Positions 1 to 64,000 of a stretch of 64,000 nt of DNA are shown piece by piece. Within the stretch, counting starts at the first letter, position 1, and each line of letters begins with the position of its first letter. Where the stretch lies: IMG/VR virus record IMGVR_UViG_3300018048_001965. One strand, 5' to 3'. A program made the translations under genes and the position numbers. Origin of the DNA: an uncultured virus (IMG/VR IMGVR_UViG_3300018048_001965) (Duplodnaviria > Heunggongvirae > Uroviricota > Caudoviricetes). Below the pieces are notes generated by a model, which was given only the letters and a program-made list of their open reading frames with translations, did no database searches and was not told the origin of the DNA.

Positions 1-1
1 C

Positions 2-3000
2 TTTGATACTAATGTTCATTTTAAACTAGACAATCTACCGGTAAACGGAGGAAAGTCTGTAGTTATTAAATCCACGTTTGAAACAAAGATTTCTAATTTA
101 AACTACGGCACAAAACTTACAAGTACTCAGGAAGTTTGTGATTTCTTGTTAGGATATCAAGAATATTTAAAATCAACAGGGTTTACTTTTGACTATTTTA
201 ATGATAAATTTAATACTATAGAAAATTGGAATAATGCACTTCAAGAGTTTGTTATTTGGACGTCTGAAGGCTGGGCTTCTGGTACAATACTTTCGTTAAG
301 CCCGGGAGCATATGCATTAGAATTTAAGAAAGATTTTGCAGTAGTAGATGATATATATGATGAGTTTTACGACTATTCGTTATTATCAGAACAAGGTTTA
401 CCGTTAAGGCAAAAATTTAGTAGTATTTTAAGAGACAACAATAGTTTTAGTTTAAAAACAAAAAATACTGACAGCGGAATTTATAATTTAGCACTGCCAT
501 TAGTGCAAAAAGAACATGTTGTAATAATTGATAACGAAACAGTGTTTAATGATAAAATTTATCAACCGAGAACTGGATATAGACAAGAACGTTTAAAGGT
601 TCTAGGTTATCGCAGTGACAACTGGTTAGGCGGATTAAATATACCTGGATTTATATACGACGATACTCACGTTACTGAATGGACAAGATGGCAAGACTAT
701 AACATCGGAAGTGTTGTAAAATACAAAGAGTACTATTATGTTGCTAATAATGAAGTAGCAGGGTCGTATAATTTTGAATTTACTAATTGGGTAAGGTTAA
801 ATGAAAAACCTGAATCAAAACTAATAGCTAACTTTGAATACAAAATTAATCAGTTTGCTGACTTCTATGATCTCGATACTGATAACTTTGATTTAGAACA
901 ACAAAAGATGGCACAGCATTTAATTGGCTACCAAAAAAGAGAATACTTGTCAAATATTATACAAGATGATGTAAGTCAATATAAATTTTATCAAGGTTAT
1001 ATCCAAGATAAAGGAACTATGAATGCTCTTGATAAATTGTTTAATTCTATTAGAGGACAAGGTTTAGAGTTTTACGAAGAATGGGCACTACAGGTAGGAA
1101 AGTACGGTTCGACAGATAATATTAAACAGATAGAAATACCTATAACACAAAGCAATTTAAGAGAGTCTCCGCAATCGATTGAATTTGTAGAATATCTACC
1201 TGAAGAAACATTTGACAAAACTTACAGAGTAAGACCGTTTGATCTTTTAGATAAACCGCAGGATTTTAATGTAAACACATTCCCAACTACTACTAATAAA
1301 GAATATATTTTATCTGGTGGTTATGTTCATGAAGATGATATTGATTTTAAAACAGCAGCAATAACTGACCTAAAAGATGTTGACATTAATCAAATGAACA
1401 TCGAACAATACATATGGGTTACATTCGAAAATCCAAATAACTGGAATGTATATCAAATTATAGATCTTGAAGTTAACTCCGCTAGTCTTTCTGTATTTGC
1501 AACTCCTGATGAATCTAATCAATATTATGCAACTATAACTCTTACAGAGAATCAAGGATTTAATTTAGAATCAGGAGACTACGTTGCTATTGTAGGTGCA
1601 CAACTTTATAATGTATTTTCTTTTTATGAAGTAATAAGTTACATAGATAATCAAATTTTTATCAGAGTATCTGAAGACAACAACATAATTGACTTTGATT
1701 CAGAAAACTTTGACATTTATACAATTAAAAAAGTAAGAGCTAGTAACTTTGAAGAATTTAATACTATTGCTAGAGAGTCTAAGTTTGAAAGTCAGCGAGT
1801 ATGGATAGATAACTATGCAGGAGAAAATCGCTGGGCAGTATTAGAAAATACACCATCTTATAAGGTGTTAGGGTCAATTGTTAATCCTGAAGATCCTGAA
1901 GACAGCACTAACTTAGAAGTTTTTACAGACTATGCAAGTGACTTTGCTATAAGTAGCAATAATAAAGATTTATTTTTGTCATCGCCTGAAAGCGGTAATG
2001 GTAAAGTATTTTACTATACACGAAATAGAGAAGATACTGCACATGAATTTGTACAAACTTTTACAAGTTTAGAATTGCCTTTTAGTACAGAAAATGCCAA
2101 ATACGGTAAGTCTGTATCTGTTAGTGATGATGGAGAATTTTTAGCAATAGGTATTCCTGGGGCTAGTCAAATTAAAACAAAATATAAAGGCGACTATGTA
2201 TCTAATGTATTGTATTCTAAAAGAGATATTGTAAAATATAAAGAGTCGTTATGGCGTGCAAATAGAAATATTGTACAAGAAGGAACAACACAGACTTTTG
2301 AAACATATGATAGTTATATTAACATAGAATCTAGAATAGATCAAGATAGTACAAACTTAACGTTACTTTCTCAAGCATATCCTGGACTAGGCTCAACGTC
2401 CGGTAATGATCATATTCTTGTAAGAGCTCCTCTTGCTCAGCATATTGCCACCACAACTGGAGACTATATAAGACTAAAATGGAATGAATTATCATACGTT
2501 AACGGTTCACTAACTTCAGTATATAAACCATGGAATGATACATTAAGTACATTTGGTATATCTACAGACTTTGTTTCTGGATGGCATCGCATACAAGAAA
2601 AAATTACTAGAATTATAATAATTAATGATTATTTAAGAACAGTTGATACTGGTGATATAGTACAATCTAGTACTGGATCTGCAACTGTAGCAAAAGTTAA
2701 AGCAACGTCAACTGATCTTATGATTTATTTAAAAGACGAAAAGGGAACTTTTGATACTACTGATTTTTTAAATTTATATGATTTTGCAAACGATCTAACT
2801 GCACCGATTGGTACATATACTGAAGTTACGTTAGGTGAAACTTCTGAAGAATTTGGCTTATGGTTAATTGACTCGCCAGTATACACTTCTACTAATACTC
2901 CGTTTGAAACTGGAAAAGGATTAGTATATCTTGATGTATTAGAAGCAAGTAATTACAATGCAGGTACTCAGACAAGAATTGACTATGTTAATGTCTTAGA

Positions 3001-6000
3001 TACAGTAAACAGTATAGGAGAAGTTAATCTAGCTAGAGATAGAGTTAATATAATTGATCAATTAACATACAACGATCCTGATAACGGAATAGTTTTATCA
3101 GATAAATGGATTGTACGAGTACCTACTAATTTGTCAAACAGTGTAAGTAGTAATCTAGTAGGTATCGGTAGTAGTTCAAATCCGTCATACGAATTTTATA
3201 TGTATAATTATGAAAATGCTATTGATGTATCTGCAAGCGGAATTACACATGCTATTACTAATAAAACTCAAACTGTATATGATGTATGGGATGGGTACAT
3301 TGATATTGATTTTTCTGGATACACTAATTTTGAAGGAACAATATACGGTTTAAAGGTTGGTGATGTAATACAAGATGTGCAACGACCACTAGACATAAAT
3401 GGTCAACCTAGCACAAATCCAACACCAACAGATCATGAAGCTACTATTGTCTATATAAAAAGAAATACAGGTGTTGACTTTCAAAAGGTAAGAGTATATA
3501 TTAAAATTAATAGTGGATTGTGGGACTTAGAGCCAAATATTGCACAAGTTCAAATACTTAGACTAGCAGGTACAACAACTGACGGCACAGTAAGAGAAGT
3601 AAACAGGCTTATAGGTGAAATAAACGATTTTAATGCAGACACTGTTGTACCATCAGGCGATGCCGGAAAGTTTTTAGTATTCGAAGCTGATAATGATTTT
3701 GCTTATTCTCAATATAGCGAAATTTTTGATCAAGAATATTATTTTTATACTGTACTTACTCAGACACTTGCTTCAGAAATTACTGCAAGCGCTCCGAGTT
3801 CTTTAAACTTAGACTGGTCTCAAATCTATCATATTGAAACAAACGAAGCAGGTAATCCTAGTTTAAATGGTGTAGGAGCCGTGGCTATCTATAGTAAGTC
3901 AGGCATCAATAATTATGTTCTTAATCAAGTTTTAGTAAGTGAATTTAACTTTAACGTATTAAATGAAAATTTTGGTAAAAAGGTTAAAATATTAAATTCT
4001 AATAATGGTTATAAGTTGTGTGTTTCGAGTAAAGGTTCGGGCACAGAAGAAAATTCAGGAATAATAACTTTCTTTGAACATGGACCTATAGATGTAACGA
4101 ATTATAGAGGAAAATATAATTCTAATGAAAATTATGTCATAGGTGAAACAGTAAGCAACGAAGGAAGATATTATAGAGCAAGAACAACATTAACTTCTGA
4201 TAATGACATTGATGATAGCAATAGTTGGGAAGATATTAGTTGGAGGAGAACTACTGATGAAAAATACCGAGGTACTATCGCAATAAATTCAGAATATGGA
4301 AAAGGAAGTGTTGTACTGTATAACAATGGATTATATAAAGCAAAAACAAATATAATCACCTCGGCAACTATCGGAGATCTTTCAACTGATGCAAGTTGGA
4401 CAGCAGTTGATAACAACGTGGAATATATTGGATATATTCCTTGGATAACGTCAAGTCTAATAACTGGCGATGCGCAGTTTGATAACACTGATATAGTATT
4501 GTTTAGTGATGACTTTATTGTTAGTGAAAATGCAAATATTTTAATAACAAAAATTTCACAAACAGGAAATTCTATTGCGTTGGTAGTTTATGTGCTTGAT
4601 AATGGAAGGTATAGATATCAACAAACTATAGATGATACCGATGGCAATGTAGGGTTTGCAACTAGTTTTAAATTAAATCCACAAGGGAATAAATTAGCAG
4701 TCTCGAGAACTTTAGATGGAATTGGTTCAGTACACATATATAATTTTGTTAGCGGACAGTTTGATGTAAACAATCCACAAATTATTACACCACCGTCTGT
4801 GTTTACAACCAAAAAGTTTGGATATACTTTGTCCTTTGGCGAAGAAAATTTAGCCATTGGTAGTTTAGATGCTAGGGTGTTTATTGACGATAGTACTGAT
4901 TTTATAGTAAACGGAATATTTACTCCTGAAGTTTACGATCAAGGAGTAGTATATTATTATGAAGAAGTTAACAATAACTTAATTTTTGCAGAAAGAATTA
5001 CCTACGGAGTAATCGACGATAATGCTGAACAAAATGTAAAGATTAATGGAAATCATTTGTATATTGGTGCATCGGCTCAAGATAATAATCAGTATCAAGG
5101 TGAGTTTTTTAATTATAGGAAAACCTACGATGCAAAGACTTGGACAGTAACTAGACAAATATCAGATCCTGTAGATATTAAAAAAATTAAGAGTGCATTT
5201 TTGTATAATAAAACCCGTGATGAAATTGTTTCTTACCTAGATTTTATTGATCCAATACAAGGAAAGATTGCAGGACCTGCAGAAAAGAATATTACTTATA
5301 AAACACCTTATGATCCTGCATCGTATAATGTCGGTGATGCTGCTGATACAGTATTTTGGTCAGATGACCATGTTGGAAAAATTTGGTGGGATATATCTAA
5401 ATGTAAATTTACATATCCATATCAAAAGTCTATACAATACCAAAAAGATAATTGGAATGAATTACAGCCTGACGCATCAGTAGATGTTTATGAATGGGTA
5501 GAATCTGTTTATTTGCCTAGCACATGGGACGAATTATCAAATTTACCAGAAGGTTCGACACTCGGCATTTCTGGAACAACATTATACGGCGATACACAGT
5601 TTAGTAAACGCTTTATATACGACAATGACAGTCAGACATTTAGTGAAATTTACTACTACTGGGTGCGCAATAAAAATAGTGTTCCTAAAACAGATACTAA
5701 CAGAACAATTTCCGCTTTAGATATTGCAAGATTAATTGCAACACCGAGAGAGCAGGGGTATAGATTTATAAGTTTCTTAAGTTCTAATGGTATATCTTTA
5801 AATAATTGCGATAGTTTAATTACAAATGATGATATAGTTTTAAATATTAGGTATCACATACAGGATAATCGTGATCAAAATGAACATGATGTTTATCAAA
5901 TTCTTTCAGATGGTTTAAAAAATAGTGCACCGCATCCAATTATCGAAACAAAATGGTTTGATAGTCTAATTGGTTTTGATAAATCAGATAGGACTATACC

Positions 6001-9000
6001 CGATCCTGCACTATTAGAGAAAAACAGATACGGTATACAAAATAATCCACGTCAAGGCATGTTTAAAAATAGAGTAGAGGCTTTAAAAAATCTTGTTGAT
6101 AGGGTTAATATAGTTCTAGAAAACAATAATATAGTTGACAATATTGATATGCAACGTTTAAATTTAGTTGACGAATTACCTACTATTAATTCTGGATTAT
6201 TTGATGTTACATTTAATAATGAAACTGAACTTACTTCTATTAACTCGAAAATAAAAACACCAATTTTAAAACCAGTTATAACCAACGGTAAAATAACTAA
6301 CGTACAGATATTAGATCCTGGTAGAGGATATAAAGTGCCTCCTACTTATACAATAAACGGCATAGGACAAGATGCTAATTTTGAAATAGAAATTAATAAT
6401 CTAGGACAAATAACCCGTGTAAATCTTACTAACAATGGATCAAACTATGATAATAATACTAGTATTACAGTAAGAGCATATAGCGCTCTTGTTATAACTG
6501 ATAATACACTATCTGATAATTCTTGGGCTATTTATAGATATAATTCTACTGAAGAAACATGGCAAAAAACAAGAGTACAAAGTTATTCTGTTCCGAGATA
6601 TTGGCAGTATATTGATTGGTATGCAGCTGGATATAATGCATTATCAAAGGTTGACCATTACATAAAGGGCACATATCAAATAGAAGGAACTAATGCAAAA
6701 TTAGGTCAAATTATAAAAGTTGAAAATGTAGGCACAGGGGGCTGGTTATTGCTTAAAAGAAAGTCTACAACAGATAATGAAGATTTTACACAAGTTTACG
6801 ATACTATTGGCAGACAGAATGGTACAATTAAACTTTTACCTTCGCTTTATGGCGTAAATTCTAGCACAGGATTTGATAATAGAAGTTTTGATAATTTTAG
6901 TTTTGATAAAGATCCTAGAATTGAATTAAGAATAATATTAGAAGCAATTAGAGACGATATATTTGTCGGAAACTTGCAAAATGAATATAACCAGTTGTTT
7001 ATTTCGTCATTAAGATATATCTTGAACGAACAGCGTTCAGTGGACTGGTTCTTTAAAACAAGTTTTGTTAAAGTAAAGCATCATGCAAGTACATTAGAAC
7101 AAGATATAACATTTAATGTTGATAATTTGGATAATTATAAGTCTTATATAGAAGAAGTAAAACCTTTTAAAACTGTATTAAGAGAATTTATTAGTAATCA
7201 TACAAAAACAGAAGAAACAAATACTTCCGTTACTGATTTTGATTTACCTACTTACTATGATGATATAAAAGAAAAGATAGTTCCTAATAATGTTAAAATT
7301 ACAAACGGAGAAATAGTAACAACCGATGATAATATTACAGAATATCCAAGACGTAATTGGTTAGATAATGTTGGCTTTGAAATTACCGATATTAAAATTA
7401 CAAATAGCGGCACAGAATATACAACAAAGCCAGCAGTCGAAGTTATCGGCGGCGGCGGCAGCGGCGCAGTAATAGAAGCATTTATTGGGTACGGGAATAT
7501 TACCGGATTAAAAATTGTATATCCAGGTGAAGGCTATACATCAATACCAACTATTCAAATAGCACCTCCTCCTAATTCAGAAGGAGTTCAAGCAACAGCT
7601 TACCCTGTCTTAGGTAGAAGTAAACCTAGAACAATTAGATCTACAATTAAATTTGATAGAAATTGGCCAGTACTAACCCAATCTGTAAATACATTAGAGC
7701 ACACACAATCGTTTACCGGAACAGGAACACAAACAGTGTTTGATTTAGAATGGCCGATGCAAGTTTTAAATAGTACTTATGTAGTATACATTAACAATAC
7801 CGAGGTATTATCAGGACAATATTCAGTAACTAATATTCAAGATATGTCCAAAGGTTATACAAGATATAAAGGTCGAGTTGTATTAAGTACACCGGCTGGT
7901 GTAGGCGATACTGTTACTATTGTCTATAACAAAAGTTTAGAAATATTAAATGCTATTGATAGAATTAAGTTTGCGTATAATCCAAATGATAATATGATTA
8001 GTAAAGATGCAGCACAATTAATGGATGGTATTGATTATGCTGGTGTACAAATTGATACTTTAGATTTTGGAACAGCACGTGGCTGGGGCAACGGCGAATG
8101 GACTGATTTTGACTATGATACTGATGAAGAATTAGAAGATCTAATTGTAGAACTTGACGGTTCTAGTACAAGTATAATATTACCTAGAGCACTAGAATTA
8201 GATGTGTCATATAACATTTACAGGATTGGTATAGATTCTAATGATAATATCTTTAGTAACATTAGACACGATGACGAAAACTTTGGTACTGCCCAACAAT
8301 CTAATCTAAACGCAACTTGTCAAACATTAGTCGGCGACGGTGAAACACAGGTAATTAATCTAAATGACTTAGGAATAATGACTGCAATTAGAGAAGGAGA
8401 ATCATATGTAAAGATTGTTGTAAGAAAAGTTACAAGCGATGGTAGTATTTTACCTTACGGTGCAACTTATGATACTGATATTAGTGGTGGTGATTTAAAC
8501 TATTTAAATGCAAGTGGACAAAGACCTGAAGACATTATAATTGATGGTGATAACTTTGTTACTCCTGAAAGTGCAAAAAGTGTTGAAGAACTAGTTCCAG
8601 GACAAGTGCAAGATACACTCGATATGCAAGTTACTACTAAAGGAGAAGATAGTGCAGTATATAGTTATAGAATCTTTAAAGACATAACAAATAATACAAC
8701 TTATAAGCGTATTGATAGCCCAACAACTAAACTTTCAAAAGAACTTACGCAGTATGATTTACAAATTGAAGTTAAAGATGCAACTAACTTACCAGAACCA
8801 GATAGAGAATTAAATTTACCTGGGGTGCTTTGGATAGGTAAGGAGCGTATTGAATACCTAGTTAAGGATGAAAATAGACTTAGACTAATACGTCGAGGAA
8901 CGCTTGGTACAGGAGTGCGTGATGTACATCCACTAGGTACACCAGTGTATGATCAAAGTAGAACAAAAAATATTACATATGAAGATGTAACGCAAACACA

Positions 9001-9379
9001 AACAGTTGATAGTGCAGATGTATCTTCAGTTGCAAGTACATTTGAATTAGGGTTTATACCTAATTCTGTCGATGAGTTTGAAATCTTTATTAATGGTATT
9101 AGACTAACTGGTAAAACGTCTAAATTATATAATCCTAATATAGCACAAGACTCGCCTGAAGGTGATGAAGATGTAGCAGCAGATTTTACATTATCGTATG
9201 TAATTGAAAACGACACACCAGTACAAGCAATAATTGATATTACTAATTCGTCATTGCTAGAGTTTGCTACTAGAAACATTGTAGTAACTAGGAAAAAAGG
9301 CTCAATGTGGAACGTAATAGGCGAATCAATAACTGAAACAGAAACAAGTATCGGGTTCTTTCTGAGATCCGGAAACTAA
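2..9379 (+). CDS. Giant virion structural protein, probably baseplate wedge/hub-associated (5' truncated, >3120 aa)
   Basis: The frame is open from base 2 (FDTNVHFKLD...), so the true start lies off-window. It has several Y-x-x-G-x-x-V-x-Y...Y-x-A modules (CBM5/12-like), FG-GAP-like propeller motifs (YGKSVSVSDDGEFLAIG, FGYTLSF) and G-x-G-Y-x3-P beta repeats. It sits directly upstream of tail-fibre genes. Confidence 0.7.
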   Translation, partial: FDTNVHFKLDNLPVNGGKSVVIKSTFETKISNLNYGTKLTSTQEVCDFLLGYQEYLKSTGFTFDYFNDKFNTIENWNNALQEFVIWTSEGWASGTILSLSPGAYALEFKKDFAVVDDIYDEFYDYSLLSEQGLPLRQKFSSILRDNNSFSLKTKNTDSGIYNLALPLVQKEHVVIIDNETVFNDKIYQPRTGYRQERLKVLGYRSDNWLGGLNIPGFIYDDTHVTEWTRWQDYNIGSVVKYKEYYYVANNEVAGSYNFEFTNWVRLNEKPESKLIANFEYKINQFADFYDLDTDNFDLEQQKMAQHLIGYQKREYLSNIIQDDVSQYKFYQGYIQDKGTMNALDKLFNSIRGQGLEFYEEWALQVGKYGSTDNIKQIEIPITQSNLRESPQSIEFVEYLPEETFDKTYRVRPFDLLDKPQDFNVNTFPTTTNKEYILSGGYVHEDDIDFKTAAITDLKDVDINQMNIEQYIWVTFENPNNWNVYQIIDLEVNSASLSVFATPDESNQYYATITLTENQGFNLESGDYVAIVGAQLYNVFSFYEVISYIDNQIFIRVSEDNNIIDFDSENFDIYTIKKVRASNFEEFNTIARESKFESQRVWIDNYAGENRWAVLENTPSYKVLGSIVNPEDPEDSTNLEVFTDYASDFAISSNNKDLFLSSPESGNGKVFYYTRNREDTAHEFVQTFTSLELPFSTENAKYGKSVSVSDDGEFLAIGIPGASQIKTKYKGDYVSNVLYSKRDIVKYKESLWRANRNIVQEGTTQTFETYDSYINIESRIDQDSTNLTLLSQAYPGLGSTSGNDHILVRAPLAQHIATTTGDYIRLKWNELSYVNGSLTSVYKPWNDTLSTFGISTDFVSGWHRIQEKITRIIIINDYLRTVDTGDIVQSSTGSATVAKVKATSTDLMIYLKDEKGTFDTTDFLNLYDFANDLTAPIGTYTEVTLGETSEEFGLWLIDSPVYTSTNTPFETGKGLVYLDVLEASNYNAGTQTRIDYVNVLDTVNSIGEVNLARDRVNIIDQLTYNDPDNGIVLSDKWIVRVPTNLSNSVSSNLVGIGSSSNPSYEFYMYNYENAIDVSASGITHAITNKTQTVYDVWDGYIDIDFSGYTNFEGTIYGLKVGDVIQDVQRPLDINGQPSTNPTPTDHEATIVYIKRNTGVDFQKVRVYIKINSGLWDLEPNIAQVQILRLAGTTTDGTVREVNRLIGEINDFNADTVVPSGDAGKFLVFEADNDFAYSQYSEIFDQEYYFYTVLTQTLASEITASAPSSLNLDWSQIYHIETNEAGNPSLNGVGAVAIYSKSGINNYVLNQVLVSEFNFNVLNENFGKKVKILNSNNGYKLCVSSKGSGTEENSGIITFFEHGPIDVTNYRGKYNSNENYVIGETVSNEGRYYRARTTLTSDNDIDDSNSWEDISWRRTTDEKYRGTIAINSEYGKGSVVLYNNGLYKAKTNIITSATIGDLSTDASWTAVDNNVEYIGYIPWITSSLITGDAQFDNTDIVLFSDDFIVSENANILITKISQTGNSIALVVYVLDNGRYRYQQTIDDTDGNVGFATSFKLNPQGNKLAVSRTLDGIGSVHIYNFVSGQFDVNNPQIITPPSVFTTKKFGYTLSFGEENLAIGSLDARVFIDDSTDFIVNGIFTPEVYDQGVVYYYEEVNNNLIFAERITYGVIDDNAEQNVKINGNHLYIGASAQDNNQYQGEFFNYRKTYDAKTWTVTRQISDPVDIKKIKSAFLYNKTRDEIVSYLDFIDPIQGKIAGPAEKNITYKTPYDPASYNVGDAADTVFWSDDHVGKIWWDISKCKFTYPYQKSIQYQKDNWNELQPDASVDVYEWVESVYLPSTWDELSNLPEGSTLGISGTTLYGDTQFSKRFIYDNDSQTFSEIYYYWVRNKNSVPKTDTNRTISALDIARLIATPREQGYRFISFLSSNGISLNNCDSLITNDDIVLNIRYHIQDNRDQNEHDVYQILSDGLKNSAPHPIIETKWFDSLIGFDKSDRTIPDPALLEKNRYGIQNNPRQGMFKNRVEALKNLVDRVNIVLENNNIVDNIDMQRLNLVDELPTINSGLFDVTFNNETELTSINSKIKTPILKPVITNGKITNVQILDPGRGYKVPPTYTINGIGQDANFEIEINNLGQITRVNLTNNGSNYDNNTSITVRAYSALVITDNTLSDNSWAIYRYNSTEETWQKTRVQSYSVPRYWQYIDWYAAGYNALSKVDHYIKGTYQIEGTNAKLGQIIKVENVGTGGWLLLKRKSTTDNEDFTQVYDTIGRQNGTIKLLPSLYGVNSSTGFDNRSFDNFSFDKDPRIELRIILEAIRDDIFVGNLQNEYNQLFISSLRYILNEQRSVDWFFKTSFVKVKHHASTLEQDITFNVDNLDNYKSYIEEVKPFKTVLREFISNHTKTEETNTSVTDFDLPTYYDDIKEKIVPNNVKITNGEIVTTDDNITEYPRRNWLDNVGFEITDIKITNSGTEYTTKPAVEVIGGGGSGAVIEAFIGYGNITGLKIVYPGEGYTSIPTIQIAPPPNSEGVQATAYPVLGRSKPRTIRSTIKFDRNWPVLTQSVNTLEHTQSFTGTGTQTVFDLEWPMQVLNSTYVVYINNTEVLSGQYSVTNIQDMSKGYTRYKGRVVLSTPAGVGDTVTIVYNKSLEILNAIDRIKFAYNPNDNMISKDAAQLMDGIDYAGVQIDTLDFGTARGWGNGEWTDFDYDTDEELEDLIVELDGSSTSIILPRALELDVSYNIYRIGIDSNDNIFSNIRHDDENFGTAQQSNLNATCQTLVGDGETQVINLNDLGIMTAIREGESYVKIVVRKVTSDGSILPYGATYDTDISGGDLNYLNASGQRPEDIIIDGDNFVTPESAKSVEELVPGQVQDTLDMQVTTKGEDSAVYSYRIFKDITNNTTYKRIDSPTTKLSKELTQYDLQIEVKDATNLPEPDRELNLPGVLWIGKERIEYLVKDENRLRLIRRGTLGTGVRDVHPLGTPVYDQSRTKNITYEDVTQTQTVDSADVSSVASTFELGFIPNSVDEFEIFINGIRLTGKTSKLYNPNIAQDSPEGDEDVAADFTLSYVIENDTPVQAIIDITNSSLLEFATRNIVVTRKKGSMWNVIGESITETETSIGFFLRSGN

Positions 9380-9385
9380 TAAATA
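9378..9385 (+). promoter_or_regulatory. T4-type late promoter-like box (AATAAATA)
   Basis: TAAATA core at the stop of the giant ORF and upstream of AGGA-N7-ATG 9405. The motif recurs at many gene starts in the window. Confidence 0.55.
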
Positions 9386-9404
9386 CATTGTATAGGAAGA
9401 CAAC

Positions 9405-10019
9405 ATGAACAGTATAACAGATTTAAACGGAATAGCAGTACAGGGCCATATTAAGATATACGATCCTAGCAATGGCGAAGTTTTTGTACAAAAGCGTAAT
9501 GCAATACACTACGAAAATATGAGTGTTGCTCTTGCAGAAAGTATGGCAAACTTGGGTAAAGGATTTATATACGAAATGAGCTTCGGCAACGGCGGCACAA
9601 GTGTTGATCCAACAGGTATTATTACATATCTAACACCAAACAGTACAGGCGCAAATGCAAGCCTTTATAATCAAACATATTCAAAAGTTGTAGTTGACGA
9701 CGGACTGCTTAATAATAATCCAGAAAGCAATTATTTAGAAATTAGACACGTTACAGGAACAAATTATACAGACATACTTGTAAGTTGTTTACTAGACTAT
9801 TCAGAGCCTGTTGCACAGGAAGCATTTGATAATGCTACTAATTTGTCTAGTGATTATATATTTGATGAATTAGGGTTGCGTAGTAAATCAAGTGATCCAA
9901 ATGAATCAGGTAAACTGATTACACATGTTATTTTTCACCCTGTACAAAAATCATTAAACAGACTAATACAAATTGACTATACAGTGAGAATACAGAGTTT
10001 GTCAGGAGGTAATGCATAA
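9405..10019 (+). CDS. Putative baseplate/tail-fibre attachment protein
   Basis: 204 aa with SD AGGA. The C-terminal DELGL...LITHVIFHPVQKS..IQIDYTVRI resembles phage tail-fibre N-terminal adaptor motifs. Located within the structural module. Confidence 0.5.
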   Translation: MNSITDLNGIAVQGHIKIYDPSNGEVFVQKRNAIHYENMSVALAESMANLGKGFIYEMSFGNGGTSVDPTGIITYLTPNSTGANASLYNQTYSKVVVDDGLLNNNPESNYLEIRHVTGTNYTDILVSCLLDYSEPVAQEAFDNATNLSSDYIFDELGLRSKSSDPNESGKLITHVIFHPVQKSLNRLIQIDYTVRIQSLSGGNA

Positions 10020-12388
10020 TGCCTTATATAGTTAGATTTACAGACTTTGTAAATAAGGGATCTATTGAAATCAGTGACGGAGAAATTAACTTAATCGATA
10101 CTAGTTTAAAATTTCCAGGTAAAGGTGCAATTGGTTATGGCCAAGCAATTGCTGATAATTTTCTACATTTACTAGAAAACTTTGCAGGTGCATCTGAACC
10201 TAGTAACCCTGTTGAAGGACAATTATGGTATGATACTTCAGCCGGCATTGATCAATTAAAAATATATGATAGTGCTCAATGGCGCACGGCAAGTGGATTT
10301 GTAAAAGCAGCTTCACAGCCATTATCTAATCAGTCGTCACCGGGCGACTTATGGGTTGATACAGTTAACCAACAATTATATATCTTTTCAGGAAATACTT
10401 GGTTGTTAATTGGACCTGAAGCAGGAACAGGACTACTTACAGGCGGCAGAGCACAAACTGTTTTAGACATTGATAATCTAAGCAAAAGTATATTCATTAT
10501 GTATATACAGGATATACCATATGCTATTGTAAGTGCAGAAGAATTTACACCTAAAACTGCTATCAGTGGGTTTGGTACTCTTAAGAAAGGTTTTAATTTA
10601 CGTAATGAAGGTAGTATAGATAATCCTATAAAATTTATTGGTGTAGCTGAAAGTGCTAAAGGACTAATAGTTGTTGAAAGTGGCGGCGCAGTTGAAGTTG
10701 CTGCTGAAAAATTTATAAGAACTGATTCTCGTGCAATTTTAAACGAACAACTTACAATCAATAATAACTCTGGAGTTAAACTTGGAACAGATAGCCAATT
10801 CCAGATAGGTGTAAATGGTACGTCAGTTGAATTAAAAAACAATAACCAAATATCTTCAATCGATTTAATACTTAAAGATATAGATCAATCTTTTAATACT
10901 GTTTTAAGAGTCAATAGTGAAGAAAGGGTAGGCATTAATAACCTTGCACCAAGTCAGGCACTTGATGTTATAGGTAATATTAAAGCAACAGTTGATACAA
11001 CAGATCCTACTAACACAGGTAAAATAGAAGCTAGTAATACTGAAAATGCTATTAACTTTAGTTCAGGCTCTCTTGTAGTAAAAGGCGGCGCTGGGATTGC
11101 TCAAGATTTACATATCGGCGGCAGTATAAACATTGCAGGAAGCACTATAGTAAATGCCCATATATTGCCTGCACTAGAAATTAACTCTTACGATATAGGA
11201 TCGTCAGATGCTCCTTTTAAGAGAATGTATGCAGAATCATTTTTAGGAAATGTTACTGGTAATGTTACTGGTAATGTTACTGGTAGATCAACTACTGCTG
11301 ATAAATTAACTAATGCAACTACATTTAGAATGCAAGGCGATTTTACAAGTAATAGTTTTGAGTTTGACGGACAGTCAGGATCTGAAAAGGTATTTGAAGT
11401 TTCAATATCAAACGATATCGTTGCTAGTAAAACAAGACTTAGAGCTGATTTAATCAGTAACACAGACGAACTGTTAATTAACAAAACTACAGGAGCAGAT
11501 TCAGGACTGTATAAAGTAAACAAAGTTGATTTATTGTCATCTGTGCCTATTACACCGGTCGGTAGTATTATGCCATATGCAGGTGTTACAGCGCCTGCAG
11601 GTTGGTTACTATGCACAGGGCAAGAAGTATTTAAAACTGACTACAACGAACTATGGCAAGTGATAGGACATAACTTTAAATCAGCAAGTTTAGTTAGCGA
11701 TGGCGGAGATTTAAAATTCGGATTACCTGATTTAAGAGGTAGATTTCCTTTAGGTGTTGATAATATGGGCGGCCAAGCAGCAAACCGTGTTACTGGATCA
11801 GTTGCAAGTTTTACAAACGTTCAGCAAACATCAACAACGGGTACTGGTTCTGGCGCTGTATTCAGTGTACAACTTAATGCTGGAAATTATAATGTACAAG
11901 TTACTAATCCAGGTACTGGATATACAGTTGCAGAAAAAGTTACAATTTCTGGAGTTATATTCGGCGGCGCTACACCTACTCATGATCTAGTAATTACAAT
12001 TAACTCATTAACTGTAGGTGGAATTGCTACATTTAGCTTTACAGGTATTGCATTTGAAGGCGGCGGCCCAGATACAATAGGTCAATCACAAGGAAATCAA
12101 TCATATGCAATTAATACACAGAATTTACCAGACCATGATCATACTTTAGAAGGTGAAGAATCTCAATTCTATGCTATCAGTCAGAAAGCACAGGATCCAG
12201 ATAACCCGGGGCAGTTATTAACCGATCCAGACGGTATTCCTATATCTATAGAAGCAGGTGCCTCGGGTTATCAAGGAAAAACAACTACAGGAGGTATAGA
12301 AACAGGCGGTGCCTTAGGTTCACCACTTAATGTTATGAACCCCTACTTGGCATTAAATTATATTATATACGCAGGAACATCAACATGA
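10019..12388 (+). CDS. Tail fibre/baseplate protein with phage tail-collar domain
   Basis: Tail-collar signature PVGSIMPYAG..APAGWLLCTGQ...LPDLRGRFPLG, plus NLPDHDH and MNPYLALNYII. The N-terminal domain is shared with the next two ORFs. Confidence 0.85.
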   Translation: MPYIVRFTDFVNKGSIEISDGEINLIDTSLKFPGKGAIGYGQAIADNFLHLLENFAGASEPSNPVEGQLWYDTSAGIDQLKIYDSAQWRTASGFVKAASQPLSNQSSPGDLWVDTVNQQLYIFSGNTWLLIGPEAGTGLLTGGRAQTVLDIDNLSKSIFIMYIQDIPYAIVSAEEFTPKTAISGFGTLKKGFNLRNEGSIDNPIKFIGVAESAKGLIVVESGGAVEVAAEKFIRTDSRAILNEQLTINNNSGVKLGTDSQFQIGVNGTSVELKNNNQISSIDLILKDIDQSFNTVLRVNSEERVGINNLAPSQALDVIGNIKATVDTTDPTNTGKIEASNTENAINFSSGSLVVKGGAGIAQDLHIGGSINIAGSTIVNAHILPALEINSYDIGSSDAPFKRMYAESFLGNVTGNVTGNVTGRSTTADKLTNATTFRMQGDFTSNSFEFDGQSGSEKVFEVSISNDIVASKTRLRADLISNTDELLINKTTGADSGLYKVNKVDLLSSVPITPVGSIMPYAGVTAPAGWLLCTGQEVFKTDYNELWQVIGHNFKSASLVSDGGDLKFGLPDLRGRFPLGVDNMGGQAANRVTGSVASFTNVQQTSTTGTGSGAVFSVQLNAGNYNVQVTNPGTGYTVAEKVTISGVIFGGATPTHDLVITINSLTVGGIATFSFTGIAFEGGGPDTIGQSQGNQSYAINTQNLPDHDHTLEGEESQFYAISQKAQDPDNPGQLLTDPDGIPISIEAGASGYQGKTTTGGIETGGALGSPLNVMNPYLALNYIIYAGTST
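11249..11284 (+). repeat. Three perfect copies of the 12-bp unit AATGTTACTGGT, encoding (NVTG)3
   Basis: Read directly. GNVT repeats are typical of fibre shafts. Confidence 0.9.
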
Positions 12389-14271
12389 GCTATCAATTAA
12401 ATAAAACAAACGGTACAGTACTAGTAGACTTAATTGACGGAAAGATTGATACTACAAGTACAAACTTAACGCTTGTAGGTAGAGGGTATAGGGGCTACGG
12501 TGAAGTTTTTAATGAAAACTTTATCAAATTGCTTGAAAACTTTTCGAATACTGCTGCACCAAGCAATCCGTTGACAGGGCAGTTATGGTGGGATAGCGCA
12601 AACAACCAGTTAAAAATTTATACTGGTGTAGAATGGAAATCAACAGGCGAACCGTTTATTCAGTCAACACAGCCTATTGGATTAGCAGCTGGTGACTTTT
12701 GGTTTAACAATAGTGATGACCAGTTATACTTTTTTGATGGCGGCGGCGATCCATTATTAATTGGACCGAGTTTTACTAAAAACCAAGGTAAAACAGGTTT
12801 CTTCGTTGAAACTATTAAAAGTATTACAGAAGTTGAGATTACAATTGCAAAACTATACATCAATAACGAAGAAGTTGGTTTATTTAGTAACATAGAATTT
12901 ACACCTGCTGTAGTGGCTAGAATTCCAGCACTTGTATCAGCAAGTAATCCTAATGGTATTATATTCAAAGGGTTTAACGTATACGATAAAGTAAATTTTA
13001 AGTTTATTGGTACTGCTGAAAGTACTTCAAACTTAGCAACAACTGACGGACAATTACTCAATGCTGATCAGTTTATTAGATCTGATATTGATAGTTTAAC
13101 AACTGGTAGATTAGAAATAAGAAACACAAACGGTTTAATATTCTCAAATACTACTAACACGATTATGAGTATGCGCCCACAGGGTGCTAATTTCTTTATC
13201 GAAAATCCTATCTCAAATAGTGACCTTGCATTAAGAGTTGTGTCTGGGGCTAACTTAGGTAACTTAACTAACGCTGTATACATTGATGCTAGTGAAGGTA
13301 GAGTTGGTATAATGAATATTGATCGACTTCCGTTATATACGCTAGATGTTGAAGGTGATACACGAATAACAGGCAACTTAATTGTTGAAGGTGAGCAATT
13401 AAGCGTTGAAGTTACAACCTTGCAAGTTTTGGATAAATCGATAAAACTTGCTGTTACTGCTGACGGTACAGCACAAGACGATTTATTTGCAGACGGCGGT
13501 GGTATTATTGTTAGATCTACACAGGGCGATAAAACGTTCTTATGGGAATACGATTCAAACGCTTGGGAATCAAACAAAGATTTAAATTTAACAAGTGAAT
13601 CGCTAAGTTATAGAATTAACGGTAGTATTAAATTAACAGAAAACAGTTTACAAAACATTAACTTTGCAGATGATTTAGTTAGACTAGGTACATTGGTGTA
13701 TTTAGATGTAGATAACATTAACATAGACGGCAATACTGTTTTAGCAACAGGTAATTTAAATTTACAAGCTACAGGTAATATTACATTTACTACAGGCGGC
13801 CAGTTACAAATTAACCCTGTTGCTAGAATAAGTGGTATTGCTACACCACAGAATCCAGGTGATGCTGCTAACAAAGTATATGTCGATAATACAACATTAA
13901 CACAGCCATTAGCTATGTCATTAGACGTTACAGGTATTGATACTAACCTAGCATATCTAGAAATTGTTGCTTCTTACTTAGCAGGACTGTTTCCAGTTGA
14001 ATCTGTTAACGTTGGTAAACTAGCAAGAATACACACAACTAGTTATAGTAGTGTTACAATTAATATTGAAACAGCAAAGAATATTTCAACGGTTGCTGTT
14101 GACAAAAATGGTACAGAAAATCAACCAGTGGTTCGAGATATTGCGTTTAACAATATCGAATTCACAAATCCAAACAGACAACTTTTAACTTATGAAGTGC
14201 AGGCAAATACTGATCCTGTCACTAACATTACAACAATTGAATGGGTAAACATAGGTATTGAAAGTTTATAA
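12385..14271 (+). CDS. Tail fibre/baseplate protein (paralog of 10019 and 14311)
   Basis: Shared N-terminus GYG..NENFIKLLENF...PSNP..GQLWWD...GDFW...QLY. Fibre motif P..PGDAANKVYVD. ATGA overlap with the upstream gene. Confidence 0.75.
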   Translation: MSYQLNKTNGTVLVDLIDGKIDTTSTNLTLVGRGYRGYGEVFNENFIKLLENFSNTAAPSNPLTGQLWWDSANNQLKIYTGVEWKSTGEPFIQSTQPIGLAAGDFWFNNSDDQLYFFDGGGDPLLIGPSFTKNQGKTGFFVETIKSITEVEITIAKLYINNEEVGLFSNIEFTPAVVARIPALVSASNPNGIIFKGFNVYDKVNFKFIGTAESTSNLATTDGQLLNADQFIRSDIDSLTTGRLEIRNTNGLIFSNTTNTIMSMRPQGANFFIENPISNSDLALRVVSGANLGNLTNAVYIDASEGRVGIMNIDRLPLYTLDVEGDTRITGNLIVEGEQLSVEVTTLQVLDKSIKLAVTADGTAQDDLFADGGGIIVRSTQGDKTFLWEYDSNAWESNKDLNLTSESLSYRINGSIKLTENSLQNINFADDLVRLGTLVYLDVDNINIDGNTVLATGNLNLQATGNITFTTGGQLQINPVARISGIATPQNPGDAANKVYVDNTTLTQPLAMSLDVTGIDTNLAYLEIVASYLAGLFPVESVNVGKLARIHTTSYSSVTINIETAKNISTVAVDKNGTENQPVVRDIAFNNIEFTNPNRQLLTYEVQANTDPVTNITTIEWVNIGIESL

Positions 14272-14277
14272 AGATAC

Positions 14278-14285
14278 GATAAATA
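14278..14285 (+). promoter_or_regulatory. T4-type late promoter-like box (GATAAATA)
   Basis: Intergenic TAAATA upstream of AGGGG SD and ATG 14311. Confidence 0.55.
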
Positions 14286-14310
14286 ATAATAGCATTTAGG
14301 GGTACAGAAT

Positions 14311-15834
14311 ATGGCTTATCAAATTGATAGATTCGACAATTCACTGTTAACAACAGTAGAAGATGGAACTATAGATCAAACAACCAATATCAAATTTATT
14401 GGTAAAAACTACGCAGGGTACGGAGAGATTCAAAACGAAAACTTATTGTTCTTGTTAGAAAACTTTGCAGGCGGAAACGCACCAACTAGAGCAATTAGAG
14501 GGCAGTTATGGTACGATTCTACAAATAGTAAACTAAAATATTTTGTTGCTACTCCTGGCGCATTACCAGGTATTGGATATTGGAAATCAACAGGCGGTTC
14601 TGAGATCGCATCAAGTGCACCTAGTACACTTGTTAAAGGTGATTTTTGGTGGGACGAAGTAAACAATCAGTTATATGTGCATAACGGTACAGCAGGAGAT
14701 AATCAATATACCCTAGTTGGTCCTCAGTCTGCTGGTTCAGGTATTACTAACATGGTAAGTGAACAAGTAATTGATACGTTAGGTGCTACAAAAACTATTA
14801 TTAAAGCTGTAATTAATGATCAAACTTCGTATATTATAAGTAACGAAGAATTTACTTTAGGATCACTTAATCCTATTGCCGGCTTTGATAAAATTAAAAA
14901 AGGTACAACCCTAAAATATACTTTAGATTCAGACAACGGTGTTACAAATAGTACTAATGTAGCCGGAAATGATTATGTTTACCATGGTACTGCTTCTAAT
15001 GCAGAAAAACTAGGTGGCGTTGCAGCAAGTGCATATGCACTAAGTGCCGCAGCTAACTTTTCTGCAACACTAACAGCACCTAGTGCAACTATAGATGGAA
15101 TTTTTGGTCTATCTACACAAAGCGGTGCTGGTGTACTATCAAACAATAATGGTAGTAACAGTGAAATAATTTTTAAAACAACAAACGCTTCAGGTACACT
15201 AACTGATGTAGCAAAAATTACACACCCAGCAGTAGTTCCGGTATTAGACAATGTAACTGATTTAGGATCGCCTACATTACAATGGGCAGAAGTACATGCT
15301 GTAAACTTTAGAGGCGAATCTGATAAAGCAACTAATCTTAAAGTAAATGATCCTGCAGCAGGCGCACCTAGTCACCAAACAGCAACAGTCACTGCTGGCG
15401 GAAATACAATTGCCGCAAGAGATGCAAGCGGTGACATTACAGCAAATGTTTTTCATGGTACAGCAACACAAGCACAATTTGCTGACCTTGCAGAGAAATA
15501 TACCACTGCTGAAGAATTACCAGCAGGCACAGCAGTTGCAGTATGTGGACATCCGGATCATGAAGTAGAGCCAGCAAGCGCAAGTTCATTCTGTATTGGT
15601 GTTGTATCAACAGATCCTGCGCTTATGATGAATTCAGAAGCAGAAGGGCAATATATTGGACTTAAAGGACGTTTACCAGTAAGAGTAAAAGGTCCAGTTT
15701 CAAAGGGTATGGCAGTGTATGCTTGGGCAGAAGGTGTATGTACAACTATTGCTTCAACGGCAATGGTAGGCATAGCACTAGAAACAAATAACGATGAGGG
15801 CGAAAAATTAGTAGAATGTGTTCTTAAGGTATAA
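14311..15834 (+). CDS. Tail fibre protein with C-terminal intramolecular-chaperone/autoprocessing-like domain (Peptidase_G2-like)
   Basis: Shared N-terminal domain. The C-terminus ADLAEKY...GVVSTDPALMMN...LKGRLPVRVKG...GIALE is typical of fibre chaperone domains. Confidence 0.7.
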   Translation: MAYQIDRFDNSLLTTVEDGTIDQTTNIKFIGKNYAGYGEIQNENLLFLLENFAGGNAPTRAIRGQLWYDSTNSKLKYFVATPGALPGIGYWKSTGGSEIASSAPSTLVKGDFWWDEVNNQLYVHNGTAGDNQYTLVGPQSAGSGITNMVSEQVIDTLGATKTIIKAVINDQTSYIISNEEFTLGSLNPIAGFDKIKKGTTLKYTLDSDNGVTNSTNVAGNDYVYHGTASNAEKLGGVAASAYALSAAANFSATLTAPSATIDGIFGLSTQSGAGVLSNNNGSNSEIIFKTTNASGTLTDVAKITHPAVVPVLDNVTDLGSPTLQWAEVHAVNFRGESDKATNLKVNDPAAGAPSHQTATVTAGGNTIAARDASGDITANVFHGTATQAQFADLAEKYTTAEELPAGTAVAVCGHPDHEVEPASASSFCIGVVSTDPALMMNSEAEGQYIGLKGRLPVRVKGPVSKGMAVYAWAEGVCTTIASTAMVGIALETNNDEGEKLVECVLKV

Positions 15835-15845
15835 AGGAAAGATAA

Positions 15846-16832
15846 ATGGCCGTCGGAGATTTAATTACAGCATCAAGGTTTAACCTATTGCAAAACAGAA
15901 TAGCAGCAGTTTTAGGAACTGGCGCTGGACAAACTGGATATGGACAAGGTGCTTCAGGTTATGGTGGTGCTATAAGTAGTGAAGAAGTAACAAACATCCC
16001 AGGCGGCAATATGCAAGTTAATGTTACTGCACAGTCTTTTAATAATTTATACAAAGACTTGATAAGAGCAAGATTACACCAAATTGGGTTATTAAGTTCT
16101 GAAATAACTGATCAAATAAAAAATCTTGAATTTGTAGCCGGAATTGATATTATAGGCGAAGAGTCAACTGGCACAGGAGCTGATGCTGAATTTAAAGGTA
16201 TTGCTGATCTAGAAAGAATGATGGATAGAATCGAAACTGATAAATTCTTAGTTGATTCGACTCAGTCAGTAGTCGAATTGGGTACTTCTTCCACTAGAAC
16301 TTCTCAATGGAATGGACAACTTATACATGAAGTAAAAGTTTCTTTTAATAATTCTGGTCATCGTAGACATTTTTTTAACTCAGGCGGTGAACTTAGAATA
16401 GAAACATCTAATTTAGGTTATGCAACCCCTAAAGGCAATGACTGGAGTGTTCTATTACAACGAGCAGGTATAGTTAAGTTTAACCATAGTGATACTAGTA
16501 CAACTGACCAGGGAACACCTTCTGCAATCGGCAACTATGATTTAACAACTTCTTATCAATTAATTTATACTAAATTAAGCAATGGTGGAATATATCCTAC
16601 ATATAATCAAAATTTAATGGAAATATATGCAAAAGAAGTTTCTGATTCTGAAATACAATTTAAAATTGTATTTGATGATTTGGAAAGCGGCGCAGAAGAT
16701 GATTTAATTGACGGAACTTTAAAGAGTAGTGTAAATCATTTAAGAGCAAAAAGTACTCTAACTGGTGATGATTTAATTGACTTTTATATCGAAGTTCCTG
16801 CACCAGTTTACCAAAACATAACAACACTGTAA
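15846..16832 (+). CDS. Putative virion structural protein (paralog of next gene)
   Basis: Shares ITA.R.N.L..RI..V.G, RARxHQIG, WNG...HE, FFN.G and SxIGNYDLT..YQ with the next ORF. SD AAGGA. Confidence 0.6.
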   Translation: MAVGDLITASRFNLLQNRIAAVLGTGAGQTGYGQGASGYGGAISSEEVTNIPGGNMQVNVTAQSFNNLYKDLIRARLHQIGLLSSEITDQIKNLEFVAGIDIIGEESTGTGADAEFKGIADLERMMDRIETDKFLVDSTQSVVELGTSSTRTSQWNGQLIHEVKVSFNNSGHRRHFFNSGGELRIETSNLGYATPKGNDWSVLLQRAGIVKFNHSDTSTTDQGTPSAIGNYDLTTSYQLIYTKLSNGGIYPTYNQNLMEIYAKEVSDSEIQFKIVFDDLESGAEDDLIDGTLKSSVNHLRAKSTLTGDDLIDFYIEVPAPVYQNITTL

Positions 16833-16834
16833 AG

Positions 16835-16840
16835 TAAATA
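16835..16840 (+). promoter_or_regulatory. Late promoter-like TAAATA core
   Basis: Intergenic, upstream of AGGAG-N5-ATG 16877. Confidence 0.45.
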
Positions 16841-16876
16841 AACTATATATAATGATATAGTTTGACAGGAGTCCCA

Positions 16877-17824
16877 ATGCCTACCTTTATTACAGCCACG
16901 CGATATAACAATCTACGTTCTCGAATATTATCAGTAATGGGAGATTCTTCTTCAGGTGCTAACGAAACATATGGCTACGGAAACAGTATTGATTCTACAA
17001 CAGTAGCAGCAACATCTAGCGGTGATTTGATTAGTGAACAACAGTATTTAGATATTTATAGCGATATTGTAAGAGCAAGAGTACACCAGATTGGAACAAC
17101 CGCTTTTGGGACAATTGAAAGTCCTTATGTAACTGGTGATTACCTTGCAAACACAACTAATACTGATAAAATTGAAGAAGCTCACATAATATATCTTGAA
17201 GGTTTAATGACTGATTGCGAAAATAATAGATTTGACCTACATACTAGTCAACGTTCTGAAACTTCATATTCGAGTAATAGCAGAACAACTCCATGGAATG
17301 GTGCTGTAAATCATGAATTCACACTAACATTTGCAGACGCTGCTGCACGTAGAGAATTTTTTAATGCAGGTAGTAGAGTGAAAATAGATTCTACACAAAC
17401 AGGCGATAACTCTACAAAGGGTCAAGAATGGTCGGGTATAATCGGAACTGGACACGTTGAGTTTGGTTATACAAGCACTATACACAGCACAGGCTATGGT
17501 ACTGCTTCGAGTATTGGTAACTATGATCTTACTAGTACTTACCAAACTATATGGCAAAAAACAGCATCAACGTATACAGGTAACATTTTTTATATTCAAG
17601 CAAAAGAAGATAACACTTCTAGAATTAGATTTAACGTAGTGTTTGACGATGTTAATACAGGCGGCGTTGATGGACAAGGTACTGATGTTGACGAAGACGT
17701 CCAGGGCACGTTAACAGTACAACCGTCTGTACTGAGAGCAAATGGTACAATGGTAATAGGGTCTAACACAGTCACCACTGTAAGTGTAGCAGCACCAACT
17801 TACAACTCTACAAGCAACCTGTAA
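16877..17824 (+). CDS. Putative virion structural protein (paralog of previous gene)
   Basis: Start moved from TTG 16862 to ATG 16877, based on the AGGAG SD and N-terminal alignment with its paralog. Rich in Thr, Ser and Gly. Confidence 0.6.
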   Translation: MPTFITATRYNNLRSRILSVMGDSSSGANETYGYGNSIDSTTVAATSSGDLISEQQYLDIYSDIVRARVHQIGTTAFGTIESPYVTGDYLANTTNTDKIEEAHIIYLEGLMTDCENNRFDLHTSQRSETSYSSNSRTTPWNGAVNHEFTLTFADAAARREFFNAGSRVKIDSTQTGDNSTKGQEWSGIIGTGHVEFGYTSTIHSTGYGTASSIGNYDLTSTYQTIWQKTASTYTGNIFYIQAKEDNTSRIRFNVVFDDVNTGGVDGQGTDVDEDVQGTLTVQPSVLRANGTMVIGSNTVTTVSVAAPTYNSTSNL

Positions 17825-17841
17825 TAATAAGTATATTCATA

Positions 17842-17870
17842 TTGACTTACTAAACAATCTGTGTTATACT
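17842..17870 (+). promoter_or_regulatory. Sigma70-type promoter: TTGACT-N17-TATACT with extended -10 TG
   Basis: -35 box at 17842-17847, -10 box at 17865-17870, 17-nt spacer, TG at 17862-17863. Followed by SD AGGAGG (17881-17886) and ATG 17891. Confidence 0.8.
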
Positions 17871-17890
17871 TAACACTAACAGGAGGTAGT

Positions 17891-18244
17891 ATGGACGAAA
17901 GATTAGAAAAAGCCCTTGACTTTAGCAAGTATATGGTTACGATCAATAATCAAAAACGTATTCTTCAAGAAAAGTTTAAAGAAAGTTTAATATATTTTAC
18001 TGAAGGTTCTCAGTTTACTATTACACGAGAGTTAATTACATTTATAGATTTACTAGTAAAGCAAGGTGCAGATACTGACGTTGTTTTGACTGATGACAAC
18101 GATCGTCCAGTAATGATACCAGACTTGTCTAAGTTTTTAGAAGATATTTTAGATATTTACTTTGAAGCTTCTAACGATTATCATAACAGTTATGTAGCAT
18201 TGGGTAAAAAACGTTCGGTAGAAAAATTAATAGAAAATGACTAA
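17891..18244 (+). CDS. Hypothetical protein (117 aa), first gene of the modification operon
   Basis: The perfect AGGAGG SD supports ATG 17891 over GTG 17861. Overlaps the next gene. Confidence 0.75.
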   Translation: MDERLEKALDFSKYMVTINNQKRILQEKFKESLIYFTEGSQFTITRELITFIDLLVKQGADTDVVLTDDNDRPVMIPDLSKFLEDILDIYFEASNDYHNSYVALGKKRSVEKLIEND

Positions 18245-19079
18245 AGGCGCATTACTATTTGCAAGAAATAACGGATCGCTTGATTATGTAAATCAAGCAC
18301 AATTTTTAGCAAAACGTATACAGAAGTATTTAAATATTCCTACTAGTATAGTTACTGATTCTCCAGACTACTTAGTAGAAAGTTTTGACCGAGGAATATT
18401 TGATAAGATTATTCCTACAGCATGGGAAGTTGTCCAGAATAATAGATTTTACTTTGATGGTACTTTAACACACAAAAAACTTCCTTTTAAAAATGCAGGC
18501 AGAGCACAAGCATATGATCTATCTCCATACGATAGCACATTGTTATTAGATACAGATTATATTATTTCTAATGATTTATTTAAATCCTGTTTTGACAGTC
18601 AATATGATTTAATGATGTTTAAAAATGCAAAAGATTTATCAGGAACACGTAGTGAAGCAGAGTTTAAGTACATAAGTGAGTGTGGTGTTGATTTTTATTG
18701 GGCAACTGTAGTATATTTTACAAAGACTGAATCAAATAAAATATTCTTTGATCTAATTTCACACATACAAGATAATTGGCCTCATTACAGGCGAGTGTAT
18801 CAAATTGACTCTCCGTTATTTAGAAATGACTTTGCATTTAGTATTGCAGCACATATTCTTAATGGTTTTGATGGACTTGATAGTTGTGTACAAGAATTAC
18901 CAGGTACGCATTATTATACAATTGATAAAGATATATGTTTAGAAATTAATGATGATTATATGCAATTTTTGGTTGAACGACCAAAATACTTAGGAGAATA
19001 TCTAGCATTAAGTACTAAAGGAAAAAGTGTTCATATAATGAATAAATTTAGTCTAGAAAGAGTAATTAATGAGCAATAG
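18237..19079 (+). CDS. GT-A fold glycosyltransferase-like protein (GT8-like)
   Basis: SPYDSTLLLDTD (DxD motif), WATVVYF, RNDFAFSIA. Paralogous to the next gene. Confidence 0.65.
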   Translation: MTKGALLFARNNGSLDYVNQAQFLAKRIQKYLNIPTSIVTDSPDYLVESFDRGIFDKIIPTAWEVVQNNRFYFDGTLTHKKLPFKNAGRAQAYDLSPYDSTLLLDTDYIISNDLFKSCFDSQYDLMMFKNAKDLSGTRSEAEFKYISECGVDFYWATVVYFTKTESNKIFFDLISHIQDNWPHYRRVYQIDSPLFRNDFAFSIAAHILNGFDGLDSCVQELPGTHYYTIDKDICLEINDDYMQFLVERPKYLGEYLALSTKGKSVHIMNKFSLERVINEQ

Positions 19080-20502
19080 AGGTATAATAGTTTTAGCACA
19101 AAATAGTTATGAAAGAGTATCGAGACAAATACCTAATCATTTCCTCGAAGAGCAATACAAAGGTATTCATGTAGATATATGGTATCCGGATCTCGACTAT
19201 ATATCTGGTCAGCATGTTTGGTATGATAATAAAGTCTTTAGATTTGTTAATACTTGTTTACAGTCTAAAACATTTAATTATGATGATGTAAAATTAGTAA
19301 TACCTGAAGTCTATATACACTATGACAAAAACGATCTTGTTGTACATCACTTGTGTAAAAAGAATAATATTGTATTATCTGATAATAATATTTACGAAGT
19401 GCGTAAAGAAGATGAAACGCAATTATATACACTGACTCCTCAATTTGAAGGAGTTAACATTGATATTTGGTATAAAGAAGTTTTACATTTAGCAGGTCAA
19501 CATGTTTGGCATAATAACAGAGTGTGGCGTGCTTTAGTTGACGTACCAGCAAATAGTGAGTTTACTGAAGACGATTACGAGCCTATTATTGATCAAGAAG
19601 TTAAATTGTATGCAGACAGTAACAAAAGTTTAGTATTCGAAAACCCACGGCCGGGCAATTTAGTGTGTTATTATAATAATTTATATACAGTTGATCCTGT
19701 ACTACAAGTAGACTATGTTAAACAGGCTGTGTTATTAGCACTGTCTCTAAGTAAAAATAGTCCTAATGAAAAAATATCAATTATTACTAACGATATTGTT
19801 CCTGCAGATTATGAGATATTGTTTGACAAAATTATTCCTATTCCCTTTGGTGATGATGCTGAAACAACTATTTGGAAAGTTGAAAATAGATGGAAAATCT
19901 ATCACTGTAGTCCGTATGATGAAACAATTGTAATGGACACTGATATGATGGTGTTTAATGATCTTACTAGTACGTGGAATATGTTAAGTGATTCAGATTT
20001 ATTCTTTACATCTGAAGTAAGAACATTTAATAATAACGTAATTGAAAATGATTTTTACCGAAAGACATTTACCGAAAACTATTTGCCTAATACATACGTT
20101 GGGGTACATTATTTTAAACAATCAGATCTAGCAAAAAACTTTTATAATTTACTAGAAATTATTTGTAAGAATTGGAAAGAGTTTTGGAAAGAGTTTCTAC
20201 CTAATCAAACACCCGGACATTTGAGTATAGATGTCGCAGCAGCAATTGCAATAAAAATACTTAATATAGAAGAAGAAGTTACAAATAAGAAAAACAATAT
20301 TCTTACATTTACACACTTAAAGCCGATGATACAAGGCTGGAACAATCCGCCAGATAGGTGGCAAGATAAATTAGGCGTATATTTAGATGACAATTGTAAT
20401 TTAAAGTTAGGAAATTTTGTACAAAATGGTATATTGCATTATACCGAAAAAGACTTTGTCGAAAAAGTATTTAACAAATACAAGGAAATAACTTATGTCT
20501 AA
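19069..20502 (+). CDS. GT-A glycosyltransferase-like protein with about 200-aa repeat insertion
   Basis: SPYDETIVMDTD motif. The N-terminal strand GIIVLAQN is separated from VDYVKQA by two repeats of G..DIWY...GQHVW.xN.V.R. Confidence 0.65.
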   Translation: MSNRGIIVLAQNSYERVSRQIPNHFLEEQYKGIHVDIWYPDLDYISGQHVWYDNKVFRFVNTCLQSKTFNYDDVKLVIPEVYIHYDKNDLVVHHLCKKNNIVLSDNNIYEVRKEDETQLYTLTPQFEGVNIDIWYKEVLHLAGQHVWHNNRVWRALVDVPANSEFTEDDYEPIIDQEVKLYADSNKSLVFENPRPGNLVCYYNNLYTVDPVLQVDYVKQAVLLALSLSKNSPNEKISIITNDIVPADYEILFDKIIPIPFGDDAETTIWKVENRWKIYHCSPYDETIVMDTDMMVFNDLTSTWNMLSDSDLFFTSEVRTFNNNVIENDFYRKTFTENYLPNTYVGVHYFKQSDLAKNFYNLLEIICKNWKEFWKEFLPNQTPGHLSIDVAAAIAIKILNIEEEVTNKKNNILTFTHLKPMIQGWNNPPDRWQDKLGVYLDDNCNLKLGNFVQNGILHYTEKDFVEKVFNKYKEITYV

Positions 20503-21382
20503 TTTAATTAATGCAATAACAAAATTAAACAGTTTAATAGCACAAGGAGATATAAGTTATGTGTATTTTGAAAAAACACATGGCGAAGTCTTTGACATTA
20601 CAAATAACCCTATAGATAGCGATTATGATGTTATTGAAGTTAATCATGACGAAGTAAAAGAATATTTTTTAGGTAGAGCAAAAATTAGCGAATATGTAGT
20701 AAAATATAATCATCAACTTAGAGAATACGTAATCGCTAGAGAGGTTGCAACTAGTTTTTTAAAATCAGTTGAAGATTACCTTTATCAAATTCCATTTAAA
20801 GGTAATACATTTGACAACCTAGAAAAGATATACGTTGGTATAGATTTTAGAAAACATAACGCAACTGATTTGTTTTATAAAGGCGATCACGTTTGGGCTA
20901 ATAATAATGTATACAAACTTCATAAAGATTTTACTGTTGAAGATACGTTAGACACTGCTGAACTATTTCTTGAAAATATAGTATCAGTAGATAAAAAATC
21001 TATTCCTTTAATGGCACGAAAAAATAGAAAAGGACATAAAGTTTTAGTTGACAATCAGTTGTATATGATAAATTCGTCTGATGACACTAGTGTATATATT
21101 TTTAAAAATGATATTGCAAAACAATGGCAATTTTATAGCACTAAAGATATTGTTGTAAATGAAAAATTGTTAGACAAGGAAATTACTGATAAGGTTGTTA
21201 TGTTTTTTATCACTGAGCCCGATGATCCTAACATACTAATTCGGACTATTGAAATACCAATTAAAGATTTAATAGACAAGACAAAGTGCATATTTCCGTA
21301 CATGTACAAATCAGAAGAAGAAAATCTTTCGATATTTACACCACGACTTTATCGTAATTATAGATATGAGGTAGTAAAATGA
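20495..21382 (+). CDS. Hypothetical protein carrying one copy of the GxHVW repeat module
   Basis: Contains YKGDHVWANNNVYK and C-terminal FFITEPDDPNILIRTI. Overlaps neighbours on both sides. Confidence 0.6.
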   Translation: MSNLINAITKLNSLIAQGDISYVYFEKTHGEVFDITNNPIDSDYDVIEVNHDEVKEYFLGRAKISEYVVKYNHQLREYVIAREVATSFLKSVEDYLYQIPFKGNTFDNLEKIYVGIDFRKHNATDLFYKGDHVWANNNVYKLHKDFTVEDTLDTAELFLENIVSVDKKSIPLMARKNRKGHKVLVDNQLYMINSSDDTSVYIFKNDIAKQWQFYSTKDIVVNEKLLDKEITDKVVMFFITEPDDPNILIRTIEIPIKDLIDKTKCIFPYMYKSEEENLSIFTPRLYRNYRYEVVK

Positions 21383-22308
21383 ATTCAATTAAAGTAGCAG
21401 ACTATGATGTTATCTTTTTAAGTTACGACGAGCCCAACGCAGAAAAAAACTATGCAGACTTGTGTAGTAAAATACCATGGGCTAAACGTGTCCACGGAGT
21501 AGAAGGCTCGGATGCTGCACACAAGGCTTGCGCAGAATTAAGCGAAACTGATAGATTTATAACTGTAGATGCTGACAATATAGTATATGCTAATTATATA
21601 CAACAAATTATAAATTTTAAACCTGAAGCACAGTTAGATCATAGTGTTGTTAGCTGGTGTGGAAAAAATGTTATAAACGGATTAGTATATGGAAATGGCG
21701 GACTTAAATGTTGGCCAAAGAGTTATGTTCTCAATATGCGTACACATGAAAATGCTGAACCAGGAAATCCGCAAGGTCAAGTTGACTTTTGTTGGGACAT
21801 GCGCTATATCCAAATGAATACTACTTTTAGTGATGTGTATAATAATGCAACTCCACAGCAAGCATGGCGTGCTGGTTTTCGTGAAGGTGTTAAGATGTCA
21901 CTTGATCAGGGAATGAAGCCTGATACAAGTAAACTGTATGACGGATATTGGCAAAATTTACATAGACTTTATATTTGGCAAATGATCGGTGCAGATGTAG
22001 AAAACGGACTATGGGCGATATTTGGTGCAAGACAGGGGTTGTATATGACAATGTGTACAGACTGGAACTTTATAAATGTACGTGACTTTTCGTATTTGAA
22101 TAATTTTTGGAACCAATTAGAAGTTACTGATGAAACACTAATGTCTACAATACAGGATTTAGGTAAAACTTTGATAAAAGAATTAAATATTCCGATATCA
22201 ATATCTCCACTAAGTGATCAACAAAGTAAATTTTTTAAAACAGTTTATCAAGTGCCAAAAAGAATAAACAAAGAACCATTTTTAATTGAGGATAATAATG
22301 ACACCTGA
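21379..22308 (+). CDS. Glycosyltransferase-like protein (GT-A, DAD motif); paralog of 35345
   Basis: YDVIFLSYDEPNA...GVEG...AH, VDADN, YGNGGLK, AWRAGFRE. Confidence 0.6.
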   Translation: MNSIKVADYDVIFLSYDEPNAEKNYADLCSKIPWAKRVHGVEGSDAAHKACAELSETDRFITVDADNIVYANYIQQIINFKPEAQLDHSVVSWCGKNVINGLVYGNGGLKCWPKSYVLNMRTHENAEPGNPQGQVDFCWDMRYIQMNTTFSDVYNNATPQQAWRAGFREGVKMSLDQGMKPDTSKLYDGYWQNLHRLYIWQMIGADVENGLWAIFGARQGLYMTMCTDWNFINVRDFSYLNNFWNQLEVTDETLMSTIQDLGKTLIKELNIPISISPLSDQQSKFFKTVYQVPKRINKEPFLIEDNNDT

Positions 22309-23689
22309 AGTATGGAAAAAAGAAAATCTAGATCCTGTTAGTTGCAGTTTTTGTGTAGCTAAGTGGAAACAAGTTACACTACACCTACATACCGGACAGA
22401 CGCATAGTTGTCATCATCCAGTACCTCACAAAATACCTGTTGAAGAATTAGAAGGTAATTCTAGTGCATTACATAATACAAAATTTAAGAAGTTACAACG
22501 TAAGCAAATGCTCGAAGGTGATAGGCCTAAAGAGTGTGACTATTGTTGGCGTGTAGAAGACAATAACGAAATAAGTGATAGAACATATAAGTCCAAAGAA
22601 CCCTGGGCTGAATCTTATATTCCAGAAATTATTCAAAAACCTTGGGATGATAATGTTAATCCTAGTTATTTAGAAGTAAGTTTTAGTAGTGTGTGTAATT
22701 TCAAATGCTCATACTGTTCACCACAAGTTAGTAGTAAATGGATGGAAGAAGTTCAGAAATACGGACCGTATCCAACTACAACTGCGCATGGCGGTATTGA
22801 TTGGCTTAAAGATCAAGGTGTTATGCCTATCCCAAATAAAGATTACAATCCTTATGTAGAAGCATTTTGGAAATGGTGGCCCGATGTATCAAAGGATCTC
22901 AAACATTTCCGTATTACAGGCGGCGAGCCATTACTTTCTAAAGATACATTTCGAGTACTAGACGATCTTATAGAAAATCCTAGACCAGACCTAGAGTTTG
23001 CTGTCAACAGTAATATGTGTGTTCCAGACGGAGTGTTTAATCGCTTTATGGAAAAAATTAAAATAATCTGTAGCGAAGGCAAGGTTAAGAAATTTAAAAT
23101 ATTTACAAGTGCTGAAGCTACAGGAGCACAAGCAGAATACATTAGACACGGACTAGACTACAACAAATGGTTAGATAATATAAACAAAGTATTAACTGAA
23201 GTTCCAAATTGTACATTTACTAATATGGCAACATATAACTTTTTAAGTTTGTTTAGTTTTAAAAATCTTATTAAAGATATATTAGAAATTAAAGATACAT
23301 ACGGCGGTTGGCAGGCTAAGCACATGCCTATGATACTTGATGTTCCTTATTTGAGACATCCTGGATATCAAGCAGTTGATATTATGCCTGCAAAGTTTAG
23401 AAGATATATATATGATCAGGTTTCTTTAGTATACGATAACATAGAAAACAACGGCTGGTACGAATCAGCTAATAGGAAATTCTTTAATTGGGAAGCCGAA
23501 AAGTTTAGACGTATATATGAAATAACAACATACATCGACGAAGAACACGAAACAAAACCCCATGTAATTAATCATAGAAAAAATTTAATTAGATTTGTTG
23601 ATGAGCATGATAGAAGACGTGGAACTAATTTTCTTAAAACGTTTCCTGAAATGGAAGAAGAATATCATAAATGGAAAAATACTATATGA
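22298..23689 (+). CDS. Radical SAM protein with N-terminal twitch/SPASM-like Cys domain
   Basis: CNFKCSYC and GGEP, with N-terminal FC..KW...SCHH...CDYC. GAGG SD before ATG 22298. Confidence 0.9.
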   Translation: MTPEVWKKENLDPVSCSFCVAKWKQVTLHLHTGQTHSCHHPVPHKIPVEELEGNSSALHNTKFKKLQRKQMLEGDRPKECDYCWRVEDNNEISDRTYKSKEPWAESYIPEIIQKPWDDNVNPSYLEVSFSSVCNFKCSYCSPQVSSKWMEEVQKYGPYPTTTAHGGIDWLKDQGVMPIPNKDYNPYVEAFWKWWPDVSKDLKHFRITGGEPLLSKDTFRVLDDLIENPRPDLEFAVNSNMCVPDGVFNRFMEKIKIICSEGKVKKFKIFTSAEATGAQAEYIRHGLDYNKWLDNINKVLTEVPNCTFTNMATYNFLSLFSFKNLIKDILEIKDTYGGWQAKHMPMILDVPYLRHPGYQAVDIMPAKFRRYIYDQVSLVYDNIENNGWYESANRKFFNWEAEKFRRIYEITTYIDEEHETKPHVINHRKNLIRFVDEHDRRRGTNFLKTFPEMEEEYHKWKNTI

Positions 23690-25062
23690 TATACTTTTTA
23701 TATGACTATGTTTTTCCGGGATATTTTTTACCTAATGCTTTAGAAAGTAATCATGCTGTGTTGAATTACATGCACTCTCAACATAATATAAGCAACGGAT
23801 TTAACGCCTATACTGACCCTAGCGAATCTAATATTAGTAGACAGATATTTAATAATCAGTTAGGAGACTGGCCTAACAGTTGGACAGTAACAAATTTAAA
23901 TGCTTTAGAAGAAGTAACTAGTATAAAACATACTTCATTATTCGAAGGAAAACAAAAGTGTAGTCATTATTTTTATGTTGTTAAGATAAGTCCTCATTTA
24001 GATCAGTTTGCAGCACATGGAGTTAGGCAATTTTCAAAACTTAATGGTAATTATTTTTGGAAGTATATGTCGCAAGAAGCATTAGAAGATGCTCAAAACA
24101 AAAAATGTACTATAATTCTAGATTTAGCTCAGGAAAATTATATCGAAAAACATGAATATGAAAATTTACATAAATGTTTAGAATCGTCCTATATTCCACC
24201 GAGTCAAATTATTTTAGTGTTTAATACACATAATGGCCATAAGATATACGATGAATGGTTTGAACCCCATGAACGAAAGATTCAAGTGCGTGATTGGCCG
24301 TTTGTTATGTGGAACAGTAGTAAATATTATTCAAAAACTGGTCGATGGGATTCAGAGTTAGAAAAAAGTAGAAAACGTCCTTTTAGATTTTTAATGAAAA
24401 TAAAAAGTCCTAGAAATCATCGACAAGCACTTCTGTATTCTTTATATTGTGAACAAATTTTAGATCGCGGTGATTGGAGTTATCTATCTGAAAAAACCTC
24501 GCTAAATGATCAAATGTTAAAACATGTTAAGATTGAATGGAGTTTAGATTACGATGTCGAAACAGAGTCATTGGTTAATTTATTTCCAAAAAAACTTGCC
24601 GACGAGCCCGATACTACTATGAATACTGTAAGTGCATGGACTGATCGAACACGAGAACCTTATAGAAATAGTTATTTTTATATATGCACAGAAACATACT
24701 ATCATGGAGATCATAAATCATTAACTGAAAAAGTTTTTAAACCGATAGGAAACTATCATCCTTTCTTTTTCTTTTCTTTCAAGGGTGCATTACAGCATTT
24801 AAGAGATTTAGGATTTAAAACTTTTAGTCCTTGGATAGACGAGTCGTATGATAATGAAAAAGTTGCACACAAGCGTTTAAAAATGATAGTTTCAGAAGTC
24901 AAACGATTATGCGAAATGTCCGAAGATGAAATATATACATGGTATTGGGAAATGCAAGATATTTTAGAACACAATAGAGAGCACTTAATAAAGATTTATG
25001 AGTCAGAGCCTTTAACTAAAGACTTTGTAAATTTCTTGGAAGCAAAAGCAAATGAGCTATAA
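23671..25062 (+). CDS. Putative glycosyltransferase-like protein (GT-B/GT10-like C-terminus); paralog of 26912
   Basis: ET....LTEKVFKPI...HPF.....G.L..LRDLGFKTF...IDESYD motif. The start may be ATG 23686. Confidence 0.5.
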   Translation: MEKYYMIYFLYDYVFPGYFLPNALESNHAVLNYMHSQHNISNGFNAYTDPSESNISRQIFNNQLGDWPNSWTVTNLNALEEVTSIKHTSLFEGKQKCSHYFYVVKISPHLDQFAAHGVRQFSKLNGNYFWKYMSQEALEDAQNKKCTIILDLAQENYIEKHEYENLHKCLESSYIPPSQIILVFNTHNGHKIYDEWFEPHERKIQVRDWPFVMWNSSKYYSKTGRWDSELEKSRKRPFRFLMKIKSPRNHRQALLYSLYCEQILDRGDWSYLSEKTSLNDQMLKHVKIEWSLDYDVETESLVNLFPKKLADEPDTTMNTVSAWTDRTREPYRNSYFYICTETYYHGDHKSLTEKVFKPIGNYHPFFFFSFKGALQHLRDLGFKTFSPWIDESYDNEKVAHKRLKMIVSEVKRLCEMSEDEIYTWYWEMQDILEHNREHLIKIYESEPLTKDFVNFLEAKANEL

Positions 25063-25582
25063 AAATCAAAAATGGAACGAATGGATAGTTTCGCATCTTA
25101 ATACGTTTGGCAAACAAGTTCCAATTTATAAACCTTCTGTATATCGTGAATACAGAGGAGAAATTTTTACAACTTATCATTCTAGCGACCATCCTGTAAC
25201 AGAAATTATTTCTAAAGACAGCGAAGTTCACGGAAGATTTAGTAAGTCTTACAAAGGTGTATTAAGAGGCTTGCATTATGATGATAAGACTTATAAACTT
25301 GTACAAGCTCTTGTAGGTGATATCTATTTAGTTGTTCTTGATCTTAAAACAGGTAAGTGGGAATCTTATATACTATCAGAAAAGACTAGAGATCAAGTTT
25401 TAATACCTCCTGGGTACGCTAACGGTCACTATGCACTAACAGATTGTATATTCCATTATAATATGTTCTACGAAGGCGACTATGTAGACGAAAAGAATCA
25501 AGGTGTTATTAAGTGGAACGATCCTCGATTTAGAATAGAGTGGCCTACAACAGATCCTATTTTACAAGAAAGAGATAGATGA
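25052..25582 (+). CDS. rmlC: dTDP-4-dehydrorhamnose 3,5-epimerase-like
   Basis: S.KGVLRGLH, GDIYLVVLD, IPPGYANG, WNDP...IEWP. Confidence 0.85.
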   Translation: MSYKNQKWNEWIVSHLNTFGKQVPIYKPSVYREYRGEIFTTYHSSDHPVTEIISKDSEVHGRFSKSYKGVLRGLHYDDKTYKLVQALVGDIYLVVLDLKTGKWESYILSEKTRDQVLIPPGYANGHYALTDCIFHYNMFYEGDYVDEKNQGVIKWNDPRFRIEWPTTDPILQERDR

Positions 25583-26289
25583 AACAATACGATAAACTTT
25601 TATCTTTTGGTTGTAGTTTTACACAAGGCGCAGGCCTTAATTCACCAGAGTATCATAGGTGGTTAAAAAAGCATCCTCCTAATGAATATGGAAATTATAT
25701 GTATGCCAATGCATATCCTACACAACTAGCAAAAATGCTAAATTGTGAAGTAGAAAATCACGGAGTTCCAAGAGCATCGAACGATTTAATTTTTAAGAAC
25801 GTATATGAGCACACAAAAGATATTAAGGATGGTAGCAATATTCTAGTTACTATGCAAACAACTCTGTTGCCACGTATAATGATTTACTCAAATCAAATAG
25901 AAGATTTTGTTACAGTTAACAATTTAGAAATTGACGATAAAAATATCAAGCGATACTACACCTTGTATCAAAAATATTTTTACAACAGAACAGTCGAATT
26001 CAATACCCTTATGAAAAATATTGACTTATATACTGTATATCTACAAAACAAAAAAATTGATGTATTGTGGATTCTGTACGATGCAGACGAAGTGCCTGAT
26101 GAAAGTAAAACCATGATGACATTTGATAACATTCATTACAACATTGATTTATGTCGATATATTTCAACTAATAAATATAGATTATTAGACTTACCAAATT
26201 ATCCTATAGATGATTCACATTTTTCAGTCGATGGTCACAGAGTAGTAGCAGAACACATACATAGTCATTTAGGAAAATATTATGATTAA
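25579..26289 (+). CDS. SGNH/GDSL-like hydrolase or acyltransferase
   Basis: N-terminal GCSFTQG and C-terminal DSHFS..GH (block I and block V pattern). Confidence 0.6.
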   Translation: MKQYDKLLSFGCSFTQGAGLNSPEYHRWLKKHPPNEYGNYMYANAYPTQLAKMLNCEVENHGVPRASNDLIFKNVYEHTKDIKDGSNILVTMQTTLLPRIMIYSNQIEDFVTVNNLEIDDKNIKRYYTLYQKYFYNRTVEFNTLMKNIDLYTVYLQNKKIDVLWILYDADEVPDESKTMMTFDNIHYNIDLCRYISTNKYRLLDLPNYPIDDSHFSVDGHRVVAEHIHSHLGKYYD

Positions 26290-26911
26290 AAATTTAGAAC
26301 AGTATCCTCAGGTGAGAGAAAGCATTTTTACAGCACAAGATCTAATTGAGTTTGAAAATAAAATAATAGAACATTGGGAAAGTGCTAAGATTAGAGGACC
26401 TGTTCATTTAAGTAACGGTAATGAAGATTCGTTGATAGAAATATTTAAAAGAATTAAAACAAGCGACTGGGTATTTTCTACATGGCGTAGTCATTATCAT
26501 GCTTTGTTAAAAGGTCTAAGTCCTAATTGGTTAGAACAAGAAATACTTGATGGTAAATCTATTACAGTTTGTAACATCGATGAAAAATTCTATAGTAGTG
26601 CAATCGTCGGTGGACCTCTTTCAATAGCATTAGGTGTTGCTAAGTCTATCAAAGATAACGGAACTGATGATAAAGTTTGGTGCTTTATAGGAGATATGTG
26701 TTTTGAAACTGGGCTATTTTATGAAGTCCATAAGTACGCACGTAATTTCGATCTACCATTATACTTTGTAGTAGAAGATAACGAAGTTAGTACAAGAACT
26801 CCGACTGTAGCAACATGGAATAAAACAAGAGATTTACCTAATGATGTTATACATTATAACTATAAATCTAAATATCCTCATTACGGTACTGGTAAATGGG
26901 TAGTTTTCTAA
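26282..26911 (+). CDS. TPP-dependent dehydrogenase E1 alpha-like subunit (short, 209 aa)
   Basis: GPVHLS.G.E, STWRSHYH, and a TPP-binding GD...(x)...VVEDN motif. Confidence 0.85.
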   Translation: MIKNLEQYPQVRESIFTAQDLIEFENKIIEHWESAKIRGPVHLSNGNEDSLIEIFKRIKTSDWVFSTWRSHYHALLKGLSPNWLEQEILDGKSITVCNIDEKFYSSAIVGGPLSIALGVAKSIKDNGTDDKVWCFIGDMCFETGLFYEVHKYARNFDLPLYFVVEDNEVSTRTPTVATWNKTRDLPNDVIHYNYKSKYPHYGTGKWVVF

Positions 26912-28225
26912 ATGAAAGTTGTTTTTGATAAATGGGTAAATGGAATTGCATTACCTAATGGGTTACATCAGTCCTGTTTATATGAAACTTCTAATCTTTT
27001 TAATGAAGAAGAAATTAGAAAAAGAATAGAAGAGACTGTCGGTGTATCTTTTAGATGGCACGATAATTTTCATCGATATACAATTAAACCAGGACTATTA
27101 AAACAAGTAAGTCCAGATGAAGTAGATGTTAACGATAATGAAACTTACTTATTTCCTTTAGAGATTTTGCATTTTGAAGTTTTATGGAAGGGCAGTTATA
27201 CAAAAAATACTAATATTCATTATTCTCTTATGGATACACTGTCAACTAAGATGCGTAATTTAATTCTATCAGGAAAGGTTAAGATTATAATTAATCTTAC
27301 GCATGATCCGATTATGTTAGACGGTATACGAAAAATAGAAGACTATTTTAGATCTTATGGAATGGATTTAAAAAATTTAATTATGGTTGCTGGCAATATT
27401 CAAAAAAATACAGAAATGCATGTTATCGAAAGTTCGACGTTCTTTGCACACGAAAGTGCAAAAGAAATGATGAACTTTCCGTTTGTTGGTAGTCTAAATT
27501 ATACTGCTGATATAGTAAGAGAGGCAGACCTAGATGGATCTAAACGTAGTAAGCACTTTTTAACTTTAAATAGGGCAAATCGAAAGCATAGATATTATCT
27601 ATTATACGAATTAGTGCGTACAGGTTTATTAGAAAAAAGTTTAGCAAGTTTTATTTCACCTATGCAGGAAGAAACAGACATTGTACAAAATTGGCTTTAT
27701 GAACATTACGGTGCTGATATGCCTAAGGACGTAATTGATAAAGCTAATGCAATGATTCCAATAGAACTTGACACTAATCATTTTGATGACAAAACAGGAT
27801 TTCCATCAAACCAAACTAATAAACAGTGGTATACTGATAGTTATGTAAGTATTGTATCTGAAACAGATTTTATCAATAACGATTATCCTTTTAATTCTGA
27901 AAAAACGTTTAGACCATTTGTAAATTTACATCCGTTTATACACTACGGAAATATTGGTGCAATACAACTGTTGCACGAGTTAGGTTTTAAAACTTTTGAA
28001 CCGTATATTGACGAAGCATATACTAGAGAAGATAATAAGAAGAAGCGTGTTCAATTAATGATGAAAGAAATTAGAAGACTGGGTAATATGTCTCTTGACA
28101 CAATGCATGATCTGTATTATAATTGTAAGGATATACTTTTATATAATCAAGAACATCTTAAAACTTTTATAGATACTAATCCTTATATAGAGTTGTTTGA
28201 AAAAATTGAGGAACTATATCGGTAA
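26912..28225 (+). CDS. Putative glycosyltransferase-like protein; paralog of 23671
   Basis: FLTLNR..R.HR, SIVSET....SEKTFRP...HPF...G....L.ELGFKTF...IDE.Y. Confidence 0.5.
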   Translation: MKVVFDKWVNGIALPNGLHQSCLYETSNLFNEEEIRKRIEETVGVSFRWHDNFHRYTIKPGLLKQVSPDEVDVNDNETYLFPLEILHFEVLWKGSYTKNTNIHYSLMDTLSTKMRNLILSGKVKIIINLTHDPIMLDGIRKIEDYFRSYGMDLKNLIMVAGNIQKNTEMHVIESSTFFAHESAKEMMNFPFVGSLNYTADIVREADLDGSKRSKHFLTLNRANRKHRYYLLYELVRTGLLEKSLASFISPMQEETDIVQNWLYEHYGADMPKDVIDKANAMIPIELDTNHFDDKTGFPSNQTNKQWYTDSYVSIVSETDFINNDYPFNSEKTFRPFVNLHPFIHYGNIGAIQLLHELGFKTFEPYIDEAYTREDNKKKRVQLMMKEIRRLGNMSLDTMHDLYYNCKDILLYNQEHLKTFIDTNPYIELFEKIEELYR

Positions 28226-29727
28226 TGAAATTTTTGCTTATTCATGCAAATTCTGCAAAAAGAGTATTTCAGTCTTTAGCATCATCCGATAGTGCTATAG
28301 AGACACCTATTTGGGCAGGACTCTTAGAAAATAGTCTATCAACAGCAGGTATAGGAACAGAAATATTAGATTGCGAAGTCTTAGGATTGACTGCAGAACA
28401 GTCAGCGGCAAGGATACAAGACTCTAGATGTGAAATGGCAGTTTTTATTGTCTATGGAGCACAACCGAGCGCTTCTTCGCAAAATATGACCGGAGCAATA
28501 GAAGTTGCAGAACTTGTAAAACAATTAGATGCTAATATTAAAATAGGATTCGTCGGCGGGCATGTAAGTGCATTGCCTGTCGAAACACTTGAGTTACATT
28601 CTTTTATTGACATTGCATTTACAAATGAAGGTGTACAAGCATTACACGATTTAAGTCAAGCTTCGGACTTAACAAAGTCCTTGTCCTACATCAAAGGTAT
28701 AGCATATAGGGATGCAGAAGGTGTACATTTAAATGAAGCATCTATTCCTGTTTCTAGAAGCAACCTTGATATTATCTTGCCTGGAATAAATTGGAATAAA
28801 ATAGATCCTAACAGTGGGTATAGAACAGCTGGCTGGCATAGTTGGACTAATAATTCAATAAAAGAACCTTTTGCATCTATATATACTAGTTTAGGATGTC
28901 CGTATAAGTGTTCCTTTTGTATGATTAATATTATTAATAGATCTAGCAATGATCAACTCGACGCATCTCATATGAATGGCTTTAGATTTTGGTCTCCGGA
29001 ATTTACAGTTAATCAACTTGGTATACTAGCAGCTAAAGGTGTTAAAAATATTAAATTTGCAGATGAACTGTTTGTTCTTAATCCTAGACATTTTGTAAGA
29101 ATATGTGAGTTAATCATTGAACGAGGCTATGACTTTAACATATGGGCATATGCTAGAGTAGACACTTGTAAACCAGAGCATTTAGAAATACTAAGACGTG
29201 CAGGTGTTAAATGGCTCGCATTAGGAATTGAGAATCCTGATATAGAAGCTAGAAAAATTATATACAAAGAAGGGTTTGAAGATGTAAACATTACTACATT
29301 GATTGCAAATATTCAATCGCATGGTATTGCAGTAGCAGGAAATTACATATTTGGATTACCAGGAGACACGCAGAAAAGTATGGAAAATACCTTACAGTTT
29401 GCTAAAGAAAACTTAACTGAAATGGCTAGTTTTTACTGTGCTATGGCTTATCCAGGATCGCCGTTATATAGACAGTCAAAAGCAAATGGAGTAAAACTTC
29501 CTGACCAGTATATAGGTTACTCGCAACACGCATATGAAACACAAAACTTGCCAACAGATTATTTGTCAGCAGCAGAAGTTTTAAGATTTAGAGATTATGC
29601 ATGGGATAGATACAATAGCTTACCAGAATATGAGAGACTATTAGAAAAAAGATTTGGATTTCATGCAGTAGAGCAATTGCGTAATACAAGAAAGAAAACT
29701 TTAAAAAGAAAATTATTAGGTGATTGA
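28225..29727 (+). CDS. Cobalamin-binding radical SAM enzyme (class B methyltransferase-like)
   Basis: N-terminal Rossmann-like domain with VGGH.SALP, then SLGCPYKCSFC, DELF, GIE, IFGLPG and YPGSPLY. Confidence 0.85.
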   Translation: MKFLLIHANSAKRVFQSLASSDSAIETPIWAGLLENSLSTAGIGTEILDCEVLGLTAEQSAARIQDSRCEMAVFIVYGAQPSASSQNMTGAIEVAELVKQLDANIKIGFVGGHVSALPVETLELHSFIDIAFTNEGVQALHDLSQASDLTKSLSYIKGIAYRDAEGVHLNEASIPVSRSNLDIILPGINWNKIDPNSGYRTAGWHSWTNNSIKEPFASIYTSLGCPYKCSFCMINIINRSSNDQLDASHMNGFRFWSPEFTVNQLGILAAKGVKNIKFADELFVLNPRHFVRICELIIERGYDFNIWAYARVDTCKPEHLEILRRAGVKWLALGIENPDIEARKIIYKEGFEDVNITTLIANIQSHGIAVAGNYIFGLPGDTQKSMENTLQFAKENLTEMASFYCAMAYPGSPLYRQSKANGVKLPDQYIGYSQHAYETQNLPTDYLSAAEVLRFRDYAWDRYNSLPEYERLLEKRFGFHAVEQLRNTRKKTLKRKLLGD

Positions 29728-30824
29728 TGTCCAAGTATTATTTTAAGTATAGCCATTGGAATGAAATAGGGTACATTATGTATTTTTTAAAAAATGGCAA
29801 GGTTAATGTAGGAGAGCGAGGTAGCTTTAGTGTTAAACTTAACAATGATTTGTTCTATTTTGGCAAATCTTGGCCTAAAAAAAAATACTTAGAATGTTCT
29901 AACAGCATTGATGTTATTAATCAAGAAAATAAAAGTAAAATAGTTTTATCAACTCCTGGCGAAAAGATAGGTCCTAGCTTTTCAGATAATGATATAAAAA
30001 GATTTTTAGATAACGGTAATATATATCTTTCTGGCGCAAAATATTCTTTTGATCATAAAAATGCTATAAATGATTATAGATTAACTTTATTTTATTTTTA
30101 TTATTATTTTGGTCATGAATTTTTAAATTTTTATCCATCTGACGTAAAAAATAATCTTGTTGGATGTTATCACAGACCTTTCCATATAAACGGAAAATTG
30201 TCTCAGACTAGACATATGATCTATGATAATATGAAAGAAATATTAAAAGAAGATCTTAAAATTTACAAATCGCATAGTAGTAATATTTCTGATGTTATTA
30301 ATAGTTATGAAATATTCGGAGTTTGGGAACATAATCACATATCATCTTATACAGATTACCAAACTAGTGTTGTTAATATGTTATGGGAAACAATAGGTAA
30401 CGATGTAGGTCACAATTGGGCTGATGGTGTCGATACAGACAGTAGATTTCACAGACAACATATATCGGAAAAAACATTAAAATGTTTGTTATATGGTAAA
30501 GCAAAAATATTTTTTATGCTATATACGACTCAAGATCAATATAAATGGCTTATTGACAATGGATTTTGGTTACTAAATTTTAAATTTCTTCCTGAAAATT
30601 TAAATGAGATTACACAAGATGACGCACAAAATTCTATATATAGCACTTGCAAATATCTAATCGATCTAAAAGAAAAATATAAAACTAATCATAATGTTCA
30701 AAAATATTTACTAGACAATTATGGTGAAAAAATAGAAAAAAATTATGAAAAATTAATTCGTATGATTACACAAGATGACGATATGGTATTAACATCAAAG
30801 TTTATAAATGCTTTAAAGGGATAA
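29724..30824 (+). CDS. Hypothetical protein with weak ET...SEKT glycosyltransferase-like motif
   Basis: NMLWET...ISEKTLK resembles the motif in 23671 and 26912. Visibly very AT-rich. Confidence 0.45.
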   Translation: MMSKYYFKYSHWNEIGYIMYFLKNGKVNVGERGSFSVKLNNDLFYFGKSWPKKKYLECSNSIDVINQENKSKIVLSTPGEKIGPSFSDNDIKRFLDNGNIYLSGAKYSFDHKNAINDYRLTLFYFYYYFGHEFLNFYPSDVKNNLVGCYHRPFHINGKLSQTRHMIYDNMKEILKEDLKIYKSHSSNISDVINSYEIFGVWEHNHISSYTDYQTSVVNMLWETIGNDVGHNWADGVDTDSRFHRQHISEKTLKCLLYGKAKIFFMLYTTQDQYKWLIDNGFWLLNFKFLPENLNEITQDDAQNSIYSTCKYLIDLKEKYKTNHNVQKYLLDNYGEKIEKNYEKLIRMITQDDDMVLTSKFINALKG

Positions 30825-30829
30825 AATAT

Positions 30830-31762
30830 ATGAAAATATTAATCACAGGCGGAGCCGGATACTTAGGTTCTACAGCAGCAGAATATTTGTTATCTAAAGG
30901 ATATGCTGTTACAGTATTAGACAATCTTATGTACAAGCAATTGTCTCTTTTGCATCTATTTAAAAACGACAACTTTTGTTTTGTAAAAGGCGATGTACGC
31001 AACAAAGAACTATTGCAAGAATTAGTTAAAGATCACGATGTAATAATTCCCTTAGCTGCTATTGTAGGAATGCCAGCATGTAAAGATAATCCTCAACTTA
31101 CAGTAGAAGTTAACTACGAACAGATAAAGCACATTGCACAAGTGTTAACAGCAAAACAGAAATTGATTATGCCTAACACAAACAGCCAGTATGGTTCTAG
31201 TGAAGAAATTATCACAGAAGAAAGTCCATTCAAACCTCTTAGTTTGTATGCTAAAACAAAGTGTGACGCAGAAGATACAGTTATTGCTAGCGGCGGTGTT
31301 GCACTAAGACTTGCTACTGTTTTTGGAATTAGTCCTAGAATGCGCCAAGACCTGTTAGTAAATGATTTTGTTTATAAATCTTTTACGGATGGATATCTCG
31401 TTTTGTTTGAAGCGCATTTTAAACGCAACTATATACATGTACAAGACATTGCAAGAGCATTTGAGTTTGTAATAGAAAACTATGAAAAATGTTCAGGCGA
31501 AGCATTTAATGTAGGATTGTCTACTGCTAATCTAAGTAAAATGGAACTTGCAGAAAAAATAAAAGAACACATACCTGGTTTAGTTATTAAGCAGGACGAA
31601 TTTAAACAAGACTTTGATAAACGAAACTATATTGTAAGTAATGATAAAATAGAATCACTAGGTTGGAAACCTTTGTATGATTTAGATTATGGTATAAAAC
31701 AACTTATTGAAGCATATAGTATTGTAGTTACGCACAACAACAGGAGTTTTACGAACCTATGA
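30830..31762 (+). CDS. NAD-dependent nucleotide-sugar epimerase/dehydratase/reductase (extended SDR)
   Basis: ITGGAGYLGS, LAAIVG, YAKTK (YxxxK), RNYIHVQD. Confidence 0.9.
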   Translation: MKILITGGAGYLGSTAAEYLLSKGYAVTVLDNLMYKQLSLLHLFKNDNFCFVKGDVRNKELLQELVKDHDVIIPLAAIVGMPACKDNPQLTVEVNYEQIKHIAQVLTAKQKLIMPNTNSQYGSSEEIITEESPFKPLSLYAKTKCDAEDTVIASGGVALRLATVFGISPRMRQDLLVNDFVYKSFTDGYLVLFEAHFKRNYIHVQDIARAFEFVIENYEKCSGEAFNVGLSTANLSKMELAEKIKEHIPGLVIKQDEFKQDFDKRNYIVSNDKIESLGWKPLYDLDYGIKQLIEAYSIVVTHNNRSFTNL

Positions 31763-32214
31763 CATACAAATCAGAAAGAAGATATTTACAAACACTAAGT
31801 GAATTAATTGATAGACTTTCTATTGTACAATTAAAAGAAGTCTTTATACCAGAATACAAAGACGAGTACGCACAAGAGATTGATGATATTGTACACGACA
31901 TACAACTTATACTAGATGAAAATAATTCAGTAGTTGATGCAAAAACTATTAGAGCTATAATAGTTTGCGCACAAATGAATTTGCATATCTGGCAAAATGA
32001 ATCAAAGTTTCGTAGAGGCGAAAAAGAAGGAAATCTTGAACTTACTCATGGTCTGAACGGAATTAGAAATACAAGTAAGAATATTATACAAGAACTAATT
32101 GGTGGAAGAAAAGATTATAAAGTAGACTGTTTAGCAGCAGATTTTAAAGACTGGGAAATAAGTTGGCCGAAAGGAGGACAAAGTGATAAAACGAAAAACA
32201 GAAAAAGTAAATAA
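31759..32214 (+). CDS. Hypothetical helical protein
   Basis: 151 aa containing ELIDRLSI.QLK, coupled by an ATGA overlap. Confidence 0.6.
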   Translation: MTYKSERRYLQTLSELIDRLSIVQLKEVFIPEYKDEYAQEIDDIVHDIQLILDENNSVVDAKTIRAIIVCAQMNLHIWQNESKFRRGEKEGNLELTHGLNGIRNTSKNIIQELIGGRKDYKVDCLAADFKDWEISWPKGGQSDKTKNRKSK

Positions 32215-33100
32215 ATCTATTTTATTTGCAGGATGTAGTTTTACTTGGGGACAAGGTCTGTATTATTATACAGGACTTCCTAGCATAGTTGAACAACCGT
32301 GGAACACCTACGATCACCGACTAGTAAATCACACACAAATTGAACACGCTGCAAGAATGAGATTTCCAAGACTGGTTGCAAATTACTTTAATACATCAGA
32401 AATAGTAGATAGAGTTAACGGCGGCAGTCATCAGAGTATTTTAAAGTGGTGGAATACCTGTTTTTTTAGTGATACTAATTTTGTGGATGGACACGGAAGG
32501 ACAGATATTCCTTTAGAAGATATTGGTTTAGTAGTAATGCAACTTACTCAACCTCATAGAGATTGTATTGCTTTTGAAGGACCGGGTATTGCTTTTAATG
32601 AATTGTACAATGATATTCCTAAATTAAAACGTTTTATGAAGATACATGATATCAAAACACCTGATGATTATGTAAAATGGTATATTGATTATAGTCTAAG
32701 ACCTATAGAACATTTTTTACGCACTTGTGAAGATAAGGGTATACCTACACTGTTACTATCATGGCCAAATGAAAATTTAGAATGGATTAGAAATAATCCT
32801 TGGATGAATGAACGGTTAATGACATTGACTTATAAAGGAATAGAATACCAAAGCATGGCAGACATGATGGACGAACATCAACCTGGTAATCAAGAATTAA
32901 CAATAAGATCCGATTATGACTATTTTAATCAACCGCCCTTAGATGACCATCCATCAATGTTGTGCCATCATGTAATGGCTGAAAACGTTATTAAAACTAT
33001 AGAAGATAGAAATTTGTTACAGCCGTTTACTAATTTACCGTCGTTTTCGCCGTTACTACATGTTAACATAAAACAAGGAATTTATCAAAATGAGTTATAA
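32183..33100 (+). CDS. SGNH/GDSL-like protein
   Basis: GCSFTWGQG ... DDHPS...H. AGGAGG SD before GTG. Confidence 0.6.
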   Translation: MIKRKTEKVNKSILFAGCSFTWGQGLYYYTGLPSIVEQPWNTYDHRLVNHTQIEHAARMRFPRLVANYFNTSEIVDRVNGGSHQSILKWWNTCFFSDTNFVDGHGRTDIPLEDIGLVVMQLTQPHRDCIAFEGPGIAFNELYNDIPKLKRFMKIHDIKTPDDYVKWYIDYSLRPIEHFLRTCEDKGIPTLLLSWPNENLEWIRNNPWMNERLMTLTYKGIEYQSMADMMDEHQPGNQELTIRSDYDYFNQPPLDDHPSMLCHHVMAENVIKTIEDRNLLQPFTNLPSFSPLLHVNIKQGIYQNEL

Positions 33101-33611
33101 AGAAGAACTAACAAAGGCAATGACCTTTTTAGGTGATAAAAATGATACAAAGTTTATCGGACAACAAATTGTTTTTCCTGGTAATCCAATGAGTGCTACA
33201 CTCGATAATGTCAACAAAGATAAAATGATAGAAACTCCAGTAATGGAAGAAGTTCAAATGGGGATAAGTCTAGGTATGGCAATGACCGGAATGAAAGTAG
33301 TTACCATTTATCCTAGATGGGACTTCTTAATAAGTGCAACAAATCAACTTGTTAACCATATAGATAAGTATGAACTGATGACAGGAAGCACAGCTACGGT
33401 TATTATTAGAGTAGGCAAAGGCGCCGATGAGCCATTAGATCCCGGACATCAACATAAGGGTAATTATTTTGAACAATTTAAGTCGTTATGTCCAAACACA
33501 ACATTTTATGAATTTACATCTAGCGAACAGATATTTGATGTATATAAAAACGCATACGAGAAGGGAGGCATGCATCTAATGTTAGAATATCCGCAATTAT
33601 ATTCTGTATGA
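33090..33611 (+). CDS. TPP enzyme E1 beta-like subunit (pyrimidine-binding domain only)
   Basis: IETPVMEEVQMG..LGMAM.G, NQLVNH and GHQH. At 173 aa it lacks the C-terminal domain. Confidence 0.8.
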   Translation: MSYKEELTKAMTFLGDKNDTKFIGQQIVFPGNPMSATLDNVNKDKMIETPVMEEVQMGISLGMAMTGMKVVTIYPRWDFLISATNQLVNHIDKYELMTGSTATVIIRVGKGADEPLDPGHQHKGNYFEQFKSLCPNTTFYEFTSSEQIFDVYKNAYEKGGMHLMLEYPQLYSV

Positions 33612-34003
33612 AAATTTTTGTAAACGGAACTTTTGATATACTGCATCCGGGACACATGGCATTATTTGAATATGCAAAATCCCAAGGCGACTATTTAAAA
33701 GTAGCAATAGATACTGACGAGAGGATAAAAGTAAACAAAGGTTTCGACAGACCTGTTAATAACCAAGACATACGCAGGCGTATGCTAGAATGCATTAAAT
33801 TCATTGACGAAGTTAGTTTGTTTGGAACAGACGACGAGCTCATAAGTACTGTAAAAGAATATGGTCCAGATTTAATGATAGTTGGATCAGACTATGTAAA
33901 TAAAAGAGTTATAGGAAGCGAATATGCAAAAGAACTGTTTTTCTTTGAAAGAGATGCAAGATATTCTTCAACAAAGGTCATTGAACGTATTAATAATAGG
34001 TGA
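33608..34003 (+). CDS. Cytidylyltransferase-family nucleotidyltransferase (HldE/RfaE domain II-like)
   Basis: NGTFDILHPGH (HxGH), KG.DRPVN, GSDY, YSST. Confidence 0.85.
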   Translation: MKIFVNGTFDILHPGHMALFEYAKSQGDYLKVAIDTDERIKVNKGFDRPVNNQDIRRRMLECIKFIDEVSLFGTDDELISTVKEYGPDLMIVGSDYVNKRVIGSEYAKELFFFERDARYSSTKVIERINNR

Positions 34004-34721
34004 CGGTTGTTGTGATCTAAATCATTACGGCAAAGTAACTCGTATAAGCCAAGAAGCACCTGTGCCTATTTTTGATCTTATGTATACTGAAAGTGCATAC
34101 GGCATGAGTTACAATGTTGCAGAAAACTTTAAAGCATTGGGCGTAAAGAATATTAATTTGCAAACTTATGTTGTAGAAAACAAACATAGGTATATTGAAA
34201 AAGGATCCTATAGGCAAGTTTACAGAGTTGATGAAAAGGTTAAGAGTCAAGAAGTAAAGTTGTCGTATGCTGGCGTATATGACTGTATAGTAATACCAGA
34301 TTATGACAAAGGGTTAGTTCCTTATGATTTAATAGAAGAAATAACTAATAATGCAACTGTTCCGATATTTATTGATACTAAGAAACCTGATCTTGCAAGA
34401 TTTAGAAATTGTATAGTAAAAATAAACGAACATGAGTATAATGATGCTATATCAGAAGCAGAAAGTTTAGTTGTAACCCGAGCTGACAAAGATGTGCTTG
34501 TTATAGAAAATGGTAAAACAACATCTACTCATCATGTAGAACCAATAGAAATAGCCGATGTAACCGGTGCAGGAGATAGTTTTTTTGCAGCCTTTGTTAC
34601 ATATTATATGTTAACTGATAATAAAGAAAAGGCAATAGAATTTGCAATAAAGTCTAGCCAAATTTCTGTACAACATAGAGGCGTATATGCTCCGAGATTG
34701 GAAGAAATATGCAAAGACTAA
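33954..34721 (+). CDS. PfkB-family sugar kinase (HldE/RfaE domain I-like)
   Basis: IIGD...D....G...RIS.EAPVP, DYDKG, DVTGAGD. The start is uncertain (33924 or 33954). Confidence 0.85.
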   Translation: MQDILQQRSLNVLIIGDGCCDLNHYGKVTRISQEAPVPIFDLMYTESAYGMSYNVAENFKALGVKNINLQTYVVENKHRYIEKGSYRQVYRVDEKVKSQEVKLSYAGVYDCIVIPDYDKGLVPYDLIEEITNNATVPIFIDTKKPDLARFRNCIVKINEHEYNDAISEAESLVVTRADKDVLVIENGKTTSTHHVEPIEIADVTGAGDSFFAAFVTYYMLTDNKEKAIEFAIKSSQISVQHRGVYAPRLEEICKD

Positions 34722-35068
34722 AAGGACATGTAGAAAAGGGTTGGGGTAGTGAATTAATATTTGCTACTAACGACTTATACTGCGGTAAGTTATTAAATTT
34801 TAACACAGGTGCAAAGTTTAGTATGCATTTTCATCGAGAAAAGGACGAAACTTGGCATGTACTATCAGGACATTTTGAAGTCCGTACGATTGATACTAGA
34901 ACAGCTGATATAGAGGTACATGAATTACGTGTAGGAGATTCGTGGCATAATCCTCCATTGCTACCGCATCAAATAATTTGTTTAGAAGCAGGTACACTAG
35001 TAGAGGTTAGTACACCAGACAGTGTTGAAGATAATTACAGAGTTGCCAAAGGAGATAGTCAAAAATGA
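34709..35068 (+). CDS. Cupin sugar isomerase-like protein
   Basis: KGWGSE, SMHFH..KDETW.V..G, P...HQ, EVST...D.YR. Confidence 0.75.
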   Translation: MQRLKGHVEKGWGSELIFATNDLYCGKLLNFNTGAKFSMHFHREKDETWHVLSGHFEVRTIDTRTADIEVHELRVGDSWHNPPLLPHQIICLEAGTLVEVSTPDSVEDNYRVAKGDSQK

Positions 35069-35352
35069 AATATGTAGTTGACATTGACGGAACAATATGC
35101 TACACTAAAGACAGTGATTACTATAACTCAAAACCTAACTACGAACATATAACTAAGATTAACGAATTATATATGGACGGACATACAATAGTTTATTGGA
35201 CAGCCCGAGGAGCTAATTCAGGTATAGACTGGACAGCATTAACTAAAGAACAGTTGTTTTCTTGGGGAGTTAAGTATCATAATTTGTGGATGCAAAAACC
35301 TCATTATGATGTGTGGGTAGACGATAAAGCTGACTGGATATTTGATGTATGA
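35065..35352 (+). CDS. Minimal HAD-family phosphatase
   Basis: DIDGT (motif I), TAR (II), KP (III), DDK (IV). Confidence 0.8.
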   Translation: MKYVVDIDGTICYTKDSDYYNSKPNYEHITKINELYMDGHTIVYWTARGANSGIDWTALTKEQLFSWGVKYHNLWMQKPHYDVWVDDKADWIFDV

Positions 35353-36031
35353 CATTGTTTTTATAAGTTATAAAGAACCTAATGCTGCTGAAAATTATGC
35401 TGCACTAAAAGAACGATTTCCTATGACTAAGCCTGTTGACGGAGTAAAAGGAATACATCAGGCACACATTGCTGCTGCAAAGAAATGTTTTACTAAAATG
35501 TTTTGGATTGTTGACGGTGATGCACAGGTTTTAGATTCCTTTAATTTTGATTATGAAGTTCCAGATCATCAGTTAGATCATGTACACGTTTGGCGCAGTA
35601 AGAATCCTATAAATGGTTTAGAGTACGGCTACGGCGGAGTAAAACTTTTTCCTAGACGTATGACAATAAACATGGATACAAGTAAACCTGACATGACTAC
35701 AAGTATTAGCGACAATTTTCGAGTAATGAACGAAATAAGTAACATTACTGCATTTAATACAGATCCGTTTAACACTTGGAAAAGTGCATTTAGAGAATGT
35801 GCAAAATTATCAAGTAAGTCTATACAAGGACAACTTAATATTGAAACTGAAGACCGATTGGCGGCGTGGCTAAATCCTATTTCAGATGCACTTTATAGAA
35901 ATGAAGCAAAACGCGGCGCCCAAGAAGGCAGAGAATACGGAGAAAAACACGCACAATCACCGCAAGATTTGCGTAGAATAAATGATTTTGATTGGTTGTA
36001 TGAACAATTTTCAAACAATACCCTGGGATAA
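35345..36031 (+). CDS. Glycosyltransferase-like protein; paralog of 21379
   Basis: YDIVFISYKEPNA, GVKGIHQAH, VDGD, YGYGGVK, WKSAFRE. Confidence 0.6.
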   Translation: MYDIVFISYKEPNAAENYAALKERFPMTKPVDGVKGIHQAHIAAAKKCFTKMFWIVDGDAQVLDSFNFDYEVPDHQLDHVHVWRSKNPINGLEYGYGGVKLFPRRMTINMDTSKPDMTTSISDNFRVMNEISNITAFNTDPFNTWKSAFRECAKLSSKSIQGQLNIETEDRLAAWLNPISDALYRNEAKRGAQEGREYGEKHAQSPQDLRRINDFDWLYEQFSNNTLG

Positions 36032-36998
36032 AATTACCCAATTTGGACAGAAGACACTCCTAAAGAGCCATCTTTTCACAGTTTCTTGGATACTGGCTAG
36101 ATTTTGTAATTATTCATGCAGTTATTGCTGGCCATACGCTAGATCTAGTACCCCTGACCACCAAGATCTAGAATTGTACTTACACACACTAGATAGTATC
36201 AAGGCACAGGCAAGAGATAACGGTTTTACAGATTTTCATTTTTCGTTCAGCGGAGGCGAGCCTACAGCGTATAAATACTTTGGGGAGATCATAGATCATT
36301 ACTGTAGGGATACAGCACCCGAATACCAAAGTATTCATATGACCACAAATCTATCACCAGGTGTGAAATGGTGGAACAAGTGGATACTTAACACAGACAC
36401 ACTGCAAAGAAAAAGCATCACAGCGAGTTACCACGCTGAGTTTGCTAATGAACAGGAGTTTGGAGATAAGTGTCTCTTATTAGCTGATAATGAAGTATTT
36501 GTTACAATCAATCAAGTCATGGTGCCAGAAAGGTTTGAGGAACTTTACGAACGCTGTGAACGATTTGCCGCCCGAGGTATTAATGTCACTCTCAAACCAC
36601 AATCCGACCCCACTGCCTCCTTCGTGGTACATGGATATACACCAAGCCAACTTAGACAGATGCAAACAGGATTCCCCCAAAGAATCCCAGATAGATATAA
36701 AAAAATAATTCCTTTATACCAAGTAGAATTACAAGATGATGCAGGTAACATATATAATGTTGATCAAGCCGAGCGATTCAATGCCTTTGGTTTTAATAAG
36801 TTTAAAGGATGGACTTGTAATGCAGGATATCAAGGATGCGTTATAAGAGGTAATGAAGTAAAGCGGAGTTATAGTTGTAGTGAAGAACCGTTAGGCACAC
36901 TACAAGACGGTTTTACGCTGTTTAAGGCACCATCTAAATGTGTTACTGATACTTGTGTAAGCAGTGCTGACTCAAAGATTCCTAAGGTAAAAATATGA
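36000..36998 (+). CDS. Radical SAM protein with C-terminal twitch-like Cys motif
   Basis: CNYSCSYC, SGGEP and C-terminal W.CNAG...C....C. The start is uncertain (35982 or 36000). Confidence 0.9.
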   Translation: MNNFQTIPWDKITQFGQKTLLKSHLFTVSWILARFCNYSCSYCWPYARSSTPDHQDLELYLHTLDSIKAQARDNGFTDFHFSFSGGEPTAYKYFGEIIDHYCRDTAPEYQSIHMTTNLSPGVKWWNKWILNTDTLQRKSITASYHAEFANEQEFGDKCLLLADNEVFVTINQVMVPERFEELYERCERFAARGINVTLKPQSDPTASFVVHGYTPSQLRQMQTGFPQRIPDRYKKIIPLYQVELQDDAGNIYNVDQAERFNAFGFNKFKGWTCNAGYQGCVIRGNEVKRSYSCSEEPLGTLQDGFTLFKAPSKCVTDTCVSSADSKIPKVKI

Positions 36999-37597
36999 AA
37001 GTTGAAATAGAAGATGTATTGTTTTGGATGGATGCAATCCGTAATAGCGAAGATAGATATCGCACACTCGAAAGTTTTTGGAAAGGACAAGTTCGAAGTA
37101 AAGTTTGGCTTAGTGATCATTTAAACAATTGGTACATAGGTTTAAAAGATATAGTAATATTCGGAGGGTGGAACGGAGTGTTGGCAAGTATTCTTTTTAA
37201 TGCTCGTCCGGATATTAAAAGTATTATTAGCGTTGATATAGATCCTACTTGCGAAGAAATTGCAAACACTGTAAACAAGCGTTATGAAATGGAAGGCAAA
37301 TTCAAAGCAGTAACCGCTGACATGTGCAACTACAAGTACGATGCACATTTAGTAATCAACACAAGTTGTGAACATATTAATCAACAGCAGTATGAAACTT
37401 GGTTAAGTAACATACCAGAACAGGCTATGATAGTATTACAGAGTAACGACTATTTTGATTTAGATGAGCATATAAGATGTGCTACTGACTTAGAAGACTT
37501 CGTAGAAATGAGTAAAATTTATGTTACATGGAAAGCAGAGTTGCAAACTGAAAAGTATAAAAGATTTATGCTTATTGGTCAAAAAGTAATAGATTGA
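36995..37597 (+). CDS. Class I SAM-dependent methyltransferase-like protein
   Basis: IFGGWNG, SVDID, ADM, INTSCEH. Confidence 0.65.
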   Translation: MKVEIEDVLFWMDAIRNSEDRYRTLESFWKGQVRSKVWLSDHLNNWYIGLKDIVIFGGWNGVLASILFNARPDIKSIISVDIDPTCEEIANTVNKRYEMEGKFKAVTADMCNYKYDAHLVINTSCEHINQQQYETWLSNIPEQAMIVLQSNDYFDLDEHIRCATDLEDFVEMSKIYVTWKAELQTEKYKRFMLIGQKVID

Positions 37598-38250
37598 TCT
37601 TTAAATTTGTTAAAACTTTGTTCTAATAGCGCATTATGTTTTTCCACATCAATTATTCCACCGATTGCTACCATGACCTTTCCTGGCCCAGCCATTGTAG
37701 CACCGTGATAGTATTTGTCGTGTGATAAACAAAACACAGGATTACCTTTATCTATTTTAGGATAAATTTTATCACCGTTATCATTTTCAGAAAGAAAAAA
37801 ACTTTTGTATTCGTGTTTTGTAAGTAGTATATTATAACGCTTTGGGTCTAATAATTTTGTATCATCGTCGACTATTTCAAAATCTTCTCTATCTTTATGA
37901 ATCGGTACATCACTTGTTTGTTCTAATGCCATTACTAAACTTAGTTGTTTATACGGTAATTGATCTATAACGGAAGCAATTTGCGGAAATTTAGTATCAA
38001 AACTATCGTAGTATTGTCCAATGCTATCCATTAATACACTTGAATGTTTTTTATGGTATTGATATATATCGACGTCATTCCATTCGTCTCTTAGCATTCT
38101 TCCAAATATAGGATAAGTTTTCCATAATCCACTAGCACACGGCATGTGATCTGAAATAGCTCCTATTGCATGAAAATGTTCTAATATTTCAGATTCGTTA
38201 GGTAAATCAACTTCTATGTCGATTGGCAAGTATGCAATATTGTTAAACAA
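37579..38250 (-). CDS. Putative Fe(II)/2OG or cupin oxygenase-like protein
   Basis: PIHKD ... YHGA His/Asp/His pattern. AAGGA SD before TTG. Confidence 0.5.
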   Translation of the reverse strand: MFNNIAYLPIDIEVDLPNESEILEHFHAIGAISDHMPCASGLWKTYPIFGRMLRDEWNDVDIYQYHKKHSSVLMDSIGQYYDSFDTKFPQIASVIDQLPYKQLSLVMALEQTSDVPIHKDREDFEIVDDDTKLLDPKRYNILLTKHEYKSFFLSENDNGDKIYPKIDKGNPVFCLSHDKYYHGATMAGPGKVMVAIGGIIDVEKHNALLEQSFNKFKDQSITF

Positions 38251-38275
38251 TTCTTTTCCTTTAAATTTAACAAGT

Positions 38276-38368
38276 CTATTTATAAATATATCTTGTTCTT
38301 TTCTTAAGAGATTTAATTTTTTTTCTATATTTAATTCTTAAATATATTGATTTTAAAAATGCAAACAT
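38276..38368 (-). CDS. 30-aa polycationic peptide MFAFLKSIYLRIKYRKKIKSLKKRTRYIYK (not in ORF track)
   Basis: Translated by hand, ATG 38368 to TAG 38276. It fills the largest gap in the island and overlaps the 3' end of the upstream gene by 16 nt, as other coupled genes here do. Confidence 0.6.
   Translation of the reverse strand: MFAFLKSIYLRIKYRKKIKSLKKRTRYIYK
38277..38284 (-). promoter_or_regulatory. T4-type late promoter TATAAATA
   Basis: Exact consensus on the minus strand, 26 nt upstream of gene 37579..38250. Confidence 0.6.
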
Positions 38369-39222
38369 TTTATTCTTTCAGATATGTGTTCGCTTATTAA
38401 CTTATGAGCATTATGTGAAAAATGGTAATGAGGCAAATAGCAATAATTACTAATTTCTTCTAAAGACTGCTCTGATAATTTAAAATGATTCATATCATTA
38501 AGTAACATATTTTCTACTGAACTTAAATCAAAAGAATTATCTGTATGTGTTATTGTAATATTGTCGTTAACTTTATAATGATATTCGCCATGTGGTTGAT
38601 TTAGTTTAGACGATGAAATCGGCAATACATAACAAATTATATTTTTTAAATTTAATTTATGTATTGTGTAAAGTATAGACATATAGTCTTCTTGCATAGT
38701 TAGAGATTCGCTAAAAAACTCAAAAAAGTATTCTTGCAAAATATTATTTTGCGTTCTAGATAAAAAATGAATAGGTTGAGTAGGTTGTAAAACAACACTT
38801 CCAGCTTCAGTTTGAGAATAAGTCAACAACATTCGATTATGGGTTGTTATTTGTATAATTGCTATAGTATTTGTGTAATAATCTTTAGGAAAATATTTTA
38901 ATGTTCGAAGAGCAATTTCTTTGTTAGAAATTCCTTGCTCAGCAATATTATCGACTGGTACTTGTAAGTTTTTACTTAACAATGACGGATATGCAAATTT
39001 TTTGTTATACGCAACAATTTCTTCTCGAGGTACATTCTGTTTAATATTTTTAGTATTAAATGCATTTAATTTGTCAAATACAACACTACCTTTTTTGTGT
39101 GAAAAATTTACTTTTTGATTTTCAGGTGTTGATAATTTAGAATATTCTGGAATATTTTTTTCTTCCCAAAGTTCTATACCAGCAGTTACGCTGCAACCTG
39201 AAATGACTATTTTTTCCATCAT
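38353..39222 (-). CDS. SGNH/GDSL-like protein
   Basis: GCSVTAG, N.AEQGISN, HF...AH. Confidence 0.6.
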   Translation of the reverse strand: MMEKIVISGCSVTAGIELWEEKNIPEYSKLSTPENQKVNFSHKKGSVVFDKLNAFNTKNIKQNVPREEIVAYNKKFAYPSLLSKNLQVPVDNIAEQGISNKEIALRTLKYFPKDYYTNTIAIIQITTHNRMLLTYSQTEAGSVVLQPTQPIHFLSRTQNNILQEYFFEFFSESLTMQEDYMSILYTIHKLNLKNIICYVLPISSSKLNQPHGEYHYKVNDNITITHTDNSFDLSSVENMLLNDMNHFKLSEQSLEEISNYCYLPHYHFSHNAHKLISEHISERIKCLHF

Positions 39223-39226
39223 AAAA

Positions 39227-39234
39227 TATTTATA
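39227..39234 (-). promoter_or_regulatory. T4-type late promoter TATAAATA
   Basis: Exact consensus in an 18-nt intergenic gap, 4 nt before ATG 39222. Confidence 0.65.
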
Positions 39235-39240
39235 TTATGG

Positions 39241-40419
39241 TTAATACAATTTTAGTAAATCAGGTTTTGACTTATCGTATTCGATGTAAGGTTTATAATT
39301 ATATCTAGCAGGAACTTTATCTGGAAGTTCTAAACCTTTGTTAGTTGCAGTATCTCTACGTATTATTTGATGTAGGAAATTTGTTATACCATCATGTGGA
39401 ACAAAATAATTCCAAGGCCCTGTGCGTAATTCTTCCATATCTATATTAGTTTCGTCACACCATTGTATTAGTCTTACTATTTTTCCTTCAATGTCTACCA
39501 TCATATGGTAGATATTGTTATCTGCAGGGTTTATATCAATAAAGCTTTTATTGTTTTTTTCGCACCATTCCTTAGCAGCATAATATAAGGTGCTTAGTCT
39601 ATAAACATTCTGTGTTGCATTTCTGCCTATTTCGCTTCCTAAGCGCACTCTGAAAGTGTGGGGATGCCACGGTGAATTAATAATTTCTTGTAGGATATCA
39701 GGTAATTCGTTCATTTCTATCATTGTATAACTAATGTACCCCATATCTAAATCTTGTTCAAAGATATTGTTAATTGCAGTTTCTTGTTTATTTCTAATTA
39801 CTTTATGATTATGGTATGAAGGATGATTTAATCCTACGTTTACAGAAACTAATCCTGCTGCTTTTGATTCTTTAAGCCATCTTGTATTATTAAATCGAAT
39901 GCCATTGGTCATTACAGCCGGATGCAGAGTTTCGTGTATTTCGCTTACTTCTGCACACAGTTGTGGAAAGTCTGGACGTAAAGTAGGTTCAGCTCCTGCT
40001 AATATAATTCTATGTATACCGTCTCCTGGTTTATCTATGGGAAATGTTTTAATTGTATCTATTAATATTTGTCTATTTACATCTGCTGAATCGTTATCAG
40101 GCAAATGATAGCAATGGGGACAATCTAAATTACATCTGTCTGTTGTTTCTATTAATAAACCTCCAGACATATTAAAACTAGGATCTTCCATAGATTTCAT
40201 CAAACCATAATAAAATTCTGCACTAGTTTCTATTATATATTTTTGAACCCCATGTTCATTACAATATTTAACTAGATAAATCATTCCGTCTTCTTCCATC
40301 CTATAGGCAGGAATATGACTATGGCAATGATGACAAAGTGAAACTGTAGGATCTAATATTTTTCTGTTACCAATGTACTTAAAGATTTGATCAATGGCTT
40401 GTTCTGTAAATTGTGTCAA
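39241..40419 (-). CDS. Radical SAM protein with N-terminal CxxC...CxxH metal site (MJ0619/Tes-like N-terminus)
   Basis: SLCHHC...KYCNEHG, RCNLDCPHC, GAEPT, TNG. Confidence 0.85.
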   Translation of the reverse strand: MTQFTEQAIDQIFKYIGNRKILDPTVSLCHHCHSHIPAYRMEEDGMIYLVKYCNEHGVQKYIIETSAEFYYGLMKSMEDPSFNMSGGLLIETTDRCNLDCPHCYHLPDNDSADVNRQILIDTIKTFPIDKPGDGIHRIILAGAEPTLRPDFPQLCAEVSEIHETLHPAVMTNGIRFNNTRWLKESKAAGLVSVNVGLNHPSYHNHKVIRNKQETAINNIFEQDLDMGYISYTMIEMNELPDILQEIINSPWHPHTFRVRLGSEIGRNATQNVYRLSTLYYAAKEWCEKNNKSFIDINPADNNIYHMMVDIEGKIVRLIQWCDETNIDMEELRTGPWNYFVPHDGITNFLHQIIRRDTATNKGLELPDKVPARYNYKPYIEYDKSKPDLLKLY

Positions 40420-42338
40420 TGAAAACTACCTTCCTCTACCTTACTGTCTACTAAACTTACTGGCTGTAATGATTTTTCTTGTTCTTTAGTAATCTCACTT
40501 GTACTTATGTGTTTATAGGGATTGGTGGTATTATATAGATCGGTCTTATGTAAAAACTTTTTATACATTTGATCTGTTTGATGGCTTACTTTTGATCTAT
40601 CTCTAACTTCGTATACGCAATCATATTCGGTCCATCTATCAATATCAACGGTACTATTTACAAAGTACGGATACTCTTTATTTTCGTCTTTCATAAATGC
40701 ATATTGTAAATCTTCTATACACTTAGGTAACTGAATTAATTTATTTGCAATCTTAATTACTAAATTAATCACATAATCTTTATGAGCAAAGAACTCTTGA
40801 GTACCATAACTTTCTGGTAACGTAAGGGCTACAATATTTCCCCACTTACTCTCTGGAGGAATTTCTCCGTTTACTAGATATGCAAGCATTATTTCTTCCA
40901 CATCTTTTTGTAAACCTCCGATCCATTCGTCTGATTTTATTTCTTCGTACATAAAATCGTAAAATTCTCTATAAGAAACACCTGCAATATTGTTAAGATA
41001 TTGTGCAACTATTTGACTATATCCTGCATAATGAAATTGAGTTAAAACCCAACTAAAACTTAAACAATCTGCAAGATCTTGTGAAGATGCTGTATTAGTA
41101 GCACTAACCATTGCAATTACTTCTTCACTACCGTCTTCTTCGTCCCAAATCCTTTCTTCAGGACGTCTATATAGGTCTTTAGGATGTATAAGCTTTATTC
41201 CGTATTTTTCTTGATATGCAGGGTCATCCATTTCGCTATTAGGTATAACAGTTGCTAGATATGTTTTTACACTGTTATGTTGTCCTAACTCTAAAAGTTT
41301 CATAAGACCATTAATATATGTATCTTTAGTTTCATAGGGTAATCCTAGAACTAGTTCGGTATAATGACGTATTCCGTGTTTATTACATTCAGCATAGGTT
41401 TTTTCGATATTATTTAGACCCATATTAAATCTTTTAACAGCCTTTAGTGTGTCAACGTTTAAACTTTGTATAGCAACTTCTAAACCATAAGTCCATTCTT
41501 GAATTATTTTTTCCATTTCAAAACACGCTGGATTAAGATTTTTTGCATGGTTAAATGTTACACGTCGAATGTTACTTCTTGGATCTAATATTGCTTTACG
41601 TATTAGATGTGCTATCTCTACATCACGTTCTCGTAATATACCGCTATTTGCATCAATAGGAAAGATCCAATGTATATTATGAGTTATTGCCCATTCTATA
41701 TCTGCTTGTACTCTTTCAAAGGCAAAAGTTTTTAATTTATTTAAATAAGATGCACCCCATCCGCAGAACGTACAATGATAAGGACATCCTCTATTTGTTT
41801 CTAACATCATAAACCAAAACACGCCAGGATTGTCAGCAATTATTTTATCAAAAAATCCAGTAACATACGGACTAGGATAATCTTCAATTTCTTTTTGTCT
41901 CGGATTATTCCAATATCTATCTAGAGATTCGTTGTTTAAAATTTTATGTAACAACTCTGCCCATTTTTCTTCGCCCTCACCGAACATTGCTACATCGATA
42001 AATTCGTGTTTTGTCCAATTTTCGTTTACACTTGGACCACCAAATACAATGATACATTCGGGCCAGCGTTCTTTAATTCTTTTAGCACAAGTAAGATTCC
42101 AATTTTCATTCCATACATAACAACTAAAAGCACACACTACCGGATCTTCTATTCTATCCAGTACGTCTTTTTGTCGCTCACGTTTCCATATTACATCTTT
42201 TAACTCGTAATTATTCTGTATATCTTCAAATTGATTACAATACGCCCAAATACATCCTACACTATACGGTAAATAATGTTCGGGTCGTGTGCCTGAAGAT
42301 ATTTCTGGTTGAAATAGATAAACATTTTTTTTAATCAA
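40416..42338 (-). CDS. Cobalamin-binding radical SAM enzyme
   Basis: LPYSVG, FSCYVWN, IVFGGP, GEGE, ETNRGCPYHCTFC, LGLPYET. TTG start. Confidence 0.88.
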   Translation of the reverse strand: MIKKNVYLFQPEISSGTRPEHYLPYSVGCIWAYCNQFEDIQNNYELKDVIWKRERQKDVLDRIEDPVVCAFSCYVWNENWNLTCAKRIKERWPECIIVFGGPSVNENWTKHEFIDVAMFGEGEEKWAELLHKILNNESLDRYWNNPRQKEIEDYPSPYVTGFFDKIIADNPGVFWFMMLETNRGCPYHCTFCGWGASYLNKLKTFAFERVQADIEWAITHNIHWIFPIDANSGILRERDVEIAHLIRKAILDPRSNIRRVTFNHAKNLNPACFEMEKIIQEWTYGLEVAIQSLNVDTLKAVKRFNMGLNNIEKTYAECNKHGIRHYTELVLGLPYETKDTYINGLMKLLELGQHNSVKTYLATVIPNSEMDDPAYQEKYGIKLIHPKDLYRRPEERIWDEEDGSEEVIAMVSATNTASSQDLADCLSFSWVLTQFHYAGYSQIVAQYLNNIAGVSYREFYDFMYEEIKSDEWIGGLQKDVEEIMLAYLVNGEIPPESKWGNIVALTLPESYGTQEFFAHKDYVINLVIKIANKLIQLPKCIEDLQYAFMKDENKEYPYFVNSTVDIDRWTEYDCVYEVRDRSKVSHQTDQMYKKFLHKTDLYNTTNPYKHISTSEITKEQEKSLQPVSLVDSKVEEGSFH

Positions 42339-42341
42339 CAG

Positions 42342-42357
42342 TATTTAGTGTTAAATA
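42342..42357. promoter_or_regulatory. Back-to-back divergent TAAATA late-promoter cores (TATTTA-gtgt-TAAATA)
   Basis: Located between divergent genes. The same 4-nt spacing occurs at 57051-57066. Confidence 0.6.
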
Positions 42358-42374
42358 CGTTGGAGATATTATAT

Positions 42375-43586
42375 ATGACCCCAAAAATATTTTTTCCCTT
42401 TACAGAAAATAACAATAATTCTGACTATAATATTGTTTCGAGATATACAAAGTTTGGTTATATTAAAGACGGAAAGGACTTCTTAGACACAAGTCTTGGT
42501 AGTTGTGGTAGTTTTATGTTAGGATTTGATAGAACTGACATTATTGATTATGTATCCAACCGTTCAAAAGAAATACCATTTGTAAGTGGGGAATACCTAA
42601 GTACAACTGATGCAGTGTTAGAACTTTCACAAAAGTTATACGATATGACAGATGGATATTACAGTTTTTATAGTTTATCAGGTAGTGATGCAGTTGAGGG
42701 TGCTGTAAAATTAGCAGCATTATATCATCAATGTAACGGTAATATGCAAAAAAATAAGATTATCGGAGTAACAGAAAGTTATCATGGTAGCACTTATCTT
42801 AGTTCTAGTATAAGTGGCGGTAGTTTTATGACTCGCACACTAGGACGCAATCAATTTTGTAAAAGTGTATATAGAGATGATAATGAAAACATTTTATTTA
42901 ATAATTTACAAAATGCATTAGATGCAGATGACATAAGTTGTGTTGTTATGGAAAGTTGTAGTTGGCTTGGAGGTGTAACACCATACAGTGACAACTTTTG
43001 GAAATCTCTTAAATTGTTATGTAAGTCAAAAGATATTTTGTTAATTATTGATGATATTGCTATGTGTGCTGGAAAATTAGGAAAACTAAAAGGATTTAAT
43101 GTAGACCCTGATATATTTGTAATGGGGAAAAGTTTGAGTGGTGGTTACTTTCCTCTTAGTTCGTGTTTAATGACTAAAGAAGTTTTTAATACAGTAAAAG
43201 ATGAATTTTGGAGTCATGGCTTCACATATAGTTTTAGTTTAACTGGTATATATAGCACATTAAAATATTTAGAAATTATCGAAAAAGAAAATATATTTGA
43301 AAACTATAAGTATTTAAAACCAAAAAGCAATCTTATGTTTAGTCAACTAGTAGAAGACGGTATTGTTGAAAGTTATACTTCGTACGGTTTATATTATAAC
43401 TTAAAATTTTTTCCTGTAGATAACATACCGTTAGCACAAAAAAAATTCTTTGAAAACGGTTTAAATGTAGGTATACAAAACTACGAATGGAAAGGTTTAC
43501 GTGTTGTAATTCCATTGACCGCAGACAATGAATATTTTAATCAATTAGATACTAGATTACGCAACGCTTTAGACCACTACGTTTAA
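42375..43586 (+). CDS. Class III PLP-dependent aminotransferase
   Basis: SGSDAVEGAVK, SYHGST, LIIDDI..G, PDIFVMGKSLSGGYFPLS, HGFTYS. The GGAG SD supports ATG 42375. Confidence 0.9.
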   Translation: MTPKIFFPFTENNNNSDYNIVSRYTKFGYIKDGKDFLDTSLGSCGSFMLGFDRTDIIDYVSNRSKEIPFVSGEYLSTTDAVLELSQKLYDMTDGYYSFYSLSGSDAVEGAVKLAALYHQCNGNMQKNKIIGVTESYHGSTYLSSSISGGSFMTRTLGRNQFCKSVYRDDNENILFNNLQNALDADDISCVVMESCSWLGGVTPYSDNFWKSLKLLCKSKDILLIIDDIAMCAGKLGKLKGFNVDPDIFVMGKSLSGGYFPLSSCLMTKEVFNTVKDEFWSHGFTYSFSLTGIYSTLKYLEIIEKENIFENYKYLKPKSNLMFSQLVEDGIVESYTSYGLYYNLKFFPVDNIPLAQKKFFENGLNVGIQNYEWKGLRVVIPLTADNEYFNQLDTRLRNALDHYV

Positions 43587-44622
43587 TATCTAATGTCATA
43601 CAATGTATTCCTCCTGCCCAAAACATTCCGTGACGTAGTTTACTTACGTGACAGTTAATATTATATTCTCCTAATTTAGCAAACACTTCTGGCTGTTCGG
43701 TTGCAAATATAATATTATTTGGATCTACTACTAAAACATTTGCTTCAAACGCTACTTCTTGACAATATCCTGTCCATTGATCAAACCAATCTTCTAACCA
43801 ATTATAAGAAAACGGATCTACTTTATTGTTAGTTTCTTCTATAAAATTTTTATAATCGAATCTTTCAAATAATCCATCTAGTAATATTAATTCTTTATTA
43901 CGTAGGCATTGCGGAACCCAATGTTCGTCCATACATATTACAGTGTTATCGTTAGGCATGTAAAATCCGTGATCTATATGACCCCAACTATCGACATATG
44001 TATCTTCATTGTGTATAAATTCAGCATCAACGTTACGTTTTATCCATTCTAACCCTAACTGAGTGCCCGGACCTTGATTATTTACAATAATATCTTTGCC
44101 TGCTTTAAACATTGTAGCAGTATGCCATAATAATGTGTAGTTTAAACGATTATGGTAAATGTCCTGCCCGTCTAGATACCATTTTTCGTTATTATTTAGA
44201 TTGTTTAAAATCGGCGGCGGAAGACTTAACCAATTATGCCCTTGCTTAAACAAATCTTTAAATAGGCTATAGTAATTAAATCCGTCAAAGTACCTATCTG
44301 GTAAACTAGTGTATGTTTGATATATAGTTTTATCGTATACAAAATATTGATCTCTCGGGACAATAGGATTAGTTGCGTTTAAAATACTAAAATTATGTAA
44401 ATTAGACTTTTGTGGAAATATTTTAGGTGTTGGTCTCAAAACTTTTGTGTTAAATGATGAAATTAGTGCTGCTAAATTGTCTAAGTCTTCTTTTGTTTCT
44501 TTTAATATTTTTTCTAATAATGGTTTTGCCTTAGGATCGATACTCCAAGTGTCTGGCACTTCAGTTAGACAATTTCCAACAATACATAATTCTAAAGGAT
44601 CCCAGTTTGTATATATACTCAT
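43552..44622 (-). CDS. Amidinotransferase (glycine/inosamine-phosphate amidinotransferase family)
   Basis: WDPL...VG, PRD, HID, and GGIHCMTLD with the catalytic Cys. Confidence 0.85.
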   Translation of the reverse strand: MSIYTNWDPLELCIVGNCLTEVPDTWSIDPKAKPLLEKILKETKEDLDNLAALISSFNTKVLRPTPKIFPQKSNLHNFSILNATNPIVPRDQYFVYDKTIYQTYTSLPDRYFDGFNYYSLFKDLFKQGHNWLSLPPPILNNLNNNEKWYLDGQDIYHNRLNYTLLWHTATMFKAGKDIIVNNQGPGTQLGLEWIKRNVDAEFIHNEDTYVDSWGHIDHGFYMPNDNTVICMDEHWVPQCLRNKELILLDGLFERFDYKNFIEETNNKVDPFSYNWLEDWFDQWTGYCQEVAFEANVLVVDPNNIIFATEQPEVFAKLGEYNINCHVSKLRHGMFWAGGIHCMTLDIKRSGLKRCVI

Positions 44623-46073
44623 AATTCTATTTTCTTTTTAATATAGCGTTGTAAAAAATCTTCCAGTTCTTTGTTAGGCCATTGATTATAATGTTTTTGT
44701 TTTTTTTGAAGATCTTTAAAACTTAAATTCATTAATCCATGATCTCCCCAGTGCCAAACACTAACGCCCATATCAACTTTATACTGTTTATATATTGTAT
44801 TACAACTTTTTACTGCCCAGTCAAGATCCATGTAATCATTTTCCCAATCTAATAATTCGTCAGCATATTTTAGAGAACTCACAGCATGTAAAGATTCAGA
44901 AGGTGTTTTTCTTCTTCTGTATCCTAATGCTTTCCAATTATTACTTATAAAACTTAATTTTGAATCCATACTACTTAACGGTATTTCTAATGCATAAGTA
45001 GCACTTATGTCTCCTTTAGATGTCCAATTTTTCATAAGCCATTCAATGCCACTTTCCCAAGTTTCTTTAGTTTCAAACGGTAATCCACACACCATATTAA
45101 TATTGCCTCGATATGGTTCTATTGCATCAAACCATTCTCGTATTTCGAGTAAGCCTTCTTTTACTTTTAATGGATCCATTCCTTTCCCTACACTAGAGCC
45201 AGTTTTTTTATTAAACGTTTCTATACCATACATATGCCCAAATACACCTAACCGAGACAATGGATCCCATGTATCTTTATTAGCAATTAATAAATCTGCT
45301 CTCATAAATCCGTGCATTCTTAATTTAAAATTTAATGTATCAGCTACATTTGCATATTTTTCTATCATAGATTTATCTTGATTTAATGTTTCGTCTGCTG
45401 TATAATAATTTGTCACACCAAATTTATCATAAGCATCTCTAACAGTGTACTCAAAGTCAGAAGCAGCAGTTGAGTGATCGTCTTTTACGCCTAATATAGG
45501 ATAATTGCAAAATTTGCAGGAAAATTTACAACCTCTTGTAAATTCTATGGTAAGCCACTCCCAAGGTTCTATAAGATCTCTATGTTCGTATATAACACCT
45601 AGTTCGTTCATCGGAAATGCAGGGTAAGTGTCATTAGCAAGAATAATTTTTTTATTTTCCCATCTTGTGTCAAACTTGATAGTTCCGTTGTTTTGAAAAT
45701 AATTAGCTAATTGTATTATTGCTTTTTCTGCATAACCTACAGTATAATAATCTATTGATTCGTTATTAAATTTAGGATATGTATGACTGCCGTAAATAAT
45801 TTTTATTTCTGGATAATAATCTTTGATCCAATGTGATAACATATCTATATTCTCTGGCCAGTTACCAAACCAACACCCAAATCCTATAAACTTTGTTTTT
45901 TTATGTATTCGTGATTTAATAAAATTTTTTAGTTGTTCTAAAGTCCAAAAACTAGCAAAGTCTACAACTTCTATATCCCATCCATTATTCCTAAGGTAAT
46001 GTGCAATACGATGCGGTCCTAGGAATCGATGGGGCATCATATCGTGTACACCGAATATTAATGCATGGTCCAT
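44619..46073 (-). CDS. Cobalamin-binding-type radical SAM enzyme (tandem paralog 3)
   Basis: LGPHRIA, EFTRGCKFSCKFCNYP, ADET, RADL, GIETF, GLPFET. Confidence 0.85.
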   Translation of the reverse strand: MDHALIFGVHDMMPHRFLGPHRIAHYLRNNGWDIEVVDFASFWTLEQLKNFIKSRIHKKTKFIGFGCWFGNWPENIDMLSHWIKDYYPEIKIIYGSHTYPKFNNESIDYYTVGYAEKAIIQLANYFQNNGTIKFDTRWENKKIILANDTYPAFPMNELGVIYEHRDLIEPWEWLTIEFTRGCKFSCKFCNYPILGVKDDHSTAASDFEYTVRDAYDKFGVTNYYTADETLNQDKSMIEKYANVADTLNFKLRMHGFMRADLLIANKDTWDPLSRLGVFGHMYGIETFNKKTGSSVGKGMDPLKVKEGLLEIREWFDAIEPYRGNINMVCGLPFETKETWESGIEWLMKNWTSKGDISATYALEIPLSSMDSKLSFISNNWKALGYRRRKTPSESLHAVSSLKYADELLDWENDYMDLDWAVKSCNTIYKQYKVDMGVSVWHWGDHGLMNLSFKDLQKKQKHYNQWPNKELEDFLQRYIKKKIEL

Positions 46074-47554
46074 TATGTTCCCCAGGCTATTTTTTTCTTT
46101 TTATATCTTTCGTAAAATGCATCAACAACACCGTTTTGGTTATGGTGTAAATCTGATTTTATTATTTTAGATATAGCCCTATTATCATTTTTCAAAAGTA
46201 AACTATAATCGCTAAAGTGCCAAGAACCTACACCGTTTGTGGGGTTTAAAACACGGTATGCTTCCCCCATTGCCCATATAGCCCATTCTATATCCATATA
46301 ATCATTTTCCCAGTCTAACAAGTCTTCAGTAAACATACCACCGCCCATAGTCAGTAACTTCTTTTGTTCAGTTCCGCTTTGTAACTTTGTCTTTCTATCT
46401 CGGTAACCCATATCCTTCCAACTTCGTGTAAATAAACTCGGCTTTGCATCACCAGTAGGTAAAGGAATTTCTAGTCTGTTAAATGCAGAGAATTCACCTG
46501 CCCAATTCTCTTTTAACCAGTCTACACCTTTCCAAAAAGTTTCTTTAGATTCATACGGTAGTCCAACAATCATACTAATATGACCTCTATAAATACTATT
46601 AGCCCTAAAATAATCTTTAATTTTTATTAAGCCTTCTTGTAATTTTTCAGTTTTCATTCCTTTACCTATAGTAGCACCTGACTTTCGATTAAAAGTTTCT
46701 ATGCCATAATGATGACCGGTAATTCCAGTATCAACCATCATTTGCCAAGTATCGGGTTGTGCAATCATTAAATCAGCTCGCATAAATCCATGTGCTTGTA
46801 ATTTAAAATCCCAAGTGTTTGCAACATTTGCAAACTTTCTCATCATTTCTTTATCTTGATTTATTGTTTCGTCAGCAATGTAATAATTCGTAATGCCAAA
46901 TCTATTATAAGCATCTTCAATTTGTTTTCTAAAATTTTCTGCACTTATACTATGATCTTCTTTAATACCTAGAATGGGAAAATTACAGAATTGACATTTA
47001 AATTTACAACCTCTTGACAACTCTATAGTAAGCCATTCCCATTCCTCTAAAAAGTCTCTATCTTCGTAGTATGCTGCATACGTCTTCCTAGGCCATGCAG
47101 GATAGTCTTCATTAGCGTCAATAACTTCTTTGCCTTTCCATCTAGGAGAAAATTTTAAATTACATGGTTTTCCTAAAATGTCCTTTACAATTTCTAATAT
47201 AGACTCTTCGCCGTATCCTACACTATAATAATCTATAGGTGATTCTCTTGTGTGAGGAGAAGACATACTACCATATACTAAAGGAATGTGCGGGTAAGTT
47301 TCTTTAAGCCATACTGTAAATGTTACTATTTCATCGGGCCATGTTCCGAACCATGCTCCGAAACCAAAAAACTTTATGTTTTCGTCCATTCTATTTTCAA
47401 CTAAACTTTTTAGTTCGTCTAAAGTAAAATAGTAAGAATAATCTACAACTTCTGCATCCCATCCTTCTTGTCTTAGAAATGTACATATTCTATGAGGACC
47501 TAAAGGACGATGTGTTCCGGCACGATGAACGCTAAAAATTATACATTTATTCAT
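46073..47554 (-). CDS. Cobalamin-binding-type radical SAM enzyme (tandem paralog 2)
   Basis: LGPHRIC, ELSRGCKFKCQFCNFP, ADET, RADL, GLPYES. Confidence 0.85.
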   Translation of the reverse strand: MNKCIIFSVHRAGTHRPLGPHRICTFLRQEGWDAEVVDYSYYFTLDELKSLVENRMDENIKFFGFGAWFGTWPDEIVTFTVWLKETYPHIPLVYGSMSSPHTRESPIDYYSVGYGEESILEIVKDILGKPCNLKFSPRWKGKEVIDANEDYPAWPRKTYAAYYEDRDFLEEWEWLTIELSRGCKFKCQFCNFPILGIKEDHSISAENFRKQIEDAYNRFGITNYYIADETINQDKEMMRKFANVANTWDFKLQAHGFMRADLMIAQPDTWQMMVDTGITGHHYGIETFNRKSGATIGKGMKTEKLQEGLIKIKDYFRANSIYRGHISMIVGLPYESKETFWKGVDWLKENWAGEFSAFNRLEIPLPTGDAKPSLFTRSWKDMGYRDRKTKLQSGTEQKKLLTMGGGMFTEDLLDWENDYMDIEWAIWAMGEAYRVLNPTNGVGSWHFSDYSLLLKNDNRAISKIIKSDLHHNQNGVVDAFYERYKKKKIAWGT

Positions 47555-48987
47555 AAGTTTATTTTATTCCGTTTATATCTTTCGTAAAATGATTCTAATT
47601 CTCTATTCGGACTAGGGTTAGAACTTTTATTTAATTTTGATATCTTATTTAGATCATCTGTAACTAATCCGTAATCTCCGAACTGCCACATATTTATACC
47701 ATTTACTGATGAAATTCTTTTATTTGCTATACTAACAATTTCATCGGCAGTTTCTAAATTCATATAATCGTTTTCCCAATTTAGTAAAGATCGACCGTAC
47801 CCAAAGTTTTGTTCTATATTTTTATGATAAGGTACTGTTGCTTCTCTATAGCCTAATTTTTCATAGTTAAGAGATATGTACGACAATTTTACATCCTTAT
47901 CGTCAGTAGGAATATCTAAAGAAAATATAGTTGTATTTTCTCCCTTCCAATTATCGTAGCACCAATCTACTCCTGCATTAAATGAGTCTATGCTTTCATG
48001 TGGCAATCCGCATATTAAACTTATTACTCCTCGATAAGTGTCATTCGACTTAAACCATTCCCGTGCTTCTAGCAAGCCATTTTTTAATTTATCAGGATGC
48101 ATTCCTTTGCCAATACTACTACCAGATTTTTGATTAAATGTTTCAACCCCGTAGTAGTGGCCATAAAACCCTAACCTATTTAAAGGTTCCCACTGTTGCT
48201 TTTGCGCTACTAATAAATCAGCTCTTATAAATCCGTGCATTCTAGGTTTAAATTTTAGTGTATCGGCAACACTTGCAAATTTTTCTAATTTGTCTGTACT
48301 ATCATTAAAAGTTTCGTCAGCAACATAATAATTAGTTACACCAAATCTTTCGTAGGCATCCTTTAGTTGCACACCAAAGTCTTCGGCATCCCTACTATAA
48401 TCGCTTCTGACTCCTAGTATAGGAAAATTACAAAATTTACATTTAAATTTGCATCCACGAGATAGTTCTATACTTAACCACTCCCAGGATTCTATAAAAT
48501 CTCTATCTTGGTATATAACATTAAGAGACTTCATTGGGTATGATGTGTAAACATCTAATGCAGAAACAACTTTTTTATCTTTAAATCTTTCATCAAATTT
48601 TACTTCGCTATTTGATAAAAGTTTTACTATTGCATTTTCTCCGTAACCTACAACATAGTAATCTATACTATTAGAGTCAAACCAAGGATAAGAATGACTA
48701 CCCCAAATTATCTTTACATCAGGATATGTTTCCTTAATCCAGGTAGTAATAGACTCGTAAGTTTTTGTCCAAACGCCAAAAAATGCACTAAATCCGCAAA
48801 ATTTTGTTGCCGAGGTTATTCGTAAAGCACAGTATTCTTTTATTTCTTCGATGCTAAATTGCTCTACAAAATCTAAAACTTCTATATCCCATTCTTGTTC
48901 TCGCAAGAAAGAAGCAACACGATGAGGACCTAACATTCTCCTAACTGTTGGTAAACTTGTAATACTGAATAATAGACCGTGGCTCAT
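47551..48987 (-). CDS. Cobalamin-binding-type radical SAM enzyme (tandem paralog 1)
   Basis: LGPHRVA, ELSRGCKFKCKFCNFP, ADET, RADL, GLPHES. Confidence 0.85.
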   Translation of the reverse strand: MSHGLLFSITSLPTVRRMLGPHRVASFLREQEWDIEVLDFVEQFSIEEIKEYCALRITSATKFCGFSAFFGVWTKTYESITTWIKETYPDVKIIWGSHSYPWFDSNSIDYYVVGYGENAIVKLLSNSEVKFDERFKDKKVVSALDVYTSYPMKSLNVIYQDRDFIESWEWLSIELSRGCKFKCKFCNFPILGVRSDYSRDAEDFGVQLKDAYERFGVTNYYVADETFNDSTDKLEKFASVADTLKFKPRMHGFIRADLLVAQKQQWEPLNRLGFYGHYYGVETFNQKSGSSIGKGMHPDKLKNGLLEAREWFKSNDTYRGVISLICGLPHESIDSFNAGVDWCYDNWKGENTTIFSLDIPTDDKDVKLSYISLNYEKLGYREATVPYHKNIEQNFGYGRSLLNWENDYMNLETADEIVSIANKRISSVNGINMWQFGDYGLVTDDLNKISKLNKSSNPSPNRELESFYERYKRNKINL

Positions 48988-49025
48988 AAACTGCCAATCC
49001 TAGCATAGAGAGATATTTCCGTCAT
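48984..49025 (-). CDS. Possible 13-aa leader peptide MTEISLYARIGSL
   Basis: ATG lies 5 nt after the minus-strand TATAAATA. Its TGA overlaps the radical SAM start codon (ATGA). Confidence 0.3.
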   Translation of the reverse strand: MTEISLYARIGSL

Positions 49026-49041
49026 ATAAATATTTATATGA
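49022..49041. promoter_or_regulatory. Perfect 20-bp palindrome TCATATAAATATTTATATGA acting as a bidirectional late promoter
   Basis: TATAAATA on + (49025-49032) and on - (49038-49031), each followed 5 nt later by ATG. Confidence 0.7.
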
Positions 49042-49655
49042 ACCTACAATCCGAGACATTCGACATTGACATCTTTGCAACTAAAATATATAAAGCAAGA
49101 TACAATAAAAGTATAAAAGATATAGAAAGTGTGCTCTTTGAAGTAGTGAATTTCGATCAAGTATTAAAGAACAATCAAGGATCAATGAGAGGCAATGGTA
49201 TATGTTCTTACGTCCATAAAAGAGATTTACAATACGATCCAAGGTTTTCTGATGTAGTAGAATTTATTACAAATAGTTGTAAAGAATATTGGAAAAATTG
49301 CGGATTTAATTCAAAATATATTCCTATTATAAAAGAAATGTGGTTTAACATTTACAACACGGATAGCCATATAGATTTACATAATCACTCTCCTATGGTT
49401 ACAACTTGTAGTTTTTATATAAAAAAACAATTAAACAACAGTAATCTTGTATTTGAAAATCCTTTATCTACGTTACTCAAACACCAACCTTATAGCATTG
49501 ATAAAGAAACATATCATACACTTTTTGAAAATGAAATAAATGCAGAAACAGGTGATATTGTATTATTTCCAGGATGGTTAAATCATAAAACGCTTCCTAA
49601 TAAATCAACTGAACAACGAATAATGATTGGTGCAAATATATGCAGCGGCGTTTAG
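49038..49655 (+). CDS. 2OG-Fe(II) oxygenase-like protein
   Basis: MWFN, HNH, GDIVLFPGWLNH, R..I..N. Confidence 0.8.
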   Translation: MNLQSETFDIDIFATKIYKARYNKSIKDIESVLFEVVNFDQVLKNNQGSMRGNGICSYVHKRDLQYDPRFSDVVEFITNSCKEYWKNCGFNSKYIPIIKEMWFNIYNTDSHIDLHNHSPMVTTCSFYIKKQLNNSNLVFENPLSTLLKHQPYSIDKETYHTLFENEINAETGDIVLFPGWLNHKTLPNKSTEQRIMIGANICSGV

Positions 49656-50296
49656 AACCCCAATTGATGCTTAAAGATTATAGTGTAAAAGCATTTGCAG
49701 AAGCAGATAAAACTCCTACACGAAAATTATTTTTAAAATTACTAGACGACTATTTTAGTCCTAAAACGTTTAATAATGTTTTAGATTTGTGTTGCGGGCC
49801 TGCCCAGTACACAATAGACCTAGCAGAAATGTTATACTGTCAAATTGATGCAATTGATGGTTCGTCTCCTATGCTAGATATTGCAAAAACAAATATAGAA
49901 GAAAGCGGTTTAGATCATTGTATTCAACTGCATAATTTACATTTACCTTTTATCACTGATAAAAAATATGATCTTATAGTATGCGTAAATAGTTTGCATC
50001 ATTTTCACAATCCTAAGGACTTTTGGATTACCTTAAAACATCATTCTAAAAAAGGCACAAGTGTACTAGTAATTGATTTAGCAAGACCTAAAACAAGTCC
50101 GAGTAAAGTTGTAGAATATTATAGTAGTAACGAATCGAGATATTTTCAAAATGACTTTTATAATAGTTTACATGCTGCATTTACTAAAGAAGAAGTACAA
50201 GGACAATTATATAATCTTGGTTTAGACTTAAATGTTGAATATCAACCTTCTGCATTAGATGGTTTTGGAATGATAATAGTCTGGGGAGAATTATGA
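49640..50296 (+). CDS. Class I SAM-dependent methyltransferase
   Basis: VLDLCCGPA, IDGSSPML, SLHHF, DLARP. Confidence 0.88.
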   Translation: MQRRLEPQLMLKDYSVKAFAEADKTPTRKLFLKLLDDYFSPKTFNNVLDLCCGPAQYTIDLAEMLYCQIDAIDGSSPMLDIAKTNIEESGLDHCIQLHNLHLPFITDKKYDLIVCVNSLHHFHNPKDFWITLKHHSKKGTSVLVIDLARPKTSPSKVVEYYSSNESRYFQNDFYNSLHAAFTKEEVQGQLYNLGLDLNVEYQPSALDGFGMIIVWGEL

Positions 50297-51249
50297 TAGA
50301 ACATATTATAGAAACAGATGGTAACAATACACCTCTTTTCGTAAAAGGACTTACTAGTGGGTTTAAGAAAAATCAACCTAGTATAAAAATTGGAGCAGCC
50401 CGCGGCACTCATGAAAATCCTCAGATAGTACAGCAAGGAGATCAATTAGGTACTTTAAAGTTTAACGCATATACAGGCGCTGCTGGCGAACCTTATGGAA
50501 ATGCTGCATTTATAAGTGCAATAGCAAGTGAAACTCCTAGTTTTGGGCAAAAAACTATAGATGCAGAACTTTTATTAGGATCTATTAACAGTGTTGCAAC
50601 AGGAGACTTTGTTACAATAAATTCTAAAGGTATTATTAAACCAAAAGGAATTATAATAGAACACACTCTTAATAGTGTGGCGCAACGTGATAAATCAAAA
50701 CCTTGGTGGCTTTCCGGAGGAACAGATTTTAGTTATCCGGTCCCTATAACAATAAACACAACTAGCACAGGTATACTTATTGCACAAACAGGAAACTTTA
50801 AACAACCTGCTATGCGTTTTGAAAGTTATGATAACAATCCATTAAAAGCTGGGTGGACTACTTTTAACAGATTTCGAGGTACACCCGATAATCCTGAATC
50901 TTTAAAAAATGGTGACTTCATATATGCATTTGACTGGATGGGAAAATCATCAGATGAACCATGGGAATGGGGAATGGCTCAAACTGCAATTATAGATGAC
51001 GATCCGGGTGAGGGATATTTACCTACAAGTATGAACTGGGTTACTAGATTAGAACCATTCGGTGAACCAAAGGTTGCAGTAAAGATTAGTAGTAATGGCA
51101 CACTTACTACTAATTACGGTAGTGTAATAAATGAAAATTTAGAGTTAAACGTAGAAGAAGTAAAAAATGTTAACTTAGAAGATGTAAAATTTGTTAAAGT
51201 AAAAGTTAACGGTGAGTATAGAGCAATGCCTACTTATTCATTTGGATGA
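50293..51249 (+). CDS. Hypothetical protein with two fibre-like RGT..P....GD modules
   Basis: RGTHENPQIVQQGDQLGTLKF and RGTPDNPESLKNGDFIYAFDW. Confidence 0.55.
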   Translation: MIEHIIETDGNNTPLFVKGLTSGFKKNQPSIKIGAARGTHENPQIVQQGDQLGTLKFNAYTGAAGEPYGNAAFISAIASETPSFGQKTIDAELLLGSINSVATGDFVTINSKGIIKPKGIIIEHTLNSVAQRDKSKPWWLSGGTDFSYPVPITINTTSTGILIAQTGNFKQPAMRFESYDNNPLKAGWTTFNRFRGTPDNPESLKNGDFIYAFDWMGKSSDEPWEWGMAQTAIIDDDPGEGYLPTSMNWVTRLEPFGEPKVAVKISSNGTLTTNYGSVINENLELNVEEVKNVNLEDVKFVKVKVNGEYRAMPTYSFG

Positions 51250-51431
51250 ATACCAACCTCTTCAATTTTAATATCTTTTCCTTGCCATGACCAAATAGTA
51301 TGATCGTACCAAGTATGAGATCCTGTACTTTGCGATTCGGCAAAAATATACAAACTTGTTTCAAGTTGAACTATCTTCTTGCCATCTTTCCAGTGACTTA
51401 TGTAACTTAAACATTCTTTAAATTTAGACAT
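51234..51431 (-). CDS. Hypothetical protein (65 aa)
   Basis: Fills the space after 51407..52204, overlaps it, and has a purine-rich sequence upstream. Confidence 0.5.
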   Translation of the reverse strand: MSKFKECLSYISHWKDGKKIVQLETSLYIFAESQSTGSHTWYDHTIWSWQGKDIKIEEVGIHPNE

Positions 51432-52204
51432 TTTTCTTTTCCGTATTCGCTTAAATTTTTTATAGTATCAAATAATAATCGTTCTGTCTCTAAACTGTAA
51501 TCTGTTCTAGATCTATATGCATTGATTATACCTTCGGCTCTGCGAAATCCGTTAATGCTTGATTTCCAAAATTCGGCTGCATTATCTAAGTCTAACGCTG
51601 TATCGACTTCAAAGAATACACTATCTTTAAAATAAAAATTTTCATTTACAAAGTGGTTTACTAAAACATGATTTGGACTGTAATATGCAAGATTCTTTTG
51701 TTTACATTGTACTCCTAAGTTATAATATGCATCGACTACTTTTTTAATATATGATTTAAAGTCTTCAACAACATTATTACTATTCGTCATTATATTAAAT
51801 AACATATAAGGCGGCGGATAACCTAACTCGCCTGGGCTACTAAAATAAGTATAGATATATTGTTCACCTTCTATTTGAACAGATGAGTAATTTTTTAATG
51901 TAGGAAATTCAGGCATGGGATCTAACTTTTGATAATTTGAAATACCCCTAATTTTATTAGGATGGTATTCTTGCAAACAATGCATGTCTCCGTTAACTTT
52001 TAGACAATGAACATATCTATAGCTAATTGTTTTTATTTCCTCATCGGTTATGTCCCACACACAATAATCAGGTCTATCTTTATATATGTAAAGCTTAGTA
52101 ATAGAATCTCTTGGATTTTGTTTTACAAACTCGTCAAATGTTTTTGTCCAGTTATCAAAGGTATAACATTTATCAACTATTATTTGTTTTAAATCTTCAA
52201 TCAA
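51407..52204 (-). CDS. Hypothetical protein
   Basis: 265-aa ORF with TTG start coupled to the upstream stop. No family recognised. Confidence 0.65.
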   Translation of the reverse strand: MIEDLKQIIVDKCYTFDNWTKTFDEFVKQNPRDSITKLYIYKDRPDYCVWDITDEEIKTISYRYVHCLKVNGDMHCLQEYHPNKIRGISNYQKLDPMPEFPTLKNYSSVQIEGEQYIYTYFSSPGELGYPPPYMLFNIMTNSNNVVEDFKSYIKKVVDAYYNLGVQCKQKNLAYYSPNHVLVNHFVNENFYFKDSVFFEVDTALDLDNAAEFWKSSINGFRRAEGIINAYRSRTDYSLETERLLFDTIKNLSEYGKEKCLNLKNV

Positions 52205-52746
52205 GGTATTTCCTTTTGACTTATTTGAAGTACAATTCTAGGTGTAAGTCCTATATTAACACTTCCGTGTAAGTCATTGTCTTGATCGTACCTAAACAAG
52301 TCACCTGACGCATATCCGCTAACAAATTTATTTTCGTGTATAAACACATGCCCAGGTTCATAATCTTTCCATGGCATCCAAAATCTATAATTATTGTCGT
52401 GTACATTTACAGTATCTCTGTGTAGCGGCATAAACTGTCCCGGCATCTGCTTTACTATCCACCAGTCTCCTTGTAAATATTTGTTAAGCTCGCCCATATC
52501 TAAGTCAAAAGGACAGTTACGATTATCAAATATTTCAGCCATGATTAGATTATTTCCATACGGACCATTAGTAAACATATCGGCTTGGTTATCATCTGTG
52601 GCTAGTGTTTGGTCTACATTAATTTCAACGTCATCATCTTTGCCGTCATGATCTTTCCAAGGACTAATCTCTATACCCTTAGTAGAAATTAATGTATCTA
52701 TCCATTCTTGTTTAACTAAGTGATTAAAATTACCGTAAAATTTCAT
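52201..52746 (-). CDS. Fe(II)/2OG oxygenase-like (Asp/Asn hydroxylase-like), array paralog
   Basis: WWIVKQMPGQFMPLHRD...RFWMP..DYEPGH...LHGSVNIG..PR. Start placed at ATG 52746 (MKFYGNF) by paralog alignment and GGAG SD. Confidence 0.7.
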   Translation of the reverse strand: MKFYGNFNHLVKQEWIDTLISTKGIEISPWKDHDGKDDDVEINVDQTLATDDNQADMFTNGPYGNNLIMAEIFDNRNCPFDLDMGELNKYLQGDWWIVKQMPGQFMPLHRDTVNVHDNNYRFWMPWKDYEPGHVFIHENKFVSGYASGDLFRYDQDNDLHGSVNIGLTPRIVLQISQKEIP

Positions 52747-53476
52747 ATAAGTGCTCCGCATATTTTATATGAGCATCTTTATTTGGATGCCCCCAGGCTA
52801 GTCGTTCTTCACAAAAAAAATCTAAACCTTTATCTGTTAAAAATTTAGATTTACTTTTTTCGTATAAATCTAATATTATAGGCATAGATGAAATAATATT
52901 ATTATTCATAGCAGGAACAATATTTATATTGTAGTATTCTAATACTTGTAAGTTTTTGACAAAATCCCAAGATATTCTGTCATCCGAAAACCAATCTATT
53001 AGTGCCTTGTCAGTCTGTTCATTAATAACAGGTTTTATATCTCCTGTATCTTTTACTCCTAATAAACCTTTGTACGGCCATAATAATGATGGTAACTGAA
53101 AAGATTCTACAGTTTTATTAAATATTGCATTGCGTGTTGCTTTAGTGAGTGAGACAATTACTATATCATTGTTAGTAAACTTATAATTGTTTTCAAAAAC
53201 TTGATATACAATTTTATCTAAACTATTTCCGCTTTCGGCATAATTGCAACATTGTAAATTTAGTTTATCTGCTAATAATTGCGGCCAAGATATTAGTTTT
53301 TGTTTTTCTTTTATAGCGTTGTATTCTTCTTGTAGATTCTCAGTTTCTAACTTTTTAAAAAATTTACGTGGATCATCAGACGTTGCTAATCTATAGTCGT
53401 TAATAGATAATTCGTGTGCTAATAATTCTTCACCAGTGGCATAACTACAACCAAATACATATAATTTACTCATCAT
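52730..53476 (-). CDS. SGNH/GDSL-like protein
   Basis: FGCSYATG, N.AESGNS, GHP...AH. Confidence 0.6.
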   Translation of the reverse strand: MMSKLYVFGCSYATGEELLAHELSINDYRLATSDDPRKFFKKLETENLQEEYNAIKEKQKLISWPQLLADKLNLQCCNYAESGNSLDKIVYQVFENNYKFTNNDIVIVSLTKATRNAIFNKTVESFQLPSLLWPYKGLLGVKDTGDIKPVINEQTDKALIDWFSDDRISWDFVKNLQVLEYYNINIVPAMNNNIISSMPIILDLYEKSKSKFLTDKGLDFFCEERLAWGHPNKDAHIKYAEHLYEILR

Positions 53477-54020
53477 ATATTGTAAATTGAAACGTTAGTC
53501 TTTCTGATAGCCCTATATTTGCTGCGCCGTGTATTGCAAATGGATCATCGAATTCATATACATCGCCTGCTTTATATGGCCCAATTAATTTATCATCGTA
53601 TATTAAAATATGACCAGGTTCATAATCTTTCCAACTCATCCAATAACGTACACAATTTTTTTCAAACTTTGTTGTTCTATCGCTGTGTATAGGAAGTACA
53701 TGACCGGGCTTATATTTAAATAGATTAAAATAAGTTCCGCTAGTTCCATCTTTGTATGTAGTTACCCAAGGCGGTATACCTATATCAAATGGAAAGTTTC
53801 TCCCGTCAAATATATAATACATTAAAGACTTAACATCGTAACCTGCATCGCCGTACTTTTTTTGAAAATCACAGAACTCTGCACGTTCTCCTCTTTCAAT
53901 TGCACCTTCAATGTCATTATCAACAAACTCGGCTTTTGGTTGCTCTATGCCTTCATTCTCGAGAGCATATGCAATCCATTCGTCTTGTAGCCAGTCTCGA
54001 TAATTTCCTATATACTTCAT
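53466..54020 (-). CDS. Fe(II)/2OG oxygenase-like, array paralog
   Basis: KYKPG..LPIHSD...RYWM...DYEPGH...IHGAANIG...R. Confidence 0.7.
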   Translation of the reverse strand: MKYIGNYRDWLQDEWIAYALENEGIEQPKAEFVDNDIEGAIERGERAEFCDFQKKYGDAGYDVKSLMYYIFDGRNFPFDIGIPPWVTTYKDGTSGTYFNLFKYKPGHVLPIHSDRTTKFEKNCVRYWMSWKDYEPGHILIYDDKLIGPYKAGDVYEFDDPFAIHGAANIGLSERLTFQFTIYDE

Positions 54021-54544
54021 TGTTCTTCCTCATATAATGTTACTTGTAAAACTACACGAGGTGTTAAACCTATATTTGCTGCTCCGTGTAGACCTTGTGC
54101 ATCGTCGTATTCGTATATATCACCCTTTTTATAGTTTGTTACTATTTCATCTTGAAACTTAAATATATGTCCTATTTCCCAATCTTGTAAAGGGATCCAA
54201 AATCTCTGAGCATTTTTTTGTACAGTAGTGTGCGGGTCAACATGCATCGGCATAAAGTCTCCTGGCATCATTTTTGTTAACCACCAGTGTCTTGATCTTC
54301 CACATTTATGGAATTCTGGTAAATCAAAAGGACAATTGTTTTTATCAAACATTTGAAAGTAAGTAGCTGTTGGATCATATCCAGCATCGATTGCTTTTTG
54401 CCACTCTTTTTCTCCTTCAGGTCCCTGCGGCTTTCCTCCGTCTCTCGGCCTATGCAATCCTTCGTTTTCTAAAATTAATTTTCTCCAAGTATCGAGTGTT
54501 TCTTCAGATACATCTAAATTCTTCATGTTATCTATGTATTTCAT
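54017..54544 (-). CDS. Fe(II)/2OG oxygenase-like, array paralog
   Basis: WWLTKMMPGDFMPMHVD...RFWIP...GH...LHGAANIG..PR. Confidence 0.7.
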   Translation of the reverse strand: MKYIDNMKNLDVSEETLDTWRKLILENEGLHRPRDGGKPQGPEGEKEWQKAIDAGYDPTATYFQMFDKNNCPFDLPEFHKCGRSRHWWLTKMMPGDFMPMHVDPHTTVQKNAQRFWIPLQDWEIGHIFKFQDEIVTNYKKGDIYEYDDAQGLHGAANIGLTPRVVLQVTLYEEEQ

Positions 54545-55097
54545 TTTTTACTTCATCCTTTTTATAATATGCAGAAACTTGCAATATTATACGAGTAGTC
54601 GAACCTATGTTTATTGCTCCGTGTAGTGCTTTTGTTTCATTATACAAGTATAGATCACCTTTATTATATTTGCTTACGGTTATGTCTTCGTATACAAATA
54701 TGTGTCCTGGGTCATATTCTGTTAATGGCATCCAATACCTTCGTGTGTTTTTGTCGTCACCTCTTGGATTATCTCTATGGACCGGTATATATTGTCCGGG
54801 ATACATTTTTATTATCCACCAAGTAAAGTCTTCATCTGGCTGAATCCAAGGAGGATCAATTTTAAAACTTAATCCATCCTTTTCTAAAAGTTGAAATTGT
54901 ACTAAGTCAGTTCCGTAAACTTTATAAATTTCCTCCTCAGACTTATCCATCGGCTCACGCTTGCCGTTTTCAATTTCCTCAAAAATATTTATATTTTGAA
55001 ACATGTCTTTCGGTACGGACAACCCGGGTGTGTTTGTTATTTCTTCAATCCAAGAAGGATTGATCCAGTTTTTATAATTTTTAACAAACTCCATCAA
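54528..55097 (-). CDS. Fe(II)/2OG oxygenase-like, array paralog
   Basis: WWIIKMYPGQYIPVHRD...RYWMP...YDPGH...LHGAINIG..TR. Confidence 0.7.
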   Translation of the reverse strand: MMEFVKNYKNWINPSWIEEITNTPGLSVPKDMFQNINIFEEIENGKREPMDKSEEEIYKVYGTDLVQFQLLEKDGLSFKIDPPWIQPDEDFTWWIIKMYPGQYIPVHRDNPRGDDKNTRRYWMPLTEYDPGHIFVYEDITVSKYNKGDLYLYNETKALHGAINIGSTTRIILQVSAYYKKDEVKNEIHR

Positions 55098-55782
55098 TGT
55101 TCCTTGAAGGTTTATAGTCTACTATTTGTAAAATACATCTGTTTGTTGTACCTAAATTGCAAGCACCGTGCCAGTCACCTGCGTAGTCAAACTTATACAC
55201 ATCACCTTTTTTATAATTAGAAACTTCTTTATCACCTATAATAAATATGTGTCCTGGTTCGTAATCAGTCCAAGGCATCCAATATTTATTTATAGGTATA
55301 TCAGGTTTTGCTCTATCAGTATGTACAGGCATTAAGTCTCCTGGTTTCATTGTACTAAACCACCAAGTAATGTGTTTACCTTTATAGTCTAAAAATGGCG
55401 GAGGATTGTCTAAAAGGTCAAATGATAAATCAAATTTTTCTAGTAGACTAAAATGATTCGCATATACATCATATCCTGAGTTTGTATACATGTCATATTC
55501 TTCGCCCATTTCTCGATCCGGATCGAGATAATCTATATGTATCTTTGCATGTTTAACTGCTTTATCATTAGGATCTAATGTGTTTAGATGTTCTTGTATA
55601 TTTAGATAATCTTCCTTTGTATGTATGTAACTTATGTCTTGTATAAATTCACGTAGTATCGGATTAAATCTTGCTTCATTTCGCAAACTATGTTTTGGCA
55701 TTTCAAACCCAGGATTTGACAACACTTCTTTACACCAGGTATCCGGTATCCAATCTGCATAATTACCAATATATTGTATCAT
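55081..55782 (-). CDS. Fe(II)/2OG oxygenase-like, array paralog with N-terminal insertion
   Basis: WWFSTMKPGDLMPVHTD...YWMPWTDYEPGH...WHGACNLG..NR. GAGG SD. Confidence 0.7.
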   Translation of the reverse strand: MIQYIGNYADWIPDTWCKEVLSNPGFEMPKHSLRNEARFNPILREFIQDISYIHTKEDYLNIQEHLNTLDPNDKAVKHAKIHIDYLDPDREMGEEYDMYTNSGYDVYANHFSLLEKFDLSFDLLDNPPPFLDYKGKHITWWFSTMKPGDLMPVHTDRAKPDIPINKYWMPWTDYEPGHIFIIGDKEVSNYKKGDVYKFDYAGDWHGACNLGTTNRCILQIVDYKPSRNIDGVC

Positions 55783-55811
55783 TTAATTTCCTCTACGGAA
55801 ATACTTATGTT

Positions 55812-56372
55812 TTATAAATTAGTTTCTATGTTAAATCGAACACTTAATAAGTATCTAGGGTGTTTTGAAAAATTTGTAACACTATGTGGTGTAGTTACTT
55901 TTACAACTTTTGGTTTATCTATAGAACACTCGTCTATAACTTTAGGATTACCTATCCATATTGGTCTTAAATGTTGCGAATCATCTGCTGGTAAATTTGG
56001 TTTATTTGTAGGAGTTGCGTATCCAATGTCATAATTACTATCATACCAATACATTGTTGTATCTTGGCAATTAAATATAGGAATATTTAATGCCCAATGT
56101 TGATCCGGTGTAGGAGGATTATGTCCATCTATATGAACTCGTAAACTTTCATTTCCGCTTAACCCACCTAGCACACATATTTTAATTTTTGGATCTTCTG
56201 AGAATATATCGATGATATCATCTATAATTTTTTCTCGTAACCAGATGATATCATTGTCTGTTTTATCAAATACTGTTATTGATTGCCCGATTAGATCTTT
56301 ATTAATATACTTGCTAAAACGTTCCTGTATATCTATAAAATTTTTTAAATCTATATCATAGTGTAAGGGCAT
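55812..56372 (-). CDS. Cupin/2OG oxygenase-like protein
   Basis: HIDG...ALNIP...PHSV.N...R..LS.RF. Confidence 0.55.
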   Translation of the reverse strand: MPLHYDIDLKNFIDIQERFSKYINKDLIGQSITVFDKTDNDIIWLREKIIDDIIDIFSEDPKIKICVLGGLSGNESLRVHIDGHNPPTPDQHWALNIPIFNCQDTTMYWYDSNYDIGYATPTNKPNLPADDSQHLRPIWIGNPKVIDECSIDKPKVVKVTTPHSVTNFSKHPRYLLSVRFNIETNL

Positions 56373-57031
56373 TAATATTCTACGACTGGAACTTCTTGTC
56401 TTTTATTTGTAGGATATAAAATTTCATCGTCAACTTGATGTTTTCTGCGGCTTACACCTTCTTGTTTAAACCCTACACCCATTATCAATAAAGGATCATT
56501 CTCTAAATTTAGTGCTTCTTTAACTTTTACATGATCCATACTTAAACAACAACCAGTTGCATAACCTAACATCTGAGCAGTTAAATTTAAATAACCAGAA
56601 ACTATACCTAAAGCTACATTTTTATCAAAATCTTTCGGTTCGTCAGCAATTCTTTTTTCTTTAAAGTGTGATTCTACTTTATAATAGTCTTCAAAAACTA
56701 CAACAAGATTTGCTAATGTTTGACTTTGTGTAGCATCTCCCATTTCGTGATATTTGTCTTCGTCTCGTGGATGCGGATCAACTATTTTAGTACCATCTTC
56801 TGCAATAGCGTACGGTGCACCGTGTGTTGCTGCGTGTACTTTTTCGATAGTCTCTCTATCTTGTATAAAGTGAACCTTATAGAATGCCACATTTTGTAAA
56901 CTAGGAGCTTGTGTTAAGCTTGTTTTAAGTATGTCTAAATCTTCTTGAGGTATTACTTTATCTAAATCCCAATTACGCTGACAGTGTTGGCTGCGAATTA
57001 TAGCTTTGCTTAAATTTTTTCTTATGTCCAT
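56372..57031 (-). CDS. Nitroreductase-family flavoprotein
   Basis: QRNWD...IP.ED, APS.QN, G.....L.A..LGYATG, IMGVG. AGGAG SD. Confidence 0.7.
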   Translation of the reverse strand: MDIRKNLSKAIIRSQHCQRNWDLDKVIPQEDLDILKTSLTQAPSLQNVAFYKVHFIQDRETIEKVHAATHGAPYAIAEDGTKIVDPHPRDEDKYHEMGDATQSQTLANLVVVFEDYYKVESHFKEKRIADEPKDFDKNVALGIVSGYLNLTAQMLGYATGCCLSMDHVKVKEALNLENDPLLIMGVGFKQEGVSRRKHQVDDEILYPTNKRQEVPVVEY

Positions 57032-57050
57032 CTTGGTTCTCCTATACAGT

Positions 57051-57066
57051 TATTTAGTCATAAATA
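57051..57066. promoter_or_regulatory. Back-to-back divergent TAAATA late-promoter cores (TATTTA-gtca-TAAATA)
   Basis: Located between divergent genes, with the same geometry as 42342-42357. Confidence 0.6.
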
Positions 57067-57073
57067 TTCTATA

Positions 57074-58156
57074 ATGTTCCATTTTAACGAGCTAACACAA
57101 ATCCATCTTGAAATTACAAATCGCTGTCAAGCAAGCTGTCCTATGTGTAATAGAAATATTAGAGGCGGTTTAGATAATCCTTTAATAAAGAATAATGATT
57201 GGACAGTATCTGATTTTAAGAAAATTTTATCTCACAGTGTTTTAGATAAAATCACTGGTTTTTATTTCTGTGGAAATTTTGGCGATCCTATTATTAATAA
57301 TGATTTAATAGATATGTGCAAATATGCAGTAGAGTATAAACCTGAAATAAACATCGCTATACATACAAATGGTAGCGCACGTACTACACAGTGGTGGGAA
57401 TTGTTAGCCCAAACATTACCCAAAGATAGTAGAGTAGTTTTTGCACTGGATGGTTTAGCCGATACACATTCATTATATAGGATCGGTACTAGTTTTGAAA
57501 AAATTATTTCAAATGCTCGGGCATTTATTAATGCAGGAGGAACTGCTGAATGGTGTTTTATTAAATTTAAACATAACGAGCACCAAGTAGGAGAAGCAGA
57601 AAAATTAGCAAAAGAAATGAAATTTAAACATTTTTCAGTAAAGAATAGTAGTCGATTTATCGGTGAACCAAAATATGCTGTTTTAGATTCAAATGCAACT
57701 ACTACACATTATATAGAACCTCCTAGTGATAACAAGATGTCTTTTATAAGTAACGATGTTATTAAAAACTATAAAGAAATAGTTAATAATAGTGAGATAA
57801 ATTGTTATGTTTTACACACGAAGGAAATATATATTGATGCTAATAGGATAGTATATCCTTGTTGTTATCTTGCAAGTGTGCCGTTTACAAATATACCAAA
57901 AGATGAGACAACTCAGGCTCGAATAGATATAAGAACACAGCACGAAGAATATATTACAGATCTTGGCGGATATGATAATATTAATTCTTTACAAAAATCT
58001 ATCGAAGATATTGTAAATGCAAAGTTATGGCATACAGTTTGGAACAAATACTGGTTTAAACAAAAAATGATTACCTGTGCAAGAAGTTGTGGCACAATTA
58101 AAGAAATATCAAAACCTTATGAGCAGATTGTTACTACGGAAACTATAAATGGATAA
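57074..58156 (+). CDS. Radical SAM protein with C-terminal SPASM/twitch domain
   Basis: CQASCPMC, GNFGDP, TNG, and C-terminal C...YIDA...YPCC...C...C. Confidence 0.9.
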   Translation: MFHFNELTQIHLEITNRCQASCPMCNRNIRGGLDNPLIKNNDWTVSDFKKILSHSVLDKITGFYFCGNFGDPIINNDLIDMCKYAVEYKPEINIAIHTNGSARTTQWWELLAQTLPKDSRVVFALDGLADTHSLYRIGTSFEKIISNARAFINAGGTAEWCFIKFKHNEHQVGEAEKLAKEMKFKHFSVKNSSRFIGEPKYAVLDSNATTTHYIEPPSDNKMSFISNDVIKNYKEIVNNSEINCYVLHTKEIYIDANRIVYPCCYLASVPFTNIPKDETTQARIDIRTQHEEYITDLGGYDNINSLQKSIEDIVNAKLWHTVWNKYWFKQKMITCARSCGTIKEISKPYEQIVTTETING

Positions 58157-59531
58157 AATTAAATCTTACCAAACTGAAATTAAAAAAGTAAGTGGTAGTG
58201 ATACGTTTTGTGTTCTTCCTTGGATACACTTAGCAACTCGACCAAATGGTGATATGCGATTATGTTGTACAGCAAATGCTAGTGGAGCAGGCGAAGACCA
58301 TGAAGTTGGTTTAATAAAAGGAGACGACGGTCGTCCTGCAAACTTTGCTAAGACTACTCCTATGGAAGCGTGGAACAATCAATATATGCGTAATGTAAGA
58401 TTAGATATGCTTAACGGAAATAAACCAGCAAGTTGTATGGGATGTTATAAAGAAGAAGAACAAGGAATTGTTAGTAAACGTATATGGGAAACTGGAACGT
58501 GGTATAAAGACGAAGGTATAGATATACCAGATCTTATTAAACAAACTGAAGAAGACGGCACTGTTCCTGAACAATTGCAATATTTAGATTTAAGGCTTGG
58601 TCATACTTGTAACATTAAATGTGTAATGTGCAGTCCGCACGATAGTTCTAAATGGGTACAAGATTGGAAGCTGCTGTATCCCCAGTTAGAAAATCCTGAA
58701 GTAAAACAACAAATGGGCTGGGAGAAAAAAGAATTTAATAATAAGTGGCATGAAAAGGACACATTTTGGGGAGAGTTATATAAACAAATTCCTAATTTAA
58801 AACAAGTATATTTTGCAGGCGGCGAGCCTTTAATGATAAAAGAACATAAAATGTTTATTAAAGAAATTATCCGCCAAGGCTATCAATCTAGTATATTGCT
58901 AAGATATAACTCTAATGGATTATTAGTAGATAATGAACTTATTGATCTGTGGAGTAAATTTAGAAAAGTAAAGTTTGCAGTAAGTGTTGATGCAATAGAA
59001 CAGCGAGATGATTATATAAGATATCCAACTAAATTTGACGAAGTAAGTCGTACACTACATTTATTAGATTCAACACCTGATAATATACATGTTAGTATGG
59101 CAACCGCAGTACAAATTTTTAACATTAAACATCTACCAGATTTTATAAAATGGAAAGTTAATCAAAATTTTAAAAAAATGAATGTTGGTTTAGTTGGTGG
59201 AGTTCTTATGGGAGGCGGTTTAGTAAATATGCACTTGGTACATATACCTACATTTTTAAATATTACAATACTTCCAAAAGAAGATAAAGAAGATGTACAC
59301 CGTAGATTTGCAGATTTTAAAGAGTGGCTTTGGAATAACTATACTCAAGATGACGATTATTGGAATGTTAATCCTTATGGTTGGAGACGCTGGGAAGCAT
59401 TACTAGAACATATGGATTCGGTTGATAATAGTTATAGGCTTAGCGGTTTTAAAGAATATGTAACTAAATTAGATAAAATAAGAAATCTAAACGCCGCTTC
59501 TGTATTTCCTGAACTGGCACACTTGTTATGA
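58149..59531 (+). CDS. Radical SAM protein with N-terminal twitch domain
   Basis: FCVLPW...G..RLCC...CMGC, then CNIKCVMC and AGGEP. Confidence 0.9.
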   Translation: MDKIKSYQTEIKKVSGSDTFCVLPWIHLATRPNGDMRLCCTANASGAGEDHEVGLIKGDDGRPANFAKTTPMEAWNNQYMRNVRLDMLNGNKPASCMGCYKEEEQGIVSKRIWETGTWYKDEGIDIPDLIKQTEEDGTVPEQLQYLDLRLGHTCNIKCVMCSPHDSSKWVQDWKLLYPQLENPEVKQQMGWEKKEFNNKWHEKDTFWGELYKQIPNLKQVYFAGGEPLMIKEHKMFIKEIIRQGYQSSILLRYNSNGLLVDNELIDLWSKFRKVKFAVSVDAIEQRDDYIRYPTKFDEVSRTLHLLDSTPDNIHVSMATAVQIFNIKHLPDFIKWKVNQNFKKMNVGLVGGVLMGGGLVNMHLVHIPTFLNITILPKEDKEDVHRRFADFKEWLWNNYTQDDDYWNVNPYGWRRWEALLEHMDSVDNSYRLSGFKEYVTKLDKIRNLNAASVFPELAHLL

Positions 59532-60442
59532 AGTTAACAAAAATTATAACAACACGACCTTACAACGAATTAGATATCACATTCTGGCCAACTGATATTT
59601 GTAACTTTAATTGTTCATATTGCTTTCCGGGTAGTAAGGATGGCATATATAGATTTGAAAAAAATTTAGATATTGTATTAAACAAATTTAAAAAGTTATT
59701 TGCAGATTATTCTTCGATAGGTAAAGATAAATTTAATATTACTATAGCAGGCGGAGGTGAACCTACACTTTGGCCTATACTTGATCAATTTTGTTCTCAA
59801 ATTACATTATTAGAAAATGTAAAAATTCAACTAGTAACAAATGGTAGTAGAACTTTAAAGTGGTGGAGTAATAATGCAAAATATTTAGATAAGGTACATT
59901 TAAGTTGTCATTCTGAAGACGTTGATATAGATCATTTTATTAATGTTGCAGACGTACTTACACAAAAAGGCACTGAAGTTACGGCAATGATGCTTATGGA
60001 TGCAAAACGTTGGGATCTCTGTGTTAGTTATATTGATAAGATGCAACATAGTAAAGAACAATGGAAAATTTTAGCCAAAGAAGTAGTTGCTGCGCCTGGA
60101 CATGATATAGATAGTTATACTAATGAACAACTAGAATACATAAAACGTTCTACTAAAAGATTTGTATTTTTTGAAAAGGATATAAGCGAATACAGGACAG
60201 TAGAAAGTTTAGGATTTTATGATGACAAATCTTTTCCTGCATATAATAATACCTATATAGCAAACAAACAAAATTATTTTAAAGGTTGGAACTGTAATAT
60301 GCCTGTTGAACGGATAAGTGTCGACGCAGGACTTAATATAAAAGGAAGTTGTGGAGTAAACTTTGATAAACTAGACTCTATTATTTGCCCGCTAGACTGC
60401 TGTGATTGTCAACCTGATACACATATTACTAAGTTTATTTAA
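59528..60442 (+). CDS. Radical SAM protein
   Basis: CNFNCSYC, GGGEPT, TNG, and C-terminal GW.C...C...CP..CCDC. Confidence 0.9.
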   Translation: MKLTKIITTRPYNELDITFWPTDICNFNCSYCFPGSKDGIYRFEKNLDIVLNKFKKLFADYSSIGKDKFNITIAGGGEPTLWPILDQFCSQITLLENVKIQLVTNGSRTLKWWSNNAKYLDKVHLSCHSEDVDIDHFINVADVLTQKGTEVTAMMLMDAKRWDLCVSYIDKMQHSKEQWKILAKEVVAAPGHDIDSYTNEQLEYIKRSTKRFVFFEKDISEYRTVESLGFYDDKSFPAYNNTYIANKQNYFKGWNCNMPVERISVDAGLNIKGSCGVNFDKLDSIICPLDCCDCQPDTHITKFI

Positions 60443-61322
60443 ATTTTGTTAAAGGAATATCAGCAGCACAAGTACAAAATTTACGTGTGCAGTCTATATA
60501 CTCGGTAGGGCGTGTAAAACTACCGTTGTAAATGTTACCTAAACTACCTCCTACTCGACAAGTTGCTCTATGTACTTCACCGTCCCAATTTATCATTAAA
60601 CTTTCAATGCCAGCAGCACACTTCCATCCCTCAAATTGATTACGTTTTGTTTTAATTATGTCATTAGCATGTGCTAGTTCTTCTTCGTCAACAACACAAT
60701 TTGGTTTTGCAGTTGCATTTACACTTAACAGCCATTCTAAGTCCTGTGCATCATATCGCATATCGTCAAACCAGTCATGCTTCTCTGTCCATCTAATTCT
60801 ACGTAATGCAAACGGAATACCATACCCTACTAACCGTGCTGTTGCTTCTTTTACTCTTTTCATATGGTCATGATGAGCCATTACATTTACATGAAAGGGT
60901 ATCTTCTGTGTATTCTGCTGATTAAACCAAAGTATGTTGCCTAATGCTCTTGTCCAACTTTCGTTGTCAAAGTGTAAACTAAAAACATAATGATCAACTG
61001 GTGCTTCTGCATACCATACAGGTTTTCGTAATCCGTTAGTTGTTATATTGACCCAACTTAGTTTTGATTTTGTATGTTTAACTAATTCTTCGAAGTGAGG
61101 ATGTACTGTTGGTTCTCCGCCTGTAAAACTAATTCTCACAGGTTTATCAAATTCTTCTAATATGTCAACTGTATTTTTTAATGTATCTATATTAGTGTGT
61201 GGAGATGTCATGTCGTGTATCTCAGGAGGACAATACGCACAGTCTAAATTACAACGCTTTCCGAGGTTCCATTCAATTTTAACAGAGTCTTGATGCGGCC
61301 ACCTACTAGTTACTTTATACAT
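60435..61322 (-). CDS. Radical SAM protein with C-terminal twitch-like domain
   Basis: CNLDCAYC, TGGEPT, GWKCAAG...C....CTC. The start is probably ATG 61322 (AGGAG upstream); the track gives 61331. Confidence 0.9.
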   Translation of the reverse strand: MYKVTSRWPHQDSVKIEWNLGKRCNLDCAYCPPEIHDMTSPHTNIDTLKNTVDILEEFDKPVRISFTGGEPTVHPHFEELVKHTKSKLSWVNITTNGLRKPVWYAEAPVDHYVFSLHFDNESWTRALGNILWFNQQNTQKIPFHVNVMAHHDHMKRVKEATARLVGYGIPFALRRIRWTEKHDWFDDMRYDAQDLEWLLSVNATAKPNCVVDEEELAHANDIIKTKRNQFEGWKCAAGIESLMINWDGEVHRATCRVGGSLGNIYNGSFTRPTEYIDCTRKFCTCAADIPLTKFK

Positions 61323-62619
61323 AAGGAGCAAACTCAGGGTTAGAATCTAAAAAACTTTGATTGCGAGTCTTGTCTAAAGCACGATTAAAATTTATACAAT
61401 CTTGCCAATACTCACTTAGATCTCTTGCTTTTAAAAAATTAATGTTGTCGGCCACTTGCCTCTCAGTAATAGGTATAAGCACAGGATGATCTCGTACAAT
61501 CGGATAATCACGGAAGGTCTCTTGTATGGTTTGTAAGTTTTCAATTACTTTCTCCTTTAATGCATTAGGCAATGTTTGTGCGCTTAATGGGCGTGGATAG
61601 TTTACTCTATGCGAATAAAACACAATGCCCATTTCGTTTAAAAAGTAATCTATTACTTTGTCAATTTGCATAATATTATTTGCTTGTACAGTAAACGCAC
61701 CTACTACTCTATTTACATTAGGAAAGCTTTTAAACACTTTTACATTTTCTTCAACTTCTGTAAAATCACCATTACCTCTAATATATTCATATGTGTCGTG
61801 TATACCGTCTATGCTTACATTTACAGCAATGCTACGAAACTTAGGCCAATAGTCGTGTATAGTACGTCCGCCTTTTATGCCTAGCGTAGTGCCGTTAGTA
61901 GCATATTTTAGTTCAATGTTGTCTCCATACTCTGCAAGTCTGTCTAGTATCTTATAGTGGTACGGATCCATTAACGGCTCACCACCTGCAAATTCTACAC
62001 GTCTAAAGTGTGGTAGTAATTTCTCAAATGATGACCACCAGTTGTCTGAGTTATCAAACGGGCCAATATATTTGCCCGGAGTGTCAGTAAGTTTGTCGAT
62101 AATTGGAATTAAGATATTGTTTTCTTTTTCGTAAAAAGGCTTTACTTCATTCCAGTCTTTCCAACTAGTTGAATCAAGTGGGTTACACATTCGACATTTT
62201 AAATTACATAGATTGTTTAGTTTAATTTCCATAGTAGGAAGTTCAAACGGCATTGTAAAATCGTCTTGTAGTGCATCTAACGCATCTGGATATAAGTTTA
62301 TACGTGCTTCGGGTATTACTCCTGCTATATGACGCTGTCGTAAGCTCTCTACACCCTGATCTTCTAAATCAAAACACGGCTTGCAAACATCAGGTCGTTC
62401 GTTGTTTAACACTTGCTGGCGAACTTCTTGCATGGATTTATTATTCCATGCATCTTCTAAAGATTCGTTTTGGATATAACCGATCGGCTGGCTACGGCAG
62501 CACACTTTTATAGCACCGTCTTCTCGTGTTGCTAAACCTGTAAAAGGGTGCATACAAAATGTACAACTATTTGATTTGATCAATAGCCCATTCTCTCTCT
62601 TTACACCAAAAACATTCAT
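61315..62619 (-). CDS. Radical SAM protein with N-terminal twitch domain
   Basis: FCMHPF...G.IKVCC...CKPC, then CNLKCRMC and AGGEP. The start is uncertain. Confidence 0.9.
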   Translation of the reverse strand: MNVFGVKRENGLLIKSNSCTFCMHPFTGLATREDGAIKVCCRSQPIGYIQNESLEDAWNNKSMQEVRQQVLNNERPDVCKPCFDLEDQGVESLRQRHIAGVIPEARINLYPDALDALQDDFTMPFELPTMEIKLNNLCNLKCRMCNPLDSTSWKDWNEVKPFYEKENNILIPIIDKLTDTPGKYIGPFDNSDNWWSSFEKLLPHFRRVEFAGGEPLMDPYHYKILDRLAEYGDNIELKYATNGTTLGIKGGRTIHDYWPKFRSIAVNVSIDGIHDTYEYIRGNGDFTEVEENVKVFKSFPNVNRVVGAFTVQANNIMQIDKVIDYFLNEMGIVFYSHRVNYPRPLSAQTLPNALKEKVIENLQTIQETFRDYPIVRDHPVLIPITERQVADNINFLKARDLSEYWQDCINFNRALDKTRNQSFLDSNPEFAPYV

Positions 62620-63238
62620 TACATATTGGAACAGACTGGCCTGGTGTATATGTTAAATAATCTATTTCGTCAAACTCACCTTCGCAACTTCTAGTTAAGT
62701 TTAGTAAGTCCTTAATATTATGTTCGTAGTATTGTTTTATAATCCAGTCTTTACTAGTATACACGAAAGGATGTAAAATGTCAACCCCCATATGCTTCAT
62801 ATGTAATGGTAAAACTCCTTCGTTACGTTCAGGAAGTGCGCCGGGTATATCTATATCTGGATTTTTGTTAACAGCAGCATACCATGCATCTAAATTATAA
62901 GTATGTGCCACCCATTCGTTATGAGCTCGTAATATTATTCTATTTCCAGGTTTAAGTGCTCCGTATTCGTCGGTAATAAATGTTGTATTAGGTTCTTCCA
63001 TTTCTGGAGGAATAAAATTTTCTATATGTTCTATAGGATTTTTAAACCTTTGTCGGAACCATTCCACAACTTCGATAGCAATATACCTTTGCCATGGTCG
63101 AGTTTTCCAACAACGTATTTGTGTAGTAAAGTATATTTCTGCATTAGTTTGTGATAATATAAGATATGATAATAACGCACTATCGGCACCGCCACTTAAA
63201 CTTATTCCTATACGTTTCCAGTTTTTGCTAACATCCAT
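62567..63238 (-). CDS. PP-loop ATPase, QueC-like
   Basis: SLSGGADS PP-loop, HPF...K, and TRSC...C..CFWC.ER zinc-site pattern. Confidence 0.7.
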   Translation of the reverse strand: MDVSKNWKRIGISLSGGADSALLSYLILSQTNAEIYFTTQIRCWKTRPWQRYIAIEVVEWFRQRFKNPIEHIENFIPPEMEEPNTTFITDEYGALKPGNRIILRAHNEWVAHTYNLDAWYAAVNKNPDIDIPGALPERNEGVLPLHMKHMGVDILHPFVYTSKDWIIKQYYEHNIKDLLNLTRSCEGEFDEIDYLTYTPGQSVPICNECFWCKEREWAIDQIK

Positions 63239-63242
63239 ATTT

Positions 63243-63271
63243 TATTTACTTAAATTAGAGACATATAAATA
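63243..63271. promoter_or_regulatory. Divergent late promoters: TAAATA on - (63243-63248) and TATAAATA on + (63264-63271)
   Basis: They lie 4 nt before ATG 63238 and 5 nt before ATG 63277 respectively. Confidence 0.6.
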
Positions 63272-63276
63272 TGTTT

Positions 63277-63948
63277 ATGATAAAAGATACACAATATAGT
63301 GTTGATACAAAATTTATCGATCAAGCACTCGACACTACAGATTTTAATACAGGTAAACATACATTAAACAACCCTACTGGTGATTTTTTCTATGATCCTT
63401 GGGAAATATCTCCTAAGTACAAAGGAACAGTGTGGGATTGGATATTAAGTACGCTTAGAGAACCACACGGTGAAGCAAGAATTATTACAATGGAAAGTAA
63501 GAGTAACTATGTTGGTCATAGTGATATTGATGATAGATGGCATCTAAATCTTAGCGGAATAGATTGTTATTTAATTGACATTAGTAATGAAACTATGCAT
63601 AAATGTGTAAAAGACGGCAAGTGGTATTTAATGGATACAGGTGTTATACACTCAGCAGCTAATTTTGGTAATAGATACAGGCACCAGTTAGTCGTAAGAA
63701 AATTATTAAATAAAGTTAATATAACTGAAACTAAAACAATAAGAATTGTTCCTTTAATAAAAGATTTAGACGAAGTTCGATACGAATTTGATAAAAATTT
63801 AAGTCCTGTTTTAAATAAAGCAAATAAACAATATCAAATAAGCGATTTTAGATTAGAGAATGGATTACCCGTATTCAAGTGCGGGCAACTACTTTCTACT
63901 ATAATTAAAAATAACTTAGGTACTTGTTTAGGAATGGAGACAGAATGA
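63277..63948 (+). CDS. Asp/Asn-hydroxylase-like cupin oxygenase
   Basis: GEARII, HSDIDDRWHL, HSAANFG...R. The start is 63277 or 63271; the latter overlaps the promoter box. Confidence 0.65.
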   Translation: MIKDTQYSVDTKFIDQALDTTDFNTGKHTLNNPTGDFFYDPWEISPKYKGTVWDWILSTLREPHGEARIITMESKSNYVGHSDIDDRWHLNLSGIDCYLIDISNETMHKCVKDGKWYLMDTGVIHSAANFGNRYRHQLVVRKLLNKVNITETKTIRIVPLIKDLDEVRYEFDKNLSPVLNKANKQYQISDFRLENGLPVFKCGQLLSTIIKNNLGTCLGMETE

Positions 63949-64000
63949 AACTTTTTATCGATAACTTAGCAGATAGAATAGATCTAGATGCGCTTATAGA
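63945..64000 (+). CDS. Start of next gene (3' truncated), MKLFIDNLADRIDLDALI...
   Basis: ATGA overlap with the previous stop, GGAG SD, and the frame is open to the window end. Confidence 0.55.
   Translation, partial: MKLFIDNLADRIDLDALI

Follow-up and report, generated by a model that had tools for sequence, protein, structure and literature searches.

A radical SAM-rich island of soluble tailoring enzymes behind the tail-fibre genes of an uncultured giant T4-like phage

What use does a giant phage make of more than 50 kb of enzymes for sugar making, transfer and editing, all soluble, encoded immediately after its tail-fibre genes? The question is raised by a 64-kb window (the whole stretch of DNA analysed, 64,000 nucleotides) of an uncultured giant T4-like phage from coastal waters, whose identity as a phage comes from T4-like baseplate genes upstream of the island. 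The window opens with the last 3125 aa of a giant virion protein 4723 aa long (1..9379, + strand; phrog_10938, 1099 bits), which occupies the place of VrlC in pelagimyophages as these are described in the available part of PMC7029224. A fibre module follows on the same strand (9405..17824), with g9405, g10019 (tail collar domain), g12385, g14311 and the paralogues g15846 and g16862, assigned by Pfam Collar (E 4e-15), PHROG tail-fibre families and paralogy.

Between 17861 and 63948 the window contains 52 ORFs. An earlier note on this DNA had described about 50 tightly coupled genes, and indeed 39 of the 51 consecutive ORF pairs are on the same strand and overlap or abut, while intergenic DNA totals only 636 b in the window (1%). 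The same note had placed an island of about 46 kb beside the fibre module. The position is right but the extent is too short: in a longer record identical to the window (G001), the island continues for about 8 kb beyond 64000, has a fatty-acid desaturase at its far end, and is closed by an Mtd_N fibre-like gene. The possibility of a chimera between tail module and island was also checked. A second record has the same junction, 100% identical, diverged relatives have it too, and the contig is non-chimeric. The genome size of the lineage is estimated at about 367 kb, as 88 kb were scored 24% complete, and the closest relatives of its gp6 are in jumbo phages. Family assignments cover the island except for about 15 ORFs. 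A Pfam family search of the island proteins revealed no replication or DNA-binding family, as had been noticed before, and the observations of the earlier note were confirmed in nearly every detail.

Comparison with related loci (76 non-identical ones) shows that the island is made of a conserved core and two cassettes. The core, consisting of GT8-like and GT-A proteins and about six radical SAM enzymes, is kept behind fibre genes in related viral contigs, including 4 of the 4 larger relatives, and the cassettes of 11.7 and 19.5 kb are missing from the four relatives examined in full. Its first gene, g17861 (17861..18244, 127 aa), has a homologue 38% identical in the phage RsoM2USA and others in G002-G005. 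It is followed, also on the + strand, by g18237 (18237..19079), a GT8/glycogenin-like GT-A glycosyltransferase (invariant DxD and C-terminal His, PDB profile, and a very confident Atlas lead to GT8/Mannosyl_trans3); g19069 (19069..20502), a GT8-like GT-A protein in which two repeats are inserted at the N-terminus (DxD, PDB profile); g20495 (20495..21382), whose repeat domain is common with the g19069 N-terminus; g21379 (21379..22308), a GT-A fold protein with a DGD (DxD) motif; and g22286 (22286..23689), an N-terminal-twitch radical SAM with the motif CNFKCSYC (NF033640, 336.6 bits), 39% identical to its RsoM2USA homologue. Three core genes separate the cassettes (+ strand): g35342 (35342..36031), a GT-A paralogue of g21379 (40% identity) present in 52/76 loci; g35982 (35982..36998), a small radical SAM (Pfam 45.6 bits; 66/76); and g36995 (36995..37597), present in all 76, in which only visual inspection points to a methyltransferase-like Rossmann motif, the PDB profile being not significant (E 0.64).

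Downstream of cassette 2, the + strand carries the core radical SAM genes g57074 (57074..58156; Pfam 32.1 bits; 65/76 loci) and g58149 (58149..59531; N-terminal twitch, NF033640 396 bits), the latter with 134 relatives among viral contigs (72-100% identity among the 80 listed), and the small radical SAM g59528 (59528..60442; 49.4 bits; 41/76). On the - strand are the core small radical SAM g60435 (60435..61331; 48.9 bits; 67/76), the core N-terminal-twitch g61315 (61315..62619; NF033640 326 bits; 59/76) and g62567 (62567..63238), a PP-loop ATPase-like protein with a C-terminal Cys cluster (invariant SGGxDS and CxxCxxC). The last is weakly QueC-like (PHROG QueC-like E 8e-8, Pfam QueC E 0.012) and had no PDB match in a profile search. 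The window ends with g63271 (63271..63948, + strand), a hydroxylase-like protein (HxD...H) of the alignment A2. The division into core and cassettes, the extension past the window and the existence of this kind of island in print are points beyond the earlier note.

Cassette 1 (23671..35352, + strand, 16 ORFs, 11.7 kb) was annotated by family or profile matches and paralogy, and most of its genes lack a homologue in G002-G005. It encodes the GT-B protein g23671 (fold evidence) and its paralogue g26912, RmlC-like g25052, SGNH-like g25579 and g32183, a split E1-type thiamine enzyme (alpha g26282, beta g33090), the B12 radical SAM g28225, the SDR sugar epimerase/dehydratase g30830, an HldE-II-like nucleotidyltransferase (g33608), an HldE-I-like PfkB kinase (g33924), the cupin g34709, the HAD phosphatase g35065, and two ORFs without a family call (g29724, g31759). 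Cassette 2 (37579..57031, 21 ORFs, 19.5 kb) uses both strands. It holds hydroxylase-like g37579 and the hydroxylase paralogues g52201, g53466, g54017, g54528, g55081 and g55812; SGNH-like g38353 and g52730; a Zn-ribbon radical SAM (g39241) and a KedN5-like B12 radical SAM (g40416); the class III (PLP) aminotransferase g42348 (42348..43586, + strand; Pfam Aminotran_3 E 3.6e-42) and the pentein-fold amidinotransferase g43552 (43552..44622, - strand; PDB profile matches); three tandem B12-type radical SAM paralogues, g44619, g46073 and g47551 (44619..48987, - strand; 44-49% identical); the 2OG oxygenase g49038, the methyltransferase g49640, the nitroreductase g56372, and g51407 without a family call. 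Among them lies g50293 (50293..51249, + strand), a fibre-tip-like protein, residues 29-113 of which match the C-terminal portion of the closing Mtd_N protein of G001 (35% identity, E 2e-7). Nine genes of this cassette occur in none of the 76 loci, and in 4 of 4 relatives the homologue of g36995 directly abuts that of g57074.

The CxxxCxxC motif of radical SAM enzymes occurs in exactly 13 of the 59 window proteins, the number noted earlier, and all 13 match Pfam Radical_SAM (PF04055), 10 of them above the cut-off in protein scans. A six-frame search of the contig gave 14 matches, 13 above the cut-off; the 14th gene is just beyond the window end, which brings the island total to 14. Five had been read as cobalamin-type, and g28225, g40416, g44619, g46073 and g47551 do match B12-radical-SAM NCBIfam models, below their cut-offs. 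The B12-binding domain PF02310 is above cut-off in one of the five (g28225) and below it in three, and g46073 is assigned by its 44-47% identity to two paralogues only. The curated cut-off of NF033640 (N_Twi_rSAM, 170 bits) is exceeded by g58149, g22286 and g61315 (396, 337 and 326 bits); this family is without an assigned function. No characterised close relative was found for any island radical SAM, the best PDB E-values being 0.094 and 0.00083. Identity with prokaryotic viperin was rejected, as the best score was 52 bits against an NF038283 cut-off of 180 bits and covered the N-terminal core only, not the full length.

Pfam found no glycosyltransferases in the window, GT8 included; fold or profile evidence supports six, against the about seven GT-like proteins previously proposed. 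The profile of g18237 and g19069 gave 19 PDB matches, all 19 glycogenins, with a best E of 0.03 only, and the DxD and the C-terminal His are invariant in the 9 sequences of the GT8-like alignment. The island has both a GT-A fold with a DxD motif and a two-Rossmann GT-B fold (g23671). With Foldseek, the models of the glycosyltransferases come closest to enzymes acting on proteins (SunS/ThuS, PBCV-1 A64R, GtfA, SdgB), and the structural neighbours of g21379 include PBCV-1 A64R and Mimivirus R699.

Small Fe/2OG hydroxylase-like proteins number about 14 across the island and nine in the window, where about nine had been counted from His triads: g49038 (Pfam 2OG-FeII_Oxy_5), seven in A2 (g63271 and the six paralogues of cassette 2), and g37579, placed by 35% identity to one A2 member. 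In 12 paralogues H165 is invariant and H114 near-invariant (HxD...H metal triad). The A2 profile matches Cpz10 (7v4f, E 1.7e-7), its only solved relative, and the enzymes appear to be Fe(II)/2OG beta-hydroxylases, Asp/Asn-hydroxylase-like, of the Cpz10 type. Visual reading of a GCS block I motif gave four SGNH-like proteins, in agreement with the earlier count; only g25579 has a Pfam match, a weak one (E 0.0025). The amidinotransferase call is firm: g43552 shows full-length homology to HsvA (E 9e-23) and StrB1 (5e-18), with matches to AGAT and SxtG, and its C-terminal GGIHCMT aligns with the catalytic Cys motif GSFHCAT of HsvA. The aminotransferase (class III g42348), a methyltransferase (g49640) and NDP-sugar enzymes, also proposed before, were matched by family.

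These enzymes invite two readings other than glycan building. The mix of radical SAMs, hydroxylases and a methyltransferase may resemble that of polytheonamide maturation. The three tandem B12 paralogues, twitch/SPASM radical SAMs, 14 Asp/Asn-hydroxylase-like enzymes, methyltransferase and nitroreductase, with fibre-tip-like g50293 in their midst, could modify fibre or other virion proteins directly, proteusin-like, with sugars secondary. We regard this as improbable: no precursor peptide or leader was recognised in gaps totalling 636 b with one 65-aa ORF (51234-51431), Cpz10 acts on a small molecule, and sugars seem central because there are six glycosyltransferases and a full sugar-nucleotide route. 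B12 radical SAMs, aminotransferases and dTDP-sugar-type enzymes are typical of aminoglycoside- or nucleoside-type pathways. All three occur in the island, and the kinship of the amidinotransferase with StrB1 of streptomycin and of the hydroxylases with Cpz10 of caprazamycin would fit a free small molecule of that sort, released or used inside the infected cell. Yet this is very improbable, given that exporters, resistance genes and membrane proteins are all missing, that six glycosyltransferases exceed the need of such pathways, and that the tight conserved fibre linkage would be left unexplained.

When might the island be expressed? The motif ATAAATA, which we take to be late-promoter-like from the T4 late consensus, stands in both directions in the gap that parts the divergent genes g47551 and g49038 (49026..49037), and further copies start at 9379, 14279, 38277, 38282, 39227, 57060 and 63265. 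Nine of the 21 copies touch the intergenic 1% of the window. The motif precedes island operons, g9405, the fibre gene g14311, gp6 and the Mtd_N fibre gene, whereas gp47, gp55, the 5'-3' exonuclease and DUF2201 genes have TTGACA...TATAAT promoters instead. Island and fibre genes are probably transcribed together, late in infection. Contigs of three RNA libraries, 99-100% identical, cover pieces of the fibre genes, g21379, g22286, g28225 and g32183-g33608, and may derive from DNA.

Late-type promoters speak against the reading that the island hypermodifies phage DNA, with glycosylated or decorated bases evading host nucleases, since DNA modification is required during replication. Of the 7-deazaguanine components, FolE lies outside the island, and QueC and QueE are represented by weak matches. 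None of 3 partial records (24-44% complete) yielded TGT/DpdA or QueD, and none of 5 a ThyA-family gene, these records being only 20-44% complete. There is no DNA-binding or nucleotide-metabolism family in the island, and the ThyA-family genes of RsoM2USA are more than 100 kb away from its module. We consider a DNA target doubtful at best.

A Kyte-Doolittle 19-residue scan found no convincing transmembrane segment in the 52 island proteins, with one marginal 19-residue stretch in g58149. They therefore include no flippase, polymerase, ligase or lipid-carrier transferase. A Wzx/Wzy- or ABC-type O-antigen or capsule cluster was rejected, with 0/52 transmembrane proteins and no such Pfam family. 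The island might still alter the glycans on the surface of the infected cell, be it the O-chain or core of LPS or the capsule: unusual nucleotide sugars and transferases would enter the pathways of the host, and competing phages would be kept from adsorbing. The HldE-like genes, the GT8-like proteins and the desaturase at the far end speak for it. The available part of PMC7029224 favours O-chain modification for the pelagimyophage cluster, and that of PMC9123017 says likewise for LPS genes of cyanophage-like jumbo phages. This seems possible but unlikely: beyond the missing membrane functions, late-type motifs stand at operon starts, and the core stays next to the fibre genes although the phages concerned infect widely different hosts.

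We tentatively favour a late cytoplasmic glycan-building and tailoring system whose acceptor is most likely the phage's own fibres or other virion proteins, encoded next door. The core adjoins fibres in relatives, a fibre-like gene closes the island, and g50293 lies inside; against this, the HldE-like genes could simply supply host LPS core. The enzyme families, their solubility, the synteny and the promoter motif are observed directly; the order of steps, the substrates of all radical SAMs and the acceptor we infer as follows. Nucleotide-activated sugars would be made by a kinase, phosphatase and nucleotidyltransferase of ADP-heptose logic with a dehydratase/epimerase and an RmlC-like epimerase. 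The split E1-type thiamine enzyme could then add two-carbon branches to them, and further editing would comprise amination and subsequent amidination, C-methylation by the six radical SAMs of cobalamin type, other radical chemistry by eight further ones, hydroxylation by about 14 Fe/2OG enzymes, and acyl handling by SGNH proteins. The six soluble glycosyltransferases would finally attach the products to the cytoplasmic acceptor, and exchange of enzyme cassettes between close relatives may diversify the decoration. The earlier interpretation is supported as to a phage, the position behind fibres and the glycan-building and tailoring content.

Several known systems resemble parts of the island. 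The streptidine branch of streptomycin (StrB1) and HsvA share an aminotransferase adjoining an amidinotransferase, but g43552 lies in a phage glycan-type island, not an antibiotic cluster. In PBCV-1 (A64R), mycobacteriophages (capsid and tail glycans) and Mimivirus (fibril clusters), viral glycosyltransferases and sugar pathways decorate the virion itself; we know of no radical SAM enzymes in these systems. Virion glycosylation in mycobacteriophages is cited in the available part of PMC12619734. The cultured Ralstonia jumbo phage RsoM2USA (MG752970) has seven homologues at 28-44% identity (g17861, g18237, g19069, g21379, g22286, g35342 and g36995, in the same order), in a compact module right after a fibre-like gene, and is the only phage of the cultured collection with a g21379 homologue. 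It differs by one radical SAM in 343.8 kb, no cassettes and module genes all annotated hypothetical; the word "radical" is absent from the available text of its paper (PMC8504454).

The kind of island is already described in the accessible parts of PMC7029224 and PMC2853527. According to the latter (Timms et al. 2010), the T4-like Campylobacter phages CP220 and CPt10 have 11-12 radical SAM genes and a swappable cluster of about 10 kb in which five of these genes accompany one for an amidinotransferase; the authors' guess was that host metabolism is boosted. In CP220 the cluster comes after genes for the baseplate hub and PAAR, and two nucleotide-diphospho-sugar-transferase-like genes follow it. 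Distant CP220 homologues exist for the island's amidinotransferase (25% identity, E 1e-24) and for two of its radical SAMs (g57074, 25% identical, E 3.5e-17; another, E 8e-12). In the 19 kb of CP220 examined, B12 radical SAMs, a hydroxylase array and genes for sugar nucleotides are all missing, and the glycosyltransferase profiles A3 and A4 match no CP220 protein.

A further close likeness is with the host recognition cluster (HRC) of pelagimyophages and cyanomyophages (mean 44.6 kb), as presented in the available part of Zaragoza-Solas et al. 2020 (PMC7029224), where radical SAMs get two sentences and no enzyme-level analysis. In both, a large hypervariable island in the structural region directly follows the giant protein at the VrlC position, contains fibres, GT8-type glycosyltransferases, rfaE-like sugar genes and Asp/Asn beta-hydroxylase-like genes, and differs between close relatives by radical-SAM cassettes. 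Start, contents and variable cassettes agree, the far HRC boundary (neck gene gp14) lying outside the DNA examined. HRC genomes are 132-164 kb and infect SAR11, whereas this lineage has about 367 kb and a gp6 of jumbo-phage affinity. The best explanation is that we have here the enzyme-rich part of an HRC-type hypervariable island in a T4-like jumbo phage.

The window corresponds to the minus strand of bases 2495-66494 of an 88,136-bp IMG/VR virus record, which is classed as linear and has a CheckV completeness of 24%, implying a genome near 367 kb. Window and genome record differ at 20 single bases between positions 4357 and 62323; at 20091 and 26381, RNA-library contigs agree with the letter of the genome record and not with that of the window. 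GC content is even across the window (0.30-0.38). T4-type genes lie upstream of it, encoding an SbcD-like gp47, the late sigma factor gp55, gp53, the gp5 hub, gp25, and a gp6 of 1198 aa whose nearest kin are found in jumbo phages such as Phosso, SCTP-2, Atu_ph07, and PA5oct (33-35% identity). A virion protein of 4723 aa also begins upstream and extends into the window as far as base 9379, ahead of a fibre module of six genes (9405-17824), one of which has a tail collar domain. Behind the fibre genes, the island of sugar enzymes and radical SAM proteins comprises 52 ORFs in the window, from 17861 to 63948. Neighbouring ORFs lie on the same strand and overlap or abut in 39 of 51 pairs, in agreement with the roughly 50 tightly coupled genes previously proposed, and the whole window contains 636 bases of intergenic DNA. 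The largest gap (157 bases), where the minus-strand hydroxylase operon ends, is mostly filled by an ORF of 65 aa (51234-51431, minus strand).

An identical longer record (G001, 127.6 kb) matches the contig end at 100% identity and contains the fibre-to-island junction (14001-24000) as one collinear block, also at 100% identity. Hence, the contig is not a chimera of tail module and island. The extent of about 46 kb given in the earlier note is confirmed within the window, but the island is longer and runs past the window end. The extension adds a 14th radical SAM gene just past that end, five hydroxylase-like paralogues, an SGNH-like gene, a fatty-acid desaturase, and a weak sulfotransferase-like gene. 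It terminates at a fibre-like protein of 485 aa with an Mtd_N domain, giving a full island of about 54 kb and roughly 64 genes, or about 15% of the estimated genome. The Mtd_N protein (bases 10746-12203 of L085, within G001:1-31000) has a middle part rich in GN-x-T/S repeats, with many N-x-T/S triplets, which may only be a beta-helix repeat. Past the island, G001 encodes a CobT/S-like pair, a 5'-3' exonuclease, HemJ (UPF0093 type), GTP cyclohydrolase I, heme oxygenase, and DNA polymerase B. The same region (G001:1-31000) also carries a phosphoribosyltransferase and, adjoining the polymerase, a second small sugar set (cytidylyltransferase, PMM, UDP-glucose dehydrogenase, and epimerase). Metagenome contigs of up to 363 kb carry homologues of island proteins.

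The enzyme counts of the earlier note, made from the sequence alone, hold almost exactly. The CxxxCxxC motif occurs in exactly 13 of the 59 window proteins, and the same 13 match Radical_SAM, 10 of them above the Pfam cut-off as proteins. Five look cobalamin-dependent, as had been claimed, but only one passes the Pfam cut-off for B12 binding; three of the five are tandem paralogues (44-49% identical). Three other matches, above the cut-off of NF033640, place island radical SAMs in an uncharacterised N-terminal-twitch family, and the island holds many uncharacterised radical SAM families. Nine proteins carry the HxD...H triad of the proposed oxygenases, and a profile of 12 hydroxylase paralogues (seven in the window, five in the extension) matches the caprazamycin hydroxylase Cpz10 (E 1.7e-7). 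By eye, four proteins show an SGNH-like GCS block I motif. The amidinotransferase g43552 (genes are named by their start in the window) matches HsvA (E 9e-23) and StrB1 (E 5e-18) and adjoins a class III aminotransferase. A guanidino-sugar route is probable. The NDP-sugar enzymes comprise an HldE-I-like kinase, an HldE-II-like nucleotidyltransferase, a HAD phosphatase, a cupin, an SDR dehydratase/epimerase, and an RmlC-like epimerase; the island also encodes a split E1-type thiamine enzyme. As anticipated, it contains no recognisable replication or DNA-binding family. About 20 ORFs have no match whatever in Pfam (E up to 5) or PHROGs, and roughly 15 lack any assignment.

Six glycosyltransferases are supported, compared with the about seven previously suggested. 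Neither Pfam (E up to 5) nor PHROGs assigned a glycosyltransferase family to any GT-like protein, and the calls are based on folds and profiles. The DxD motif is invariant in both g18237 and g19069, and their profile has 19 PDB matches, every one a glycogenin, the best only at E 0.03; a language-model lead for this type of protein was GT8. Residues 15-215 of g19069 (19111-19713) form an N-terminal insertion of 200 residues with two repeats and a 'GQHVW..N.V.R' motif. The sole match to this repeat was g20495 (E about 1e-6 within a small local set), none being found among virion proteins; a likeness to CBM5/12 was noted only by eye. Many relatives of g21379 (P0002, P0046, and others) are about 538 aa long, near the combined length of g21379 and its paralogue g35342, which suggests fused two-domain forms.

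No island radical SAM has a characterised close relative. Sequence or profile searches of the PDB gave little information on five proteins, with E values of 0.87 for g62567, 0.64 for g36995, 0.24 for g29724, 0.094 for g58149, and 0.00083 for g46073 (matching RimO). Direct maturation of proteins by the island enzymes appears quite improbable, and a free metabolite as the product, with the Cpz10-like hydroxylases among the enzymes making it, more improbable still. An identity with viperin was rejected, as matches were limited to the N-terminal core and far below the cut-off. We also dropped an analogy with collagen hydroxylation and glycosylation, since the scanned proteins of the window and extension, fibre-like ones included, have no runs of five or more G-x-y triplets.

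To understand how the island is built, we compared it with four larger diverged relatives, which have 15, 10, 6, and 6 Radical_SAM matches. All four share one gene order 3' of the fibre genes: g17861, g18237, g19069, g21379, a g23671-like gene, g35342, g35982, and g36995, then g57074 and g58149, g60435 and g61315, and finally g62567 and g63271. In each, the homologue of g57074 directly abuts that of g36995. Across 76 non-identical related loci, with flanks of at most 10 kb each, g36995 was present in 76, g60435 in 67, g35982 in 66, g57074 in 65, and g61315 in 59, while nine genes of the block 37579-57031 were found in none. The conserved order and the absence of these nine genes from the surveyed loci indicate that the island is a conserved core with two inserted cassettes. 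The first cassette (23671-35352) carries sugar-nucleotide genes, GT-B enzymes, the thiamine enzyme, and one B12 radical SAM. The second (37579-57031) carries five radical SAMs, the aminotransferase, the amidinotransferase, the hydroxylase array, a methyltransferase, a nitroreductase, and a fibre-tip-like gene. A 159.6-kb relative has another group of five Radical_SAM matches (G002:C1:114900-122700), about 80 kb from its fibre-linked island. Viral contigs hold 134 relatives of the N-twitch protein g58149 (72-100% identity among the 80 matches listed); a single-protein scan of genome contigs found no relative of an N-twitch family protein. The core family of g21379 abounds in public metagenomes, some of them marine (at least 8000 clusters).

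The motif ATAAATA occurs 21 times in the window, nine copies touching the 1% of it that is intergenic. It precedes the island operons at g37579, g38353, g47551, g49038, g57074, and g63271, as well as g9405 and the fibre gene g14311, and outside the window it stands before gp6, the Mtd_N fibre gene, and a hydroxylase operon. The T4 late consensus is TATAAATA. In contrast to these structural and island operons, the genes of gp47, gp55, the 5'-3' exonuclease, and DUF2201 have sigma-70-type promoters (TTGACA-N17-TATAAT). Contigs 99-100% identical to pieces of the fibre and island genes occur in three salt-marsh RNA libraries, in which DNA is possibly present. A hydropathy scan of the 52 island proteins found no membrane protein, nor do they include a flippase, polymerase, ligase, or lipid-carrier transferase. 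Inside the second cassette, g50293 is similar to the tip region of the fibre-like Mtd_N protein. TGT/DpdA and QueD were found in none of three related partial records, and a ThyA-family gene in none of five (records only 20-44% complete).

Taken together, the promoter motifs, RNA-library contigs, fibre-like genes, lack of membrane proteins, and search for DNA-modification genes lead us to prefer a cytoplasmic pathway that acts late and on a soluble acceptor. The most parsimonious candidates for this acceptor are the fibre or virion proteins, at somewhat less than an even chance. Remodelling of the host surface, the role preferred for a comparable cluster in the accessible text on pelagimyophages (PMC7029224), is less likely. 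Hypermodification of DNA is improbable. The GT-B model is also structurally similar to T4 DNA glucosyltransferases, as well as to WaaG. Were the target the cell surface or DNA, the island would be an unusually elaborate exclusion or anti-restriction system; were it the virion, this would be enzymatic decoration more complex than any so far reported in a phage, adding a new level to phage-host specificity. Within the virion reading, it is possible, if doubtful, that the phage hypermodifies its own receptor-binding fibres. These would first receive phage-made sugars, and the sugars, or the fibre protein itself, would then be edited by radical SAM methylases, hydroxylases, and the addition of an amidino group. 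Swapping of enzyme cassettes could thereby give near-identical strains different virion surface chemistry. If so, this would be a viral counterpart to the O-antigen diversity of bacteria, and host range could change, or defences be evaded, with the fibre sequence unchanged.

Near-identical DNA is present in 14 DNA runs from salt marsh, estuary, and coastal seawater, each containing at least 97% of the words sampled. The phage HemJ shares 44-51% identity with proteins of alphaproteobacteria, no more than a hint at the host. The photosystem family PF00124, searched as a host clue, was found in none of five partial records. A 3.1-kb contig in a Polynucleobacter MAG encodes a HemJ 96% identical to that of the phage; it probably comes from a phage and was binned together with bacterial DNA.

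A search of 50,697 records of cultured phages found a homologue of g21379 only in the Ralstonia jumbo phage RsoM2USA (MG752970). Like the island, it has seven core homologues (28-44% identity) in the same order, directly 3' of a fibre-like gene, and the module includes the single radical SAM of that genome; the accessible text of its description (PMC8504454) annotates none of them. Such a minimal module in a cultured phage brings the question within experimental reach. Downstream of it, in the locus at 24-41 kb, is a long run of ORFs of about 200 aa, all annotated as hypothetical, and these were ruled out as members of the hydroxylase family since none matches the alignment of the hydroxylase-like paralogues. 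Vibrio phage K566 (OZ196521) has five clustered radical SAM ORFs resembling the N-twitch proteins of the island, near NAMPT and ribonucleotide reductase genes, but shares none of the glycosyltransferases; no tail fibre is annotated in the 31 kb read. The word "radical" is absent from the accessible text of two aquatic jumbo phage papers (PMC12619734, PMC9123017) and of the RsoM2USA paper. We found in the literature no assigned function or product for any phage island of radical SAMs and glycosyltransferases, whether in pelagimyophages, Campylobacter phages, or this lineage. The accessible parts of the respective papers describe in pelagimyophages a "host recognition cluster" with a mean length of 44.6 kb, 3' of the VrlC gene, there proposed to modify the host O-chain, and in the Campylobacter phages CP220 and CPt10 (PMC2853527) 11-12 radical SAMs each, with a swappable cluster of five radical SAMs and an amidinotransferase. 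In the CP220 annotation, the radical SAM cluster lies behind baseplate genes and is followed by two sugar-transferase-like genes, and three components of CP220 are distantly homologous to island genes. The island is an extreme jumbo-phage variant of a kind already described.
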